In this document: one piece after another, positions 1-64,000 of the stretch | How positions within the stretch are numbered: position 1 is the first letter of the stretch | Layout of the letters: each line of letters starts with the position of its first letter | Assembly: GCA_051294905.1 (NCBI GenBank) | Contig: CM119371.1 | Location: 37,574,001-37,638,000, forward strand | From: Botryllus schlosseri | Lineage: Eukaryota | Length of the DNA stretch: 64,000 bases | Direction of reading: 5' to 3' | Made by a program: the position numbers and the translations under genes | Notes under the pieces: model-generated | What the model saw: the letters and a program-made list of their open reading frames with translations, nothing else | Told to the model about the DNA's origin: nothing | The model's database searches: none

Positions 1-877
1 ATATCAAAATTCCATGTACCTGCTAGCCGTTGACTACTACTCCAGGGACATTGAGATTTGCATAGTCTCCAAAACAGTTAACGCAGCAGAGACGATTCTG
101 AAATTCAAGAAGATTTTCAGTAGGCATGGCATCTGCGAGACTTTGGTCACCGATGGAGCACCTATGTTCTCTTCCCGCGACTTTGCGTCATTTTGCGAAA
201 GCTGGAAAATTGAACATATCATGTCCTCACCTAGATATCCACAGGGGAACTCGGAGGCTGAGCGTGCCGTTCAGACCATCAAAAACCTCCTGCGAAAATG
301 TGACGATGAATATCTGGCGCTACTCACATACCGCAACACGCCATTGGCTATCAGCTACTCGCCAGCAGAATTGAGCATGGGCCGCAAACTAAGAACAAGA
401 GTACCGTGTCATCCAGACGATCTTCTGCCCAAGTCTGTCGACCGAACCGCCGTGAAGAAAGCTGAAGCAGATTACCGACGCAGAGTTACTCGTGATTACA
501 ACAAAAGACACAGAGTAGTACCTGGAGATGAGTTCAAGGTGGGAGATCGCGTCTGGATTCCGGACTGCAAATCGCAAGGTGTTGTGGAAAAACTTGACAC
601 TGACACTCAACCCAGATCGTTGGTTATCAGAACTGGGCGTGGCACCTTCAGAAGAAATCGCCGAATGGTGCGGAGATACCAGACGGAGAATGCCCCGCAA
701 GAAGGCGTCGACATTACCGCCAGTGAGGAAGCTGATTTCTTCAAATTTCCCGATCAGGGAGGAGATAGCAGTTCGAGCGCTACTAGTGTCGATCGTGATG
801 ACCATCATGTGGCGGCGATAGTCCGACGGTCGGATCGGAACAGAACCGCACCTCGCAGATACATCGAGGAGTACTGA
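1..877 (+). CDS. pol: Ty3/Gypsy LTR retrotransposon Pol, integrase C-terminal part (5' end outside window)
   Basis: rve DDE core: AVDYYSR...LVTDGAPMF...SPRYPQGNSEAERAVQTIK, followed by YRNTP..SPAEL.MGRKLRT and GDRVWI. The frame is intact to TGA at 877. Confidence 0.93.
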   Translation, partial: YQNSMYLLAVDYYSRDIEICIVSKTVNAAETILKFKKIFSRHGICETLVTDGAPMFSSRDFASFCESWKIEHIMSSPRYPQGNSEAERAVQTIKNLLRKCDDEYLALLTYRNTPLAISYSPAELSMGRKLRTRVPCHPDDLLPKSVDRTAVKKAEADYRRRVTRDYNKRHRVVPGDEFKVGDRVWIPDCKSQGVVEKLDTDTQPRSLVIRTGRGTFRRNRRMVRRYQTENAPQEGVDITASEEADFFKFPDQGGDSSSSATSVDRDDHHVAAIVRRSDRNRTAPRRYIEEY

Positions 878-1062
878 TGTAGTTATAGGAGTAGTGTGTG
901 TAAATATGTTGTGTTCTTCATTCACCTCTTGCCTGCCAATTGCTTCGTACCTTTGTACCGCTAACTGCCTCAATTCGGATTGTTTATTGTCTTCATTCTG
1001 TGCTTGCGTTGTATATGTTTGTGCTGCTTATAAGCATTTGTGCTTGTCCCCGAGAAGGGAGA

Positions 1063-1197
1063 TGTAGTGGTAGCTCTATGGCGCCACTAGGGTGTGACGA
1101 CATCGCAGGTGCTTCGGTGCTTGGTCGTCACTGAATACATGGCTGCTTGAGAACTCACGTCTCGTATATTAGACAGACCGTCAGTCACGTTACTACA
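1063..1197 (+). mobile_element. 3' LTR (135 bp) of the Gypsy element, preceded by polypurine tract
   Basis: PPT GAGAAGGGAGA at 1052-1062 abuts TGTAGT...ACTACA (6-bp inverted TG..CA termini). Confidence 0.85.
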
Positions 1198-1540
1198 AGT
1201 ATGTCGTGGGAGGCTTATTGATAGTACCCTCCGACAAATCGCTCTTGGAAAATGCTACCCATGGTAGCCGTATAATAATATAATTCGTCACTAATAAGGC
1301 ACACTGCGGACCAGGCACAGTGATTAGAGCACTTGAATCGAAATAAAATAAAAAATTCAATGATTCGAATCGAGCATTGATAGACGACGTTACGAGAACT
1401 GAAATTATACGCCCTTTCAACCAAAACTCGTGCAACCAAGGAGAATTTTAGTTTTGATGCATTTCTGTCAACAAGGAAGCCTTGAGACGACAACTGGTCG
1501 TATAACAGAGCCAAAGAAATGCAGCATAGTGCCATTGCAC

Positions 1541-1961
1541 CAGAGATGAGCGGATTTAAAATTTCTATGTCCTAATCCAATCCAAATCCAAACCTTCAAA
1601 TCCAAATCCTAATCTATAACTTTTTCATATTCAAGTTCATGTCCTATCCTAATCCGATTCCAACTTGAAATTCAGAAAAAATACTAATTTATGCAATGGA
1701 GGGATTCGAAAATTTTCTTTCACAACCAACGATACACTTGATTCAAGATAACTTAGTAACCATAAGTACATTAATAACTGATCTGAATAAAGTTTGTCGC
1801 CTTTCGCCACACGACATATCAATCTCCCGGAAAATAGGTAAATCCAATCCAAATCCTAATCCGTTCAGAAAAAAATGTCTAATCAAAATCCAATCAAAAT
1901 CCGACAAAATTTCATAAATTCTGTTTTTTCAAAACCTAATCCTAATCCATGCTCATCTCTG
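1541..1961. mobile_element. hAT-type MITE
   Basis: TIR CAGAGATGAGC/GCTCATCTCTG, perfect 8-bp TSD CATTGCAC, AATCC-rich subterminal repeats. A related decayed copy lies at about 7940-8790. Confidence 0.88.
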
Positions 1962-4823
1962 CATTGCACGCAAGCGGAAATGATGTATCGGAGAATTCGT
2001 CATCAACCCGCAGCATTGTCACAAAGCGCAATTTAATTTGTATGGTCGGAAAAATACCAAACTTTCTTTTTCCGTGTAGAGCTTGCATAATTTTCTTTCT
2101 ATTCGCATAAAAAAGGAAGTAGCCTACATAATTGAAATCCCGACGTCATCAATATTTTGACTTACTCGAAGCCTAAGCTCGATTCGGAATCCTATGACTC
2201 AGGTACTCCATTTCCCTATCGCCAGGTGCAATTTTCGAAACCCGATACATTCAATTGGCCAATCACTTAAGAGAGGATATGCCATTTCTCATCTACAAGC
2301 TCGTTGTACGGGTAGAAGTTGACGGAATAGCCTTCATTGAGCTGGGAGTAGACATTCCTAATTGTATCAAACTTCACTATATGCACGTGTAGTGTGCTCT
2401 GTAGAAATTTGGTGTTCTTTTCCGCGCTCATATAAATGCTTCTAATCTCGATGACCAGTTTTGTACAAACTAGAGGCACGATAGCAATTCTTGCGATAAC
2501 GGCGTGTCGAATAGAGTACAGCTACATCAAAACATGGCATTTTTGTTGTCGCTATTGTTCATCTATTCATTTTTTTCGTAATATGCTGGAGAAAAATATA
2601 TGAGAACATTTGATTGCATGTTTTAATGACTAATTCCGAGGCTAACAAGGCCCACGTCGCTTATCCTCTAATTCTTGTTGGAAAGGAACTGCGTATAACC
2701 GGCGCATGGAGCAAAGATCAAGCGTTATTTATGTTCACACTTGATAATGACAGAAACTCGCGAACAACAATCTAAACAACCATCTACTTAAGTGCATGTA
2801 ATTTATCGAGGCTTCTCGCCATGTCATTCGCGTGAACGGTGTCTTACAAAAGGCATACATCAGGAGTGTCCCGTAGTAAATGTCTACAGGTCGGGTGCAA
2901 TGTTCCCGCTAAGCAGCACGCGTGCGGCAGTCACGGCAGTCACTTCAGACAAGAAGCATACGTATTGTCATGAGTCTATTGTCAACCAAGTGTCCACTTC
3001 ACGTAGTCGGTGCATGACACTTGACGGGCTGTCGCAAGGCTATAATTATCCGCCAAAATAGGGAATGGAATACGAAACTTCAAGTAGTTGAAGCGAATGG
3101 ATATAATGCGCTACTCAATTAAATATCCATTGAATGCAATTTAAGTCTGCGCCAATGGTTGTCGCGTAATATAAACTATATTCAAATTCAATTAAAAATA
3201 TACAAGAGGTTTGGTTAAAGTTAGCGCCGGGCACCAATGACCACTGACCAGTCTATAGAACAAAATGGATACTTTGCCAGTATACTACTTTTCTACTACA
3301 TACGACTACGACAACGTACGCTGTAAGCTCTAATCACTTCGTTTGTGATCAATTTATTTGTGATAGAACAAGGGAGGCTCAGTAAAACGCAAAATCATAG
3401 AATGAATGAGATTGGTCGCTCTCACATGTCACACTAGCGTATCGAGAACCATCGAAACATATGCAAGATATACCGATTTTTATCGACACCCATTACTTGA
3501 TGACTTTAAATTGACTCGTAAATTTTGCTCCGAGTCACCAGTCAATCCACATTTTGAAATGCTGAGTAAAGTCAAGTAAAGTCATTTTTTGCAAAGTGAC
3601 TCGAGTCAAGTCATACGATAAAGGTGACTCGAGTCAAGTCATGAGATGACTCGTGTCATCCCAACATTGCGCCATACTCCAGAGTAAATGAAAACCTCAA
3701 CAAATAATGAACAAACGGAAAGTTTCAAACCCGCAGTTGGAAGAAATGTTTGCTAAGCTCTCTTTCCGCGTAATTTATCCTTAACCCGGTTCTAGTTACT
3801 CCCTGGCCTATCTCAAGGCTGTGGCACGCCTAACATTTATGCAACGAGTTTTATGGCCCGGAGAATGCCGAGGAACAAGAAGGAAGGTAGAGACGACACG
3901 TAAAATGTTCCCCTTTGTTCAAAAGATCGGTGCGTATAAGTTACGTGCCGAGAGGTCGATGCCATCACCGCTCGTGCCGCCGAGACACACCGGAGGGCAT
4001 CTCATATATTCGATAGCAGACTGCGCAAAATGTTTTCAAACGGGTGATGTGGTATGGTTCCTTATTAACCAGCTATCTCAACATGAAGGCACAGAACGTA
4101 AACATCTTGGAATTGGGCCACTATATATTTCCTGCTAATCGGTATTTAATTCAGCATCCACGTTTTTGAGAATTTATTAACTCTGATTCTAATCTAATAC
4201 CGACGAAAGGGTATAGTTATAATTGCAATTGTAATCTAATTTGGATAACGCGTAGTTCACCAATATGAAAAGTCACGGATGAGATTTTGAATTTGATCCA
4301 GGAGCCGAAAATTTTCACGGTTTCGCTTGAACATTTTTGTAAAACCAACCCGAGAATATGATACAGAGTTGAAATATGAAACGTTATCAGGGATCCTCTG
4401 ATAACAGAAATCAGGAATTGACTCAGATGTCACGAAATGGTTCTCAGTGAATGTTAAATGACTTCTTCCCAGAAGGTGGATCGAATTAGGTTGCCGTAGC
4501 TGCTCAATTATCGCGTCACTGAAGCGGATGGTAATCGTGCGCATTTGTTCAACTCAGAAAATATTCAGCTTTTGCTAATAAATTCGAATTAGAATAGGTC
4601 TACACAGCTTTTTTCAAATTAGATTAGGATTTAAATGACCGAATTCGCAAAAAACGCGGTAATTGAATTCACTTTCATTCACCTCAAATCAGAGATCATT
4701 ATCATAAGCACTGGAGTAATGGTTCTCAAAACTGGAGGGGGGACCAGCGAGAAATATTTTGGAACTCGGCATGACCTTAAATTGCGCTGAAACTTTCAAG
4801 AGATATTCCAAGTTATACTACAC

Positions 4824-6125
4824 CAGTGGTTCCCAACCTTTTTGTCTTCATTCCCCACTTCAGATTTATTCCGAGCCTTCATTCCCCATCAGGACCGTAA
4901 CAGCACTTCGTGAGAAAAATTGATATAATTCATTATTGAATCGGTTTATATGATCGGGAATTGCATATATTTTGCTATCAATTTTTATCCCCTCTCTGCT
5001 CACGTAATCAGATTTACCTGTAGAGCTGAGTGAGGTCTGTTGGCAAAGGTAGGACCCCTAAATTAAACATCTTCAGGCGGACCCGTTGGTATCTTGACTT
5101 CGTTACATTATACTGCTTCCTGCCCTCCTATATCTGTTATGTCAAGAGATATAGAAGTCGCCAAAACTAAAAGGCACACACGATTTCAAATTGGTATTGC
5201 TTTGCTGTCAAATATTTTTTTCCTGTGAGGCTCAGATCCCCAGGGCACCAACCATTCGGCGCCAGCCATTTAGCCATATATACATATTGTATATATATCG
5301 AAGTTTTCGGTCACCACAAGGGCATTCCTTCTCGGCCAAGGTCTGCTCGTTGCTGATCGTTCTGGCACACTTCTGGGAGTCGCATGTCACATGGCCTATA
5401 ACTTCATATGTCTTGGTGCGTCGTGGCGCAGTAATGACCGACGCCGAAGTCTCCATTTCTATAAATTCCATGTATATTCGTGGGGAAGGGTAGCCTACCC
5501 AATATTTAAGATATTTGGCATATCGGCATCATTAAATCGCGGACCCAGCGCGAAAAAAAATTTGAAAAAAGAGGCATAAATTTCCGAATAATTACTCTAT
5601 AATTTATGTTATTCCACGAAATAATTTTGGGCCCCTTCGAGCCCGCCCCCCCCTTCAATTGTGGAGTTTGTTGTGCGGCAGTTACGGTCCTGTTCCCTAC
5701 TACCCAACACTTTTGTCATCACAGAGCAGTTATTTGCTGGTTTGACTACACAAGACACACAACCACACCAGTACGCAAGACAATCGCCTATAACTGCAAC
5801 ACAAAACGTATTGTGAACCGATACCAATAACGCTCGAAATTTCGCGAAAGCGTTATTTCACGTCAAGCTAGTCGTGCTGGATGCGTTTGTGACGCCATCA
5901 TTGGCCATCCAGAGATAAAAATGAGATCTTGTGAACAACACGCAATATAATTTTTGATACATGCAATCCAGGGCAGTTAGCTGGTAACGGTAATTGCGCA
6001 TGTGTCTCCGTGAATATGTAGACTGTCCTGTAGGCCTATATAATTTTGGACGAATGGGTCTATTCCCCACCAGAAACCATTCGATTTCCCACCAGTGGAG
6101 AATTCCCACCGTTTGGGAACCACTG
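4824..6125. mobile_element. Non-autonomous hAT element with a nested element (4890-5692)
   Basis: TIR CAGTGGTTCCCAA/TTGGGAACCACTG, perfect TSD TACTACAC. Inner TIR CAGGACCGTAAC/GTTACGGTCCTG; the inner body recurs at about 49150-49840 and 39230-39720. Confidence 0.85.
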
Positions 6126-8872
6126 TACTACACCTTAAATATGATTGTATCAAAGACTTGGTAGCAATAATTTGGTGAGATGTTGTATCGTAATTCATCC
6201 TAAACGACGCGTATTTGACATAGAGACGACCCATTAGTAGCTGACAATCCGACGTAGTCCCGTGCACAGAATTGGCAACAAGATTCGTCTTACTGACGAA
6301 GCTTCCATCCGAGCTTCAAAGCACATAATTTGCGTTAATAAGCGTAGGCTACTTTGTTTCAAGACCCGCCCAGGAACATATGCGATGTATAATATTCGCT
6401 AGTCGTTTTGACGTTGCACTTAGGCATGGGAAAGCTGCATATATTCAATTGCGCAATTGATACTTTCAAGTCGTCAGCTGGCGCTATCGTGCAGCCAGTT
6501 GTATCAAGGCATTTACATTGCATGTACTTAACTCCTGCAATATAACTATTGACTATTTTTCCAATGTCCATCTACGTCTACGGAAATAGTAGATGATTAT
6601 TAAAAACCTTGACATTGCAGGCCTGTATAATAGTAAAATATTGAAATGACGATTCCCTATCTTCGCGTCTTCAACAATTGGCAAAGATGTGATAGTGGTT
6701 CGTCGGTTCGTTACTAGTTAGCAAAAATCTTCAGACGAATATCCGCGACAAAAAAAAAACTTTTAATTCCACCGCGGATACTTCTCATCACCAGATAATC
6801 GACAGGTATCTCGTGAAGTAGTAAGGAATGTCCGATTTGACCTCAAACCAGAGCTACTGTGTATCAAATGACTAGAAATCGTAAATGCCGCAATCGAAAA
6901 AGGTACGAAACCCCGACTGTTTTCTTGCAGTGGTACTACTGTTGGAAAGTAATATTTATCAGCAGGCAGTCAAAGAGTTCACGAAATATAATGAAGCTAA
7001 CAACGCCGCACACCGCAGTCAATTGCCTCCATATTCGTTACCCGAATCAGAATAAATATTGACTGCATAAGTAAAGTGCAATGACTTGAATCCCGATGAC
7101 TCGATAAGACTTGCTGCTCAGACGTAGCGACTTGTTTCCGACACTGGCGTAGGTAATCAAGAAGAAGTAGAAATGACGTCAGAAATTTCAACTAGAGAAA
7201 AATAGGTAATTCCGAGTATATAAAATGTGGGTATTCAAGACCTAGTTTTGTCGTAAAGACTGGGACGTAGAGGTCAAAGAGGTACAAAATCATAACAACG
7301 TGACTAATTCTGTTGCTACTTCTCTACTAGAGAAGGAGTAGAAGTAATGTCGTAAATTTATACACAGGTAGAAAAAGAATGGGCCGTTATAAATGGCCCT
7401 ATTTTTTATCTAACATCCTGAACATTAATAAAGTAGTAGTGGGTGTAGTCTAAAATCGTAACGGCATGAAGTGTAAGTATGTGCTAGTGTACTCTTAAAA
7501 AGTTGAAGCAAACTGCTGACGCCGTAACCTGTTTTTTTTTTCAGATTCACCATAAGCTGGTATCTCCCCTTCCTCATCTCCTCTTGACTCTCGATCAACT
7601 CAGTCAACGAGATATATTTTTTACGTTAGATATATTTTTATGACGAATAAACAATGCTTTCGGAAGATGTTTTGTCATCAAAAATATGAGTCGGTAATTT
7701 GGAAAGAAAGGAAAATTTATTCCATGAAATTTTATACTACGCAATAGCGTTAAAATCGAGCATCCGTGACTAAGAACGGTGTTACTCATATTTGCGAATG
7801 ACAGGATCCGGGTTTTGAAAACATTGAAATCCGGACCGTATTCGGAAATTCCTACATGTCTTTGCGTGTCACCTCGTCACCCGATACGAATCCGTCCAAA
7901 GTCATCAAATCAGTTTTTTAATCGAAAATCCTAACTCAGTTGGGATAAGCATCGATTTGAAAAATATATTTGATTATCTTGGACGGATTGATATCGGTTA
8001 TGGATGAACGGTGTCATCAAAATTGGAATTGGATTCGGACACGGATACAAATCTTTGCAGTTTTTCAATTTTCATTCAGCTTTCGAACAAATTTCACACA
8101 ATGTTGGATTCGGAGTTGGATTTAAACATAAGACTAGTTTACCACAGATTAAAAAGTATTTTTTAGTGCTGCAAAGGCAAAAAGCTGCATCATTGGTAAT
8201 CCCATAGCTGGCGACGCGGTGGTAAAATTTAATGAAACTGGCCTTAACAAAAACCTGATGTTGCACTGATTCCAAGGACACAAAATTAAAATAAGGTCAG
8301 GGCAGAAGGCCCGGGAATATCGCTCTGAAACTCATAAATATGCATTGCTTCGAGCAATCGGAGCGCCGCAACAAAATGACCATAACAATGACGTTGCAAT
8401 TGTTCAGAACAATGCTGATTTAGGGGTTCGAGGGTGATTGTAGGGTAATTCCATTTCCCAGGTAATTTCTACTTGATATTTTCGGAACCAGTATGACATT
8501 GGCTTTCTATTAAAACCAGTTTTATCAACTTTTGCGCGCTGTTCGCCAACTCTAAGGTTACCGTATCCGTTTAGGCAGCTACCAGTAGCCATCTAGAGCT
8601 CAACAGAGCACACTTTGTTCAAAATGGCGGCGTAAGTTGCGTTATTTAGCGTTAGTAGGAAGACAAAATAAATTATGGGTTTGGATTGGATTCGAATTTT
8701 TTCGAGCATAAGCCTACCAGATGTGACAGGACTGGAATCTATATTCAAGAACACGATTTGATTTCAAGATATGATATCCGCTCATCCCTAATAGACGCGT
8801 GATCGAATTGTTGAGTCTCGGCAGGCCATTAATTAATTGTTTCCAGGTAAAAGAGCAGTCACGCGATCATGG

Positions 8873-11800
8873 TTAAATGCAAATTTCGCACAAGTAACGG
8901 CGCTCCTCGACGTCGCAGGCTTCGAATTGCAGGCGATCCGCGTGGGCGCCATCCACGCGACCGCAAACCGGATCAGTATCGCCACTGGTGTCAGATATCA
9001 CCGGATAGAAGCCGGGGATAGTATTTGTCACGTCGATGCCATCCAATGGAGCGATGAACTCGGCGGTGCCGACGACTAGCAGGACCACAAAATATGAAAC
9101 CGTGCCGTCTACCCCTATCCAGAAAGTCAGTCCCACAGCATCGAGCGCTTTGATCAGAGCTCTGCAATATTTCATGAACATGTCTTGGAAGTCACTCCTT
9201 ACGCTGGTAGTTTAGAAATGTCTTGAAAAGCTATTTCAAAATTCTAGGTTTAGTCAGAATTCAAAAATTCCAATTTCCAATGTAAATTCCACTTTCAGTT
9301 AGGATGATATTCGCAAAGTCGATTCGACTGCTTCCTGAAGTAGATTTGACATGTGTTCGAAATCGATTTCGTAGTTTTAATTTGAATTATAGTTCTACAA
9401 TATAATATAGATATATATCTGACAAAATTATAATTTCTAAACTAAATTTCACTGATTGTAGAGTAGATGCTCACGGAGTCAGCTTTATCCTACTTTAAGT
9501 AGTATTGAGATGTGTTGGAAATGAATTTCTAAAGTTGAATCTAAATTTAAATCCAGCAAAATTAATTTCGAATCCAAATTCTACCGATAGTCAAGTAGAT
9601 GTTCACGGATCTGACTTCCTTCTGCTTCAAGTAGTTCCGAAATTTATAGGACATCGCTACTTTTTATTTGTAACTGAGTAGAAATTTACGGCGTTGTTTC
9701 TGCTTTTACTTGAAGTAGCCTCGACACGTCTACGAAATGGCTTTTAATTGTAATTGAGTAGAAAATCATGGCGTCAATTCTGCTTCTACTTGAAGTCGTT
9801 TTGACAAGTCTTGAAAGTCTTTACTTGAGGTTTTAATAGAGTAGAAATGTACAGCGTTGCTTCCAGTTTTAGTTGTATGTCAAATTTGACATACTTCGAC
9901 CATAAACGAGTAGAGTCGGGTTGGGGTTGTTCTCGTCAGTGCCAAAGACAACTTCTGGAGCAACCAGTTCCCACCACAGCTAAAAGTGTTCCGCCAGATT
10001 TACTCTTAGAAACTATACTTGATTGGGTCCATTATAGACCTCCATATTTTACTTTCACTGCAAATGGTTTGATCATGTTTTGGAAATGATTCGCCTATTT
10101 GTTATATGCGTTCAAGCAGTTCGTTGCGAATCAGTCAATGGGAAAATATGGGGAAATAAATCTCACTGTCTATCGGCCGTAGGCGCATTGAAACCGACGA
10201 CTGCGAGTCTGCCTCCCTCCGTTTCTTCACACTTGGCCTTGGCCTCGTTCCAGTTCAAAGTATCCGTGGATAAACGGTAGTAGCAATTATTATTGCCCAC
10301 TTGAGTCCAGCCAGCTAACGGGTTCTGAAGAAATCGGATCGGTGAATTGTTAACGAATAGTATAACGATAAATGTGTCATAGCAATTGATTACCGGTTTC
10401 GATTAAACAGAGTTTCAACATATCTTCATTATCCTTGTAGCAACTTCCAAATTAATGAATTGAAGTTCAAATAACTCCTGCTTTATCGAGTAGTTCTACT
10501 TTTCTTTGGAGATTACAAATAGCCGCACGACAAGTACAGAACTCAATTCTAGTGGTCCATTTTGAAAATCCGGTAGTTTTTACAACAGTCTGCGACCGAA
10601 TTTTAATTCTCAAATTGCAAGTTTTTTGAATCGCACTCCTTTTAGAGCAAATACCGTCTGTTAACAGAAGTGACTTGCTGCATTCAAGTCGTTTTTTAAA
10701 CTTCTAGCTCTTGGCCTTTACTGGATCATTGCATGTCAATTCGCAATATGCTTATTAAAATCATCTAATTTTTACTGTGTGTAATGCTATGTCTAACGCC
10801 GAAATTGCATCAGCCTGCAAGGACTTTTGACACATAGAATGGCTTATTTTTAAGAAAAGCAATATTGTCGAAATGAAATCAATTTCATTATTTTAAAATG
10901 CTTTGCCATGTGAACTACCGAGATCTGAAATTAGGTCGGGGGTGGCAGAACATCACTTTTAGGGCCGCATGTGAGCCGCGTGTTGATGACCTCTGCTATA
11001 CAAGATCTATTTTACATCAAAAATACAAGTTGTTTTCAATCATGGTAGTGAATATTGTCCATAAGCAATAGTGCCTTAAAGCCTTTAGTTCAATTCCGTA
11101 ACTCATCAACACCGATGCAATAATGTCATTTATTAACTTCTTCGGAATAAGAAAAACAGTGACGTATAAGACCGCTTGTCTTATACGTCACTGTTTTTCT
11201 TATTCGAAAGAAGTTAATAAATGTATTTGATGTAACAGAAAACTCAGGTTCCTGCGTTTCATTCGATCCTACAATTACAGAAACTGTTCCAACTAGACAT
11301 CACTTGATCGTGACTGAGACGATCAAACATTCGGTATTAGAGTTTTGTAGTGGATATCGCAGACAGGCCAGCAAGGCAAAGATGCCATACAATAATTACC
11401 AATTTAATCTTACCGGAGCTGCTGTGGTCGTTGACGCCATTGTCGTCGCAGCGGTTGTCGTTTTGGGTGTCAATGCCCCTGAAACAAATGACCGTTCCTT
11501 TATCAAAAATTGTCCTTAAACATCAGCTTGTTCAATGTTCACATTTCAAGCATATTTATTGTAATTGATGTCTCTTTATAGAATTGAATAGTATACTCAC
11601 ATTGAAATGATCCCGAATAATTTTCGGCTGACACTCGTCAGGGGTAAAGGTCAGCAAATAGTAGAGATTTGGAAAGAACTTTGTATTGTATATCAACAAT
11701 GGTGTCTTTAGTAAACTGACTTCATGCTGGTGACGTCATATTTTGAGATACGATTGTTGATATGCAATACTCTTTCAAATTCTCTACTAGTTGCTGACGA

Positions 11801-12324
11801 GTACCCCTGATGACTGTCAGCCGAAAATGTTCGCGTTTATTTCATTATGAATATAGGCTACTATTCAGTTATATATTGAAGTTCCGTACCTCAAAGAAGC
11901 TCTTCATAGAAATCAACAACTCACTCAAAAGTATGTATAAATGGAGAGGATTCCGAAGGTCGAAAAGCTTCCGTCGCCGAGGCTGAGGTGTATAATAATA
12001 TTGAGGAGGCGGGCTGTAGTCGGGACTGGTCTGGTTGCTGTTGTAGGGTATATATCCCTGGCTGGATAGGTTTTCATGCTCCGCCTGAAAAGTAAAAGAT
12101 TGTTTAAGGTACTTGCGATGATTGTGAACTATATTTGATGCAAAGAAACAAACGTGAACTAATAGCGCAGAGACTCACGTGTTGCGCTACCGGCTCTCTG
12201 CTTCCTGTTAGAATCAGAATCAGCAGATTTCAGAGTGTTTCATGAAATGGAATACAGAATATTTACCTTCAGAAGTGTAGGCGACGTGCACGTAAATTGC
12301 GAGGCAGAGAATTGCGATCTTCAT
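8873..12324 (-). CDS. Secreted C-type lectin-like protein, paralog 1 (6 coding exons, 251 aa, intact)
   Basis: Exons 12324-12267 (MKIAILCLAIYVHVAYTSE, signal peptide), 12204-12179, 12084-11925, 11478-11414 (Thr-rich), 10324-10167 (WTQVGNNNCYYRLSTDTLNWNEAKAKCEETEGGRLAVV) and 9161-8873 (FWIG...C...C..RRYLCEICI*). All introns are GT-AG with matching phases; 756 nt with no internal stop. Confidence 0.88.
9180..10100. repeat. Degenerate ~80-130 bp tandem repeat in lectin-1 intron 5
   Basis: GAGTAGAAAT...TCTGCTT(C/T)TACTTGAAGT anchors at 9461, 9594, 9676, 9756 and 9839. Confidence 0.6.
11127..11223. repeat. Near-perfect 46-bp-arm palindrome (5-nt loop)
   Basis: CATTTATTAACTTCTTCGGAATAAGAAAAACAGTGACGTATAAGAC / CGCTT / reverse complement with 2 mismatches. 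Confidence 0.9.
11583..11905. mobile_element. Inverted pair of Penelope-like pseudo-LTR ends in lectin-1 intron 3
   Basis: Two inverted copies of the 3' terminus also seen at 13510-13650 and 45970-46140. Each contains a hammerhead core. Confidence 0.75.
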
Positions 12325-12584
12325 CTCGAATTTACTAGCTATAAAATAAAGGTAGAGCTTCTTGGTGGTACAGAACTTCAATATGTAATTGAATAGTATA
12401 TTCATTTTGAAATGAACCCTAATGTTTTTGACTGACACTCGTCACTCGTCACTAGCATGTCCCAAGATTTATCAGTACACGTGCATCTCGGTCGGTGAAA
12501 AGCTCACCCTTAACTCATCCGCTCATGCTTGATGCTGAGCCATCAAAGGCCAAAAATTATGCCATCGGCAAACATCTGTTAGGT

Positions 12585-13311
12585 CAGGGCCGGCCAACCC
12601 GTGGCCCGCGGGTCACATGTGGCCCGCGGAAAGGTTTTGAGTGGCCCGCGAGGTAATATCCGAAATTTCGAATATCATCAAAAATCGATTGCACAGATTG
12701 TGATATTGCAATGCCAACCCAAAATTTGATTAGTCTGGCCGCAACACTTGAGATGTGATGACTGAAATATCAGTTCCGACGCATTGACAGATCCATCAGC
12801 CATTCACATATTGGTATATCTTCGTACACTACAATAAAGTAGAATAATTTGCGATATATCTATCAGAGGTAAATGTTTTCTACAAGCTTAGCGCAATAAT
12901 ATTGTCACTCGATTTCTTGTTTTTGATATTGTTGCCCTTTTGTGAAAATGGAAGAACACCTATAATGTATCAGATTGAGTCTAAACTATATTCGCGATTA
13001 CGAGACAAAGTTTCGTTCAACATATGCGACCTTGTGTTTTGCTCGCAGTAAGACCGTCGACTATGAAACCTTGGCACGAAATGATTGATGCGTGTTGGTC
13101 GCAGCTTTCGATATCGATATGTCCATGCGCCGAATAGCTCAGTCCTCGCAAACTTAGCCCAGCGATATACAGAAGGCCGGCAATATAGTCAAGTCACAAT
13201 ATTATTGACCCATGAACTTCAACAATTTTTCGCGCTTCGCGCGGATAGTGGCCCGCGCAAAAGTTAGTCAATCGAATGTGGCCCTTTGGCCGAAAAGGTT
13301 GGCCAGCCCTG
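12585..13311. mobile_element. hAT (Charlie-like) MITE nested in the Penelope fragment
   Basis: TIR CAGGGCCGGCCAACC/GGTTGGCCAGCCCTG, perfect TSD TGTTAGGT, GGCCCGCG subterminal motifs. Confidence 0.9.
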
Positions 13312-13586
13312 TGTTAGGTAATCCGGTTTGAGCGAATAATTATCGACGCGACAGATTTCGCGTTGTCGGGAGGGGTCGTTCACACTTCCATTAGTGTGCC
13401 TTGGAGTAGACTTTTAACAAAATACACGAGCCGAAACTCTGTCAACAAAAGGTGTTCGTGTACCACCTGAAAATAGAACATTGAACGCTCTCTTATTCGG
13501 AATTTCATACTGGAGACGTCATATTTTGTGATACCATTGTTGATACACAATGTTCTTTTTAATTATCTACTATGTTGTTGACGATT

Positions 13587-13620
13587 ACCCCTGACGAGTG
13601 TTAGCCGAAAATATTCGGGT
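13587..13620 (+). ncRNA. Minimal type I hammerhead ribozyme
   Basis: ACCC-CTGACGA-G tgttagc C-GAAA-ATAT-TC-GGGT: stem I ACCC/GGGT, conserved core, palindromic AATATT stem III, UUC cleavage triplet. Confidence 0.75.
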
Positions 13621-16209
13621 TCATTTCAATATGAATATACTATTCAATAACTATAAAATATAAAATGCAAGAGAAATGAGATGAATTCTCAGCAATCTTG
13701 AGAAATTTAGTTCTATACGCATATCATCGACATCAAGAGGATTACATCGTACATGAAAAGCGTATTAACCACATAAGGCGCGAGGACCCTGAAAGTAGCT
13801 TTATTTGCCTTAAACATTAAAATATTTGGGCGCTACGCTTTTCAAGTTGCGCTGGCTTATTGCGGCAGTAGTGGCAAGTCGATTATTAGTCTCGTCACTT
13901 AATATTCTTACTATTAATAATGCTGCAAAAACCTAGTTTATCATCTATAAATGACTGGTGCGTCATGTTTTGTAATTACCGAGTGTTACATATCTTGTAG
14001 GTGAATTTAGCATGGCTATGACACGTCATAATTATAGAAATCTGCGGCAAGAGATCACGAAATCGCCGACAAATGTTCATGCTCAGGCAAAGCTAACAGG
14101 ATACACGTCGTGAATCTAACACTACGATTATGACGGAATTCTATCATAAGTTACCGCGAGGCGACGCACTGGCCATGTCGGGTATTCGTGACTTCGTGAC
14201 TTTCCACTACAAAAGGATAATCAACAGTAATACCAATAACAATAACAACGACACTGGCGTATAGTTGAGGAAATGGGAGTCGCGCCAGCATATAGCCCAT
14301 ATGTTTTAGTAGGGTCAAATTACGTAGATACCAGAAAGCTTTTAAGACGCAATTTGAACCAAAGTCTCTAAGCCAGCAGAACCAACGTTTCTCATCTTGA
14401 ACCAGCCATCAGTTGCTTTCCAGTCGATATCAAACATGTGACTCGCACACCAACTGTACACACTTTTATAGCCTCTAGAGTACCGGGGCGTGGACGAGAA
14501 AGGAAACGGCGCCTACAATTATCTATGTTTTTCTGATAATTGCTGTTCGTGACTGAAAGCTGAGCGTCAGTAGTCGCCTGAATACATCTGAGTGCATCTG
14601 ACATCGTTACAAGCACACTGTGACAAAACTACAGGGAAAATATCCAAACAAGTGGTGTGTTACAGTCACTTGTACGTTCCAACTTTAAACCAATTGATTT
14701 GAGCTCAACAGCAACTTCCCTTGTAGGACTCGCGCCGGTCATATGGCCCACTCACAACATGAGATTCCAATGAAAACGAAAATTTGGCTGAATTCATATG
14801 CTACTATATGCACTGTATGTGCAGCAATCAATTGACCTTGTTTTCACGGTATGTTTTCTTTCAATAAATATTGTCTGAAATCATTACGGATTGATTGGAT
14901 TCCGTTGCATGCCGTCTTGATTACTTGATGGGTAAATATTTGTCCAAGATTATTCCGGTACAAGCGAACAAAGTGTGCATGGTGTACAGGACCGTTGAAA
15001 CAGAAATAATGGTTAATTGAAGGCGAATGAAAATGATTACTAATAGACGAGGTCGTCAATTTCAGCGCGTCATTAGTCAAAATAAGAGCCCTGTTGTTCG
15101 CATCCGTCTGTAGTGACTTTGAGGACAGAAAATTCCATTAAATTTGCATCGAGAAAAAATAATAGGAAGAAAGACAGCGCCCTCAAATACCTTCTCGTGA
15201 AGATTAGCGCCTTCAAATTCACGCGATGGCGGTACCAGCATCTGCCGGCTTCGAAGCTTGATCAAACTCCCCCGCCCGAGGGCCAAACTGTGAGGATGCG
15301 TGGAATTAGCCTTCTCTTCGCTGTGACTCGGCGTGATGCCATATCACGAAATCGACGTAGTTTCGAGGGCTTGCCAACATCGAGTATCCATGGAATCCAA
15401 TAAAGCTTCGAGCGGGATGATTCAAGTGAAATATCACTTGAAATGACGCCATTACAACAGGAGTGACTAGGTGTTTCTAAAACGCACTTTTCATGCGGCC
15501 ACGAAGTAAATAATTACAAGTAAACATACTTATATGAGGTATAAAAAGATTGCTCACAGTAATAGGCCGTTACGATTCGAGACTACACTGCAGCGTGTTC
15601 ACTACTGGCAGTGAACTATGTCGACTTCCTGCAACATGTATTGAATGATATGCATCGAAATTTTATTCGTGAAGAAAGTACCACAAGTTCAATTTCTTGC
15701 CTTAATATGGACAATATCATTTCGTTATTCAAATCACAGAAACTGGTATTCGAATAAGATTCGATTACCTTAAATTTCCCTCTAACTTTTGACCAGTCTA
15801 CGTGCAATCACCAACTCACCGCGCGGTTCCTTGAACAACAGTGCGTAACGACTAAATAAGGTCATCACTTCAGCACACGTTTTTCCGGGCACGGCGACTT
15901 TGTCAGCAGTGCGCGCAACACGGAGGGAACGTTGCTCGGAAGGTTCCAACGTACTGATATCGTGGTTTGCCATAAATTTATTGTGTTTAAATGTGTTGAC
16001 TTGGAGAATGAGATTCAGTTCTGTACTATGCGTAATCTTTATTGACTTGGGAACCCCCACGTCATAGATGGGCAGCTATTTTCTGAGTATGAAAGGCAGG
16101 AAATAGGCTACGTTGGCGAACCAAGTTAAAAAGTTACCACTGTATTCGTCAGTGTGTTAATTTATTATGTTGAAATTTTATTATATATTATATATTATTA
16201 TATAATATT

Positions 16210-17127
16210 TAAGGCCATTTTTATATGACCTAAAAAAATCCATAATATGACTTTACTTTTCGGAATATATGACTTTATATGACTTTATGTGAAAATCATG
16301 TATTTTTACATGCCAACAACGTTACTCACGGTACTAAAGAGTAAAACACACGCAACATAACACATCCATTTTTATTTGAAACCACTGTTGTAGTACAGTT
16401 TCATGTAGTGCGGAATCTTAGAGTCTTTGAAGTCACGATTAGGACGTAAAATGACTTTAGTAAGGAAAATAAACGCTCCACAGACGCTGACGTGGGTTGG
16501 CACTTCTGCAGTTTTGCATAAAGCGATGGCGAAATGTCTCGTCTTTGTAGCTCCATAATTTTTTTCACATCGTTTTTGTCCAATTGCTTCTTAATGCAAT
16601 TTTTGAGCTCAAGCGGATCTTTTCCGAAATCAAGGGCATTTAGATCAGCATGGGCGTGTACGTACGCTATAACTTTCCATTACAACATCACATCAGGTTG
16701 ATGGTGTACGTAGGCTATAACTTTCCATTTTCAGTATTAAGTTTGAAATATTGTTATAGTGGAGGCAAATTGACCGAATAGTCAACTTTGGATCATGGAC
16801 TGAATGTTTTATGCTCTTTACAATAACTTCACCTTCCTACGTCTCGGCATAATTTTGAGCAGCATTCGACCAGCTACCCCAACGAGTAACTGCCCTAGCT
16901 TCTTCGTGCTTGATTGCTTCACTGCTTAAATTAGTACATTTTATTCAAACTATACTAAAAATATGACTTTATAACTTTTTATGACCTAACCAGCAAAATA
17001 TAACTTTATAAGACTTTATAACTTTCTTAATATACCCCATAGGGATGCGGTTTTCGCGTTAAAATTGATTTCACGACTTACTGATGCATAGAAAAAAATA
17101 TGACTTTAATGACTTTAAATGGCCCTA
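16210..17127 (-). mobile_element. Internally deleted hAT transposon with transposase remnants
   Basis: TIR TA(A/G)GGCCATTT, TSD ATAATATT/ATGATATT, ATGACTTT subterminal repeats. Minus-strand VTRWGSWSNAA and dimerisation-like YAKLQKCQPTSASVERLFSLLK. Confidence 0.8.
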
Positions 17128-17195
17128 ATGATATTACTATATTATATAAATATATTGTATTTATATATTGAGAGCAATGAACTACGTGGTTGATA

Positions 17196-17474
17196 GTGGC
17201 GAAATAATGCAGTGGTATATATCGCGGCTGCAACACCAACGGGTTGCGAGTTCGAGTCCGACCGAGGTCGACTTCAGAAACCCCATACCAGAGTGATGGA
17301 GGTTTATCTAGGCTCCTCTTCGCCACCTCATCCGGGAAAGTGGTCTCCTACAAAACGCTTAGAAGTGGGCCATGCTATAAGTCGGCAGTTACGGAATGAA
17401 AATGAAGATAATTGGCCTGGTGTAAATGATCATGGTAGTCGACACACACCATCAATACCTCAAAACAAACACAA
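17196..17474 (+). mobile_element. tRNA-derived SINE, family A
   Basis: A box, B box GTTCGAGTCC, (AAAC)n-like tail, TSD ACGTGGTT(G/A)ATA. Homologous to 44152-44429. Confidence 0.85.
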
Positions 17475-18243
17475 ACGTGGTTAATACAAGCTTCTGGGTG
17501 GATGTGATACTGTAAGGCAAGTAAGAATTGAGAGGTAAAGTACAAATATAATATTCATCCAACATAATTATTAAAAAAAAGTTAACAATAAAAATCGTTG
17601 CACCCTTTTATTCACACCAACCCAAGGGTCCGTCCTTCTATTAAGACACCAAAATGTATGGGATGTTACAGCTTGGTCACTATCTCGATCGGTGTGTGGC
17701 TTGGTAAACTCGTCCTGTTATTTTGATAATGTTGCCGGCAGGTTTTCCGAGTTCGTCTTCTCGCAGCCTCAGCGGAATGAATGCGTTGTTATGACATTTT
17801 CTCGACTTAAATTAACCCATGATATATCGACTTTATTATGTATGTAGATAACGTCAGGAATCGGCTACCCCTGACACGTGTGCATAAAGTGGCGCGCAAG
17901 ATGAATTTTTATAACACGCTAAATAATTTCATGTGCAATATTATAAACATTTTTTTTGGGAAAAGTGAAACAAAAGTCAGCAAATAGTAGAGATCTGGGA
18001 GTAACGTTGTATTGCATATCAACAATCGTATGTTTAGTAAACTGATTTCATGCTGGTGACGTCATATTTTAAGATATGATTATTGATATACAATGTCTGT
18101 CCAATTCTCTACTACTTGCAGGCGATTACCCCTGACCATGTCAGCTGAAAAAAGTCGGGCTCATTTCGATATGAATGTACTACTCAATTGTATATTGAAG
18201 TTCTGTACCTCCAAGAAGCTCTTCACAGAATTCAACAACTCAC

Positions 18244-18655
18244 TCAAAGGTATGTATAAATGGAGGGGATTCTGAAGGTCAGAAATCTTCCTTCGCCGAG
18301 GATGAGGCTAAAGTCGATAATAATATTGAGGAGACGGGCTGTAGTCGGGTCCGACCTGGTTGCTGTTGTAGAGTAAATATTCCTGGCTGGATTGGGTGTC
18401 ACTCACTGCCTGAAAAGTAAAACATTGTAGTCGGTTCTTGCGATGATTGCGAACTATATGTTTGATTCAGAGAGCAAATGTTAGGTAACATTGGAGCGAC
18501 TCACGTGATGCACTACCGGCTCTCTGCTTTCTGTTAAAATCAGAATCAGCAAATTTCAGAGTATGCTATTTCCTAAAACAGAATACATAATACACACCTT
18601 CAGAAGCGTAGGCGAAGTAAGCGTAAATCGCGAGGCAGATAATTGGGATCTTCAT
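18244..18655 (-). pseudogene. Lectin-family paralog 2: exons 1-3 only, premature stop
   Basis: Exons 18655-18598 (MKIPIICLAIYAYFAYASE), 18530-18505 and 18409-18244. In-frame TAG at 18310-18308. Homology to paralog 1 ends at about 17975, before exon 4. Confidence 0.82.
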
Positions 18656-18941
18656 CTCGAATCTTCTAGCTATGAAATACAAAATGCAAGAAAAATGAGA
18701 TGAATTTTCAACAATGTTGATATCTTTCGTACTATACGCATATCATCGACGCCAATATGTTTACATCGTACATGAATTCAGCGTACTAACCACATATGGC
18801 GCGAGGCTTCAGAAATTAGCTTTATTTGCCTTAAACATTAAAACATTTGGGTGTAATGCTATTTAAGTTGTACTGGCTTATTGCATCACAAGTGGCAATT
18901 CAATTATTAATCTCATATGCCTTATTATTGCTACTTATAAT

Positions 18942-19902
18942 TAGGGATGGTGTCAACTTTTGAAAGGCTCAGGTTCGTGTGAACGCGAACCTTTTTGAAA
19001 GGTTCTGTGTGAACGCGTACGTGAACCTCATGACGTCACATGACGTCATATTGCTGATTCCAACCCTACATTTCGGTGAAGTGATAGCCTATATGAATGT
19101 ACAGTGTACACGATATCTAGCGACGACTCGGTCCACATAATGCCGCAATGCTGAAGTACATATTGAGGTTTTAAACGTCGCCAAACGCACCAACTGGGGC
19201 AATAAAATGATATAATAATCCCATAGAATTATTATCTTCCGTTGCTTTGCCAACAACCTGCAAACGAATATAAGCTCATGCCTTAACGTTCTAGGTCAGA
19301 CAGGACAATATATTTCGCGTCTGAGCATTGCTACGTTGATATTGGGAATAACGTAAAACGTGTTTCTATACTTGCTACCGATATTACCTCATTAACAAGT
19401 TATACAGCACCCCAATACCACGGATTTGGTTTTGATGATGCAATAAACAGATGAAGTCAAGATTCTTAACATCAGACAACGATATCAATTTCATTGATTG
19501 ATTGAATAACCATTATTCGCTGACTATCTGTAGTGTATTTCGCTCCTGATCTTGTGTGATTGTGGGTCTCACAGAGCAGAGAGTCACTAAATATTCACAA
19601 ACGGAAACTTGGATATTCCGAGCAAACTTTTGTAACAAAGCAAGTAAAATATTTGCGATTGTCAAGGTGCATGCTCATTTGGTGTTGATTTTTATTATGC
19701 TGCCAGCGCCATGCCTAGAATGGCGCGCTTCGGAAATGCAATAAATTTCATACAAAGATGTTATAATGCAGTGAAAATTGTATTATATGAAATAGATTCA
19801 CAGTACAGAACCTACCAAGGTTCGTTTGTGAACGTGAACTTCTAAATTTCTGAGGTTCAAACACAGAACGCGAACGTGAACCTAACGTATACACCATCCC
19901 TA
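18942..19902. mobile_element. hAT-type MITE (GTGAAC/GGTTC subterminal repeats)
   Basis: TIR TAGGGATGGTGT, TSD CTTATAAT/CTGATAAT, empty site at about 13911. Inverted second copy at 28851-29830. Confidence 0.87.
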
Positions 19903-20301
19903 CTGATAATAATACTGCAAAAACCTAGTTTATCATCTATAAATGACTGGTGCGTCACGATCTGTAATTACCCAGTGTTATATATCTTGCACGTAAATTT
20001 AGCATGGAAATTACGCATCATAATTATAGAAGTCTGCGGCAGGAGATCACCAACTTGGCGACAAGGGTTCATGCTCAGGCAAATTTAATAGGTTACCGTT
20101 ACACGTCATGAATCGAACATTACGATTATGACTGAATTCTATCAGAAATGAACACGCACTAGAGTAGGCGACGCACTGGCCATGTCCGGTATTCGGGACT
20201 TCGGGATTTTCCACTTCAAAAGGATAATCAACAATAGTAACAATCCCAATCACAATATTAACGACACTGGTGCAGCTGATGAAATGAGGGTCGCGCTAGC
20301 A

Positions 20302-20553
20302 CAGTGGTTCTTAGCCATTTTTAGACACGCCCTCCTTTAATATGGTGGGATGCTAGCAACCGCAACAGATTGTTTGATGGCATGGAAGGTTATGACTGAT
20401 GGTGAGAGAAATAAAAAATATGAAATTCGGTCTATATATAGAGAAACACGCGTGAATTGGAGGTAAATCGCGTAGAGCGCGTTTTTTTTCAGTTGACCCC
20501 TTTTTCGCACCTCCTTTCAGATGCTTTCACGCCCCCCAGGCTGAGAACCACTG
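20302..20553. mobile_element. Short hAT MITE
   Basis: TIR CAGTGGTTCT/AGAACCACTG, TSD CGCTAGCA, empty site at about 14283. Relatives at about 28010-28309 and 52886-53205. Confidence 0.85.
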
Positions 20554-20696
20554 CGCTAGCATAAACTATGCATTCAGTAGACTCGGATTACGCAGATGCA
20601 AGAAAGCTCTTAAGACGCAGTTTGAACCAAAGTCTCCAAAGCCGGCAGAGTCAATATTGCTCATCTTGAACCTGCCACATAGTTGCGCGTCAGTTG

Positions 20697-21060
20697 TATG
20701 TATGTATTAATGGGCACAACACAGTGGAGCTTATCACCTTTATAGGCCTTGTGCTCCACGACATGAATTTCATAATGCTCATTGGTCTTTGCTTTAGTAT
20801 TCTTTGGAACGTCTTTCAATCTCTCTTGCAGTCATTTTTCATTCTCTCTCGCTCCCACGCGTCCCCATCCAGGTCTCTGCTGCCGACTTGTAGCACGGCT
20901 CACTTTCAGTCTTGGCTTTTCAACGCACTACCGTAGCAGTGAGGTCGACGATGAGGAGCCCAGATAAACCTCCGACACGTAGACGTTGATCAGAACCGGG
21001 ATTCGAACCAGCATCCATTGATGCCGTGACTGCAGTGTTAAACCAACTGCACCACTCGCT
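20697..21060 (-). mobile_element. tRNA-derived SINE, family B
   Basis: Head with TGGTGCAGTTGG and GGTTCGAATCCC, (ATAC)n tail, TSD TCAGTTG. Absent from the paralogous site at about 14420. Confidence 0.8.
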
Positions 21061-21574
21061 TCAGTTGATCTCAATCGTGTGATTCCCACATCAACAATGA
21101 AAACACTTTTCTGGCCTCTAGAACACCAGGGCGTAGACGAGAAGGGAAAAAACAGTGACAAGAATTATCACTCGTTTTTGGTAGTTATGTTTGTGACTAA
21201 ATGATGAGCGGTATGTGTGTCAACGTCGTTTGTGTCGCCTGAATATAGGATACCTGACGGCATCTGCTATCGTTACAAGCAAGCTGTGTCAAAATACATG
21301 GAACATATCCAAACAAGCGACGTATTATAGTCACTTGTACGCTTTCAACTTTGAATTAATTGATTTGAGTTCAACAGCAACTGCCCTTGAAGGACGAGCA
21401 CGGGCCATATTGCCCACTCACAACATGAGATTTCAATGACAGCGATATTTTAGCTGCTTTACATAGGTTCAATAATTGAAATGATCGGATAATCTGTGCA
21501 TTGCAGCGTGTCACAAAACCAACTTCTCTGAATTATTCACTCCAGTGAAAGTCCGTTGTTCGTGTACCGTAGGC

Positions 21575-22597
21575 CTACATGGCATTCGCTGATGACATAA
21601 TCCTGACAGCTATAAACTCCAAAGCGCTGCGGGCGCAGCTAGCCATGCTAGAAAAGGAATTGACGGCATACGGGCCTCAAATCAACCCGCAGAAATGTGT
21701 ATTAAATGTGTAAGCCTGTTTATTCAAACTGATGGGACAAAGAAGAATTGGTCGGTACATCCTCGATCGACCGTGAGGATGGTGCGTAAGTCAGTCAAGG
21801 TCCTCTTCATCGAGGAGCCCTTCAAGTACCCAGGAGTAGCCGTGAATGCGAGCTGCGCCCGAGCGGAAATGATGGAATGACTGAAAAGAAAACTCGCTGA
21901 AGCAACTCGACCCCCCTGAAACCGCACCAACGACTCTATAAACTAAATAAGCATATCTCTCCAGCAATGTACCACCAACTAGTACTTGCCAATGCAGCGA
22001 CGAAGTACCTACGTCAAATAGACTGGCTGACTCAGGAATCGGTGCGATACTGGCTCAAGATGCCCTAAGATACACCGCAGGCGTTCTTCCACGCTACCCA
22101 AGCAGACGGTGGGTCAGGTATTGTTTCATTGGTCAGCGGGTGCCAGTATTGCAAACTCGCCGATTTGCAAAACTGGAGCAATCAGAAAATCCTCTCATTC
22201 GAGCAGCGGGCCTACTTGCGTACAGAACAGCTCGCTGCCGCTCAATGAAGCCAACAGACGAAACGACGAGAACACTAGACCAGAAAAATAGATCTGAACT
22301 TCTCTCAATGGTGGATGGTCGCGGATTAACAAACGCCGACAAACGTCGGAGCAGCATCGGAATGGATTGGTTAGACCTCTATTCTGGATGGCCGAAAATA
22401 TATCGACACAATTAAAATCAGAAGTAATTTGGTTTCTACCCCATCACGAAAATCTAGTGGGAGGCGAACACGAACCCCAGGTGCGAACGCTGTGGAAAAA
22501 TAGCTTTTAGCATATTTTACAAGTATGTCTGTGGATCTATGGCACTCGTATTAATTGGCATATTCGGGTTGTCAGTTACGCGAAAAGCCGTGGATAT
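21575..22597 (+). mobile_element. Decayed R2-clade (RLE-type) non-LTR retrotransposon fragment
   Basis: Frameshifted translation gives MAFADDIIL, INPQKC, PLKPHQR, DTPQAFFHATQADGGSG, VDGRGL, C..C...HILQVC...GTRINWH, i.e. RT end, thumb and zinc knuckle in R2 order. Confidence 0.8.
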
Positions 22598-24240
22598 AGT
22601 CTAAAATCATAACAGCATGAGTATGAAGTGTAAGTACGTACCGGTGTACTCCTAAAAAGTTGAAGTACTCCGTTTCTGCTTGACGCTAGTTATAAGTGTA
22701 CGAAATAGCGTTCACTCAAGATTCGCCGTTGATGACGCACAACGTCAGACACCAAATATAAACAAATTACTTCACTGGATAAAAATTGTAAACAAACACC
22801 AATTTAGATAATCCTTGGCCGAAATCGAGCTCAAGCGTCTCGACTAACAGCTTTATTCAGACGACTTTGATGACGTTTGCCGTGAGAGTCGATTACCTGG
22901 TGACCACGTAACCTGTTCTTTCAGATTCACCATAAAATTATACGTCAACCTTCCACATCTTTTCCAGACTTCTTATCAGCTTTGTCAATAAGATATATTT
23001 TTAAAGTCGGATATATTTTTATTACGAATAGACAATGCTTTCGAAAGATGTTTTGTCATCAAAAATATGAGTCATTAATTTCGAAAGAAATGAAAATTCA
23101 TCACAACTGATTTCAAACCACGCAATGGCGACAAAATCGGTCGTCCATGACGAAGAACGATGTTACTCATATTTGCGAATGACAGGATCCGGATTTGGAA
23201 AACTATCAAATCCGGACAGTATTTGGAAATTCTTACATATCGTTGCATGTCACTTCGTCACCCTATCCGAATCCGTCCAAAGTCATATTTTTTCCTAATC
23301 TTAACTCAGATGAGATGAGTATGGATTTGAGATTCAGATTTGTTGACCTTGGCTTGATTTGTCTCGGGCATGGATTTATGACCAATTTGAAATTAGAATT
23401 GGATTCGAATATAAAATTTATGAATCCTTACAATTTTTGATGCGACCATCGAACAAATTCCATTCAATGACGTATTCGGATTTGAATTTAGAGCTAGATC
23501 ACTACAGATTGCAAAGTGTTCTTTAGTGCTTGACATGCCAAAACAGCATCATTGGTAATTCTATAGCTGGTGAACCGGGCGTGAAACTTAATGAAAATGG
23601 TTTGAACCGAAAGCTACTTGTGCACCAATTCCGAAAATATAATTTATGATCTGGTCAAGGTACTGAAACCCACCCAAATATCTTTCTGAAAGTCCCAAAT
23701 GTACATTGATATGAACAATCGGAGTGCGATTCTGAACAGCGATGATTTCTGTCTTTGAGCGTAATGTCAGGGCAATTCCATAGCCAGGGCAATTTTAAAT
23801 TGATATTTTCAGTACCAGTAAGACATGAGCTTTGGATTAAAACTGTAGTTTTAACTTTTGCGCTCTGGTCGTCAGCTCTAAAACCATACCTTATATGTTT
23901 GGGAAGCTACCAGTGACCAGATCTAGCGAAAACAAAAACACTTTTCATTCAAAGTGACGACTGAAGTTGCGTATCTAACGTTAGAATTAAGACAAAATAT
24001 ATTCTGGATCTGAATTTGGATCGATTTTTTCGATCACGAGCCTACGAGATGTGACAGGACTTGAATCTATAATCCGTAACAAGATTTTGATTCCAAAATA
24101 GGAAGTCCGCTTAAGTCCCTGACAGGCGTGTGATCCAATAGTTGAGTATCGGTGTGATATTTCGTTATATCAGATCCGGCGCTAGGCGGCAGGTCATAAA
24201 TTCTTCGGTCACAGTTACAACGACAGTCACGTGATGCGGT

Positions 24241-27200
24241 TTAAATGCAAATTTCGCACACGTAGCGACGGGCCTCGTCGCCACAGGCCTCGAATTGAAG
24301 TGTGTCCACATCGGTGTCATCCACGCGCCCACAGACAGTCTCGCCGTCTGCGCTGTCATCAGCTAACGCCGTAGTGAAGCCGGGAGGATCAGCTGTCACT
24401 GAGGCACCGGCCAACGGAGCGATAAAATCAGCAGTGTCGACGGCTGGGCTTGTCGAACCACCAGTTACATCGGTGGATGATCCAATCCAGAAGGTCACTC
24501 CCTCAGCACCGAGCACTTCGATCAGAGCTCTGCAACATTTCATGAAGATGTCTTGGGAATTGCTCCTTCACTGGTAGTTTAGAAATATCGTCGAAGGATT
24601 TTTCTTAATTCTGATCAAATTTCTGCTTCTACTTGAACCGGTGTGGACATGTCTTAGAATGTCTTAGAATCTCTGCATGTAGTTATACTACTAGAAATTT
24701 ACGGCGCTATTCCTACTTTTAGTTGTATGTCAAATTTGACCAAATTTTGTCATAGTCGCGTCGATTCAGATTGTGAGGTTTCGGCAGAGCCAATGACAAC
24801 TTCTATACCAGCCACCGCCGACGAACCGCGAAACAACGTGTTGCCCCACGACGGATCTACTTTTAAAATCTACTTATTTGGGTCCCCTGCAGACCTCCAT
24901 TTTCTGCTCACACTTCAAGTAGCTTGATCGTGTTTTTGAAATCACTTCTTCCATTTGTTATCCGCGTTCCAGCTATGCAGGGAGAATCACTCATGGGAGA
25001 ATACAGGGAAATAAATCTCACTCTCTCTCGGCCGTGGGCGCATTAAATCCGACGACTGCAAGTCTGGCTCCTTCGGTTTCTTCGCACCTGGCCTTGGCGT
25101 CGTCCCAGTTTAGAGTATCCGTGGATAACAGGTAGTAGCAATTATTATCGCCCACTCGAGTCCAATCGGCCAACGGATTCTTAAGAGATCGGATAGGTGA
25201 GGTGTTAACGAATTTGACGAACCATTTGTACTCCGCGTTTGATTCACGTTTCGACACAATTTAAATCAGAGGTCTCAAACTCAAATTTGCTTGTGGGCCA
25301 ATTTCCTAATTTCTGATGATGACGCGGACCGCAGCATCAATAATAACGGGATTCAATGTATATTATCCAAGTAGGCTTTATTTGTCGGCAGCTTGAAGAC
25401 ATGCATTCCACAAACATCGTGGAAATGTAATTTACCATCATACTATTCACGCTTGGCACCAAAAATATCACATTTTCAAATATTTTAATTAAATAGTTTT
25501 AGTGCCGGGCATAATTTGTTAAAATAATGAGTTATAGATATCATGAGAAAGGACCCATGATGACATTGCATAACTGTCGGGTTATAATATTGCAGCTAGT
25601 GGAATTTTGACGCGCCACAATTTTGTGTAGAATATTTTAAAATCTATTAAAGATGAGCGGTGTAGCTTAATCCGTTTTTTTTTATATAGTCGTGATAATT
25701 AGGCTATGGTTGCTGGCATTGTAAAAAGTCAAATTCAACCAGCGTAAGATTTTCTTCGATAATATTGAAACAGATCAATAACAACCTAATTATAACCATT
25801 ATTGTGGCACAGTAATACCATTGTTTCTTAACGTTTTTAGCAACCGTATCCCTTGTGCTTTCAATGAGATTTACCGTGCCCCCTGTCCATTTCCAAAACA
25901 ATTTCTAATGGTACCTATATAAAAATCAGAAAGCCTATGCACATAAAATCGCACGTAGTGCGAATAATACTTTCCAGTTGAATAAATTGGCCAAGAAAAT
26001 ATTCAACCGTATATAGGTCAATTTTCACAATGCAATTCGTACCCCCTGATATTTGGTGCGTCGTGCCACAGATTGGTGCGTCCGTATGATTATTAAGTCA
26101 CTATTCCGAGACCCAAGTCCTTCTCTGATTTCAATGTTTGACCAGACTCAACTAGAGTCATTTTTAGTTTATCACCCAGTCCATCCAACATCGAGTAATT
26201 TGACGAAAGGTCGCTTCAAACAAAATCACAATGTTCAGTCACGAATCGTTAACGGGTCATGTTTTATCGTCATGAACTAGAAACGTGCCGTAATAGCGAT
26301 ATTTGTTCGTTTCAGGTATTCATGGTGTTTGTCGACTACTATGGTCATTTACATTAGCCCAATCTCTTAATTTTTATTCCGTAACTGCCGACTTGTAGCA
26401 CGGCCCACTTCTGGGCTTTTTATAAGACACTGCTTCCTGGATGATATGGCGAGGAGGCGCCTAGATAAACCTCGAACACTTAGGTAGGAATTCTGAAGTC
26501 GACCTTGGTCGAACCCGAACTCACAACCCATTGATGTTGTAGCTGTGACTTATACCACTACGATACTGGCCACCCGTAATAGCGATATTCCACCGAATGG
26601 TAGATTTTAGAAGTGATGTGATAGTGAAGTTTATTGAGATTTCAGGTTGTTGTAGTAGTTTTAGAGTGAACTGCAAGTTCTTATATCTGAAAATGATATA
26701 TGCATCTGAACATATTGTCGAATACTTGAAATTTCATAATGCCTTCGCAGACCGCGTATTTGAGACCCCTGATTTGAATGATATGACTAGCAAAAACTGC
26801 GACCTAGTTAGTTGGCTGTCACCCAACTATTGTTTTTATAGTAGTTTTGAATCTAGTTTTAAGAGCGCATATAATTAGCTGTACAGCAACTAGAAAATTC
26901 GTGTCGTCGTTTGGCATGAATCGTGATACCGGCTTTCTGTTATGTGACGTTTTGAAGGTTGGCGGTTAGTTTCAGTTCTAGTTCTAGTTGTTGTGTTTTG
27001 AAAAGTGCGTAGTTCTGTTGCAAGTTTTGAAAAGTGAGTAGTTCTAGTTCCAGTTTTGAGTTTTTGAATTATAGTACATTGTATAACTCCGTCAACAACA
27101 TCAGCTGTACACGATAGATTTCTTATTCAGCAAGTTTTGATGCGTCGAGATTAGTTTCTTACAGACATTATCCGCTACCATGTAGCGCGTTACAGCATTT

Positions 27201-30200
27201 GTTTGAATTATGCGACTCATCATCAGTATATTTATGATGAATAACGTGATGCCAAAAACCGCAGATCTTACGCGGTACTGTTTTTCATATTCTGAAAAGG
27301 CACATTTATAATTTGTAAATTCGTGATAGCACAATAACAGCTCGACGGATATCGTGATAGCGATAAAAGCAACAACAAGGATGATCTCGATATATTCATC
27401 CGAATTAAAAAGAAATGGGATCTATCTTTAGACAATATATAAGTGGTTCTAAACCATTCTGTCATTGCGGGCTCATTTTGGTCAACGACACATCGGATTC
27501 GGATCCCGATCAAATTCTGTTCAAATTTAGCTTAATTTACTCTTAGTAACTGTTGGTTTTTCTATAAGAGGTAACGGACTTGCCCATGCTATAGTCAGCG
27601 AGTCTATAGCCGAATAATAATAAATATCATATTACGACAATGGTAGGTACTGGGGCAATTGTGGTCGCCGCTGCTGTTGTGGTCGTGGTTCTTGTCATCG
27701 ACACTGAAACAAATATATCAAAAAATTGATCGGATGTAAATATCTGTGTGCGTGTGCGTGCGAGTGAATGAATGAAGGAATCATTAAAATAATTAAACTA
27801 GGGCAAGACCAATTCCTGGTATGCCGATGATATCGATTCGATATCACATTTTGTCACAAAAATCAGTATAGGTCATTTAGGGTAAGAAAATATCGCCAAA
27901 TGTTCATGATTTCAGCATGGTAATATGTGACTGCTTGACTGGAAATATTGATATATTTCATACACCTTACAGCAGTTGTTCTCAAACTGTGGTATGCGTA
28001 CCACTAGTGTAGTGGTACTCATACTTGGGGCGTGAAAGCAGCTGAAGGGGGCGCGAAGCTGGGATCAACTGAAGATTTTTGTCGCGCTCGGCGCTATTTA
28101 CCTCAATATGGTGATTATTGCTATGTTATTTATAGTCCTAATTTCATATTTGAGAAGCCTATCATCAGCAGTCACAACCTCTTATGCTATGAAAATATCC
28201 GCTAAGATTGTAAGCATTCTGGTTGCATTTTGTGATATGTCGATGTGGGGGCGCGAAATTTTTCACCATCACAAAGGGGGGCGTGTCTAAAATAGCTTGA
28301 GAACCACTGCGCTAGTGGTACTTGAGAGCTTTTTAGGTAGGCTATGTGAAGAGTGCGGTGAATAAAGTCATAGGTAGGCTTACCATATTTTGGAAATCTA
28401 ACAGGGGGTCACTTTTCCTAGGCTTGCAAAACCGGAGAAGAATTCTCAAAAACCGGTGAATTTATCCCACTTTCTGATCGGTTGACCAAAAAAAAAAAAA
28501 AAAAAAAGGTCTTCTCTCCGCTCAGAGCTCAAAAATACCGTTTTTCTCTCCGCATTGCTAGGTGGTTGACTTAAAAATAAAAAAAAAGAGGTCATCTTTC
28601 CGCTCAGAGCTCAAATCACCGTTTTTCACTCCGATATACCCGCCGGCCTTAAAAAACGGGACGTTTGGCTGACTGGTCGCGACGCCGGGACAAGATGTCA
28701 AAAAGCGGGAATGTCCCGCCTAAAGCGGGACGTATGGTAAGCCTAGTCATAGGCCTACATAATATTGGCGAGCTATGCATACGGTGGTGTTGCGTATAGT
28801 ACTAATAGGAGTAATCAATAAACATCGGTACATTCAAGTAACGTAAGTAATAAGGATGGTGTGAACGTGAGGTTCACGTTCGCGTTCTGTATGTGAACCG
28901 CATAAATTTAGAGGTTCACGCTCACAAACGAACATTGGTAGGTTCTGCACTGTGAACCTTTTTCGTAAGTTACAATTTTCACTTCATTATAACATATCTT
29001 CGGTTGAGATGTATTGTATTTGAACTGCAGGCCACTCTATGCATAGCGCCGGAAGCATAAAATGATCATAACTAAGCGAGCATGCACCTTGACAATCTCA
29101 AAAATTTTACTTGCTTTGTTACAAAAGTTTTCTCGAAATATCCAGCTTTCCGTTTGTCAATATTTAGTGACTCTCTGCTGTGAGCTTGACCCGCAATCAC
29201 ACCACATCAAGAGTGAAATACACTACATGTAGTCAGCGAATGATGCTTATTCAACCAATTACTGAAAATGCATCGTTATCTGATGTAAAAAATCTAGCAG
29301 GCGTACGGGGTCAATCTTGACTTAATATGTTTATTGTAACATAAAAACCAAATCCGTGCGATAGGGCTGTTGACTACTGCTGCATAAATTGTTAATGGGG
29401 TAATATCGGTAGCAACGTAGCAGAACTCAGACGCCGAATACTTTCTCCGGTCTGGCCTTGAATGTTAAGGCGTACCCTTACATTCCCTTGCAAGTCCTCG
29501 TCGAAATCGTTGGCAGAGCGATGGAAAAAATAGATTTTACGGGAATAATATTTCATTTGATTTTCCCAGTTGATATATTTGGCGTTCTTCAAAACGTCAA
29601 TATGCATACTTCAGCATTGGGGGATTATGTGACCCGAGTCGCTGCTAGGTATCATGTACGTATGCCTACGTACATTAATAGAGGGTATCACTTCACTGAA
29701 ATGAAGCGTTCGAATTAGCAATATTACGTCACGTGACGTCATGAGGTTCACGTTTGCGTTCACACAAAACCTTTCAAAAAGGTTCGCGTTCAAACGAACC
29801 TGAACCTTTCAGAGGTACACACCATTCCTAATAAGTAATTGAACTGGTACGCCGTGTGTTAAAAACAAATTAGTGGTACGCGATATGAAAATGTTTGAGG
29901 AGCACTGCCTGACAGGCACACGTGGTCAAATTATAATCATCATTGGTAGTCAAGCAAAAGTGAAAGTAAAAATATATTTCGAGTCCAAGCATGGCAATGG
30001 CTGCGAAACCGTTCAAATAGTTGCTCCGAGGTTTTGGAAATTCAATCAAGCTTTATGCCAGTTTTAAGTATCGTCGAAATATATCGGGGTTTTCGGTGAA
30101 GATGCCTGTTATCGGCTTTGTCGGTATCGGCAATAAAATCCAATATCGACCGGGCTCTACATTAATCGAGCCTAACTGTAAATTGCTACTCACTCATTAG

Positions 30201-32988
30201 GGCGATGAGTAAAAGGGGGTAGTCGAAGAGGCCGTCTCTTTTAGGTTTGATGGCGGGTCCGTGGTAAACAGGCTGATGTTGTACGATTGGTTCGTGATAG
30301 ATTAGCTGAGGTTGGGCCATAGGTGGATGATAGATGGGCTGGTGATATTGCGCCATGGGTGCATAATGTTTGTGTTCGTGATGTTGAAGCATGGGTACAT
30401 GTGAATGATGACCGGGATTAGGGTGGCCTTCAAGTTTAGGTCGTACCACGGGTACATGTTGATTGGATTGCTGTTGGACCGGGGGTACTTTTTGGATTGG
30501 CTGATGTTGGAGCGGGGGTACTTTTTGGATAGGCTGGTGTGGGAGCGGAGGTATTTGCTGGATGGGCTGATGTTTGACGGGGGGTACTTTTTGGATGGAC
30601 TGAGGTGGGACCGTGGGTCCATATGCGTATTCCTGATGGCCTTCATGCATTGACTGTAAATGAAAATATATTTTAAAGGCTTCGAGTCGATAGCTCGCAA
30701 GGATGTGGCCTCGATAGGAAATCCAGAAAAAATGACGGATGCAAATGCTCGCGTCCTTGTGACGAAATAGTGAAATGACTCACGTGCTGCGCAACAGGCA
30801 CACTGTAAAAAATAAAAACCTCGATTTACCGCGAAATGTTTGGAAGCACGGTAGCCAGACATTTCGTGGTAATCTAAGATTACCGTTAGTCAATGTAAAT
30901 TTAATTTACACTCGTCCGGTAATCTCACTTTACACGCCAGACTGTAATGTTACAGTCACCTCCGGTATATCTAATCTACATGTTCTCCTGTACATTTGCG
31001 ATCGAGACTGTCTTTTACCGCCTACCTACCTACATGCTGTCCCTGTAAATCAGGATTACATACCAGCTTGTAAATTCACGTACATCCATACCTATCGCAA
31101 AGCAACCCGATGCAAAAATATCGCAACATTTTCTTCACATCCCCAAAACGACATTGGAACAAACTGTATATTCATTAATGATATCACGATGAAGTGGTTA
31201 TCGATGGAAAAATATTGCTGCTGGAGGTCTAATTCTTCTTTAGGAGACATGCAGTAACACGAGTGGTCTCAAGAAAACGTGAATTAATTCCACCACCGGC
31301 CAAACTTCCAATTGTTTCTTTTTCTCGTTCTCATTCCTTCTGTTTAAGTAGTATCTTGCAGTTCCACTAAAAAGAATTCATGCGTAAGTCGCTATATAAA
31401 GCAAAGTTCCTAACCTGGACAGTGGACACGACATTATAAAGACTAAGACAAATAGGCTAACAAAAATATAACATGTTTTGAAGTACCGGTACTGGCACAT
31501 TGTGTGATGACGGCTCCGCCTTTTACATGACATAGCAGAGATTCATGACTTTATCTCTGTATTGAAGCAAAAGGTTCCTAATTTAAGGTGGCATGCGTGG
31601 CAAACAAATCCAGCAGTGGATGAAAACATATCTATGCTATGGCCCGAAAATGACATTACCAAGCCAAGAGTTTCAACTCCTCCGCAGCGGAGTATATGGT
31701 CACTATAAGTCGACAAATATCCCAAAATAGAGCAGAGAATGCGGCGAATGAAATATATCAATCATGAAATCTAAGTCATCGAGGGCTGGTGTGCAGAGTC
31801 AGATATTCACGGTAACAAATACTATGTAGTACTGTATTACCTTTTAAGATGCGTATTCCATTCAGCATTCCTAGGAATCTTCAACGATCGTGTCCACTTT
31901 CTTCAAGCACAACAAGCTTCGCTCCACCCTTTGCTCAAATCTCACTAATGGTCACTGGCCAGACGACACTCGAACGATTTCGAAATAAATGGTATTCATC
32001 CGCTGACACATGACACCAATAATATTTACTGGCCACGTTATAATGTTTGATCTGGGTCGTTTTTTCCATACAGAAACATTTATCATTGCATATAGTCCCT
32101 TTTTTCATCTAATTTCGTATAAATTGCTATATATTCCATGTGTTGTTCACTACTTACTGTACTTACCTAACCAGACGCTGCTTGTGATGTCACAGTTGTG
32201 CGTTGGTTGTTTACTACGAATCTCAGAAAAAGCAGTCACCTAATGTAACCTATTACAGGTCGACTTATCCGCCATTAACAAATGGTCAGCTGAGCATGCG
32301 GTGCCGATATTTCTAGTTTCCCCGAGCAATATTATACATCCTGAACTAATTTTCTAACTTATCAGCCTTATCCGTGACAACGAATGTAACCAGCGAGACT
32401 GGCCGTACACTGTACAGCCATTGCCTTATAATATGATATGGCTACGGTGTACCTCATTAGCTACGATTGTCAGTTATTTCTTGTACCCTACTAAGCTTAA
32501 ATTTATACTAGGGCCAACAATTTCGGTATGACAGACCCCAGTCTCGCAAACGAGGTTCAATCAGGTCAAATCACCTCTAGAATGATATATCAGTAACATT
32601 CAGTTCTACGTATACATTGACTGCAGCGATTTTGAAGCTAATCAATTTTGCCAATAGCCCGGTAAACTGCAGTAACGAGTAACTGTCAGTAATTTTGCGA
32701 AGAAATTCTGGTAACTTACTTTACAGCTATATTAAGGTAATATTACATATCAAAATGTAAAATGACAAGCTACGCACAGTAATTGGCTGCGACCGGTAAT
32801 TCGTGGTAAAATTTACAGAGATTTCCCAGTAAATCTACCAGATTTTTTACAGTGCACTCTTCTGTAGTATTCTGTTAAAAATTAGAATCAGATACGATTG
32901 TTCCGTTGAACACAAATGCAGAATATTAACCCCCTGATGCGCAGACGAAGTGAACGTAAATCACAAGGAAAAAAAATGGAATCTTCAT
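24241..32988 (-). CDS. Secreted C-type lectin-like protein, paralog 3 (about 354 aa before transposon insertion in exon 2)
   Basis: Exons 32988-32931 (MKIPFFFLVIYVHFVCASG), split exon 2 (32871-32855 plus 30798-30784), 30653-30194 (Pro/Gln/His repeats), 27703-27636 (or 27651), 25179-25022 and 24529-24241. Phases match paralog 1. Confidence 0.82.
25267..26771. mobile_element. hAT non-autonomous element containing a SINE-A fragment (about 26370-26572, minus)
   Basis: TIR CAGAGGTCTCAAA/TTTGAGACCCCTG, TSD ATTTAAAT/ATTTGAAT. Confidence 0.78.
28375..28745. mobile_element. hAT-type MITE
   Basis: TIR TAGGCTTACCATA/TATGGTAAGCCTA, perfect TSD GTCATAGG. A relative lies at about 33986-34362. Confidence 0.87.
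28851..29830. mobile_element. hAT-type MITE, inverted copy of 18942-19902
   Basis: TIR TAAGGATGGTGT/ACACCATTCCTA, TSD GTAAGTAA/ATAAGTAA, full-length similarity. Confidence 0.85.
30440..30605 (-). repeat. Coding 33-bp tandem repeat (11-aa QPIQKVPPLQH unit, about 5 copies)
   Basis: Seen directly in the 30186..30650 ORF. Confidence 0.9.
30801..32854. mobile_element. Non-autonomous CMC (EnSpm/CACTA-like) DNA transposon inserted in lectin-3 exon 2
   Basis: 13-bp TIR CACTGTAAAAAAT, 2-bp TSD CA, TTACC/GGTAA subterminal motifs. Removing the element plus one TSD restores the exon frame. Confidence 0.85.
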
Positions 32989-35900
32989 TTCGAATCTACA
33001 AGCTACGGAGTAATGGAATGCAAAAAAAAACAGAAATGGTCACTTCGTAGTCTTGGGCTATTCTCTCTGTAATGTGCACTCAGAATGCATCTGGGATGTT
33101 TGCTCATCACGATAATTCCGAATAGGGGCTTTCCAAAAGTTCGGATGGAGGGCACGCGCTAAGTACACCGAACAATTGCATTCTTAATTTTAGTATACGG
33201 TGATTAAAAGTGTCATGTATAGCTACTCCCTTCAACAAGTGTGCCGTAAGAGGTTCATTGAGAGCAACCTTTGATGAATAGTTCTCGAAAAATGTCACCC
33301 ATCGCAGAAATTGAGCAATAATTGTAAAGATTCTTGTGATGACTTCACGAATCCTGAAATTTGATGCCTCTTTCGACAAAAGACTTCGCGTTCGATGCAT
33401 TTACCCAACATGAAAGCCTTGAAACCTCGAATGGTCGGATCACAGCATCCAAGACTCTGTAGTACACAATACTACGTACGGCAATGTAAATTACGTTGAT
33501 GTGAAGTATTGATCAACCGGATTCAGCCCACAGAATTTGTCAGAAAGCGCGATCAAATAGGTAGAGTCCACACTCAGATACTTGATTTAGTTAAGCCAAT
33601 GTATAGTTTATGATATCCGATGCATTTATTTGAATCAATTATACAAGAGGGAACGTGCCGATTGTCATGGTCAAGCTGGCTGCACTGGCAGATATAGAAG
33701 GGGTAAACTTTATTGAGATGAGGTAGTCATTCACTATACCTAGCCATTTGTGTTACACTTCACTGAATGCGTACAGTGTGCTCTTGTGAATTTAAGATGT
33801 CTTTCACACACTTTGACACTTGCTTCAAATCGCGATGCCCTGCTTTGTGCAAACTGGAACGCGTTAGCAATTCTTGCAGTGTTGTCGTGTACAATACAAG
33901 GCAGCAAAAGAAAAACAGGGCATCGTTTTTTCTCGCCATACTTCTGTCGTTATATTTTATCGCAATATAATCTAAAATAGGCTACTAGGGTTACTATACG
34001 TCCTACTTTAGGAGGATTTGTCCTCCGTTTTGAGATTTTGTCCTCTTTTGGGGAGTTTTGGTTAAACTCCGGGCAAATTTAGACCGAGATACCATAGAAT
34101 AGCACTGAACTAACGCTCAGGCGGGCATTTCGGGAGCTGAACGAAGGTTGACCTTTTTTTAGTTAACCACCAGATAAAGGGAAGGTAAAAACAGTATTTC
34201 CGGCGGTGAGCGAGAAATTTAACCTTTTTTTATTTTTGTTTAGTCAACCGACTACGTAGTGGGAAAAATTGACCTATTTTGAAAGATTTTCCACCGGTAT
34301 TCCAAGTTTGCGAATTTTGACAAAGTGTCTTCCTTTTCCGATTCCAAAATAGGGTAGCCCTAAAAATACCCATTTAGGGCTAATGTTGGAAATTATCTAG
34401 GCTACTCGTCATGTGAATTGTGAGATTGGTGTCATACAAAAGACGTAAGGCGAAGATGGCCAGTGCTGAAAGTCAAAAGCTCAGGTGTCATATGATGCGG
34501 AAGTCACCAAATTAGTTGTTAAACATCATTATTACTAAGCCAACAACAACAGTAAACATAGCTGACAATATTCTAAAGATGCTACGGATTGGGCTCAGCC
34601 TTAACCTAACTATAAAGGTTGACTGCGTCTGAAGTCACATACTAGTTGACTAGTTGAACTAGCCGAAGTAGAAGTACAAAGTAAATGGGTTCTTTCGGTA
34701 TTGTGCGCGGCTTTGGGACGAATATATCAGCGTAATTACTAAAGAGCGCTTTCGGGAAAAGAAGATATACTCCCCACCAAGTGTTGGGTAATTGATCCTA
34801 TTTCAGGCCTTCAAAATTCCAGACATTTGGGCACCTTTTAGAATTTCCTTCCGGACGCAGTTGAAAGGACAAATTCCGGACATGTCCGGGGAATTTCGGA
34901 CGTATGGCAATCCTAGTTGACGATGGAGTCTGTTCATTTATGCTCCGTGATTACGAAGCTAACGTACGTCTTACGCGAAATCAAGACTCAAAATATAGCC
35001 GATATAGCAATGTATATGCCGTAGCCATCATTAACACAAGTTACCGCTTCCCCGTCTTACAGTGTTAAGCGCATTTGTTGTCATTATATTATTAGGAATT
35101 ACACGGCCAGTGTTTAAATTGTTACGTGAAACGTCTTCAAATCCCCAATTCGTAAAACAAGACAATCATTGCACGCGATTAGAGGTTGTCATAACTCATA
35201 AACGACGAAATGTGCATGTCTAAAACGAGAGGAAAGGTGGACGCTGAAAGCCGGTATATCGAAATTATTTGAAGAACAAAATATTTTTGTCCTGAAGTCA
35301 GAGATAAACCCGTGATTTTAACACAAGCACTTGCCTGACACCTCGCGATGGTGAATTTCAGAAGATCTTTCCGCGAAGCTAGCAAAGCAACACGGTTATT
35401 TTACCATAATAGAACACATCGCCCGGGATGCAGTGACCAAGCCCGGCTTTGTATTATCCCAAATACATTTGTGTGTTCGAATGAAAAAAGTTTCGTGCGC
35501 TAACAATATCATTTCCTGCTTTCATTTTAGAATTAAAGGTAATGCGCCAATACATACGGTTCACACTTTTTGCTCGACCCGTCCATGTGTTTTCTGCTAT
35601 TAATTTCGATGGACGGAAAAATTATTGCCCAGCCTGGATTCAGGCTAATCTGAGGAGCGCCGAACTCCAGAGAAAACGAGAACTAAAAGATGAGATAGTT
35701 GAGTAAACGAGTGTAGGAACGGACGAACGAAAAGCTACTAGCGCACAGTTGGTACCAAAGTTCGCCAAGCCCTCTCCCCGCGTATTATATCCTCCACCCA
35801 GTACTAGTTGCTCTCTACACTATCTCAAGGTTGTGAAACGCTAAACAACAAATTAACCAGCTTTATGGCCCGAAGAACATCAAGGTAAGGTAACGACGGT

Positions 35901-38399
35901 AGGGGAGACACGTAACACTGCCCGTAATTGTTTAAAAGAGCAGTACGTAGACGTACGTTGAGTACGTAAACGCGGAGCAGCAGCTACCGTCACCGCGCTT
36001 ACCGGCCAGATACGCCTGCGGGCATTTCATATCGTCGCCAGCCGACTGTGCTAATATTTTGAAACTCGTGCTATGTTATAATACAGGATAAATCAGTTAG
36101 CTCACCTTAAAAGCATAGAACGAATATAACTGACGGTTAGCCCGAGAAGACGAAGTAATTATAGGTGTCTAATATCCAAAATTCAATCTATTTTGTAAAT
36201 CTGTTGATGCTCCTAATTTATTTTAGTCGATATTCTGGTGTTCCTGAATCCCTCCAGAATTGAACAGTGCGACACAAGTCAAGCTTGGTGTACAGGCGTT
36301 TGCCTTTCTAATTCTTATTCTAATAAAATGAAGCTCTGATTTATATGAAAAAGATTCGATATTTTATTTCAATTCAGTCCATGATTTCTCGAATTCAATA
36401 ACTCTAATTTGAAATAAATTTGGAATATCATGGCTCGCTATAATTCTAATAACAATCTAATCTCGAGAAGCTGAACATATTCAGTTGTCTCTGTTGCCTC
36501 TGTTGCCGGCCACTTTTCAAATCACAAGGAAAGAATATTCTACGGAGTAATATGCTGCATGTGACGTTTGGAATAAATAGTCTAATCTACTATAAACCAG
36601 AGGTTGATAAAACATGTCGACAGACTTGCTCCTTGCCACTCGAGGATGTCATTAAATGCCACGACCGAATTCAAATTCACCGAATTTGACAGGCTCTTCC
36701 AATTACCGGTCCAGAGTCGCTGTATCATTTATAATATCTTGTCGTAGTTGTGCGATGATGGTTAGTACATTCGCTTGCCTCCATTGCTATGGACGCATCT
36801 GCATTGATATCTAAAGCAGTTGTTCCATTATCTACTTGCACCAAATCCGGTTCTTCAAGGTGACGGCATGTCGCCATCCACCCATCTATCTAAACCACCT
36901 ATTTTAAATGTTCGGGGCGGGATTACAAGTTTAAATCTGGCATCGAAAATGTTTACGTTCCCGTTTGAACATTTCGGCAAAACACGAACGAGAATATTAT
37001 ATAAGATTCAATTCTGAAATGTTATCTGGAATCTTCTGAAAAATGAAATCTATCATCGACTCAAATGTCACTTGATGGCTCTCAGTAAATGAGTAAATGT
37101 CAAATGGATTGATTTCGGAAAGTGGATTAAAGTAGGTCATCGTAGCTGACCTGGTCTGTATTCGGAATATCGCGCAAAGTTTGACAACTATAAAATATTC
37201 AATTTTTACAAATTAGATTTCAATTGGAAATATAGCTACACAGTTTTTGCCAAATTGAATTATAACTTCAATTACTGAATTCGCAAAAACTCGGAAATTG
37301 AATTCAATTCAGAATTACAAAGAAATACAACGAAGATCAAGCTCAGGTCATATCACATGAGATTTTTTTCTCATAAGCAAGAGAATTGCAAATGCCTGTA
37401 TATCAGGGGCGGAAAACTTCTTCAGTCGGCGATATGGCTAGGGGAAAATTACGTAATCAATAAATCAGCTCCGAAGCTCCGAGCTCCGAAGCTCGTGTGA
37501 TAAATAACATTAGCACGTTGCAAGTGGACGCTAAATAAGGTGTGATAGCAAGCAATATCTATATATTATTCGCGTAATTACAACAAAGTAATCGTATTTA
37601 ATGCAAACTTTATGCATGAAGAATTGAGTCCAAAAACAGTAGTCAATGAATTTATTAAGGTAATGTACAATAGGTGTTGAAGTCAGTTGGACATCAGTGG
37701 ACGATCAACAAGTTCTTTTAACTGTGGCCGCATGTTGGAGGTTGCAAAGACTTCACGTGAACATGAGTGACACTGCTTTATCTTGTTGATGTTCATGGTC
37801 GAGAAAGTTTGCTCGCAAATGTATGTTGACCAGACATGGGGTAATGGCGATTATTAATCGTAATCGATTACGACGATTACAGCATTTTCAAGTAATCGTA
37901 ATCACAATCGATTACATTCGAAAAAAATCCGAAGTAATCGTAATCGTAATCGACTACTTCCCATATCTAATCGATTTCTTTGTGAAAGAACGATTACGTT
38001 TTGTTTGTACAAGGACTATGACATAAACTGAATATTCGTGAACAAGAATGAAATAATATACCACGTTAGCGATAGCACAAACGTCTGATTTTCAAACACC
38101 ACTACTCATTATTACGTCGGAAGTATTAGCTCCGCTCGTCATTGCGTAAGAAGTATCCACACATAGTAAACAGACATGCGATGGATATTGTAATGTGATT
38201 GTAAGAACACCCCACGTGGTGTATATCAGGTTATCAATACACTACAGAAGCCCCTACGTCGCAGCAGGATATTGATCACCACTCTGCCTATAGTTTCAAA
38301 TAGTAACTTATGTATTGATGTTTGGTTGTGCTTAGTTAAACGCAGTTTCAACGTTGCTGCTTGGCGAGCAGTAGTCCTACGTAACATAACATAACATAA

Positions 38400-38784
38400 C
38401 ATGGTTGGGTTTTATTTTTATCTGAACAAGTCACACACAATGTACAATGCGATAAGACACAATGCGATGGCATGAACAGATATAGGAGGATGTAGAACGA
38501 CACGCATCAGTAGCGATCCTGTACTCTAACATCCACCTCGGCCTAGAGTGCCCGATGTCACAGATCTTTTTCGATGTTGATCTCTTTGAAGCCGCTGCCC
38601 TTTCTACTAGTTCTTTTCCATTCATTGTGAGTGCTTTCTTTCGTCGGGTCTTTTTCTGGGCTTTTTTGTCGCCGTAAGAACGGCAACGGCAGGGGAAGAG
38701 GAGCCCAGATAAACCTCCGGCGGGAATCGAACGCGGTTCTCCTGCGTGCTGGGCGCTTATCGTAACCACTACACTATCTCCCCT
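38400..38784 (-). mobile_element. tRNA-derived SINE, family C (3' end uncertain)
   Basis: Head GGGGAGATAGTGTAGTGG...GTTCGATTCCC followed directly by the shared core GGAGGTTTATCTGGGCTCCTC. Confidence 0.6.
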
Positions 38785-39744
38785 ACGTACGCACGTACAC
38801 CTGACAAAAATTCGGAATTTTGTACTTGTCGAATGAAACATTGCAGTTACCACAACGAAGCATTACAAATAAACAGCTGCTGATATATATCATAACCGAG
38901 CCGCGTGCTTAGCCGTTTCTCGTAACAACAGCACGCAGTATCTGTATTAAGTTTAAGGCAGAATTTTTATGTTCACTATATCATATTCTCATATAACTAC
39001 TTGAAACGGGTGCCAATCGTTATTTCACAGTTCGTTACTCAGCATTTGGACCTGCCGCCATAACCATCCGCTTTATATAGCCTGACATGTTAGCGTGGGT
39101 TGTAGCTAGAATCAGAACCAACAGCAATAATCCGTCCCCCAGTCCAACCGTTGGTCAATTTTCAAAACTGAATTTCGTCAATACTATTGGTCATTGCATT
39201 AGATTACTATTCATTTTTAACCTCTCTCAGCCCCGAGTGTCAGATTTACCTGTAGAGCTGGGGCACGTAATTCATAATTATAGCATCTGGTATGTTGTTA
39301 TAATTACTTTTTTGTATGTTGTTAATTCCTGACCGCAGTCAGTTGATTAATCAAAAGATATTGTACTCGCCCAAACGTAGCAGACTAAAAGAATATATTT
39401 CGTGAGACGCACACGCAAATTGTCATGGCTTTATTCCTATGTGGATGCACCGAGTGGCATTTGCATTGTGGGCTCAGATTGGAAGGACAGGACTATTATT
39501 AGTCACGCCCACCCAGCACGACTATTGACAATGGACGAATACCCTAAGTTTCGGCTAAGGTATTTCTTTGGTATCACATCCCGTGGAGTTGCGTGTTGGC
39601 CGAAACTGCATATGTCTTTTGGTGTGTTGTGGGATCGTGGCGCGGTAATGACCGGCACCGAAATGCCTGTTCCCATAAAATAGCCTATGCATGTTTTTCT
39701 TGAAGGGGAGAGGTATGCATTTCAAACCCAGCTATCTACTGGAG

Positions 39745-40226
39745 CAGGGGTCACCAACCGTTTTGAAAAAAAAAACTACTTCTTGTGTAGTGTGTACTGA
39801 TTATTGCGACGACCGACGGGTTACCACTTACTCCCACCGTTTATCCGTGCTCCGTTGGATTTCTTCACTTAGAGTAAGACAATCAGAGCACTGGGCCGGG
39901 TTTCCGCCCCTTACCAAGAACGAAAAACGCTCACTCGCCGGGACTCACACCAGCTCCTCTGGGCTCAGTTGCGTTGCTGCAGTGCGGGTCAAAGCGCTAA
40001 TCTCCGCGACGAGACTTGGAAATATTAACTATAGATTCCCGTTGAGCCACCGCGTTGGCGAAGACGAGCAATGCCCCGAGCGACTGCGTTCGTCTGTTCC
40101 TTGGGGTCGGCTGACCCATGTTCAACTGCTGCTCATATGAAACCAGCTTCAACTTTTAAATCTTTCATTTGAATATTTGCTACAGCGACCGCGGGCGACT
40201 CATTTGGTCCGCGTTGGTGACCCCTG
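39745..40226. mobile_element. hAT MITE with 28S rRNA-derived interior
   Basis: TIR CAGGGGTCACCAAC/GTTGGTGACCCCTG, TSD TACTGGAG/TACTAGAG. Confidence 0.87.
39828..40183 (-). rRNA. Degraded, internally deleted 28S rRNA fragment (non-functional)
   Basis: Plus strand matches the 28S antisense core as recalled: TTACTCCCaCCGTTTAtCCG..TTTCTTCACTT..CAGAGCACTGGGC, GGAAATATTAAC..GATTCCC, CTGACCCATGTTCAACTGCTG.TCA.ATG.AACC, TTTGAATATTTGCTAC. Confidence 0.82.
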
Positions 40227-41580
40227 TACTAGAGACATTTGAATCGCGAAGCTCGAAGAATATTTTCAAGAAGTAATTAAATTCTCGAAAATACTCTAAT
40301 TTATGTTGGTTTACGAAATACTTTTGAGTCCCCTTAGAGCACGCTCCCCACCCTATTAAGGAATTTGGGGTGCGGCAGGTAAAGACCTGGCAATAATGCA
40401 AATCGTTGGGTGCGATAAATCATCCCAATAAAGTTGGGCAATTGGTATATTATGACGTAATAAGCAAATGACACATGATGTATGAAGAGAGTTGATATCT
40501 CATTAAGCCTTTTCATCGCAATCCTTGTATTGTCTTCCAATATATCCTTTAAGATTATAGCACTAAGAAGCAAAACAAATGTAATCGTGAGTAATCGTGA
40601 TTACTTTTCCAATGTAATCGTAATCGTGATCGACTACTTCCTGATTTTGCTGTAATCGTAATCGTAATCGTAATCGCGTGATTCTGAAGTAATCGTAATC
40701 GCAATCGATTACATTCATGAAGTAATCACCCCATGTCTGTGTCTTACCGTCCCGAGGGTTGACTATTTAATATTCATTCACTAGAAACTTCTTGTATGTC
40801 AACTTGAATTTCGACATGTTCGGATATTTTATTCAACATAGCATCAATAAAATCAATTACACATGAAATAATTCAAGTTGTTTTCAATCACGATGATATT
40901 TTCATCGGTCCAAGACATACACACAATGCACCATGTATATTGCATTGTACATTGTATGTCTTGAGCAGATGAAAATATAATCTATCGAATATTGATGTTG
41001 ATCAAGATTCCTTTCAAACTGATACTCTCCATTAGTGGTAACAGTGACCTGAAAGGTGTTATGTTCAACCGTTATCCTTGATCCAGGCAAATGAATGTAG
41101 AAATAAATTCCGAATGTCCACGCAATCACGAATATCCAGTTGTGACGTCATAGTGGTTTGACATTGACAATTAAAAATACAGGGAAAATATAGCTCCCTT
41201 GCCGAAATATCCAAGTACTATAGCTGTTGAACTGACTATTTTGAGGGTTCCAGCGATCCCATATCTTATTCGTCGGCTTTATCGGGCGGTATTCGTCCGT
41301 AGGCTCACACAACATGGTTTTTTGAAAGTATTCACATAATTATGGGGTATTATATTACCACTTGGAAAAACACATTTTTTAAAGGCCTTTGTCTAAAACG
41401 CTGTTTAAAACATGTTTTACACAAAGTGTTTTGAAACACCGTTTGTTTTAAATTCAACCTTAATCGCAGCACTGACATCGTTTATTTCAATGTAGAAACA
41501 ATTGGAACTGGAGACAACTTCACCGTGGGGTCATCGGTGGTATTGGATCGTTAAATAAAGCCAATGGGTCAATAGAATAA

Positions 41581-42273
41581 TTACGAAGAAAATCTCATTG
41601 CAGTGGTCGATGCAGTTGTCATTGTGGTCGTTGTAGTCGTAGTCGTGGTCATGGTCGGTTTCAATAGCACTTAAAATATATATGTACAATTTTTTACTTG
41701 CCAAAGGCAATACTTTGTCTACTCACTGAGCATGGCGTAGAGAAGAAGGGGGTTGTCGATGATGTTTTTTAGCCGATGCTTGACCACGCGGCCCTGGTGG
41801 ATAAGCAGGGGTTGGAATATGGGTCCCTGGTATATTAGCTGAGAAGGGGTGATAGGTAGGCCTACCTGGTAAATGGGCTCAGGCTGGAGGACGGGCTCAT
41901 CGTACATGGGCCGAGGATGATGGTGTACGACTGGTAACTCTTGGATCTGGTTTCCAGGGAAGGGTGAATATCCCTGGTTGGAGTGAACATCAAGGAATCC
42001 CTAAAATAAACCGAAACGAATTGAAGAGTCTTGGGATCGTGAGCTACGAAGACGGTGGACTCGAATTGAAGCCCAGACGAAATGGCGGGCGCAAAACATT
42101 GTCACAAAATAGCGTTGCGACTTACGTGCTTGACAGCAGGATCTCCGTCTCTTTCTGTTGAAATCAAAATCAATTTCGCGTGTTTTATAGTAGATGCATA
42201 ACGCAGAATACGAACCTTCGGATGCGTAGACGACGTAAGCATTAATCGCGAGGCAAGGAATTGCAATGTTCAT
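41581..42273 (-). CDS. Lectin-family paralog 4: secreted Pro/His/Thr-rich protein without CTLD (149 aa, 4 exons)
   Basis: Exons 42273-42216 (MNIAIPCLAINAYVVYASE), 42154-42126, 42000-41727 (...NIIDNPLLLYAML) and 41669-41581 (poly-Thr, TAA). 450 nt in frame; AATAAA at 41486-41481. Confidence 0.75.
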
Positions 42274-44151
42274 TTCGAATCTACAAGCTACGGGATACGC
42301 AAAGCAAGAATACGAAGTTAATGCCTTAAATGTCTTCAGCTATTGTTTATTTTAATGTTATTCATGTTTATTTACGCATTGTGATTTGCGCACAGCTCCT
42401 GTCCTAGTATTTGCGTACTTGACCTTCATGAAAAACAATTTACCAGTTCTTCGGGTTGGTCAGAATATTACAACCTGATTAACTACATAATTCTAGATGA
42501 TAAGACGATTAGAGAATAATGATGGTAATCAAATTCTAGTCTACTTTCTGAGGTATTTCTTGCAATAATTCTAATTACATACTAATTTTTGCAATGTTTC
42601 CACGTTCTCATTTTCATTCTAATCTAATTTGTGGTTACCCTGAAAATGCTACTGGACTGCTGAAGCGTGCGAAACAACCCAAGATTCCTGTACATACATT
42701 TGTTTCCTCATTTGATATGAACAGATCTTTCTCAATTCCCAAGTTTTCACGAATTCAGAATCATAATTATAATTTAATTCGGATAACAAATTTGAAACTA
42801 TAACTTCATTTCCAATTTAACTTAGAAAAACTGAGTAGCTATAATTCCAATTCCAATCTAATTTTGAAAACCTGAAAATATTCTAGTTGTCAAACTCATA
42901 GCAACAATTTCACCCGACTCATCTGAATTGGTAGGTGCCAATAATTTGAAAATACACTCATCTTATATTTCTGTATAGAAGCGTATGTCCGGCTTATTAT
43001 CACTGACTGGTAGAGGTGTAGAAGGTCAATTCAGTATCAAAAAAGGGCGATGACTCAATGTGATCGTGTAAATTAGTAAGGAGTTCCGTAATTACGTCAA
43101 TGGAACTCCATTATCATATCGAAACCTATAAAACTTGGGTTCGTATTTAGAGGTTTTTAGTCAGGAAACGAAAGCTCATTTGATTGCTGAAAATATAGTT
43201 GAGCTTCCGGGAGTGTTTTAGCATATGCATTCAGCTCATAAGCTCATTGTACATAGCCAACAAATTCTTATTACTAAAATGTAATTACTTACGTCAAACA
43301 TTGTAGACAGGGGGAACGAGAATATGTCGGATCCATCCATCCCAGATGAAATCCGGAATATGGCTCAGATCATCCGAACGTGATGTTTGTTGTAGCATTC
43401 TCTCGGATGTTGATATGATCAACATATTTGGTACAAGGTAGTGAATCTGCGGTTCCCGAACTTTGTTGACTCATAGCGCCCTCCTTAAGCTCTTTAGACT
43501 TTAGCTACATAGGAGTGCGCGGACATAGTATTTCAGTTATTATGAGCATTCTCTCACATTCTAATATCACCCACAAATTTGGTTAAAGATTTAAAAGTTT
43601 TTTTACCTGAACTTCTTTGACTCGGCCATCTTATCAAGCTCAACATATCTTTATCCCTACCCCTAAAGCAAGGGTGGGCATTTATTTTTCTCCGCGCGTC
43701 GATGAGAAGCCGAAAATGCATTGGCGGGCCGTGTCAAAAACTTTTAGCCGTATTCTCCAGCCTATATATTTCTTTTCTGACTTGAAATCAATGAATTACA
43801 CTGTATTAAATGCTAGGTGCTAGGCTTAGTGGATGTGTGGATATTAGGGAGTGAGAAAGTGGCGGGTAATCATCATAATGATAATATTTATATTTGCCGT
43901 CATATTTCGACACAATCTGATTAAACCTGATACATTTTCAACTCTCTTTAAACCCCTATCAACGTTTTTATAACAAGATATTACAATATATTCGGGATAC
44001 TACAAAACTTATTGTCTTGGTCGCTGCCTTCCGAGCAGTGTGTAGCTTGGCGAAATAGTCTTGTTGTTGAGAGAAGCTTGCATTTCATATGAAATTCGCC
44101 CTTCCTGGACCGAGTGCAAGTTTTCGTGTTTTTGTCATAAGTCCGACTTAC

Positions 44152-44429
44152 GTGTGGCGAGATAGCGCAGTGGTATAATCCGCGGCTGCAACACCAATGG
44201 GTGCGGGTTCGAGTCCGACCGAGGTCGACTTCCGAATTCCGATATCTAAGTGTTGGAGGTTTACCTAGGCTCCTCCTCGCCACCTCATCCGCATCAGCGG
44301 TGTCTTACAAAAGCCTAGAGGTGGGCCGTGCTATAAGTCGGCAGTTACGGAAAATACAAAAAGAAATATCGGCCTGGTGTAAATGACCATAGTAGTCGAG
44401 AAACACCATGAATACCCCAAAAACAAACA
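44152..44429 (+). mobile_element. tRNA-derived SINE, family A (best-preserved copy)
   Basis: A box TAGCGCAGTGG, B box GGTTCGAGTCC, 13-bp TSD AAGTCCGACTTAC. The host repeat recurs at about 62938-63740 without the SINE. Confidence 0.9.
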
Positions 44430-45969
44430 AAGTCCGACTTACATTTAACTTCTTAAACACGGCGACGTGCTCGCACTAACGACTAAAAAGACGGGTTTAC
44501 TCCTGGCTCCAGTAAACAAATGTTTATTGCTCCAAACCTTCTTTGAATTTCAGCTTTCGGCCTTCTTTTGTGACATGCCCGCTTATCCTTTATGGTGTTG
44601 ATGACTCATAGTAATCAGAGGCACTGATTGACTTGTTTTACGAATTAGGGATTTGGAAACGTATCGCGTACCAATTTGAAGCACAGATCGTGTAAATGGC
44701 AATAAAGAAGGTTTGAACTAAACTATATGGGCACAGTGACTTTTTGTGACTTTATTTATTATGGCACACTTTGCTATATCGACTTTATTGTGAATCTGGA
44801 TTATTCGTACTACGTTCGCAGGCTACGTAATCGCCGCAAATAAATATTTTGGATTCCAAGCAACTTTTCGCGGGCTGCATTTGGCCCGCGGGCCGCACTT
44901 TGCCCAGGACTGCCCTAAAGACTACATGACGTTGAGCAGATTATCCTTCCACTTTTCCGTACTGTTAAGTACGATGTATTCACTTATTCGAGTTGGACTG
45001 CTTGTATACTACATCTACTTTAATACTCTCAAAATCGCCCCATGGGGCGATATCAATCACTTTGAGAAGCACTGCTTGAAAGCATAATTGAAGTCAATAA
45101 GGTCACTTGATGCCGCAAATAAACACGCTAGATGTGAAGTCTTTGATAACGATCATCGTCAGCGCGACATATAGCAAAAACTCGAAGTCCACCGGGCACC
45201 TAACGTTGAACCGCAAGAAATTTCCACGAAAAGCTGTACCAAGGTCGGGATTGACAGCGCCACATAATTTGCATTGTGATATCGCACTGAATGAGTATAA
45301 TCAGAAATGAGCTTCATCAGAGGCCTGCAACATTGCGTAATGACTCGAGCGTTGTTATTCTTTTCTTAGTGACAGCAGAAACTATTGCAAAGCGTGCTGT
45401 GATGGCATCCGGCGAGAGGAAGTAATGCGCCTCAAGTAGCGTTGGATCAATATCACAGACACTGTTCGTCTTACAAACACAAGTGACATGTTAGCTCAGA
45501 AAGCTATGGCAAGTAACGGAGAGTCCTTGAATGAAAATAATCGAGTGTAGTGTTTCAAACATAGAAAAATCAGACACAGAACCCCGGTTTTGAATTGTCA
45601 AATATTCGGTTTTAATAGATTAACAGATTGCATATTGAACGTACTGTTCACTGTTGCAGCTCATTAAATCTTTGACTATCTTCTGTTCAGCCACATTTCC
45701 GTTCATGGTTGTGGTGCTTTCTAGCCAGGTTTTGTGTCAGTGATATTTTTATCCTTTAAAACATGCAGTCCAAAAGACGATGGGATGACCAGATAGATTA
45801 GTAATTTTTTGCATATGTTGATATTACAAACGTGATGTGCTACCTGCTAATATTTGTTGGAATTATGACGCAGGCTCCCAAAAAGCAGGATATACCAACG
45901 ATATGAATGTTTGAGATTGATGATCAGTGGGTAAATCTGGGTAAACAGTTTTTGTTTTCAATGCTATTA

Positions 45970-46350
45970 GAAGAGCTTCTTGGAGGTACAGGACTTCAAT
46001 ATACAATTGAATAGTATATTGATATTGAAATAAACCCGAATATTTTCGGCTGACACTCGTCAGGGGTAATCGTCAGCAACTATGTAGAGAATTGGAAAAA
46101 ACATTGTATATCAACAATCGTATCACAAAACATGACGTCGCCCGCATGAAATTTCAAACGAGAGAGCGTTCAATGTACTATTTTCAGGTGGTACACGAAC
46201 TCCTTTTATTGACAGAGTTTGGGTTGGTGTATTTTGACAAAAGTCGACTCCAAGGCACACAAATGGAAGTGTGAACGGCTCCTCCAAACGACGCGAAATC
46301 TGTCGTCTCGATAATTATTCGCACTAATCGGATTATCTAATATATGTTTT
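45970..46350 (-). mobile_element. Penelope-like element 3' fragment
   Basis: KHILDNPISANNYRDDRFRVVWRSRSHFHLCALESTFVKIHQPKLCQ*KEFVYHLKI plus 3' pLTR. Confidence 0.82.
46034..46067 (-). ncRNA. Minimal type I hammerhead ribozyme
   Basis: Minus strand reads ACCC CTGACGA GTGTCAGCC GAAA ATAT TC GGGT, with all core nucleotides intact. Confidence 0.75.
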
Positions 46351-48828
46351 TAGATGTTATTAGATTCCACATAGTTTCATATAGGGATACAGCTAATACC
46401 TATACCCCACTAGGCACATGGCCTCGGATTTGTTGCTGACATTGAGCGGCTGTAACTCGATTCTGATAGATTTATATCAATTCTATGTTCGATCAGGAAG
46501 TCAAACTGGCGCACGATTTCCAGGACGCGCGTGCACGTTCGACAGGGTTTGAGTGTTGTGCATTGCGCGAGTCGTGGCAAAGGCTAGAAGGGCCAGCGAT
46601 AATTATCTGAGAACAGTTCTATATAATGCATTATCGTGTCTGGTATAGAACCGATCACCCGGCGTTCAACTGCAATCTACCCCACAACTAAGACTAACCA
46701 GGAACATAACGTGTCAAGATGTTGAGAATCCATATCGAGTCGTGTCGGCTCAGTTGAAACCTGATCTCGGTCTAGTAAGGCAAACATTGCGTAGCAGTCT
46801 CGCAATAAACTTCAAGTATTGAAGTCGAAGGAAAATTAGGATTAGTTTTGTAGACTCTCACGAGGTTCGCAGTAGAGCTTGCTCTTCCGATGGTCGTAAA
46901 ATGAATATCATTGAAGACAGTAGGTAGCGCAAGCGAATAGACAATGTGAACCGCAATCGAGAAATCGAGTCGAATCAAATCGAATCAGGGAATTGGAATT
47001 GTACATAAGAAATCACAATTCAAATGAGCGGAATTTGAATTGTCGAGTGATCCAATACAAGCGGTGTAGTCAGACCAATTTGATTTTGTATCGTCTTACC
47101 TATCAACATTGAGAGTTTTGTATGTCAGACATCATTCAAGCGCCTTCGATAACTCAATGGTTTATGGATATCAGGTCTGAGGCCCTTTACTTGGCCGATA
47201 TCCACCATAGTGTGGGGTACAAACCAGGTAAACGGCACTTTCTGGTATCAACTTATGCTTTTACACCCATTCCAATGGATGATTAGGAGTCGTCCCAGTC
47301 AACAAAATGGGAAGCGATCGCCCGGCGTATTTTGCGCATTCGATGTCAAAATGATGCTTCAAAAGATACACTTTTCGCACTTCAGCCGCAGACTCATTAA
47401 CCCTTTAGTTGCCGTTCATTAACCCTCTCGCTACTGCAGCTTACAACCGCTAGTAACCCCATCGCTACCTGAATCATTGTTGCTTTCTGACAGATATATT
47501 AACCTTTTGTTGCAAGACATCACAATTTGACAATATATTTTCATTATCGTGTTAGTTATAATAAAATCCACCATGAGCAATGAGCAATGAGCATACATTC
47601 AAAATACCGGTCAAATACAGACAGACAGTCATATAAAATGCATAAAACGACACAGTGATTCCAGTCGCGATACAGAGAGATGTTCTTTCCGGGACAAGTT
47701 TGATACAACTATTCCTGTTCTTGAATTGAAATGCAGACAAAATCTGGTTTATCGAACAAGTCTGTGCCTTGGCGGGAAGAATAGGGTCAGGGCAACACGG
47801 AGCTACCATCAGAACTATGTGGGACGCTAACTTCATTCAGAGCCCAATTATGAATGATTTAACCCGCGTTTAGGCTTGTCTTGGTCTCTGATATCTGGGT
47901 AATTCCGCTGGCCTCATATTCCTCGATGTACAGAAAGCGAGGTATCATTAGTAGTGATAATCGGCTGATCAAGGACATTGTCGCTGCAGGCTGAACCAAT
48001 GCTTAGAGAACGATATTTTATGAACTGTTGCCTTCGCCAACGCTGCATTTCTTTCAATTCACCATCAGACGTATACGGATATATGGGCATATCGCAGTCA
48101 CTTCATGGCTTCAGTCTCCATCGTAAAATAAAGGCTAAATATAGCATTAACATAACTCGTAGATTAACTGAAATGAGTATCACAAATTTCATTCAGAAAT
48201 TATTACAAGATATAGTATTTGGCTGAACAGTTGAAATGGCAACCGATGTAACGATTGTAAATTCAGTCACAGATAATGCAGACAGAGAAAATAGATGGTT
48301 GAGCATATCCCATGTTTCGTTAATATACCTAGCCAACATTAATGAATGCATTAACAAATGATGTCAAAGCCATAACCACAACACGTCAAGATTCGGCGTG
48401 CGGTAACGACACTCTTCCGCGGTTTAGCATTAAAATATATATCAACAAGTCCGTAGTACGCATAACGGTGAGGGCACTTGACAAGTATCACGCTGTTCAC
48501 TGTCGTCAACCTGACACTTCAGGCCACGGAAAAGTCAAAGTCAACATTTATATCATGTCATATTTTACAAGCCTAACGCAAACAAGCAATTAATATGACT
48601 GATCTGCTATTCTCAAATCTCAAAAATAACCCGAACTATCTCTTGCTCCACTGATCTCAACAAAGAACTTCATTCATATTCCACTCCATCGCTACAGTCT
48701 CGGAAATACAATTCGCCGGTACGGACGATAATTCAAACTTCAAGTGTGCAGCGGTAAACAACATCCGATGACTTATGACATCACAATCACTCCACGCTCA
48801 AGTGCTCACGAACCTGGAAGAGCTAGAC

Positions 48829-49998
48829 CAGTGGTTCCCAACCTTTTTCGACTCATCGCCCCCTTTTGAAGCTCCACACCGATCATCGCCCCCCAAATAT
48901 CGGGAACCGAAAAACAGCACTTCGTCACCCCCCCCCCCTCCGAAAAAAACGTTTGTCTTTGGCCCCATATGGTGATAAGCCAAACCCCAGACCCCCCTTA
49001 GCCAGTGGGCTTTTTGTCGCCACATATCAGCTATAGGCCCTACCTTATTCATATTCTGTTTGTTGTGTCACCGTATTTCGCCTAAACGAGCGAAGCGCGA
49101 CAAATTTATATAATTCATGTTTGAATCGGTCAATATGGTCGATGTGGTATGTTGGAAAAGGTAGGACCCCTAAATAATAATTAAACATCTTCGGCGGAAT
49201 CGTTGTTATATTGACTTCTTTACATGATAATATTTCGTGACCTCCTATATCTGCTATGCCAGAAGATATGGAAATCGTCAAAACGTACCAAACTAAAAGA
49301 CGCACATGATTTCATATTGGTATATCTTTACTGTCAAATAATTTTTTCCTTGCGGGTTGGCATTTGTCCTGTAGGGTTAAGGTCGCCAGGACAGGAACAT
49401 TCGACGCCAGCCATTGAGGCGCCAATGGACAGTTAAACATATATTGTATATATATCGAAGTTTTCGCTCAGCACAAGGGCATTCCTTTCGGACTAGGTCT
49501 TCTCGCTGCTTATCGTTCTGGCACACTTCTCGGAGTCGCATGTTACATGGCCTCTAACTTCATATGTCTTGGTGCGTCGTGGCGCAGTAATGGCCGACGC
49601 CGAAGTCTCCCATTTCCATAAATCATGCGTATTTTTGTTGGGTGACGGGGACCCCGACATCAAGATACATGACAATATTAAATCGCGCGCAGCGCGAAAA
49701 CTTTTGAAAAAGTCGCATGAATTTCTAAAAAATTATACTCTATCATTCATGTCAATTCACGAAATAAATTGGGCTTCCTTCGATTTCGGGCCCTCCACTC
49801 CCAATCGGGGGATCTGGGGTGCGGCAGTTACGGTCCCGACTCCAATATAGCCGTTTTAACGCGCCATCGCCTCCCTATCGCCCCCTTCGTTGTTTTCGCC
49901 CCCCATCGCCCCCTTCTTCCGTTTTCGCCCCCCCCCATCGCCCCCTTCATCATTTTCGCCCCCCTAGACCGCCAAATCGCCCACGTTGGGAACCACTG
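48829..49998. mobile_element. Non-autonomous hAT element
   Basis: TIR CAGTGGTTCCCAAC, perfect TSD AGCTAGAC, ATCGCCCC subterminal repeats. Interior is shared with 5040-5692. Confidence 0.87.
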
Positions 49999-50340
49999 AG
50001 CTAGACAGAAGAAACGGCACGTCGAAGCCGCGTGATAATCAAGCGCAATTTGATTGGTTAATTACGCTGACACCAAACTCGCTGGCCGACCGATGGAAAG
50101 GAGAACAATCGATCTTCTGAATTCGAGAGCGATCAGTTTTTGTACATCAAAGGTGCCGCCTCACTGTAGTGTCAAAACAGTTGCGTTCACTTCTCTCCTG
50201 CACTTTCTTCGCCTGTTTCGGCATTGAATGTACACACTTTTGTTGACTGGGGTAGACAGCACAAGACAGTACAAAATGGTGATAGGAGTAAACGGAACCA
50301 TCTAACCCGTGGGCTGTGGGTATATTCGACTGGTTATCAT

Positions 50341-51206
50341 TAGGGCAAGTTTTTGCAACTTTTGCAACTTTTTTTACAGCTTCCGACAGCTTCCTAGATA
50401 CTCAGAATCTATGTGCTATGACGTTTTAGGCTGTTTGGAGGGATTTTATAGTGCAACTTTTTGCAACTTTTCTCTCTTTTTAATGGCAATTTTTACTGCA
50501 ATTTATATCAAATATTGCATAAAAATGTAAAGGAGTGATTTAAAAACATGCTGTAAACTATTTCTCGTATGGTTCTATTCTCCTTGATTTGCTTAACAAA
50601 GAGCTATATGATGGGACAGCTGCATTTTACTGTTATCTATGACACAATGGCTTTTAAGCAAGAAGTTCAACTATCCCTACCAAGCACGCCCGTGCCCGAA
50701 CAATATGTAAATAGATCGCTCTATTAATTCTGTCGTTTAGATTTGAAATACTTTCCAATTTCACGAACGCCCAAGCGAGAACGCCGAAAATTATATTTTC
50801 AATGGCTCACCTTTTTCAGGCTATTGATTTTGTTAAAGTCGCCAAAAGTGTTCTGTATTACCCTGGGTCAAGTTTGCAGACTTTAGGGTTTTGGGTGTGT
50901 TATTCGACTTGTTTTAGGGGAGGGGGTTACGTTATGCTGTTTAGCTCTTGGTGGAGATTATTCCCGCATTGCATAATATCCATGCTGTGTGCCGGCAAAA
51001 GTGTAATTTTGAAGGTTTCGCCAGACCGTTAAGTGACGAAGTAACAAATTTGATATCTCTGCCGGAACTAGGTTGTTCAACGGAACCTTTCGCGTATCTT
51101 ATACCCTAATAATTCAACAAAAATTATAAATGCAACTTTTTCTGCAAGTTTTGTTGAAATTAAATGCAACTTTCTCGCGATTTTAGTGCAACAAAAACTT
51201 GCCCTA
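50341..51206. mobile_element. MITE (TGCAACTT subterminal repeats)
   Basis: TIR TAGGGCAAGTTTTTG/CAAAAACTTGCCCTA; 8-bp flanks GTTATCAT/GTTCTCAC. Confidence 0.75.
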
Positions 51207-51383
51207 GTTCTCACCATTTCAAATTGATGCGGGAGCAATATTTGATAACAGTGCCTGATTCGCACCCTAGACCAAGGTCGAAATCTTGTAAATGCACCCC
51301 TAGTTCACCCATATCTTTACATTCCGAGCCAGCAACTTGCCTTTCGATGTTACAGGGATCTATTTTGAATAAGCCAAGTAACA

Positions 51384-54300
51384 ATGTCTGATTCTGGCGA
51401 CACGGGGGAATGTAAAAGTATGAGTTGCAAAGAAGGAAGGTGAGAATAGAATCATCTCCTTGAGTGTACGTGCATTGACACCCTAAACGAAAATGTAATC
51501 TACCTCAGAATTCGATCAAATATTTCACTAGACTTGTTACGGAACTGCGTTTCCTTATTTGTGTGTTTCAATTTAGATCCAATTTGAGTCAGTCATCATT
51601 ATGAATCGGCGTCTTTCTGTTTCTCTCTATGTATTCAATCGCTAGCTTATATAGAGTACGAAACGGTTCTGCTCAATTCGTAGTGTTGTAATGCATACTA
51701 ATGGTTATAAATCCTATACTTGCCTACTTTCCTTCTCATTCCATTTGTAATTATTCTAATATGTCAAGTACCAATTGGATTAACATGTTTTGTTGGATTT
51801 AAACCGCGGGTAGGCTATGTTTTCGTGTGCAACCTTTTCGGTGTGAATATACACTGTTGATGTACCGTTTCCACTGCGGTAACAATCACTGTTACGGATG
51901 TTTTCAGCCCGATCTCAACGGCGCTCAGTCTCGTGCGATATCCGCTAGGTATCTCTTTGTTCCTGTTGCCATGGGCGATGAAATTCGGCGGAATCGTGGC
52001 CGGTCCGATATTCGTCGCGCTTTTCGTGGTCGTCAACGCGTACCGGAGTCTGGTTTTGACCAAGATTGCCGAAGAGCTCACGTGAGTTATTCAGACTTGT
52101 ACTGATCACTGGATGTCTAAGACATGTCTGGTTTTCTATACTTGCAGACTTGTACCAACAACTTGATTTTCAAGATGTGCAACTAGAACTAGAACAATAG
52201 CTACTCACTTTCACAGATAGCAAATAGAACTGCTATAGCGTGGTATGGTCGTCGGCGCGCGTTCTTCTAGGTCCGCGGCTCGGTTGAGATAAAGTTACCA
52301 CGTCGGCGTAACTCTTTTAATAAAATGGCTAAAATCGTGACGATGATTGTTGCATGGTAGATAAAATCGATTAACACAACGGAGTGCATCACAACAAGTC
52401 AGCGAGGGTAATAGTAATCAAATCGGGGAAATCGCGATATTCAATGAGTTATACGCTACACTAGAAATAGAGCTGGTCTCATATCAAAACTAGAAACTAG
52501 AACTAAAACTAGAAATATTGACGTAAATAAGTTCCGCAACTAATTAACTAAAACACATCTAACTAAATTATGAACTGAATGGCGAATGAGTTCAGAAATA
52601 TAGGCAGATCAAATCGGGATTTCAAATGGACACAGTTCAGATTTTTAAATGGGAGGGATTTCGAGACCCGACACTGTTAGTAGCGATGACTCTAATCTAG
52701 CAATGACAACAAGACTATCACAAAACAGAACACCGGTATCACGATTCATGCCAAACGACGACGCTTGGTTCGGTTACTATTTTTTTAATGCTAACCTAGA
52801 ACTAGAGCTATTACCACTCAATTTCGTCCGCAACTAGAACTGAGCACAGCTACCCAATCTTCAAAATCCGCAATTAGATGTGGATCAGTGGTTCTCAAAC
52901 TTTTTTAGACATCCCCCCTTTTGATAGTGAAAAATTTCGCGCCGCTCTTATCGTGATATCGCAAAATATTAAAGAGTGAAATCAGAACGCTTACAATCCC
53001 CAAAATAGTTTGATGGCATTAAAGGCTATGGATATTGATGAGAGAATTATCTACTAGGGAATTCAGACAATAGACAGAGGAAACACCATCGGTAGGAGGT
53101 AAATCGCGCGAAGCGCGAAATACATTTCAATTAACTGCGGCTTCGGGCCCCCTTCAGATACTTCCACGCCTCACAAGGGAGGCGCGCCCCCAGTTTCAGA
53201 ACCATGGATCTGGATGTACGACTACTCAGTTTTCAAAATCCGGAACTAGAGCTAGAGCTTGAAATACTCAATAAGCCATTAGTTGGTTGACGGTCAACCA
53301 ACTAAATTCGTGAATGTACAAGTCCGGAAATATTCCTATTTGCGTATGCCCTATGATAACGTTGGCAGGGAAAGCGGAGTGGCATCACCGGGCGGATATA
53401 GCGACTGGTGGCTACTGGAGAATAGCCTCGGAAAAGTTCGGAGAACTTCGGTCAACTGTTACCTGGTGATGTTCTCCACGCTGCAGTGGATTTCCTTGCT
53501 CGGACACGCATGCACTTTCTTCGCGTTCGCGGGACTGACGTTCAACGAGGTGAGACGGATATAACGTATCCTGCATTGAAGGTAGTATACTGTAAAGCCA
53601 TGGGTATAAAATGGCTGAATATCTAGGGGTGTAATAGATTCTATAGTGGTTATTATACCTTTTTAGGATTTTTTGTGGTGGTAGAATGGACGTATTTGAC
53701 TCATTCTTACCTACTGAACGAGTGTGAAATCAGAATTTGTTATCTGTAAGAGTCTTTAATTGATCTATGACAGGGGTGACCAACCGGCGGTCGTCGACAC
53801 GTAATCCCATTAGTATGTGTTGGCGGCCGACGACGTGCAAATTGAATTTGCGAACTGACTCTCGGAATTATGAGATATTTTACCTAATCTTGAAATTTTC
53901 TCCGCCCCGCGTTGAGCGCGATAAGACATTAATCACACGGTGCGTTTTAATGAACACATAAATAGATGCCGAGCGACCGGTTACGGTCTCCTTAACTAAT
54001 AGTATCCCCCAACATCCTTCCACTATAGCAACATTCCGACAATACTGATGGGATGTCAACAACCAACAGCATCCAAAAAGGTGACTACCATCAATTGGCC
54101 CAACAACCATCATCATTTATATAACTTGCCCTAAATTTGCGGAAGCCCCCCCCCCTCCCCCCATAAACTCCACAATTGAATATGATGATATGGGCTGAGA
54201 AAAGATAAATGTTTGATAGTAATATGTGAAGCTACTACTCATAATAATGACGAAATTCATTCGTGTATCTGAAAAGGTTTCCGGGCTACGCGCGATCATA

Positions 54301-57300
54301 TTAGATTCTATAGTACAGTGGTTTACAACCTTTATTGACTCCTCGACCCCTTATTAATCTCGACCAAAATTTCGGCTTCCCATATTTTCGGAACAGAAAC
54401 AGAGGACACATAAACAGCGGAAATATATTCACCTGACTATGATCCCTGTCGAATTGACTGGAAAAAGGTCACATTTCTGAGTAGATGCTCGGAAAACCTG
54501 TTACCGCAACTGCTTTCCGTTGAGTTGGCCGTTTTTACGCTTCATACCCAGAATAAGCGGTCTTCACGTGCATTTTTCTGGCATGTTAATTTAGCATATC
54601 TCACTGGACGTTCTAAAAGTTTCGCTCTCTATCGCCCGCCCCCTCTTCCCTTTCGGTTTTTTCGCCCCCTTGTTTCTCGAAATCGCCCACTGGGAGGCGA
54701 TATCGCCCACGTTATGGACCACTGACCTAGAAACTATTCATAACATCAACACTCGTGACTTCGTTGCGTATGATAAACCGATATGAATGGAAATGGTATT
54801 GAAAGTTTAACATGGGAATTTGGCGTCCAGTTAGTTCATTAGGACTACTCCCTGGAATGCGGCCGTGGGCTATATGAGTAATCAAAATGCTGCCGTGAAT
54901 AGCAAAACGTTTGACAGCCCCTATTCTATGATGTATACATGATAAATGCACTTATTTGCCACCCATGGTGGGGAAGAAAGGGGCTGGGCTAAATTTAATT
55001 CTCAGCACACAATTTACGATGGAAACATTGGGCAAATTCATTCCATTTCAGGAGTACCCGAACACGATCTGGACGGGCATCCAGGGAGACCGGGTCTCGA
55101 TCGCTTTCTGCGTCACGGCTGTCGTTGTGGTTCACGTCGTGACGCAATGGGTTCGCAATTTACTCCACGATTCCAAGAGCGGGTGCTGTGAATTCTGCTC
55201 AGGCGCCTTTTTCGTGCTCGTTCCTGTCTTAGTGGCTGTTTTCATCGGGATACCGATCGTTGTCAACTTTGCCGCTACATTGGTGAGATCGCCTAAATGT
55301 GATTGTGCGCACATATTGTCAAAGATTTCATCGTTTCTCCCCAAGTAGAACTAGAAGAAATGTCATAAATTTCGACCCACGTCCAAGTATAAATTGCGAT
55401 TTTTAACAAAAGTCCGAAGAGTAGGCTGAGAAGCAGGGGGAGTAATGAAGTAAGTGGTTTCAAAAAGTGAATTTGGTCAAAGGGTTCACAGACTTGGAGC
55501 GGTTAATCAGAGGTGTCTGCTTTGGACGTTACAAGATCCATCTTCGCGGTTATTATAAAACAACTAACCACAGTACACATAGGTGTGATCTTTGAAGCTT
55601 AATGCAGCTACCGCTATACAGGGGCAATTTTGTCTTGTTCGTCTTACAATTTCACTCAAAAACTTGATATATAGGGGAGATGTGGTACCGATGGATCACT
55701 GGGACCGAAAATACTTTGAAAATTCTCTATGATAATTCCATGATTACACTCCGTGAATTTGTCTACAATTGCTTGCTGGCAAAATCTTTCCTCACATACA
55801 AGAAAATTCGACTTGCGCGAGCTACGGGGTCTCTCAGAGATGTTTTTTGTTTTGAGGGGTTTAAAGTAAATTTATATTGACATATACATTTTTCTTTGTA
55901 ACCTCCAACACGAACAAACCAGCAATCATTTTTATTGTGAAGTGTAGGGCTTGTATCAGGCTATATAATGGCACCTATTATTTTTTTCAGTACTTTCCTT
56001 GAGTGGAATTTTTTTCGATTCATGTATAAAATTCGTAGGGTGGGGACCGATGATACAATGACCAAATCAAGCAAAATAATCAAGCATACTAATCATAAAA
56101 CAAATGAAACATGCCTACGTACAGAAAATCTTTATGTAATAATTGCATATGATGTTTTATCGCTATAACGAGGTATTTGGAATTCACACTGTCGATTTTC
56201 GGGCAATATGTATTTACCCTCAAATTTATAAGTCCGAGCCTAAATCGAAACGTGATTTTATGACAACATTTGAGTTCATATTTATTCTATTTGACGGTTG
56301 CGATCAAACATTCTTCTTTGGCTTACTGTAGGTTAGATTAGAATACTGAGCATGAAAAGTTGTCACATCTGAGGTATTTAGGGTATATGTGTCATAGGTC
56401 CCAGGGTCGTGTGCCATTGGACCCACCGGGTGGGGACCGATGACACGTTCGAGCAACCAATTTTGAACGTCCATAAATATTTTTTGAAAAGACGGATATT
56501 CGTGTATATGTGCGCGATAGGCAGAGCTTGTATCAAAGTGCTGAGCCAGCAAAAGACCTGCTGTTTTCGGCTGAACAGTTTTGGGCCAGCGATCATTTTC
56601 CAATTTTTGATCCATCGGTACCACATCTCCCCTACTTATCTCAATACGACTATGCATTTTTAAATGCCTATATATATATCGACTTTTCAATTAGAGTAAA
56701 ATGAAAAGGGCAAAAGAAAACAGGAAACAAAAAAAAACATCAAGATAATCAGTTTTAGGCTCGTATTAAGCGTCTCCCACGTAGGCGGTCGTGGGCGTTA
56801 AATGCCTGGAGTTTCAGAAGTCAGTGTTTTTTCTGGGTAGAAATATTAATGCAGACTTATGAATGTATTTCGAAAAAGTAGAAATAAGCCGTTACTGACC
56901 ACCTTTGACGACGTGTCGTTCAGCTGAAGGAAAGGACAGTCATCCACCCCTCAATTGAAGTGGACGGAACGAATTTCGGTCTTCTTCTCGCGGGTCTGGC
57001 ATTCGTGGTTGGAGCGACACCTGATGACGTAAGTCCCGGTGATTGCTGCGTGCTCGATAACCTTTAAAGCGCTGACTTTTCAGGTCACGGCACCTTACGG
57101 AGGCTCGGCCAATCGCAAGGACTTTCCAGTTATCCTGATCTGCGTCGGCGTCATATCCACCGTAATTCTGGCGGGATTCGGAATCGCCGTTTTTCTCGCG
57201 TTCGGTGACGTTACTTGCGCTAGCGTGACCTTTAATCTTCCACTGGACGGGACCAGGTGAGATGCCGAGTGTGTTCACTCCTTTTCCACGCATGCAATCG

Positions 57301-60300
57301 GGAAGGAACTTGCTGTGACCAGAGGTCGTCAGTGTAGTCTGTGTCGGTACTGAAGTAGAATAAAAGTAGCGCCATAAATTCATGCTCAATTACAAGAGAA
57401 AGTATCCATTTCTAAGAAGATTCAACTGCTTCAAGTTGAACTATAACATGGACGATGTAAACAGTTTTCATGGAAGTAATTTGGAACATTAGATTTTGTA
57501 GATAGCTTGCATATCTTTCGCTGTTGTGATCGTCGGTCCCTACTTTCTAAATTTCAGAATGACTAATGAGTAGGGCGGTTTTTTTTACCTAAAAAAACTG
57601 AATTTTGAACAAATTTTGACCTAACGTATGCAAATTAGATGTTTTCCCAATTAATGTCAAAATTGTACCAGTTATCTACATTTCCGGTTGTAACTGGCTG
57701 TCCCAACGAAGTAGTTTGGCCTGAAAAAACGTTTTTGGCATAGAAACAGGCAACTTTGTCAATATAAAAAAACAGTATTTTAATGAAATCTGGCCCTATG
57801 AAGAATTCCAGTGGTTGCAATACGTATTATGGTGGAAATGATTAAAAAAATTTGTAGTACAACGAGAGATACTTTCCTACATTATTGGGTAGAAAGTGCA
57901 TGTCCTTACTTGCCACGGACGTTCAACAGCAGCAGTTGTTGGCTGACAACACTCAAGTCGTGCGTACACTGCTGGTGACACACCATGTTGCTTCATTCTG
58001 ACAATGTTGTCTATTAAATTTTTCATCATGCGGTATGTTGACCATAATACCATGTCCACCTATTTGTTTTATTTGACCGTTGATGATTCAGTATGAGCAG
58101 ACAATTAGCCGTTTACAACAGTAGACCTATAAAGTAGGCTACAAGCTGTAAAACATCGAATGACACATTCACCGATAGTGCAAAATCGACGATACAAACG
58201 AAATGAAGACGTCAAATAAATTTTGACTTTATGAACAATTTTGACAAATTTGCACCTAACACTACAATTTTGACATGTCAAAAAAGAAAACGCACCACTA
58301 GTAATCACGTTTCTCTTCGCCACGTGATACGCGTAAGCGGTGTCTTATAAAAGCATACAAGTGTGTCGTGCTACAAGTCTGTAAATACGGAATCAAAAAA
58401 TAGAAATAGTATCAACCTGTTGTGAAATGACCAATGTAGTTGAAACACCATGACTATCAAACAAACGAACGCTACAATTAGCTGTAATATTGCGCTACCG
58501 CTAGGGTTGCATTTAAAACAATTGGTTGTTTTAAACACTTAGTTAAAACATATTTTAAACAGTGTTTTAAACGAAGCCTTTTTCAGAATTTTTTTCAACG
58601 TTGTATAATTATGCCATAATTGTCTAAATTCTTTCCAAAAACATATTGTTTGAGCCTACGGACAACGACTACCACCCAATGCAGCCAACGTATACGATAT
58701 GGAATGGTTGGAGCCCTCGAAATAGTCGGTTCAACAGCTAAAGTACGTAGATATAGATCATTGGTACGGAGTGAATGTTCTGATGAAGATGACCGTCGAC
58801 CGTAAAAATGCTGCATGACGATGTAGTGATCATTAATATTTTTTTTTGGTATATGACAGGGGTTGGAAGCCTATTTCGCCAAAGGAGCTATATTTACCCT
58901 ATATTTTCAATTGTGAAAATCAATCCACTATGACGTCATAATTGAATATATAACTCCAAATTGACACGAGACCTTTGTGTTGCAAGTTTGGTCTGCTTAA
59001 CGGATACGTTAGAAACAGCATACATTCTTAGCGCAGAGTGTGTATTCACACCGAAAAGGTGGTACAGGAAAGCATCAGAATTATCCCGCGGTTTGTATGA
59101 AACACGCCATTTTAATCCAATTTATGCAAGTCAAATAAGAGTAAGCACAAATGCAGTGCAAAGATACCTAGGCACGTAGAGACGTAGGTAGGTATACACT
59201 TAGGCATGTAAGATTCGTAGCAACGCTTTAGAGGTACACAATGTCTCTTTCGCCAAAATAACTAGGCTATAGCTATTGAATATACGCATTGGCTTTAACG
59301 GCGCAATAATTGAGTTGAAATGCACAAATAAAGAAATACTGTTCATTCGGTCAGTTAAGTCGGTAGCAAGTTCGGTTGAATTGAATTCGACGGACTCTCC
59401 TAGAACTTGGTTTCTGAATTACGACGTAAACGTTCTGTTTGTATTACCGCCACCTATTGGTTGTGAATACACAGTGTTTCCGATAAGAGTGTAGAAGAAA
59501 ATGTGGCATGTTACCAGTTGGCGAATCAGCCAAATTCATAAAAGATATCGACCGGCCGCAAAATCAATACCAAACAAACCCAGGCGAGAACGAGAGCTAT
59601 CTTACTTCCAGACAATACATGGCCGTACGCGTGTTGGCAGCATTGAGCGCCTTGGTCTTCCTGGCTTTCCGGCATCAAATCGATCCGAAGCTTTCCTCAC
59701 GCTTGTCGAAACCGGAGATCGTTTGCGACATCATATTCAAAGTGATCTTCCTCGCGGTATCAGGTGAGCGACCAATCTACTATTGGGTGGTAAGCATTAC
59801 AGGTATTCGTTTCAAAAGATAATCTGCTATAATATGACCTTCTCGCACTCTTAACACCCCTGATGATGTGAGACATGCCTACTCTACTGCAGTGAATTTG
59901 TATTGCACTGAGTCATATACCCCGTATATTATAGTATACATAGTTGATGTCATCGTCTGCACTTGAGCAGAGGTATAAGTAACGTCGTCTACAGTAGGAG
60001 CGAATTACAAGTAGGTAAAAAAGTAGGTATTCTAAGCCTAGTTTTACCTAAAATACTGAAAACTGTTACAATTAGTATAAGTAGACTTGAATCATAACCA
60101 CTTGACGAAGTAGTGTAAGCACAAAAAATCTACTTGAAATATTTCGAAAAGTCAAACTACTTCGCTACTCATCCCTGCTGTACATAACTGAACCATGTGG
60201 CTACTTAAATTGAATTACAACTATCGTGTCTACTAGTAAATTTCCTGGTCTATATTGACAAACAAAAACTCTCAATCCAATTCCTTTCGTCAATAGAAAT

Positions 60301-61475
60301 CAAACCGAGATAAGAAGTACAGCCGATAAGAGATCTTATTGTACATCGTATATCTTACCCGAATAAATATGTTATTACTATATTTTATTGGTATAAGAAT
60401 ATTTCCAAATGAATTCGCTACAGAAACTCTATACTACTTCCTAGCTGCCGTAGGTTTGTCTGCTGTCTGGCGGCCTTGGGCATATCAATTGTTACAGTCC
60501 GTGACTAAGTATTCGTCCACAGGTGCGTTGGCGGCCGGAGTACCCTCATTCAACGGCCTGGCTTGTCTCTTCGGATCGATTTCCTCATTCGCCATGACGC
60601 TTATCTTTCCGTTCTTCTGTGATATTATGCTACACGTGACAGGCGGAAGGTCGCGTGACCTCGACGACGAGGGGAGAGACCTGATTTCAGGAGACGCGGA
60701 AAGGTTCGCTAGATTTTTAAACCATCTGACTAGGCCTGAATAAAATCGTGTGCGTGATGGTCAGAATATTTCACATACGGACATTTTATGCGCCTACCAA
60801 GAATGTAATGCCAGTTCCACATGACGTTGCTAATTGCTGAGCGAGATAGTGTTATGGTGATGCGTCCGGTATCTTGATCGGTAGGCCGTAGGTTCAATCC
60901 ACGAACGCGGTCTGACCAAAATCCACGGATAGCACATAGGAGAAAAATTGATGATCTCTCTCTCTTTCTCTCTCTTCGACAATACCTATTTCAGTACACT
61001 TCTGACAATGATGTGGGTTGATCACGACTCCATGAATATTTCCACACCTTGTTCTACAATATTCACCTGTTGGGATGCGGCCAATCGAGTTCTACAGCCT
61101 TCCACAGTGGAATATAGTGTTGAAACTTGAAGTATCGTTGACAATCGAACACTTAGTGACAAGAACCTAATAATTACACGATCTCACGGTACTCGAATCA
61201 TTAGCTTTAATACTCGTTTGAGATTTCAGTAGTGGAATCATTGAGCCAGACTGATGTGATTATAGATCCGAAACTCTTTATGCAGGCCGACCGGAGATAT
61301 CCAGATATCCGGAGCTAGAGTGGCGCGTGACGTCATCTTCATGGTCCTCGGGGCGGCAGGGCTGATCTACGGCCTTTACAGCACCGTCGTATTTCTGCAA
61401 TCGCGCGGAATCGACCATGCGATGCAAGGCTGTCATGACGTCATACCCACAAACACGAGCGTGGCGTCGTATTAG
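51384..61475 (+). CDS. Divergent SLC36-like (AAAP / Aa_trans family) amino-acid transporter, 9 coding exons, 480 aa
   Basis: Exons 51384-51439, 51908-52081, 53369-53549, 55052-55282, 56924-57028, 57084-57256, 59612-59763, 60523-60703 and 61286-61475. All GT-AG and phase-consistent, 1443 nt. Motifs LPWAMKFGGIVAGP, FLAFGDVTCASVTFNLP, FGSISSFAMTLIFP and RDVIFMVLG parallel SLC36 in order. Confidence 0.85.
55674..56632. mobile_element. TA-flanked (Tc1/mariner-pogo-like) MITE in transporter intron
   Basis: Perfect 25-bp TIR GGGGAGATGTGGTACCGATGGATCA with TA on both sides. Confidence 0.87.
57877..58060 (-). mobile_element. hAT transposase dimerisation-domain remnant
   Basis: SPAVYARLECCQPTTAAVER, similar to the remnant at 16401-16583. 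Confidence 0.6.
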
Positions 61476-62179
61476 TTTTTCTCGGATTGGAAGAAATATT
61501 TATTCATGTCTTAAAGAAATTTAAAGTATATTTATTGCGGTCTAACTTCAATCAACGGCCAGTGATGAATTCACAATCATTCTCTTATGACGTCAGCTAA
61601 ACGAAGAATCGTGGACGATGCTTGTTATCTATTTGAATATTTGCAAGTCTCTTTTTCGTTGCGAGCTTCACAACGTTTCTAGTCTTTCGATATATCTTTG
61701 TGCCTCGCTGTTGTGACGTGTTATACTGAGTTCATTTGGTGACGTGACAAGTAAACGATACGTTCTTGTGATCAGGATTATTTTCATCGATATAATGTGT
61801 CAACATTCGCAATGTTTGGAAGCACAGTACCGCGCCATAGAGTTGATCAGTAACCGGTTACTTTTAGTTTTACGTAGTTCTCAACGAAGTTTGCCTGCAG
61901 ATATTACAAGAACCATAACCTACCTAATTGTTGCAGATTTACCTAGGCTCCTCCACGCCATCTCATCTGCCTAGAAGTTGCCGTGCTACAAGTCGGCATC
62001 AACGGAATAAAAATGAACAAAAACAGGCCTGGTGTAAATGACCATTGTAGTCGACAAACACCATTAATACCATAGACAGTAACTCACCGCGGGCGCCACA
62101 GTATAAATTGTGGTGAATTACTGTGTTCGATTGTCTCGTCCGCTACATTTAGTTAACCAATTATTACTCTCTATTACCC

Positions 62180-62457
62180 GTCCTGTAGTTTGTGGTATTC
62201 ATGTTGTTAGTCGACTACAATAGTGATTCACACCAGGCCGATATTCCTTACTTTTGATTACGTATAGCTGCCGACTTGTAGCCTGCTGGCCCCTTGTATG
62301 CTTTTATAAACACTTCTTATGCGGATAAGATGGCGCGGAAGAGCCTAGATATACTGCCAACACATTGGTAGGTATTCTGGAGTCGACCTCGGTCGGACTG
62401 GAAGCCGCAACCCATTGGAGTTGTAGCTGCGGATTATAGCACTACGCTATCTTGCGG
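62180..62457 (-). mobile_element. tRNA-derived SINE, family A (facing a partial plus-strand copy at about 61935-62075)
   Basis: Reverse complement aligns to 44152-44429. Confidence 0.8.
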
Positions 62458-63744
62458 CAAGTCTTGCCGCCATAACGTGTCTTCTCCGCTATATATTGTG
62501 TCACTCCTAGTTTGTGGTTTCCTGATACTTAGGGTGTTACGTGTAGTGCTAGTTTTCAGTTACCAATAGCCTTGGATCTGTGGATTGAAGGTCATCACAT
62601 GAATCAAAAAAAAACATTTTAATCCAAATGATGCTTGCACGTTAGACGTAGGGAGGTATGCACATTGGCAAGTAGCACTTATGACCGCGGTGTAATTCTG
62701 AATTAGGTTCTGCTTTCGTGTACTTCCTCTTGGGTATGAATACACACTATTTTGTATAATAGTGTACCACCTCAAGTGCTAATGGTTTAGTCCAGTGGTT
62801 CTCAACCTTTTCACCTCGCGGACCGGTAGAATTAAAAAAAATATTTGGTGGACCGGTGGACCTTCAAAAATTGAAATAAATCCAAAATTTGAAGTATGCA
62901 ATCGTTTTTTTGTTTTGTTGCAAGTATGGTACTAGAACAGGGGTGAGCAAATATTTTTAACCCACAGGCCAAATGAAAAGCAGAATATACGTTGGCGGGC
63001 CGAGTCATAAATTATCACAATATTCTGCAGCGTATTAATTGTATTTCTAAATTGAAAGCAGCGAATTACATTGTTAATAGGCCTACATATGTGACTTAGT
63101 GGATGTATAGATATGGGGCTATTATTAAGTGACGGTTAATTATATTTATTTGCCGTCATAATTAAAAACAATGGTAAACATGATACATTTTAAACTCTTT
63201 TCAACCCACAGACACGTTTTTTATGAACACATTAAAATGTATAAGCATTATCTTGTCCCGGCCACTGCCTCCCGAACAGTGTGCAGCTTGGTGAAATCGC
63301 CTTTGTTGTTGATGAAAACCAGGAGTACTTCCAAAATTCGTCCTTCCTTAGCCGAGTGTCTGTCTTCGTGTTTTTGTCATAATACTTCACGGCGACCTGC
63401 TCGCCACAAACTAAAAGGACGCGATCACCCCGGACTCCAGTAAACAAATATTTACTGCTCAAAATCTTCTTGGAATTTCGGCCGTCGGCTTTCGCCTTTC
63501 TTTTTTGGACATGTCCTTCCGTTCATTATTTACAATCACGAGCACTGATTTTGACTTGTTTTACAAATTGAGGATTCGGAAACGTATGACGTGACAATTT
63601 GAAGCATAGATTGTGTAAATGTGACAATGGCAACAAAAAAAGGTTTGAACTAAACTGTATGAAAACAGTGACTTATGCTACTTTATTTGTTACGGCATTC
63701 TTTGCCACATGGCTTTTTTGAATCTAGATTAGTCGTATGACGTA

Positions 63745-64000
63745 GGGGAGATGTGGTACCGATGGATCACTGGGATCGAAAATACTTTGAAAATTCTCTA
63801 TGATAATTCCATGATTACACTCCGTGAGCTTGTCTACAATTGCATGCTGGCAAAATCTTTCCTCACATACAAAAAAATTCGACGTGCGCGAGCAATGGGG
63901 TCTCTCTCAGATGATTTTTGTTTTAGGGGGTGTAAACTAAATTTAGATCGACACATACATTTTTCTTTGTAACCTTCAAAACGAACAAACCAGCAATCAT
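63745..64000. mobile_element. Second copy of the TA-flanked MITE (runs off window)
   Basis: High identity to 55674-55930. Confidence 0.85.

Follow-up and report, generated by a model that had tools for sequence, protein, structure and literature searches.

What do four similarly built genes in a stretch of the Botryllus schlosseri genome encode, and how many of them still work? The stretch analysed, called the window below, comprises 64,000 nucleotides (GenBank assembly GCA_051294905.1, contig CM119371.1, positions 37,574,001 to 37,638,000 of the forward strand). It contains four tandem paralogs of one family, designated P1 to P4, all on the minus strand, and the exon sizes proposed for them in an initial annotation were confirmed. 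Our tentative answer, with a probability of about 0.45, is that P1–P4 form a lineage-restricted tandem family, evolving by birth and death, whose secreted products would belong to an extracellular matrix or surface coat. Each product is predicted to be a secreted protein with a variable Pro/Gln/His-rich front and a Thr stalk, joined in two of the four copies to a divergent C-type lectin-like domain (CTLD).

The description of four co-oriented paralogs sharing a 58-nt signal-peptide exon was borne out. ATG exons of this length begin at 12324, 18655, 32988 and 42273, and GT directly follows all four. A loose template (a 58-nt hydrophobic ATG exon plus a short intron) recovered four minus-strand sites, those of P1–P4, and none on the plus strand. 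The same template found a mean of 0.45 sites and a maximum of two in 100 shuffles, a test that is favourable because the template was composed after the exons were known. For exon 1, dN/dS was 0.19 both for P1/P3 and for P1/P4, from small counts. Rfam and ARAGORN gave no matches in the window.

P1 has an open frame of 251 aa spread over six phase-compatible exons with GT-AG introns. Exon 1 (12267..12324, 58 nt) carries a signal peptide predicted from hydropathy and is followed by a 26-nt micro-exon with a His codon at its end (12179..12204). Exon 3 (11925..12084, 160 nt) is rich in Pro, Tyr, Gln and Ser and closes with a basic cluster and a hydrophobic D-x-x-N-P-L motif. Exon 4 (11414..11478, 65 nt) encodes the Thr-rich stalk, and exons 5 (10167..10324, 158 nt) and 6 (8873..9161, 289 nt, to the stop) encode the two parts of the putative lectin-like domain. 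Offset 5-nt indels in exon 6 create a hydrophobic loop, after which the frame is restored; the strongest hydrophobic 19-mer of P1 (mean 1.99) sits in this loop, which could be damage. P1 and P3 are separated by a dS of about 0.6–0.7, with all six P1 exons still in frame.

P2 consists of exon 1 (18598..18655, 58 nt), a micro-exon with a terminal His codon (18505..18530, 26 nt) and an exon 3 (18244..18409, 166 nt) that contains an in-frame TAG. Neither a Thr exon nor a lectin exon of its own was found in the window, and its 82% similarity to P1 terminates within a repeat in intron 3. By its predicted exon content, P2 copies only the 5′ part of P1 and carries a stop.

P3 has the six-exon layout of P1, with a transposon in its micro-exon. 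Exon 1 (32931..32988, 58 nt) precedes the 5′ half of the micro-exon (32855..32871, 17 nt), the inserted DNA element (30801..32854, 2,054 bp, strand unassigned) and the 3′ half with its terminal His codon (30784..30800, 17 nt). Because two nucleotides are duplicated, the 17 + 17 nt correspond to an empty-site length of 32 nt. Exon 3 (30194..30653, 460 nt) is Pro/Gln/His-rich and includes a 33-nt tandem repeat at 30472–30618. Exon 4 (27651..27703, 53 nt) is Thr-rich, and exons 5 (25022..25179, 158 nt) and 6 (24241..24529, 289 nt, to the stop) encode the two lectin-like parts. The 3′ flank of the lectin exons (22897..24240) aligns with the P1 3′ flank at 7513–8872 at about 70%. Joining of the Thr exon to the lectin exons depends on a weak exon-4 donor (CCA|GTACCT) and an AAG acceptor at exon 5, and the Thr exon is able to read through to a stop.

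The inserted element has 13-bp perfect terminal inverted repeats beginning CACTG and a 2-bp target duplication. CACTA/EnSpm-like (CMC) elements begin and end in CACT(A/G), have short inverted repeats at their termini and duplicate 2–3 bp of target, and the P3 insert shares these features. The element is high-copy, with high depth in sequencing runs X1 and X5. It is probably non-autonomous: Pfam gave no match on two of its open frames, and the longest frame across its intron is 62 aa. The insertion is polymorphic, as judged from the sequence together with an empty site in contig 19 of X5, a run from the same species; since the transposon is missing there, a P3 allele without the insertion exists. 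On the insertion haplotype, none of the five simple splice-rescue options tried brings exon 3 into frame, and translation running on into the element meets a stop after 38 residues. The segregating transposon provides a natural loss-of-function allele. To count four working members was an overstatement: two of the four are broken in this sequence, P2 by its TAG and P3 by its transposon, and the initial annotation had missed both lesions.

P4 comprises exon 1 (42216..42273, 58 nt), a micro-exon ending in a His codon (42126..42154, 29 nt), an exon 3 (41727..42000, 274 nt) that is rich in Pro, Gln, His, Ile and Val and homologous to the 3′ half of the same exon in P3, and an exon 4 in which a Thr run continues to the stop (41581..41669), with AATAAA 95 nt downstream. 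Its frame is open for 149 aa without lectin exons. These predicted exons mark P4 as a copy of the P3 type with the Thr exon as its last.

Taken together, the exon models trace P1 and P3 to a putative ancestral gene of six exons (signal, micro-exon, low-complexity, Thr and two lectin-domain exons). A micro-exon of 26–32 nt ending in His had been assigned to all four copies; it stands for P1 (26 nt), P2 (26 nt) and P4 (29 nt), and P3 lacks a contiguous 32-nt version. The phase 0/1 exon of 160, 166, 460 and 274 nt in P1–P4 and the Thr-rich exon kept in P1, P3 and P4 were found as proposed, and the 158- and 289-nt exons lie only downstream of P1 and P3, tblastn of the window finding two copies of each exon in all.

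Exon 3 is the variable part of the family. Its Pro+Gln+His content is 46% in P3, 31% in P4 and only 26% in P1; His makes up 12% in P3, 7% in P4 and 4% in P1, where Tyr reaches 13%. The N-terminal halves of P1 and P3 had been called barely alignable. For exon 3 as a whole this holds (311 of 2000 shuffles reached the alignment score), but it fails for the last 20 residues, where only 4 of 2000 did so. P3 and P4 exon 3 align over 79 residues at 33% identity, a score reached by none of 2000 shuffles. Two sources of variation had been proposed, expansion and swapping. Expansion is seen in P3, where the 33-nt unit is present in 4.5 copies, and the predicted exons indicate that length was altered by internal repeat gain. 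Swapping was not supported: all four exon 3s have common phases and one donor, their 3′ ends turn from basic to hydrophobic in the same way, and their grouping, (P1,P2)(P3,P4), is identical in intron 2.

In all four copies the basic cluster precedes the conserved hydrophobic motif at the same position. Measured against the convertase consensus R-X-K/R-R, none of the four clusters is a clean site. On hydropathy, the closing part of exon 3 was rejected as a membrane anchor, and neither P4 nor the P3 model has a hydrophobic segment of membrane strength (best 19-residue means of 1.22 and 1.66, the P3 value being that of the signal). The predicted pI is 4.05–4.28 for the lectin-like domain versus 6.6–9.2 for exon 3.

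That exons 5 and 6 encode an atypical C-type lectin-like domain is supported by results that are weak but concordant. With an exon-5 profile, 31 of 34 matches to PDB sequences at E≤10 were named C-type lectin-domain proteins (best E 0.013), among them LOX-1, CD69, the DC-SIGN family and snaclec; exon-6 profiles gave only chance matches in PDB sequence searches. In the Atlas, exon 6 reached Lectin_C clusters at 0.93 and 0.92, with the family on 31% and 63% of their members. Pfam assigned no family, PF00059 included, to any of seven exon peptides run singly, each domain half among them. A half-domain model (pLDDT 64.6) had LOX-1 as its top Foldseek match at E 0.88, with none at E≤0.001 and tunicate TC14 (PDB 1byf) at rank 46 (E 4.9); VIA-align of this model found nothing at Z≥5, and no lectin was among the matches listed. 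Co-folding of the exon 5 and exon 6 peptides gave weak support, 0.53 against 0.02 for the best control, in a range (≤0.60) that holds only 5 of 78 solved complexes yet all four of the mismatches that passed among 180. Split-domain halves pass through likeness to solved folds. The runs agreed in at least 76% of contacts and partner pLDDT was at least 66; of the 78 solved complexes 51 pass the mark itself, as against 2 of 108 mismatches.

Between P1 and P3, dN/dS values of 0.14 for exon 5 and 0.43–0.55 for exon 6 show purifying selection on the predicted domain, with exon 6, usually the ligand-loop part, evolving faster than exon 5. The P1 domain contains C135, C222, C238, C247 and FWIG, and P3 is alike. 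The cysteines correspond to the four core CTLD positions, and their pairing would follow the usual CTLD pattern. In the W-x-x-A-x-x-x-C helix 1, WIG and the four core cysteines, P1 and P3 resemble non-calcium CTLDs; EPN, QPD and WND occur in neither model, and the strand ahead of the third core cysteine reads Q-F-E-A. An extra C-terminal cysteine (C-E-x-C in six of seven rows), a single N-terminal cysteine and one intron within the domain complete the picture. Since Pfam misses the domain halves and the cysteine pattern is distinct, the subfamily is worth modelling.

The expectation of an undescribed family was upheld, in that sequence searches returned no named full-length relative of these predicted secreted proteins. 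Of seven database matches to exon 6, five were kept, all nameless single-exon relatives that retain its motifs at 28–49% identity; the candidates P0003 and P0004 were dropped as repeat-driven. As weak evidence, a full-length relative was found among longer proteins neither with an exon-6 profile (none among 4131 candidates at E≤1) nor with the exon-5 profile (0 of 70 at E≤10), and a widened exon-6 profile recovered only its own five database members from 3657 candidates. An Atlas search with P4 exon 3 gave nothing usable, and one metagenome locus (L001; 71 stretches) was dismissed as chance, its 23-residue match running into a stop and its surroundings containing none of the other exons. No description of the P1–P4 family was found in mainly open-access main texts, and supplements could list the genes under plain gene ids.

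Expression was assessed over the P3 and P4 stretch. A search of sequencing runs for the window listed no RNA run among the carriers, and its small shares of 0.15–0.27 were not counted as evidence. In RNA run X23 (about 6% read; tissue unspecified), depth was 0 over 23900–25141 and 30110–30730, which include the P3 lectin exons and exon 3, and at most 0.05 over 41909–42500 in P4. A presumed-RNA run, X15, had depth 0 in the same bins, its reads falling on repeats. P3 exon 1, at 32973, carried 20 RNA reads with 12 starts. As for the spliced transcripts implied by the initial annotation, the one confirmed RNA run mapped to P3 and P4 showed no family junction among the listed 15 of its 987 joints.

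These depths bear on whether the cluster is largely dead, that is, once functional and now without expression, P1 and P4 being merely not yet hit by a stop. The P2 stop, the P3 transposon, the weak P3 exon-4 donor, the AAG acceptors and the offset indels of P1 exon 6 would fit such decay, as would the near-zero depth on P3 and P4 exons. We consider it improbable: X5 holds a transposon-free P3 allele, P1 keeps its six exons in frame at its distance from P3 with frame-restoring indels, the reads on P3 exon 1 come from distinct starts, and the five relatives keep the exon-6 motifs. Missing reads in a bulk run also fit narrow expression, as of a protein confined to one stage in gametes, egg coat or larva, or of a precursor whose N-terminal part is freed by cleavage at the basic cluster and acts as a peptide. 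The constant place of that cluster before the conserved hydrophobic motif and the kept P4 frame lean the same way, but the would-be peptides vary threefold in length (53–153 aa of exon 3) and those of P1 and P3 share little sequence, unlike conserved signalling peptides. This reading strikes us as no less doubtful than a dead cluster.

A secreted immune effector or recogniser is unlikely, though less so than either of these. Its CTLD would bind microbes or non-self, and its variable His/Pro-rich exon would be antimicrobial or diversifying, as in the sea-urchin SpTransformer proteins. Clustering, small size, rapid change and repeats within a His-rich exon all recall SpTrf as excerpted in PMC5491942; excerpts further describe a colonial ascidian immune-related cell cluster enriched in C-type lectin genes (PMC12212465) and CiCD94-1, a CTLD without sugar binding that acts in ascidian immunity (PMC5465252). 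The faster divergence of exon 6 points the same way. Against this, the sugar-binding motifs EPN, QPD and WND are missing from the P1 and P3 models, the RNA run left P3 exon 3 and the lectin exons without reads, the window has only four copies and no element mosaic, and His enrichment is confined to P3 and P4.

Under the preferred reading, a secreted matrix or surface-coat family, the disordered, neutral-to-basic Pro/Gln/His(Tyr) region would self-associate after secretion and might be cross-linked, the Thr run would be O-glycosylated and act as a spacer, and the acidic lectin-like domain, without calcium or sugar motifs, would dock onto a partner, either a protein or matrix. Convertase cleavage at the conserved basic cluster closing exon 3 may part the two halves. 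That P4 retains its frame without the lectin domain is consistent with a role borne by the low-complexity part. Quite unlikely as a whole is an undescribed structural family of the chordate lineage whose precursor joins a cationic His/Pro/Gln-rich cassette of free length to an acidic, sugar-blind CTLD with an unusual terminal disulfide. Once separated by a cut at the basic site, the two would assemble through charge pairing and cross-linking to form tunic, cuticle or larval glue, which would make the family a convergent, reversed counterpart of sea-urchin SM50-type proteins. The proteins that make up tunic, cuticle or adhesive are poorly known in B. schlosseri. Annotation and homology searches miss low-complexity micro-exon matrix genes, so a defined family supplies candidates for these materials.

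Several known systems invite comparison. Group XII EMBP is a single soluble CTLD with an acidic neck (PMC514892, in excerpt), whereas the P1/P3 neck is low-complexity and not acidic; unlike usual CTLDs, the P1/P3 halves have no PF00059 match, an intron in the domain and an extra C-terminal cysteine. SpTransformer (Sp185/333) genes are likewise small and clustered, with a disordered His-rich region and repeats within the main variable exon, but as excerpted in PMC5491942 they are two-exon genes whose products have a Gly-rich region and RGD and lack a lectin domain; the present family has four to six exons, its translations examined contain neither Gly-rich region nor RGD, and no SpTrf homology was seen. 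TC14 lectins (PDB 1byf) and CiCD94-1 (PMC5465252, in excerpt) are also ascidian C-type lectin domains; CD94-like proteins belong to the type II membrane proteins, and in the texts consulted neither TC14 nor CiCD94-1 is reported with an N-terminal half of the P1–P4 type. Ascidian adhesive proteins, in the excerpt of PMC12817120, carry vWA, EGF-like or VWC-like domains, unlike the P1–P4 design. The sequence searches returned no SM protein. A secreted CTLD with variable repeats is a well-known general design: echinoderm skeletal matrix proteins such as SM50 of sea urchins and OwSM21 and OwSM24 of a brittle star, according to excerpts of PMC4336488, share with P1–P4 a conserved acidic CTLD, a Pro/Gln-rich region of variable repeat number and gene duplication, and the P1 and P3 domains are comparably acidic (pI 4.28 and 4.05). 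The opposite order noted in the initial annotation was confirmed from the same excerpts, which place the repeat region of SM50, SM21 and SM24 carboxyl to the CTLD; in P1 and P3 the repeats precede the domain, with a Thr stalk between.

The window, of 40.9% G+C and eukaryotic character with many dispersed repeats, carries on its minus strand four tandem paralogs (P1 to P4) of a candidate secreted-protein gene family. Each opens with an ATG exon of 58 nt followed by GT, starting at positions 12324 (P1), 18655 (P2), 32988 (P3) and 42273 (P4). Pairwise identity among these exons was 69–86% (shuffle maxima, 62–64%). When scanned with a loose exon-1 template, composed after the exons were known, the whole window gave these four sites alone (n = 4), and 100 shuffled sequences gave a mean of 0.45 sites and a maximum of 2. 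Sequence and template scan bear out the four co-oriented genes with 58-nt first exons proposed by the initial annotation, whose exon sizes were all correct. Under predicted splicing, the six exons of P1 join in compatible phases into an open frame of 251 aa, and four exons of P4 encode 149 aa, with a stop inside the Thr-rich exon and AATAAA 95 nt beyond it. A pyrimidine-rich tract ending in AG lies 7–14 nt 5' of each ATG and could mark a splice acceptor, used either by a 5' UTR exon or in trans-splicing. Non-coding 3' flanks of ∼1.4 kb at P1 (7513–8872) and P3 (22897–24240) are ∼70% identical, and could be a long 3' UTR or merely co-duplicated flank.

Exon 3 of P2 contains an in-frame TAG, and in the window P2 has neither a Thr-rich nor a lectin exon of its own. 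Its similarity to P1 (82%) stops within a repeat in intron 3, so P2 is a 5' partial duplicate of P1. A MITE-like repeat of ∼370 bp occurs around both genes (45970–46340, 13314–13648, 12354–12444, 11577–11905 and 17972–18224) and may have mediated the duplication, since the similarity ends inside one copy. A 960-bp repeat is present as two inverted copies of 76% identity, upstream of P2 (18940–19902) and in P3 intron 3 (28851–29832).

In P3, a 2,054-bp element (30801–32854), with perfect 13-bp inverted ends and a 2-bp duplication, splits the micro-exon. One contig from X5, a DNA or DNA-like run of the same species, joins 30797 directly to 32854 and lacks 2,056 bp, corresponding to the element plus one duplication copy; the insertion is therefore polymorphic in the species. 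The micro-exon of the empty allele is 32 nt, and none of five simple splicing options rescued the frame in this haplotype. Element depth in X1, a second such run, was 37,000–86,000 (summed contig depths, not to be read as copy number) versus ∼20 in single-copy bins, so the element belongs to a high-copy family. A copy somewhere is transcribed and spliced: the joint 31366→31841 (474-nt GT-AG intron, minus strand) was found in 226 reads of the RNA run X23 and in one contig of X15, a run guessed to be RNA, with no long open frame across it. The P3 Thr-rich exon has a weak donor, so that read-through to a stop is possible, and the following acceptor is AAG; its likely joining to the lectin exons is thus proposed by analogy with P1.

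Diversification of exon 3 by swapping or expansion had been proposed. Over its whole length, exon 3 of P1 and P3 gave no alignment (score reached by 311 of 2000 shuffles), as expected from N-halves described as barely alignable, but the last 20 residues do align (4 of 2000). P3 and P4 share in exon 3 an aligned stretch of 79 residues, 33% identical, whose score none of 2000 shuffles reached (BLASTP E = 5e-7). In all four copies the exon ends with a basic cluster, D-x(0-2)-N/Y-P-L, a short hydrophobic run and an identical phase-1 donor. Intron 2 identity (P1/P2, 78%; P3/P4, 61%; remaining pairs, 49–52%) groups the copies as exon 3 does, (P1,P2)(P3,P4). The common end and donor and the concordant grouping argue against swapping. 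Expansion was upheld by a 33-nt unit, present in 4.5 copies within the extra length of P3, and exon 3 changed by divergence and internal expansion.

Exons 5 and 6, present in P1 and P3, very likely encode a C-type lectin-like domain, given the following fold and profile results together with a WIG motif and four core cysteines. A search for PF00059, with the domain halves submitted separately, matched neither half, and Pfam returned no family for seven exon peptides; in Atlas, exon 6 fell in Lectin_C clusters at 0.93 and 0.92. [quoted passage not shown] Modelled alone, exon 6 gave a poor model (pLDDT 64.6), for which Foldseek ranked LOX-1 first, yet at E = 0.88. Co-folding the two peptides as separate chains gave weak support (0.53 versus 0.02 for the best control; contact agreement at least 76%, partner pLDDT at least 66). 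Only 5 of 78 solved complexes passed at 0.60 or below, a range that held every one of the 4 mismatches (of 180) that passed; split domains pass through likeness to solved folds. The domain is atypical, as had been claimed: EPN, QPD and WND are all missing from it, which makes calcium-dependent sugar binding unlikely. A single N-terminal cysteine lacks its usual partner, and an additional cysteine near the end, kept in six of seven aligned sequences, may form a disulfide with it. Between P1 and P3, dN/dS (simple NG86) was 0.14 for exon 5 (14 synonymous and 9 non-synonymous differences) and 0.43–0.55 for exon 6, where 5-nt indels, offset and counted relative to P3, produced a hydrophobic loop in P1.

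A search of 1.84 billion representatives returned seven matches at E ≤ 0.001, of which two were dropped as repeat-driven. The other five are genuine exon-6 relatives (28–49% identity), all unnamed singletons on Logan contigs of 1.0–2.3 kb that look like single genomic exons by length. Profile searches of longer proteins found no full-length relative, a blank that is weak evidence, and the literature searched, main texts only, held no published description; nothing in the available portions of work on tunic proteomics lectins (PMC7401272) and Toxocara (PMC3611597) matched this design. The searches made thus agree with the view of the family as undescribed, and P1 to P4 form a real, apparently unnamed tandem family.

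RNA reads from X23 (∼6% read; tissue unspecified) were mapped to 23900–42500, covering P3 and P4 only. The lectin exons and exon 3 of P3 had a depth of 0, and exons 1–3 of P4 did not exceed 0.05. None of the predicted family junctions was among the 15 joints listed of 987. At position 32973 in P3 exon 1, 20 reads with 12 starts, unaccompanied by reads on P3 exon 3, all carried a variant missing from X1 and X5; they may derive from another allele or an unseen (fifth) paralog elsewhere. A repeat at ∼38412–38784 reached an X23 depth above 4000 per strand. ARAGORN and Rfam reported nothing on it; it is probably a SINE, with what we take to be a tRNA-like look. On the plus strand, an open frame at 2–874, matching PF00665 (integrase core domain; E = 1.1e-9), reads as a retrotransposon fragment, and exons of an amino-acid transporter gene span ∼51800–60740 (PF01490 pieces, E = 1.5e-5 to 0.009).

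The predicted protein would consist of a signal peptide, a disordered Pro/Gln/His- or Tyr-rich region (computed pI 6.6–9.2), a Thr spacer and an acidic lectin-like domain (pI 4.05–4.28), an anatomy that fits a secreted structural protein. Tentatively, at a probability of roughly 0.45, we favor secreted matrix or coat proteins. An immune role is doubtful; a gamete, larval or peptide-precursor role is less probable still, and so, to the same degree, is a dead cluster. The cluster is real but less clean than first described, with a stop in P2 and an interruption of P3 in this haplotype, both previously unreported, and diversification by expansion. For matrix or coat proteins, the available part of one account describes tunic cross-linking by oxidised DOPA-type peptides (PMC5465252), which would make the Tyr/His-rich region a plausible cross-linking substrate. 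Echinoderm skeletal matrix proteins, as far as the available part of PMC4336488 describes them, likewise pair an acidic C-type lectin-like domain with a Pro/Gln-rich region, there variable repeats at the carboxyl end. The domain order of P1 to P4 differs, so they are not members of that group and would, at most, work like them.

Follow-up and report, generated by a model that had tools for sequence, protein, structure and literature searches.

In animals, Pack-TIRs carry host DNA, 100-5,000 bp long, between the two termini of a single TIR element (Tan et al., 2021, PMC8277862), and Pack-hAT-N8_XT from Xenopus tropicalis is an example of the hAT type. Microhomology is common at the breakpoints of these elements (190/281), and multicopy cases are rare: 4 of them (1.4%) are reported, each amplified to a few copies through its own ends, with distinct TSDs. 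To pass the filter for young cases, a capture had to be at least 90% identical to one unique parent sequence and to have 80-120% of that parent's length (PMC8277862); the word "rRNA" has no occurrence in the main text of that article. Other elements carry DNA derived from ribosomal genes. Pokey and mPok, from Daphnia, are piggyBac elements with intergenic-spacer cargo, and Pokey inserts into 28S (Garcia et al., 2024, PMC10946416). In mammals, SINE28 is a dispersed, retroposed SINE that derives from 28S rRNA (Longo et al., 2015, as described in PMC10946416 and PMC5786205). The table of rDNA-derived transposable elements in the former review gives 28S only for SINE28, and its only DNA transposons are Pokey and mPok, with spacer DNA (PMC10946416).

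The locus considered here is found in a stretch of 64,000 nucleotides from Botryllus schlosseri (contig CM119371.1, positions 37,574,001 to 37,638,000 of the forward strand), hereafter the window. The evidence supports the view that positions 39745-40226 of the window are a hAT-type MITE carrying captured 28S DNA. The initial annotation had described TIRs and an 8-bp TSD enclosing an insert, and both are confirmed: the 14-bp TIRs (39745-39758 and 40213-40226) are complementary at 14/14 positions, and the TSD copies, TACTGGAG on the left and TACTAGAG on the right, are identical at 7/8. The element is 482 bp long and contains no transposase, the sole long frame being a 153-codon stop-free stretch which begins in the flank. 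It lies in turn within two larger elements. The features are as follows:

37831-40739, no strand: outer non-autonomous hAT-like element, 2,909 bp (TIR and inverted arms)
37831-38007, plus strand: left arm of the outer element, a 12-bp TIR followed by a short subterminal repeat array (repeat scans, alignment)
39170-40389, plus strand: older middle MITE relic, called H, split by the 28S MITE (homology on both sides of the insertion)
39737-39744, no strand: left TSD copy, TACTGGAG (7/8 against the right copy)
39745-39758, plus strand: left 14-bp TIR of the inner hAT-type MITE (14/14)
39759-39827, plus strand: left subterminal region of the inner MITE, not rRNA (BLAST and shuffle scores)
39828-39897, minus strand: 28S segment A, Rfam model positions ~2200-2260 (Rfam, alignments, shuffles)
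39898-40183, minus strand: 28S segment B, Rfam model positions 1460 to ~1720 (Rfam, alignments, shuffles, reads of RNA run X23)
40184-40212, plus strand: short right subterminal region of the inner MITE (RNA reads diverge after 40208)
40213-40226, minus strand: right 14-bp TIR of the inner MITE (14/14)
40227-40234, no strand: right TSD copy, TACTAGAG, with central TA (7/8 against the left copy)
40571-40739, minus strand: right arm of the outer element, inverted with respect to the left (122 identities between arms)

When the window was scanned for TIR pairs flanked by TSDs, 10 elements were detected, the 28S MITE included, and the region is therefore rich in hAT MITEs. TA occupies TSD positions 4-5, in at least one copy, in 7 of these 10 pairs, again including the 28S MITE.

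The identity of the cargo was examined with Rfam and with a reference set of 16 eukaryotic LSU loci from metagenomes, whose own identity as LSU rests on a search pattern and on alignments. In narrow Rfam searches, the check named in the initial annotation, the LSU_rRNA_eukarya model matches the minus strand of the cargo in two places, both with scores below the gathering score. The search of 39800-40200 gives a match from model position 1460 onward (E 5.9e-6), and that of 39810-39910 aligns 39837-39895 with model positions 2201-2253 (E 0.0099); the LSU match is absent in the wider searches, of 2 kb and of the whole window at the gathering score. Segment A (39828-39896 in the alignments) is 75-80% identical to the metagenome LSU loci over 69 columns, with a 6-nt insertion relative to them, and segment B reaches 62-65% over ~300 columns with the best four of the 16 loci. 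When tested against three of the LSU loci, 0/200 shuffles reached the score of either segment, and both flanks scored at shuffle level. The scores of the two MITE ends were reached by 2/200 (left) and 3/200 (right) shuffles against locus L013 and were at shuffle level against the other two; BLAST of the left subterminal region, 39759-39827, against the 16 loci gave no match. Rfam, LSU alignments and shuffle test thus agree with the original proposal of two minus-strand 28S segments inside the MITE. They amount to 356 bp of 28S, of which no second copy was found in the 64-kb window.

Sequences from public runs were also compared with the locus. Contigs of runs X1, X5 and X6 (X1 may be the source sample of the window) and raw reads of the RNA run X23 were aligned to positions 39385-40584, at 80% likeness.

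Segments A and B are colinear with the order of 28S and abut at 39897/39898. The gap previously placed between them, from 39896 to about 39905, does not exist, although the two segments stand: in the alignment to reference locus L002, segment B reaches 39898. The start of B and the start of A are separated by 809-933 nt in 7 of the 11 LSU loci compared, as against 287 nt in the element, in line with the earlier statement that the two are normally hundreds of nucleotides apart. In L002, 521 nt of 28S lie between the segments, and the cargo is accordingly without ~520 of ~870 nt. A single captured stretch that underwent one internal deletion explains this arrangement more simply than two captures would. 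In the reference loci B ends in CCCTG and A starts with TTCTG, which suggests that a 3-nt microhomology may have existed at the junction; the evidence for it comes from reference loci that are distant and from a letter in the minority, and the window copy has a different base at 39897. The base predicted by the references at this position accounts for 3% of the X1 depth (63 contigs) and is present in all ten X23 reads there.

With regard to the donor, 33 X23 RNA reads break off at 40033, the site of a derived indel in the element, and go on from there in canonical 28S letters to a variable stretch in agreement with the element. These reads share the majority letters of the DNA runs at 40009, 40017 and 40020, where the window copy differs. 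The distant reference LSU loci match the variable stretch of the cargo poorly. We infer that the X23 reads come from rRNA rather than from a further subfamily of the repeat; because the variable regions of the cargo match these rRNA-like reads, the likely donor is the host's own rDNA. Run X6 shows a very deep rDNA-like signal at 40033 and 40105-40144, with a variable-region loose end unlike that of X23, which perhaps corresponds to a second rDNA type or to another organism in the run.

The history that we consider probable is that of a Pack-type hAT MITE which copied 28S once from host rDNA in break repair and was amplified as the passenger of an outer element. The interior of the MITE would have been replaced by a rDNA template of ~870 nt during the repair of a DNA break, with ~520 nt skipped or later deleted at the 3-nt microhomology. 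The resulting Pack-MITE would have moved modestly alone, its cargo drifting, and left a minor class of some tens of copies. One copy, as the TSD and the relatives with an empty site show, inserted at a central-TA site of an older MITE relic. Finally, this composite would have been multiplied through its outer ends by a transposase supplied in trans.

The capture step could also have followed an RNA route, itself compatible with passenger amplification, in which a fragment of 28S rRNA was reverse-transcribed into the MITE by an enzyme of LINE/R2 type and a template jump caused the deletion. Segment A ends 17 nt before the position that we take to be the R2 nick in 28S, in 5 of the 6 loci with that context; the nearness to R2 pointed out in the initial annotation therefore holds, with 17 nt in place of ~20. 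Ribozymes of R2 cut 28S co-transcripts 9-36 nt upstream in many animals (PMC3774820), a range which includes the sense 3' end of the cargo if the nick is where we assume, and a 6-nt direct repeat is present near both cargo edges (39810 and 40186). However, this repeat is several nucleotides off the left edge and overlaps motifs that are repeated in the MITE's own ends, and the end of the cargo has no poly(A). In addition, -17 is absent from the cleavage sites given in the running text of the same article (-13, -25, -27, -28, -29 and the limits of the range), and the R2s of sea squirts are predicted to cut at the junction (PMC3774820). The hint of a link with R2 thus found no supporting evidence, the closeness of segment A to the nick is treated as chance, and the RNA route is considered rather unlikely. 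One metagenome locus, L005, diverges from the usual 28S sequence just a few bases ahead of the R2 site, ~30 nt past the homology with segment A, and may contain an insertion or an intron there.

The number of contigs aligned to the 1.2 kb was 18,648 in X1, 4,024 in X5 and 2,612 in X6, with depth present in 30/30 bins in each run. Median summed depth in X1 reaches 66k over the left flank, 28k over the cargo and 75k over the right flank, as compared with a median of ~10 for the 8 single pieces listed; the corresponding X5 values are 278k, 156k and 215k, as compared with ~88. The depth of X6 is very uneven and was left out of the ratios. Summed contig depth is not a copy number, and copies and flanks were judged from depth and not counted directly, but the crude ratio suggests that there are roughly thousands of copies of the 28S MITE. 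Amplification and dispersal of the sequence, raised as a possibility in the initial annotation, agree with this high depth in three runs. Letters private to the window copy occur in its interior and on both sides, and at 93 of the 1,200 positions 10% or more of the X1 depth differs, subfamily variants included.

The flanks of the 28S MITE are themselves repeats. Both are homologous to 4890-5692 and ~49110-49838 in the window and form the middle relic, whose right TIR ends at 40389; its left end is unrecognisable, so that its start is approximate. Two further hAT MITEs of the window, 4824-6125 and 48829-49998, have the same TIR and perfect 8-bp TSDs and differ in their subterminal regions. Each of them holds the ~800-bp middle MITE that hosts the 28S element, and the nesting is thus recurrent.

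Since depth remains high past 40389, as far as 40584, the amplified unit must be larger than the middle MITE. The outer element at 37831-40739 has the TIR and subterminal repeat array of a non-autonomous hAT: its TIR matches at 12/12 positions, and its arms (177 and 169 nt) agree at 122 positions, with an alignment score that 0/300 shuffles reached. The two arms contain the only exact matches to the outer TIR in the 64 kb and 11 of the 12 arm-repeat matches in the window. No transposase-length ORF was found in the element, its longest stop-free stretch having 153 codons. The 8-bp sequences that flank it match in register at 3/8 positions, short of an 8-bp TSD, which may have decayed. As the flanks agree at only 3/8 positions and 37831-39384 lies outside the read coverage (contig depth for the outer element covers 39385-40584), this element is the likely, though not proven, carrier of the 28S MITE. 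The same two points, the lack of a TSD at the outer ends and the left 1.55 kb lying beyond the read alignment, would fit a different carrier, such as a shorter unit, a rolling-circle or retro-element, or a segmental or tandem duplicated block; so would the drop in depth in the last bin (40545-40584), which an edge effect would equally produce. Nevertheless, a 12/12 TIR and inverted arms of ~175 nt enclose the entire high-depth stretch, and the single copy of the cargo in 64 kb argues against a local tandem array. A different carrier is therefore regarded as unlikely.

Passenger amplification predominates in our reading over self-amplification, in which the 28S MITE would be an independently mobile Pack-hAT family inserted at thousands of different sites. 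The initial annotation had named many copies with different TSDs as the proof of amplification, and the perfect TIRs, the near-perfect TSD and the high depth within the MITE are what such a family would show. The flanks, however, are as deep as the interior or deeper, and the share of contigs which continue into unlike sequence is 0.01 in each of X1, X5 and X6 (~186 of 18,648 in X1), a figure to be read with the caution that junction contigs with less than ~30 nt of the element may escape alignment, which would mask free insertions. No loose end at either TIR edge occurs among the 18 contig rows listed (the listing gives 24 loose-end rows in all, and there are 1,602 further rows), and one X5 contig (record 11; 266 nt, depth 403, 19 other letters) runs through the left TSD and the TIR and on into segment A. 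Empty-site joints are present as well, with diverged letters between their two sides; relatives of the host repeat without the insert join 39726 to 40229-40244, and the best supported among the 15 joint rows listed (168 are further) have depths of 8-40 in X1 and 87-437 in X5. With flanks as deep as the interior, 1% of unlike run-on and shallow empty-site joints, most copies probably have the same insertion site, within a larger repeat. Independent insertion was consequently not borne out as the main route: the majority likely derives from one site, and a minor class may consist of free copies. At 39727-39744, the empty relatives appear ~3 nt shorter than the pre-insertion allele implied by the TSD, possibly as a result of an earlier excision footprint or a small duplication.

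The minor class is recognized by letters at 39882, 39897, 39923, 39929 and 39937, which account for 1.4-4.5% of the depth (34-63 contigs in X1 and X5), as compared with 0.1% for two other transversion rows of the same table; those at 39882 and 39897, at least, restore the reference 28S letters. Eight X23 RNA reads continue differently after 40208, which suggests a longer right end in relatives of the MITE. This class (1-5% of depth) may be the original free MITE family, and the passenger copy would derive from an older, low-copy class of the MITE. Together with the longer right end seen in some reads and contigs (the X23 loose end at 40208, and X5 record 15, whose alignment also ends at 40208), it speaks for some independent movement; as the main mode of amplification, self-amplification is considered quite improbable on the grounds given above.

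Concerning function, the fold of the cargo gives a z of -1.0, with 19 of 100 shuffles equally good; the Rfam alignment shows many broken LSU model pairs, and the LSU alignments show indels in the conserved 28S core. On these grounds the cargo is predicted to be probably neutral. In X23, 223 reads fall on the 1.2 kb out of 12.9 million read (~6% of the run), none with at least 99% likeness, 13 with 95-99% and 210 below 95%; the majority class of the element is barely represented. Ten X23 reads share the minor-class letters at 39882, 39897 and 39937 and likely cross the fused junction, and one related locus may be transcribed at a low level. The rRNA-like reads split ~17 to 13 between mate directions, from which the library looks unstranded. 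None of the public runs listed with the element sequence is recorded as RNA; their shares are small and were not used as evidence. It would be conceivable, though very doubtful, that thousands of fused 28S fragments feed small RNAs complementary to rRNA, or that a self-mimic core let the carrier escape silencing. A functional cargo, whether through antisense or small RNAs acting on 28S rRNA or through an rRNA-like core that shields the carrier from silencing, would suit the very high repetition and the ten junction reads, but is most improbable in view of the scarce and dissimilar reads and the missing fold signal. A single-copy, one-off insertion is rejected on the high repetition seen in contig depth, and contamination or misassembly because contigs of three runs from three studies carry the sequence.

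Several other features of the window were observed. A minus-strand, tRNA-like sequence of SINE type occupies 38690-38790, within the outer element; the edge of this sequence matches 17298-17324 and 20950-20974, and ARAGORN detected no tRNA in it. At 40892-40982 there is a 91-bp palindromic element with weak Rfam matches to miRNA precursors and a partial copy at 38410-38454, in the outer element; it is likely another MITE. Pfam searches of six ORFs of the window gave one weak match only, that of the open frame at 60333-60743 to an amino-acid transporter family (PF01490, E 0.0099, below the cutoff), possibly a coding exon. On the minus strand, 30186-30889 contains overlapping open frames with a proline/glutamine-rich tandem repeat, one of which had no Pfam match.

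One point of significance is that nesting followed by amplification through the outer ends would be a high-copy route for captured DNA that is missed by animal Pack-TIR screens. Thousands of 28S-like fragments could also distort read-based estimates of rDNA copy number, rRNA filtering, FISH and 28S marker PCR, and comparing filled with empty sister carriers would be a natural way to test the effect of an rRNA-like cargo on silencing. If the cargo is neutral, as is thought likely, it is a curiosity of repeat evolution.

With respect to its ends, the 28S MITE resembles the Charlie/SPIN-like (Buster-clade) hAT MITEs with central-TA 8-bp TSDs. The likeness consists in a CAG-starting TIR and an 8-bp TSD, no transposase being linked to the element; the difference is an interior of rDNA. 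As in the Pack-TIRs, host DNA (356 bp of 28S) lies between the ends of one TIR element. Its cargo differs from theirs: it is old rDNA with an internal deletion, and its repetition is far higher, for the most part through nesting. It lacks ~520 of ~870 nt, 210 of the 223 X23 reads are below 95% likeness and rDNA is multicopy, so the 28S MITE, judged from its sequence, would work like a Pack-TIR and yet fail a screen for young captures. Pokey and mPok are similar in being a DNA transposon or MITE with internal rDNA-derived sequence; they have piggyBac ends, a 4-bp target and a location inside 28S, whereas the 28S MITE is a hAT with an 8-bp TSD, contains 28S coding DNA and is flanked by non-rDNA sequence, outside the rDNA. 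SINE28 is likewise a dispersed repeat of 28S-derived sequence, but the 28S MITE is bounded by TIRs and an 8-bp TSD and lacks a tail: there is no A-run at the end of the cargo, and the only repeat is the 6-nt one, offset from the edges. The literature searched contained no report of a hAT with 28S cargo (Repbase, Dfam, supplements and most subscription journals lay outside the search). A pattern for the fused junction had 0 matches in metagenome contigs and one for the TIR 0 in viral and prokaryote contigs, collections which are unlikely to hold this animal and are uninformative in this respect. As far as these searches reach, a hAT MITE with 28S coding cargo is a new combination, since the review table has 28S only in SINE28 and, among DNA transposons, only spacer DNA (PMC10946416).
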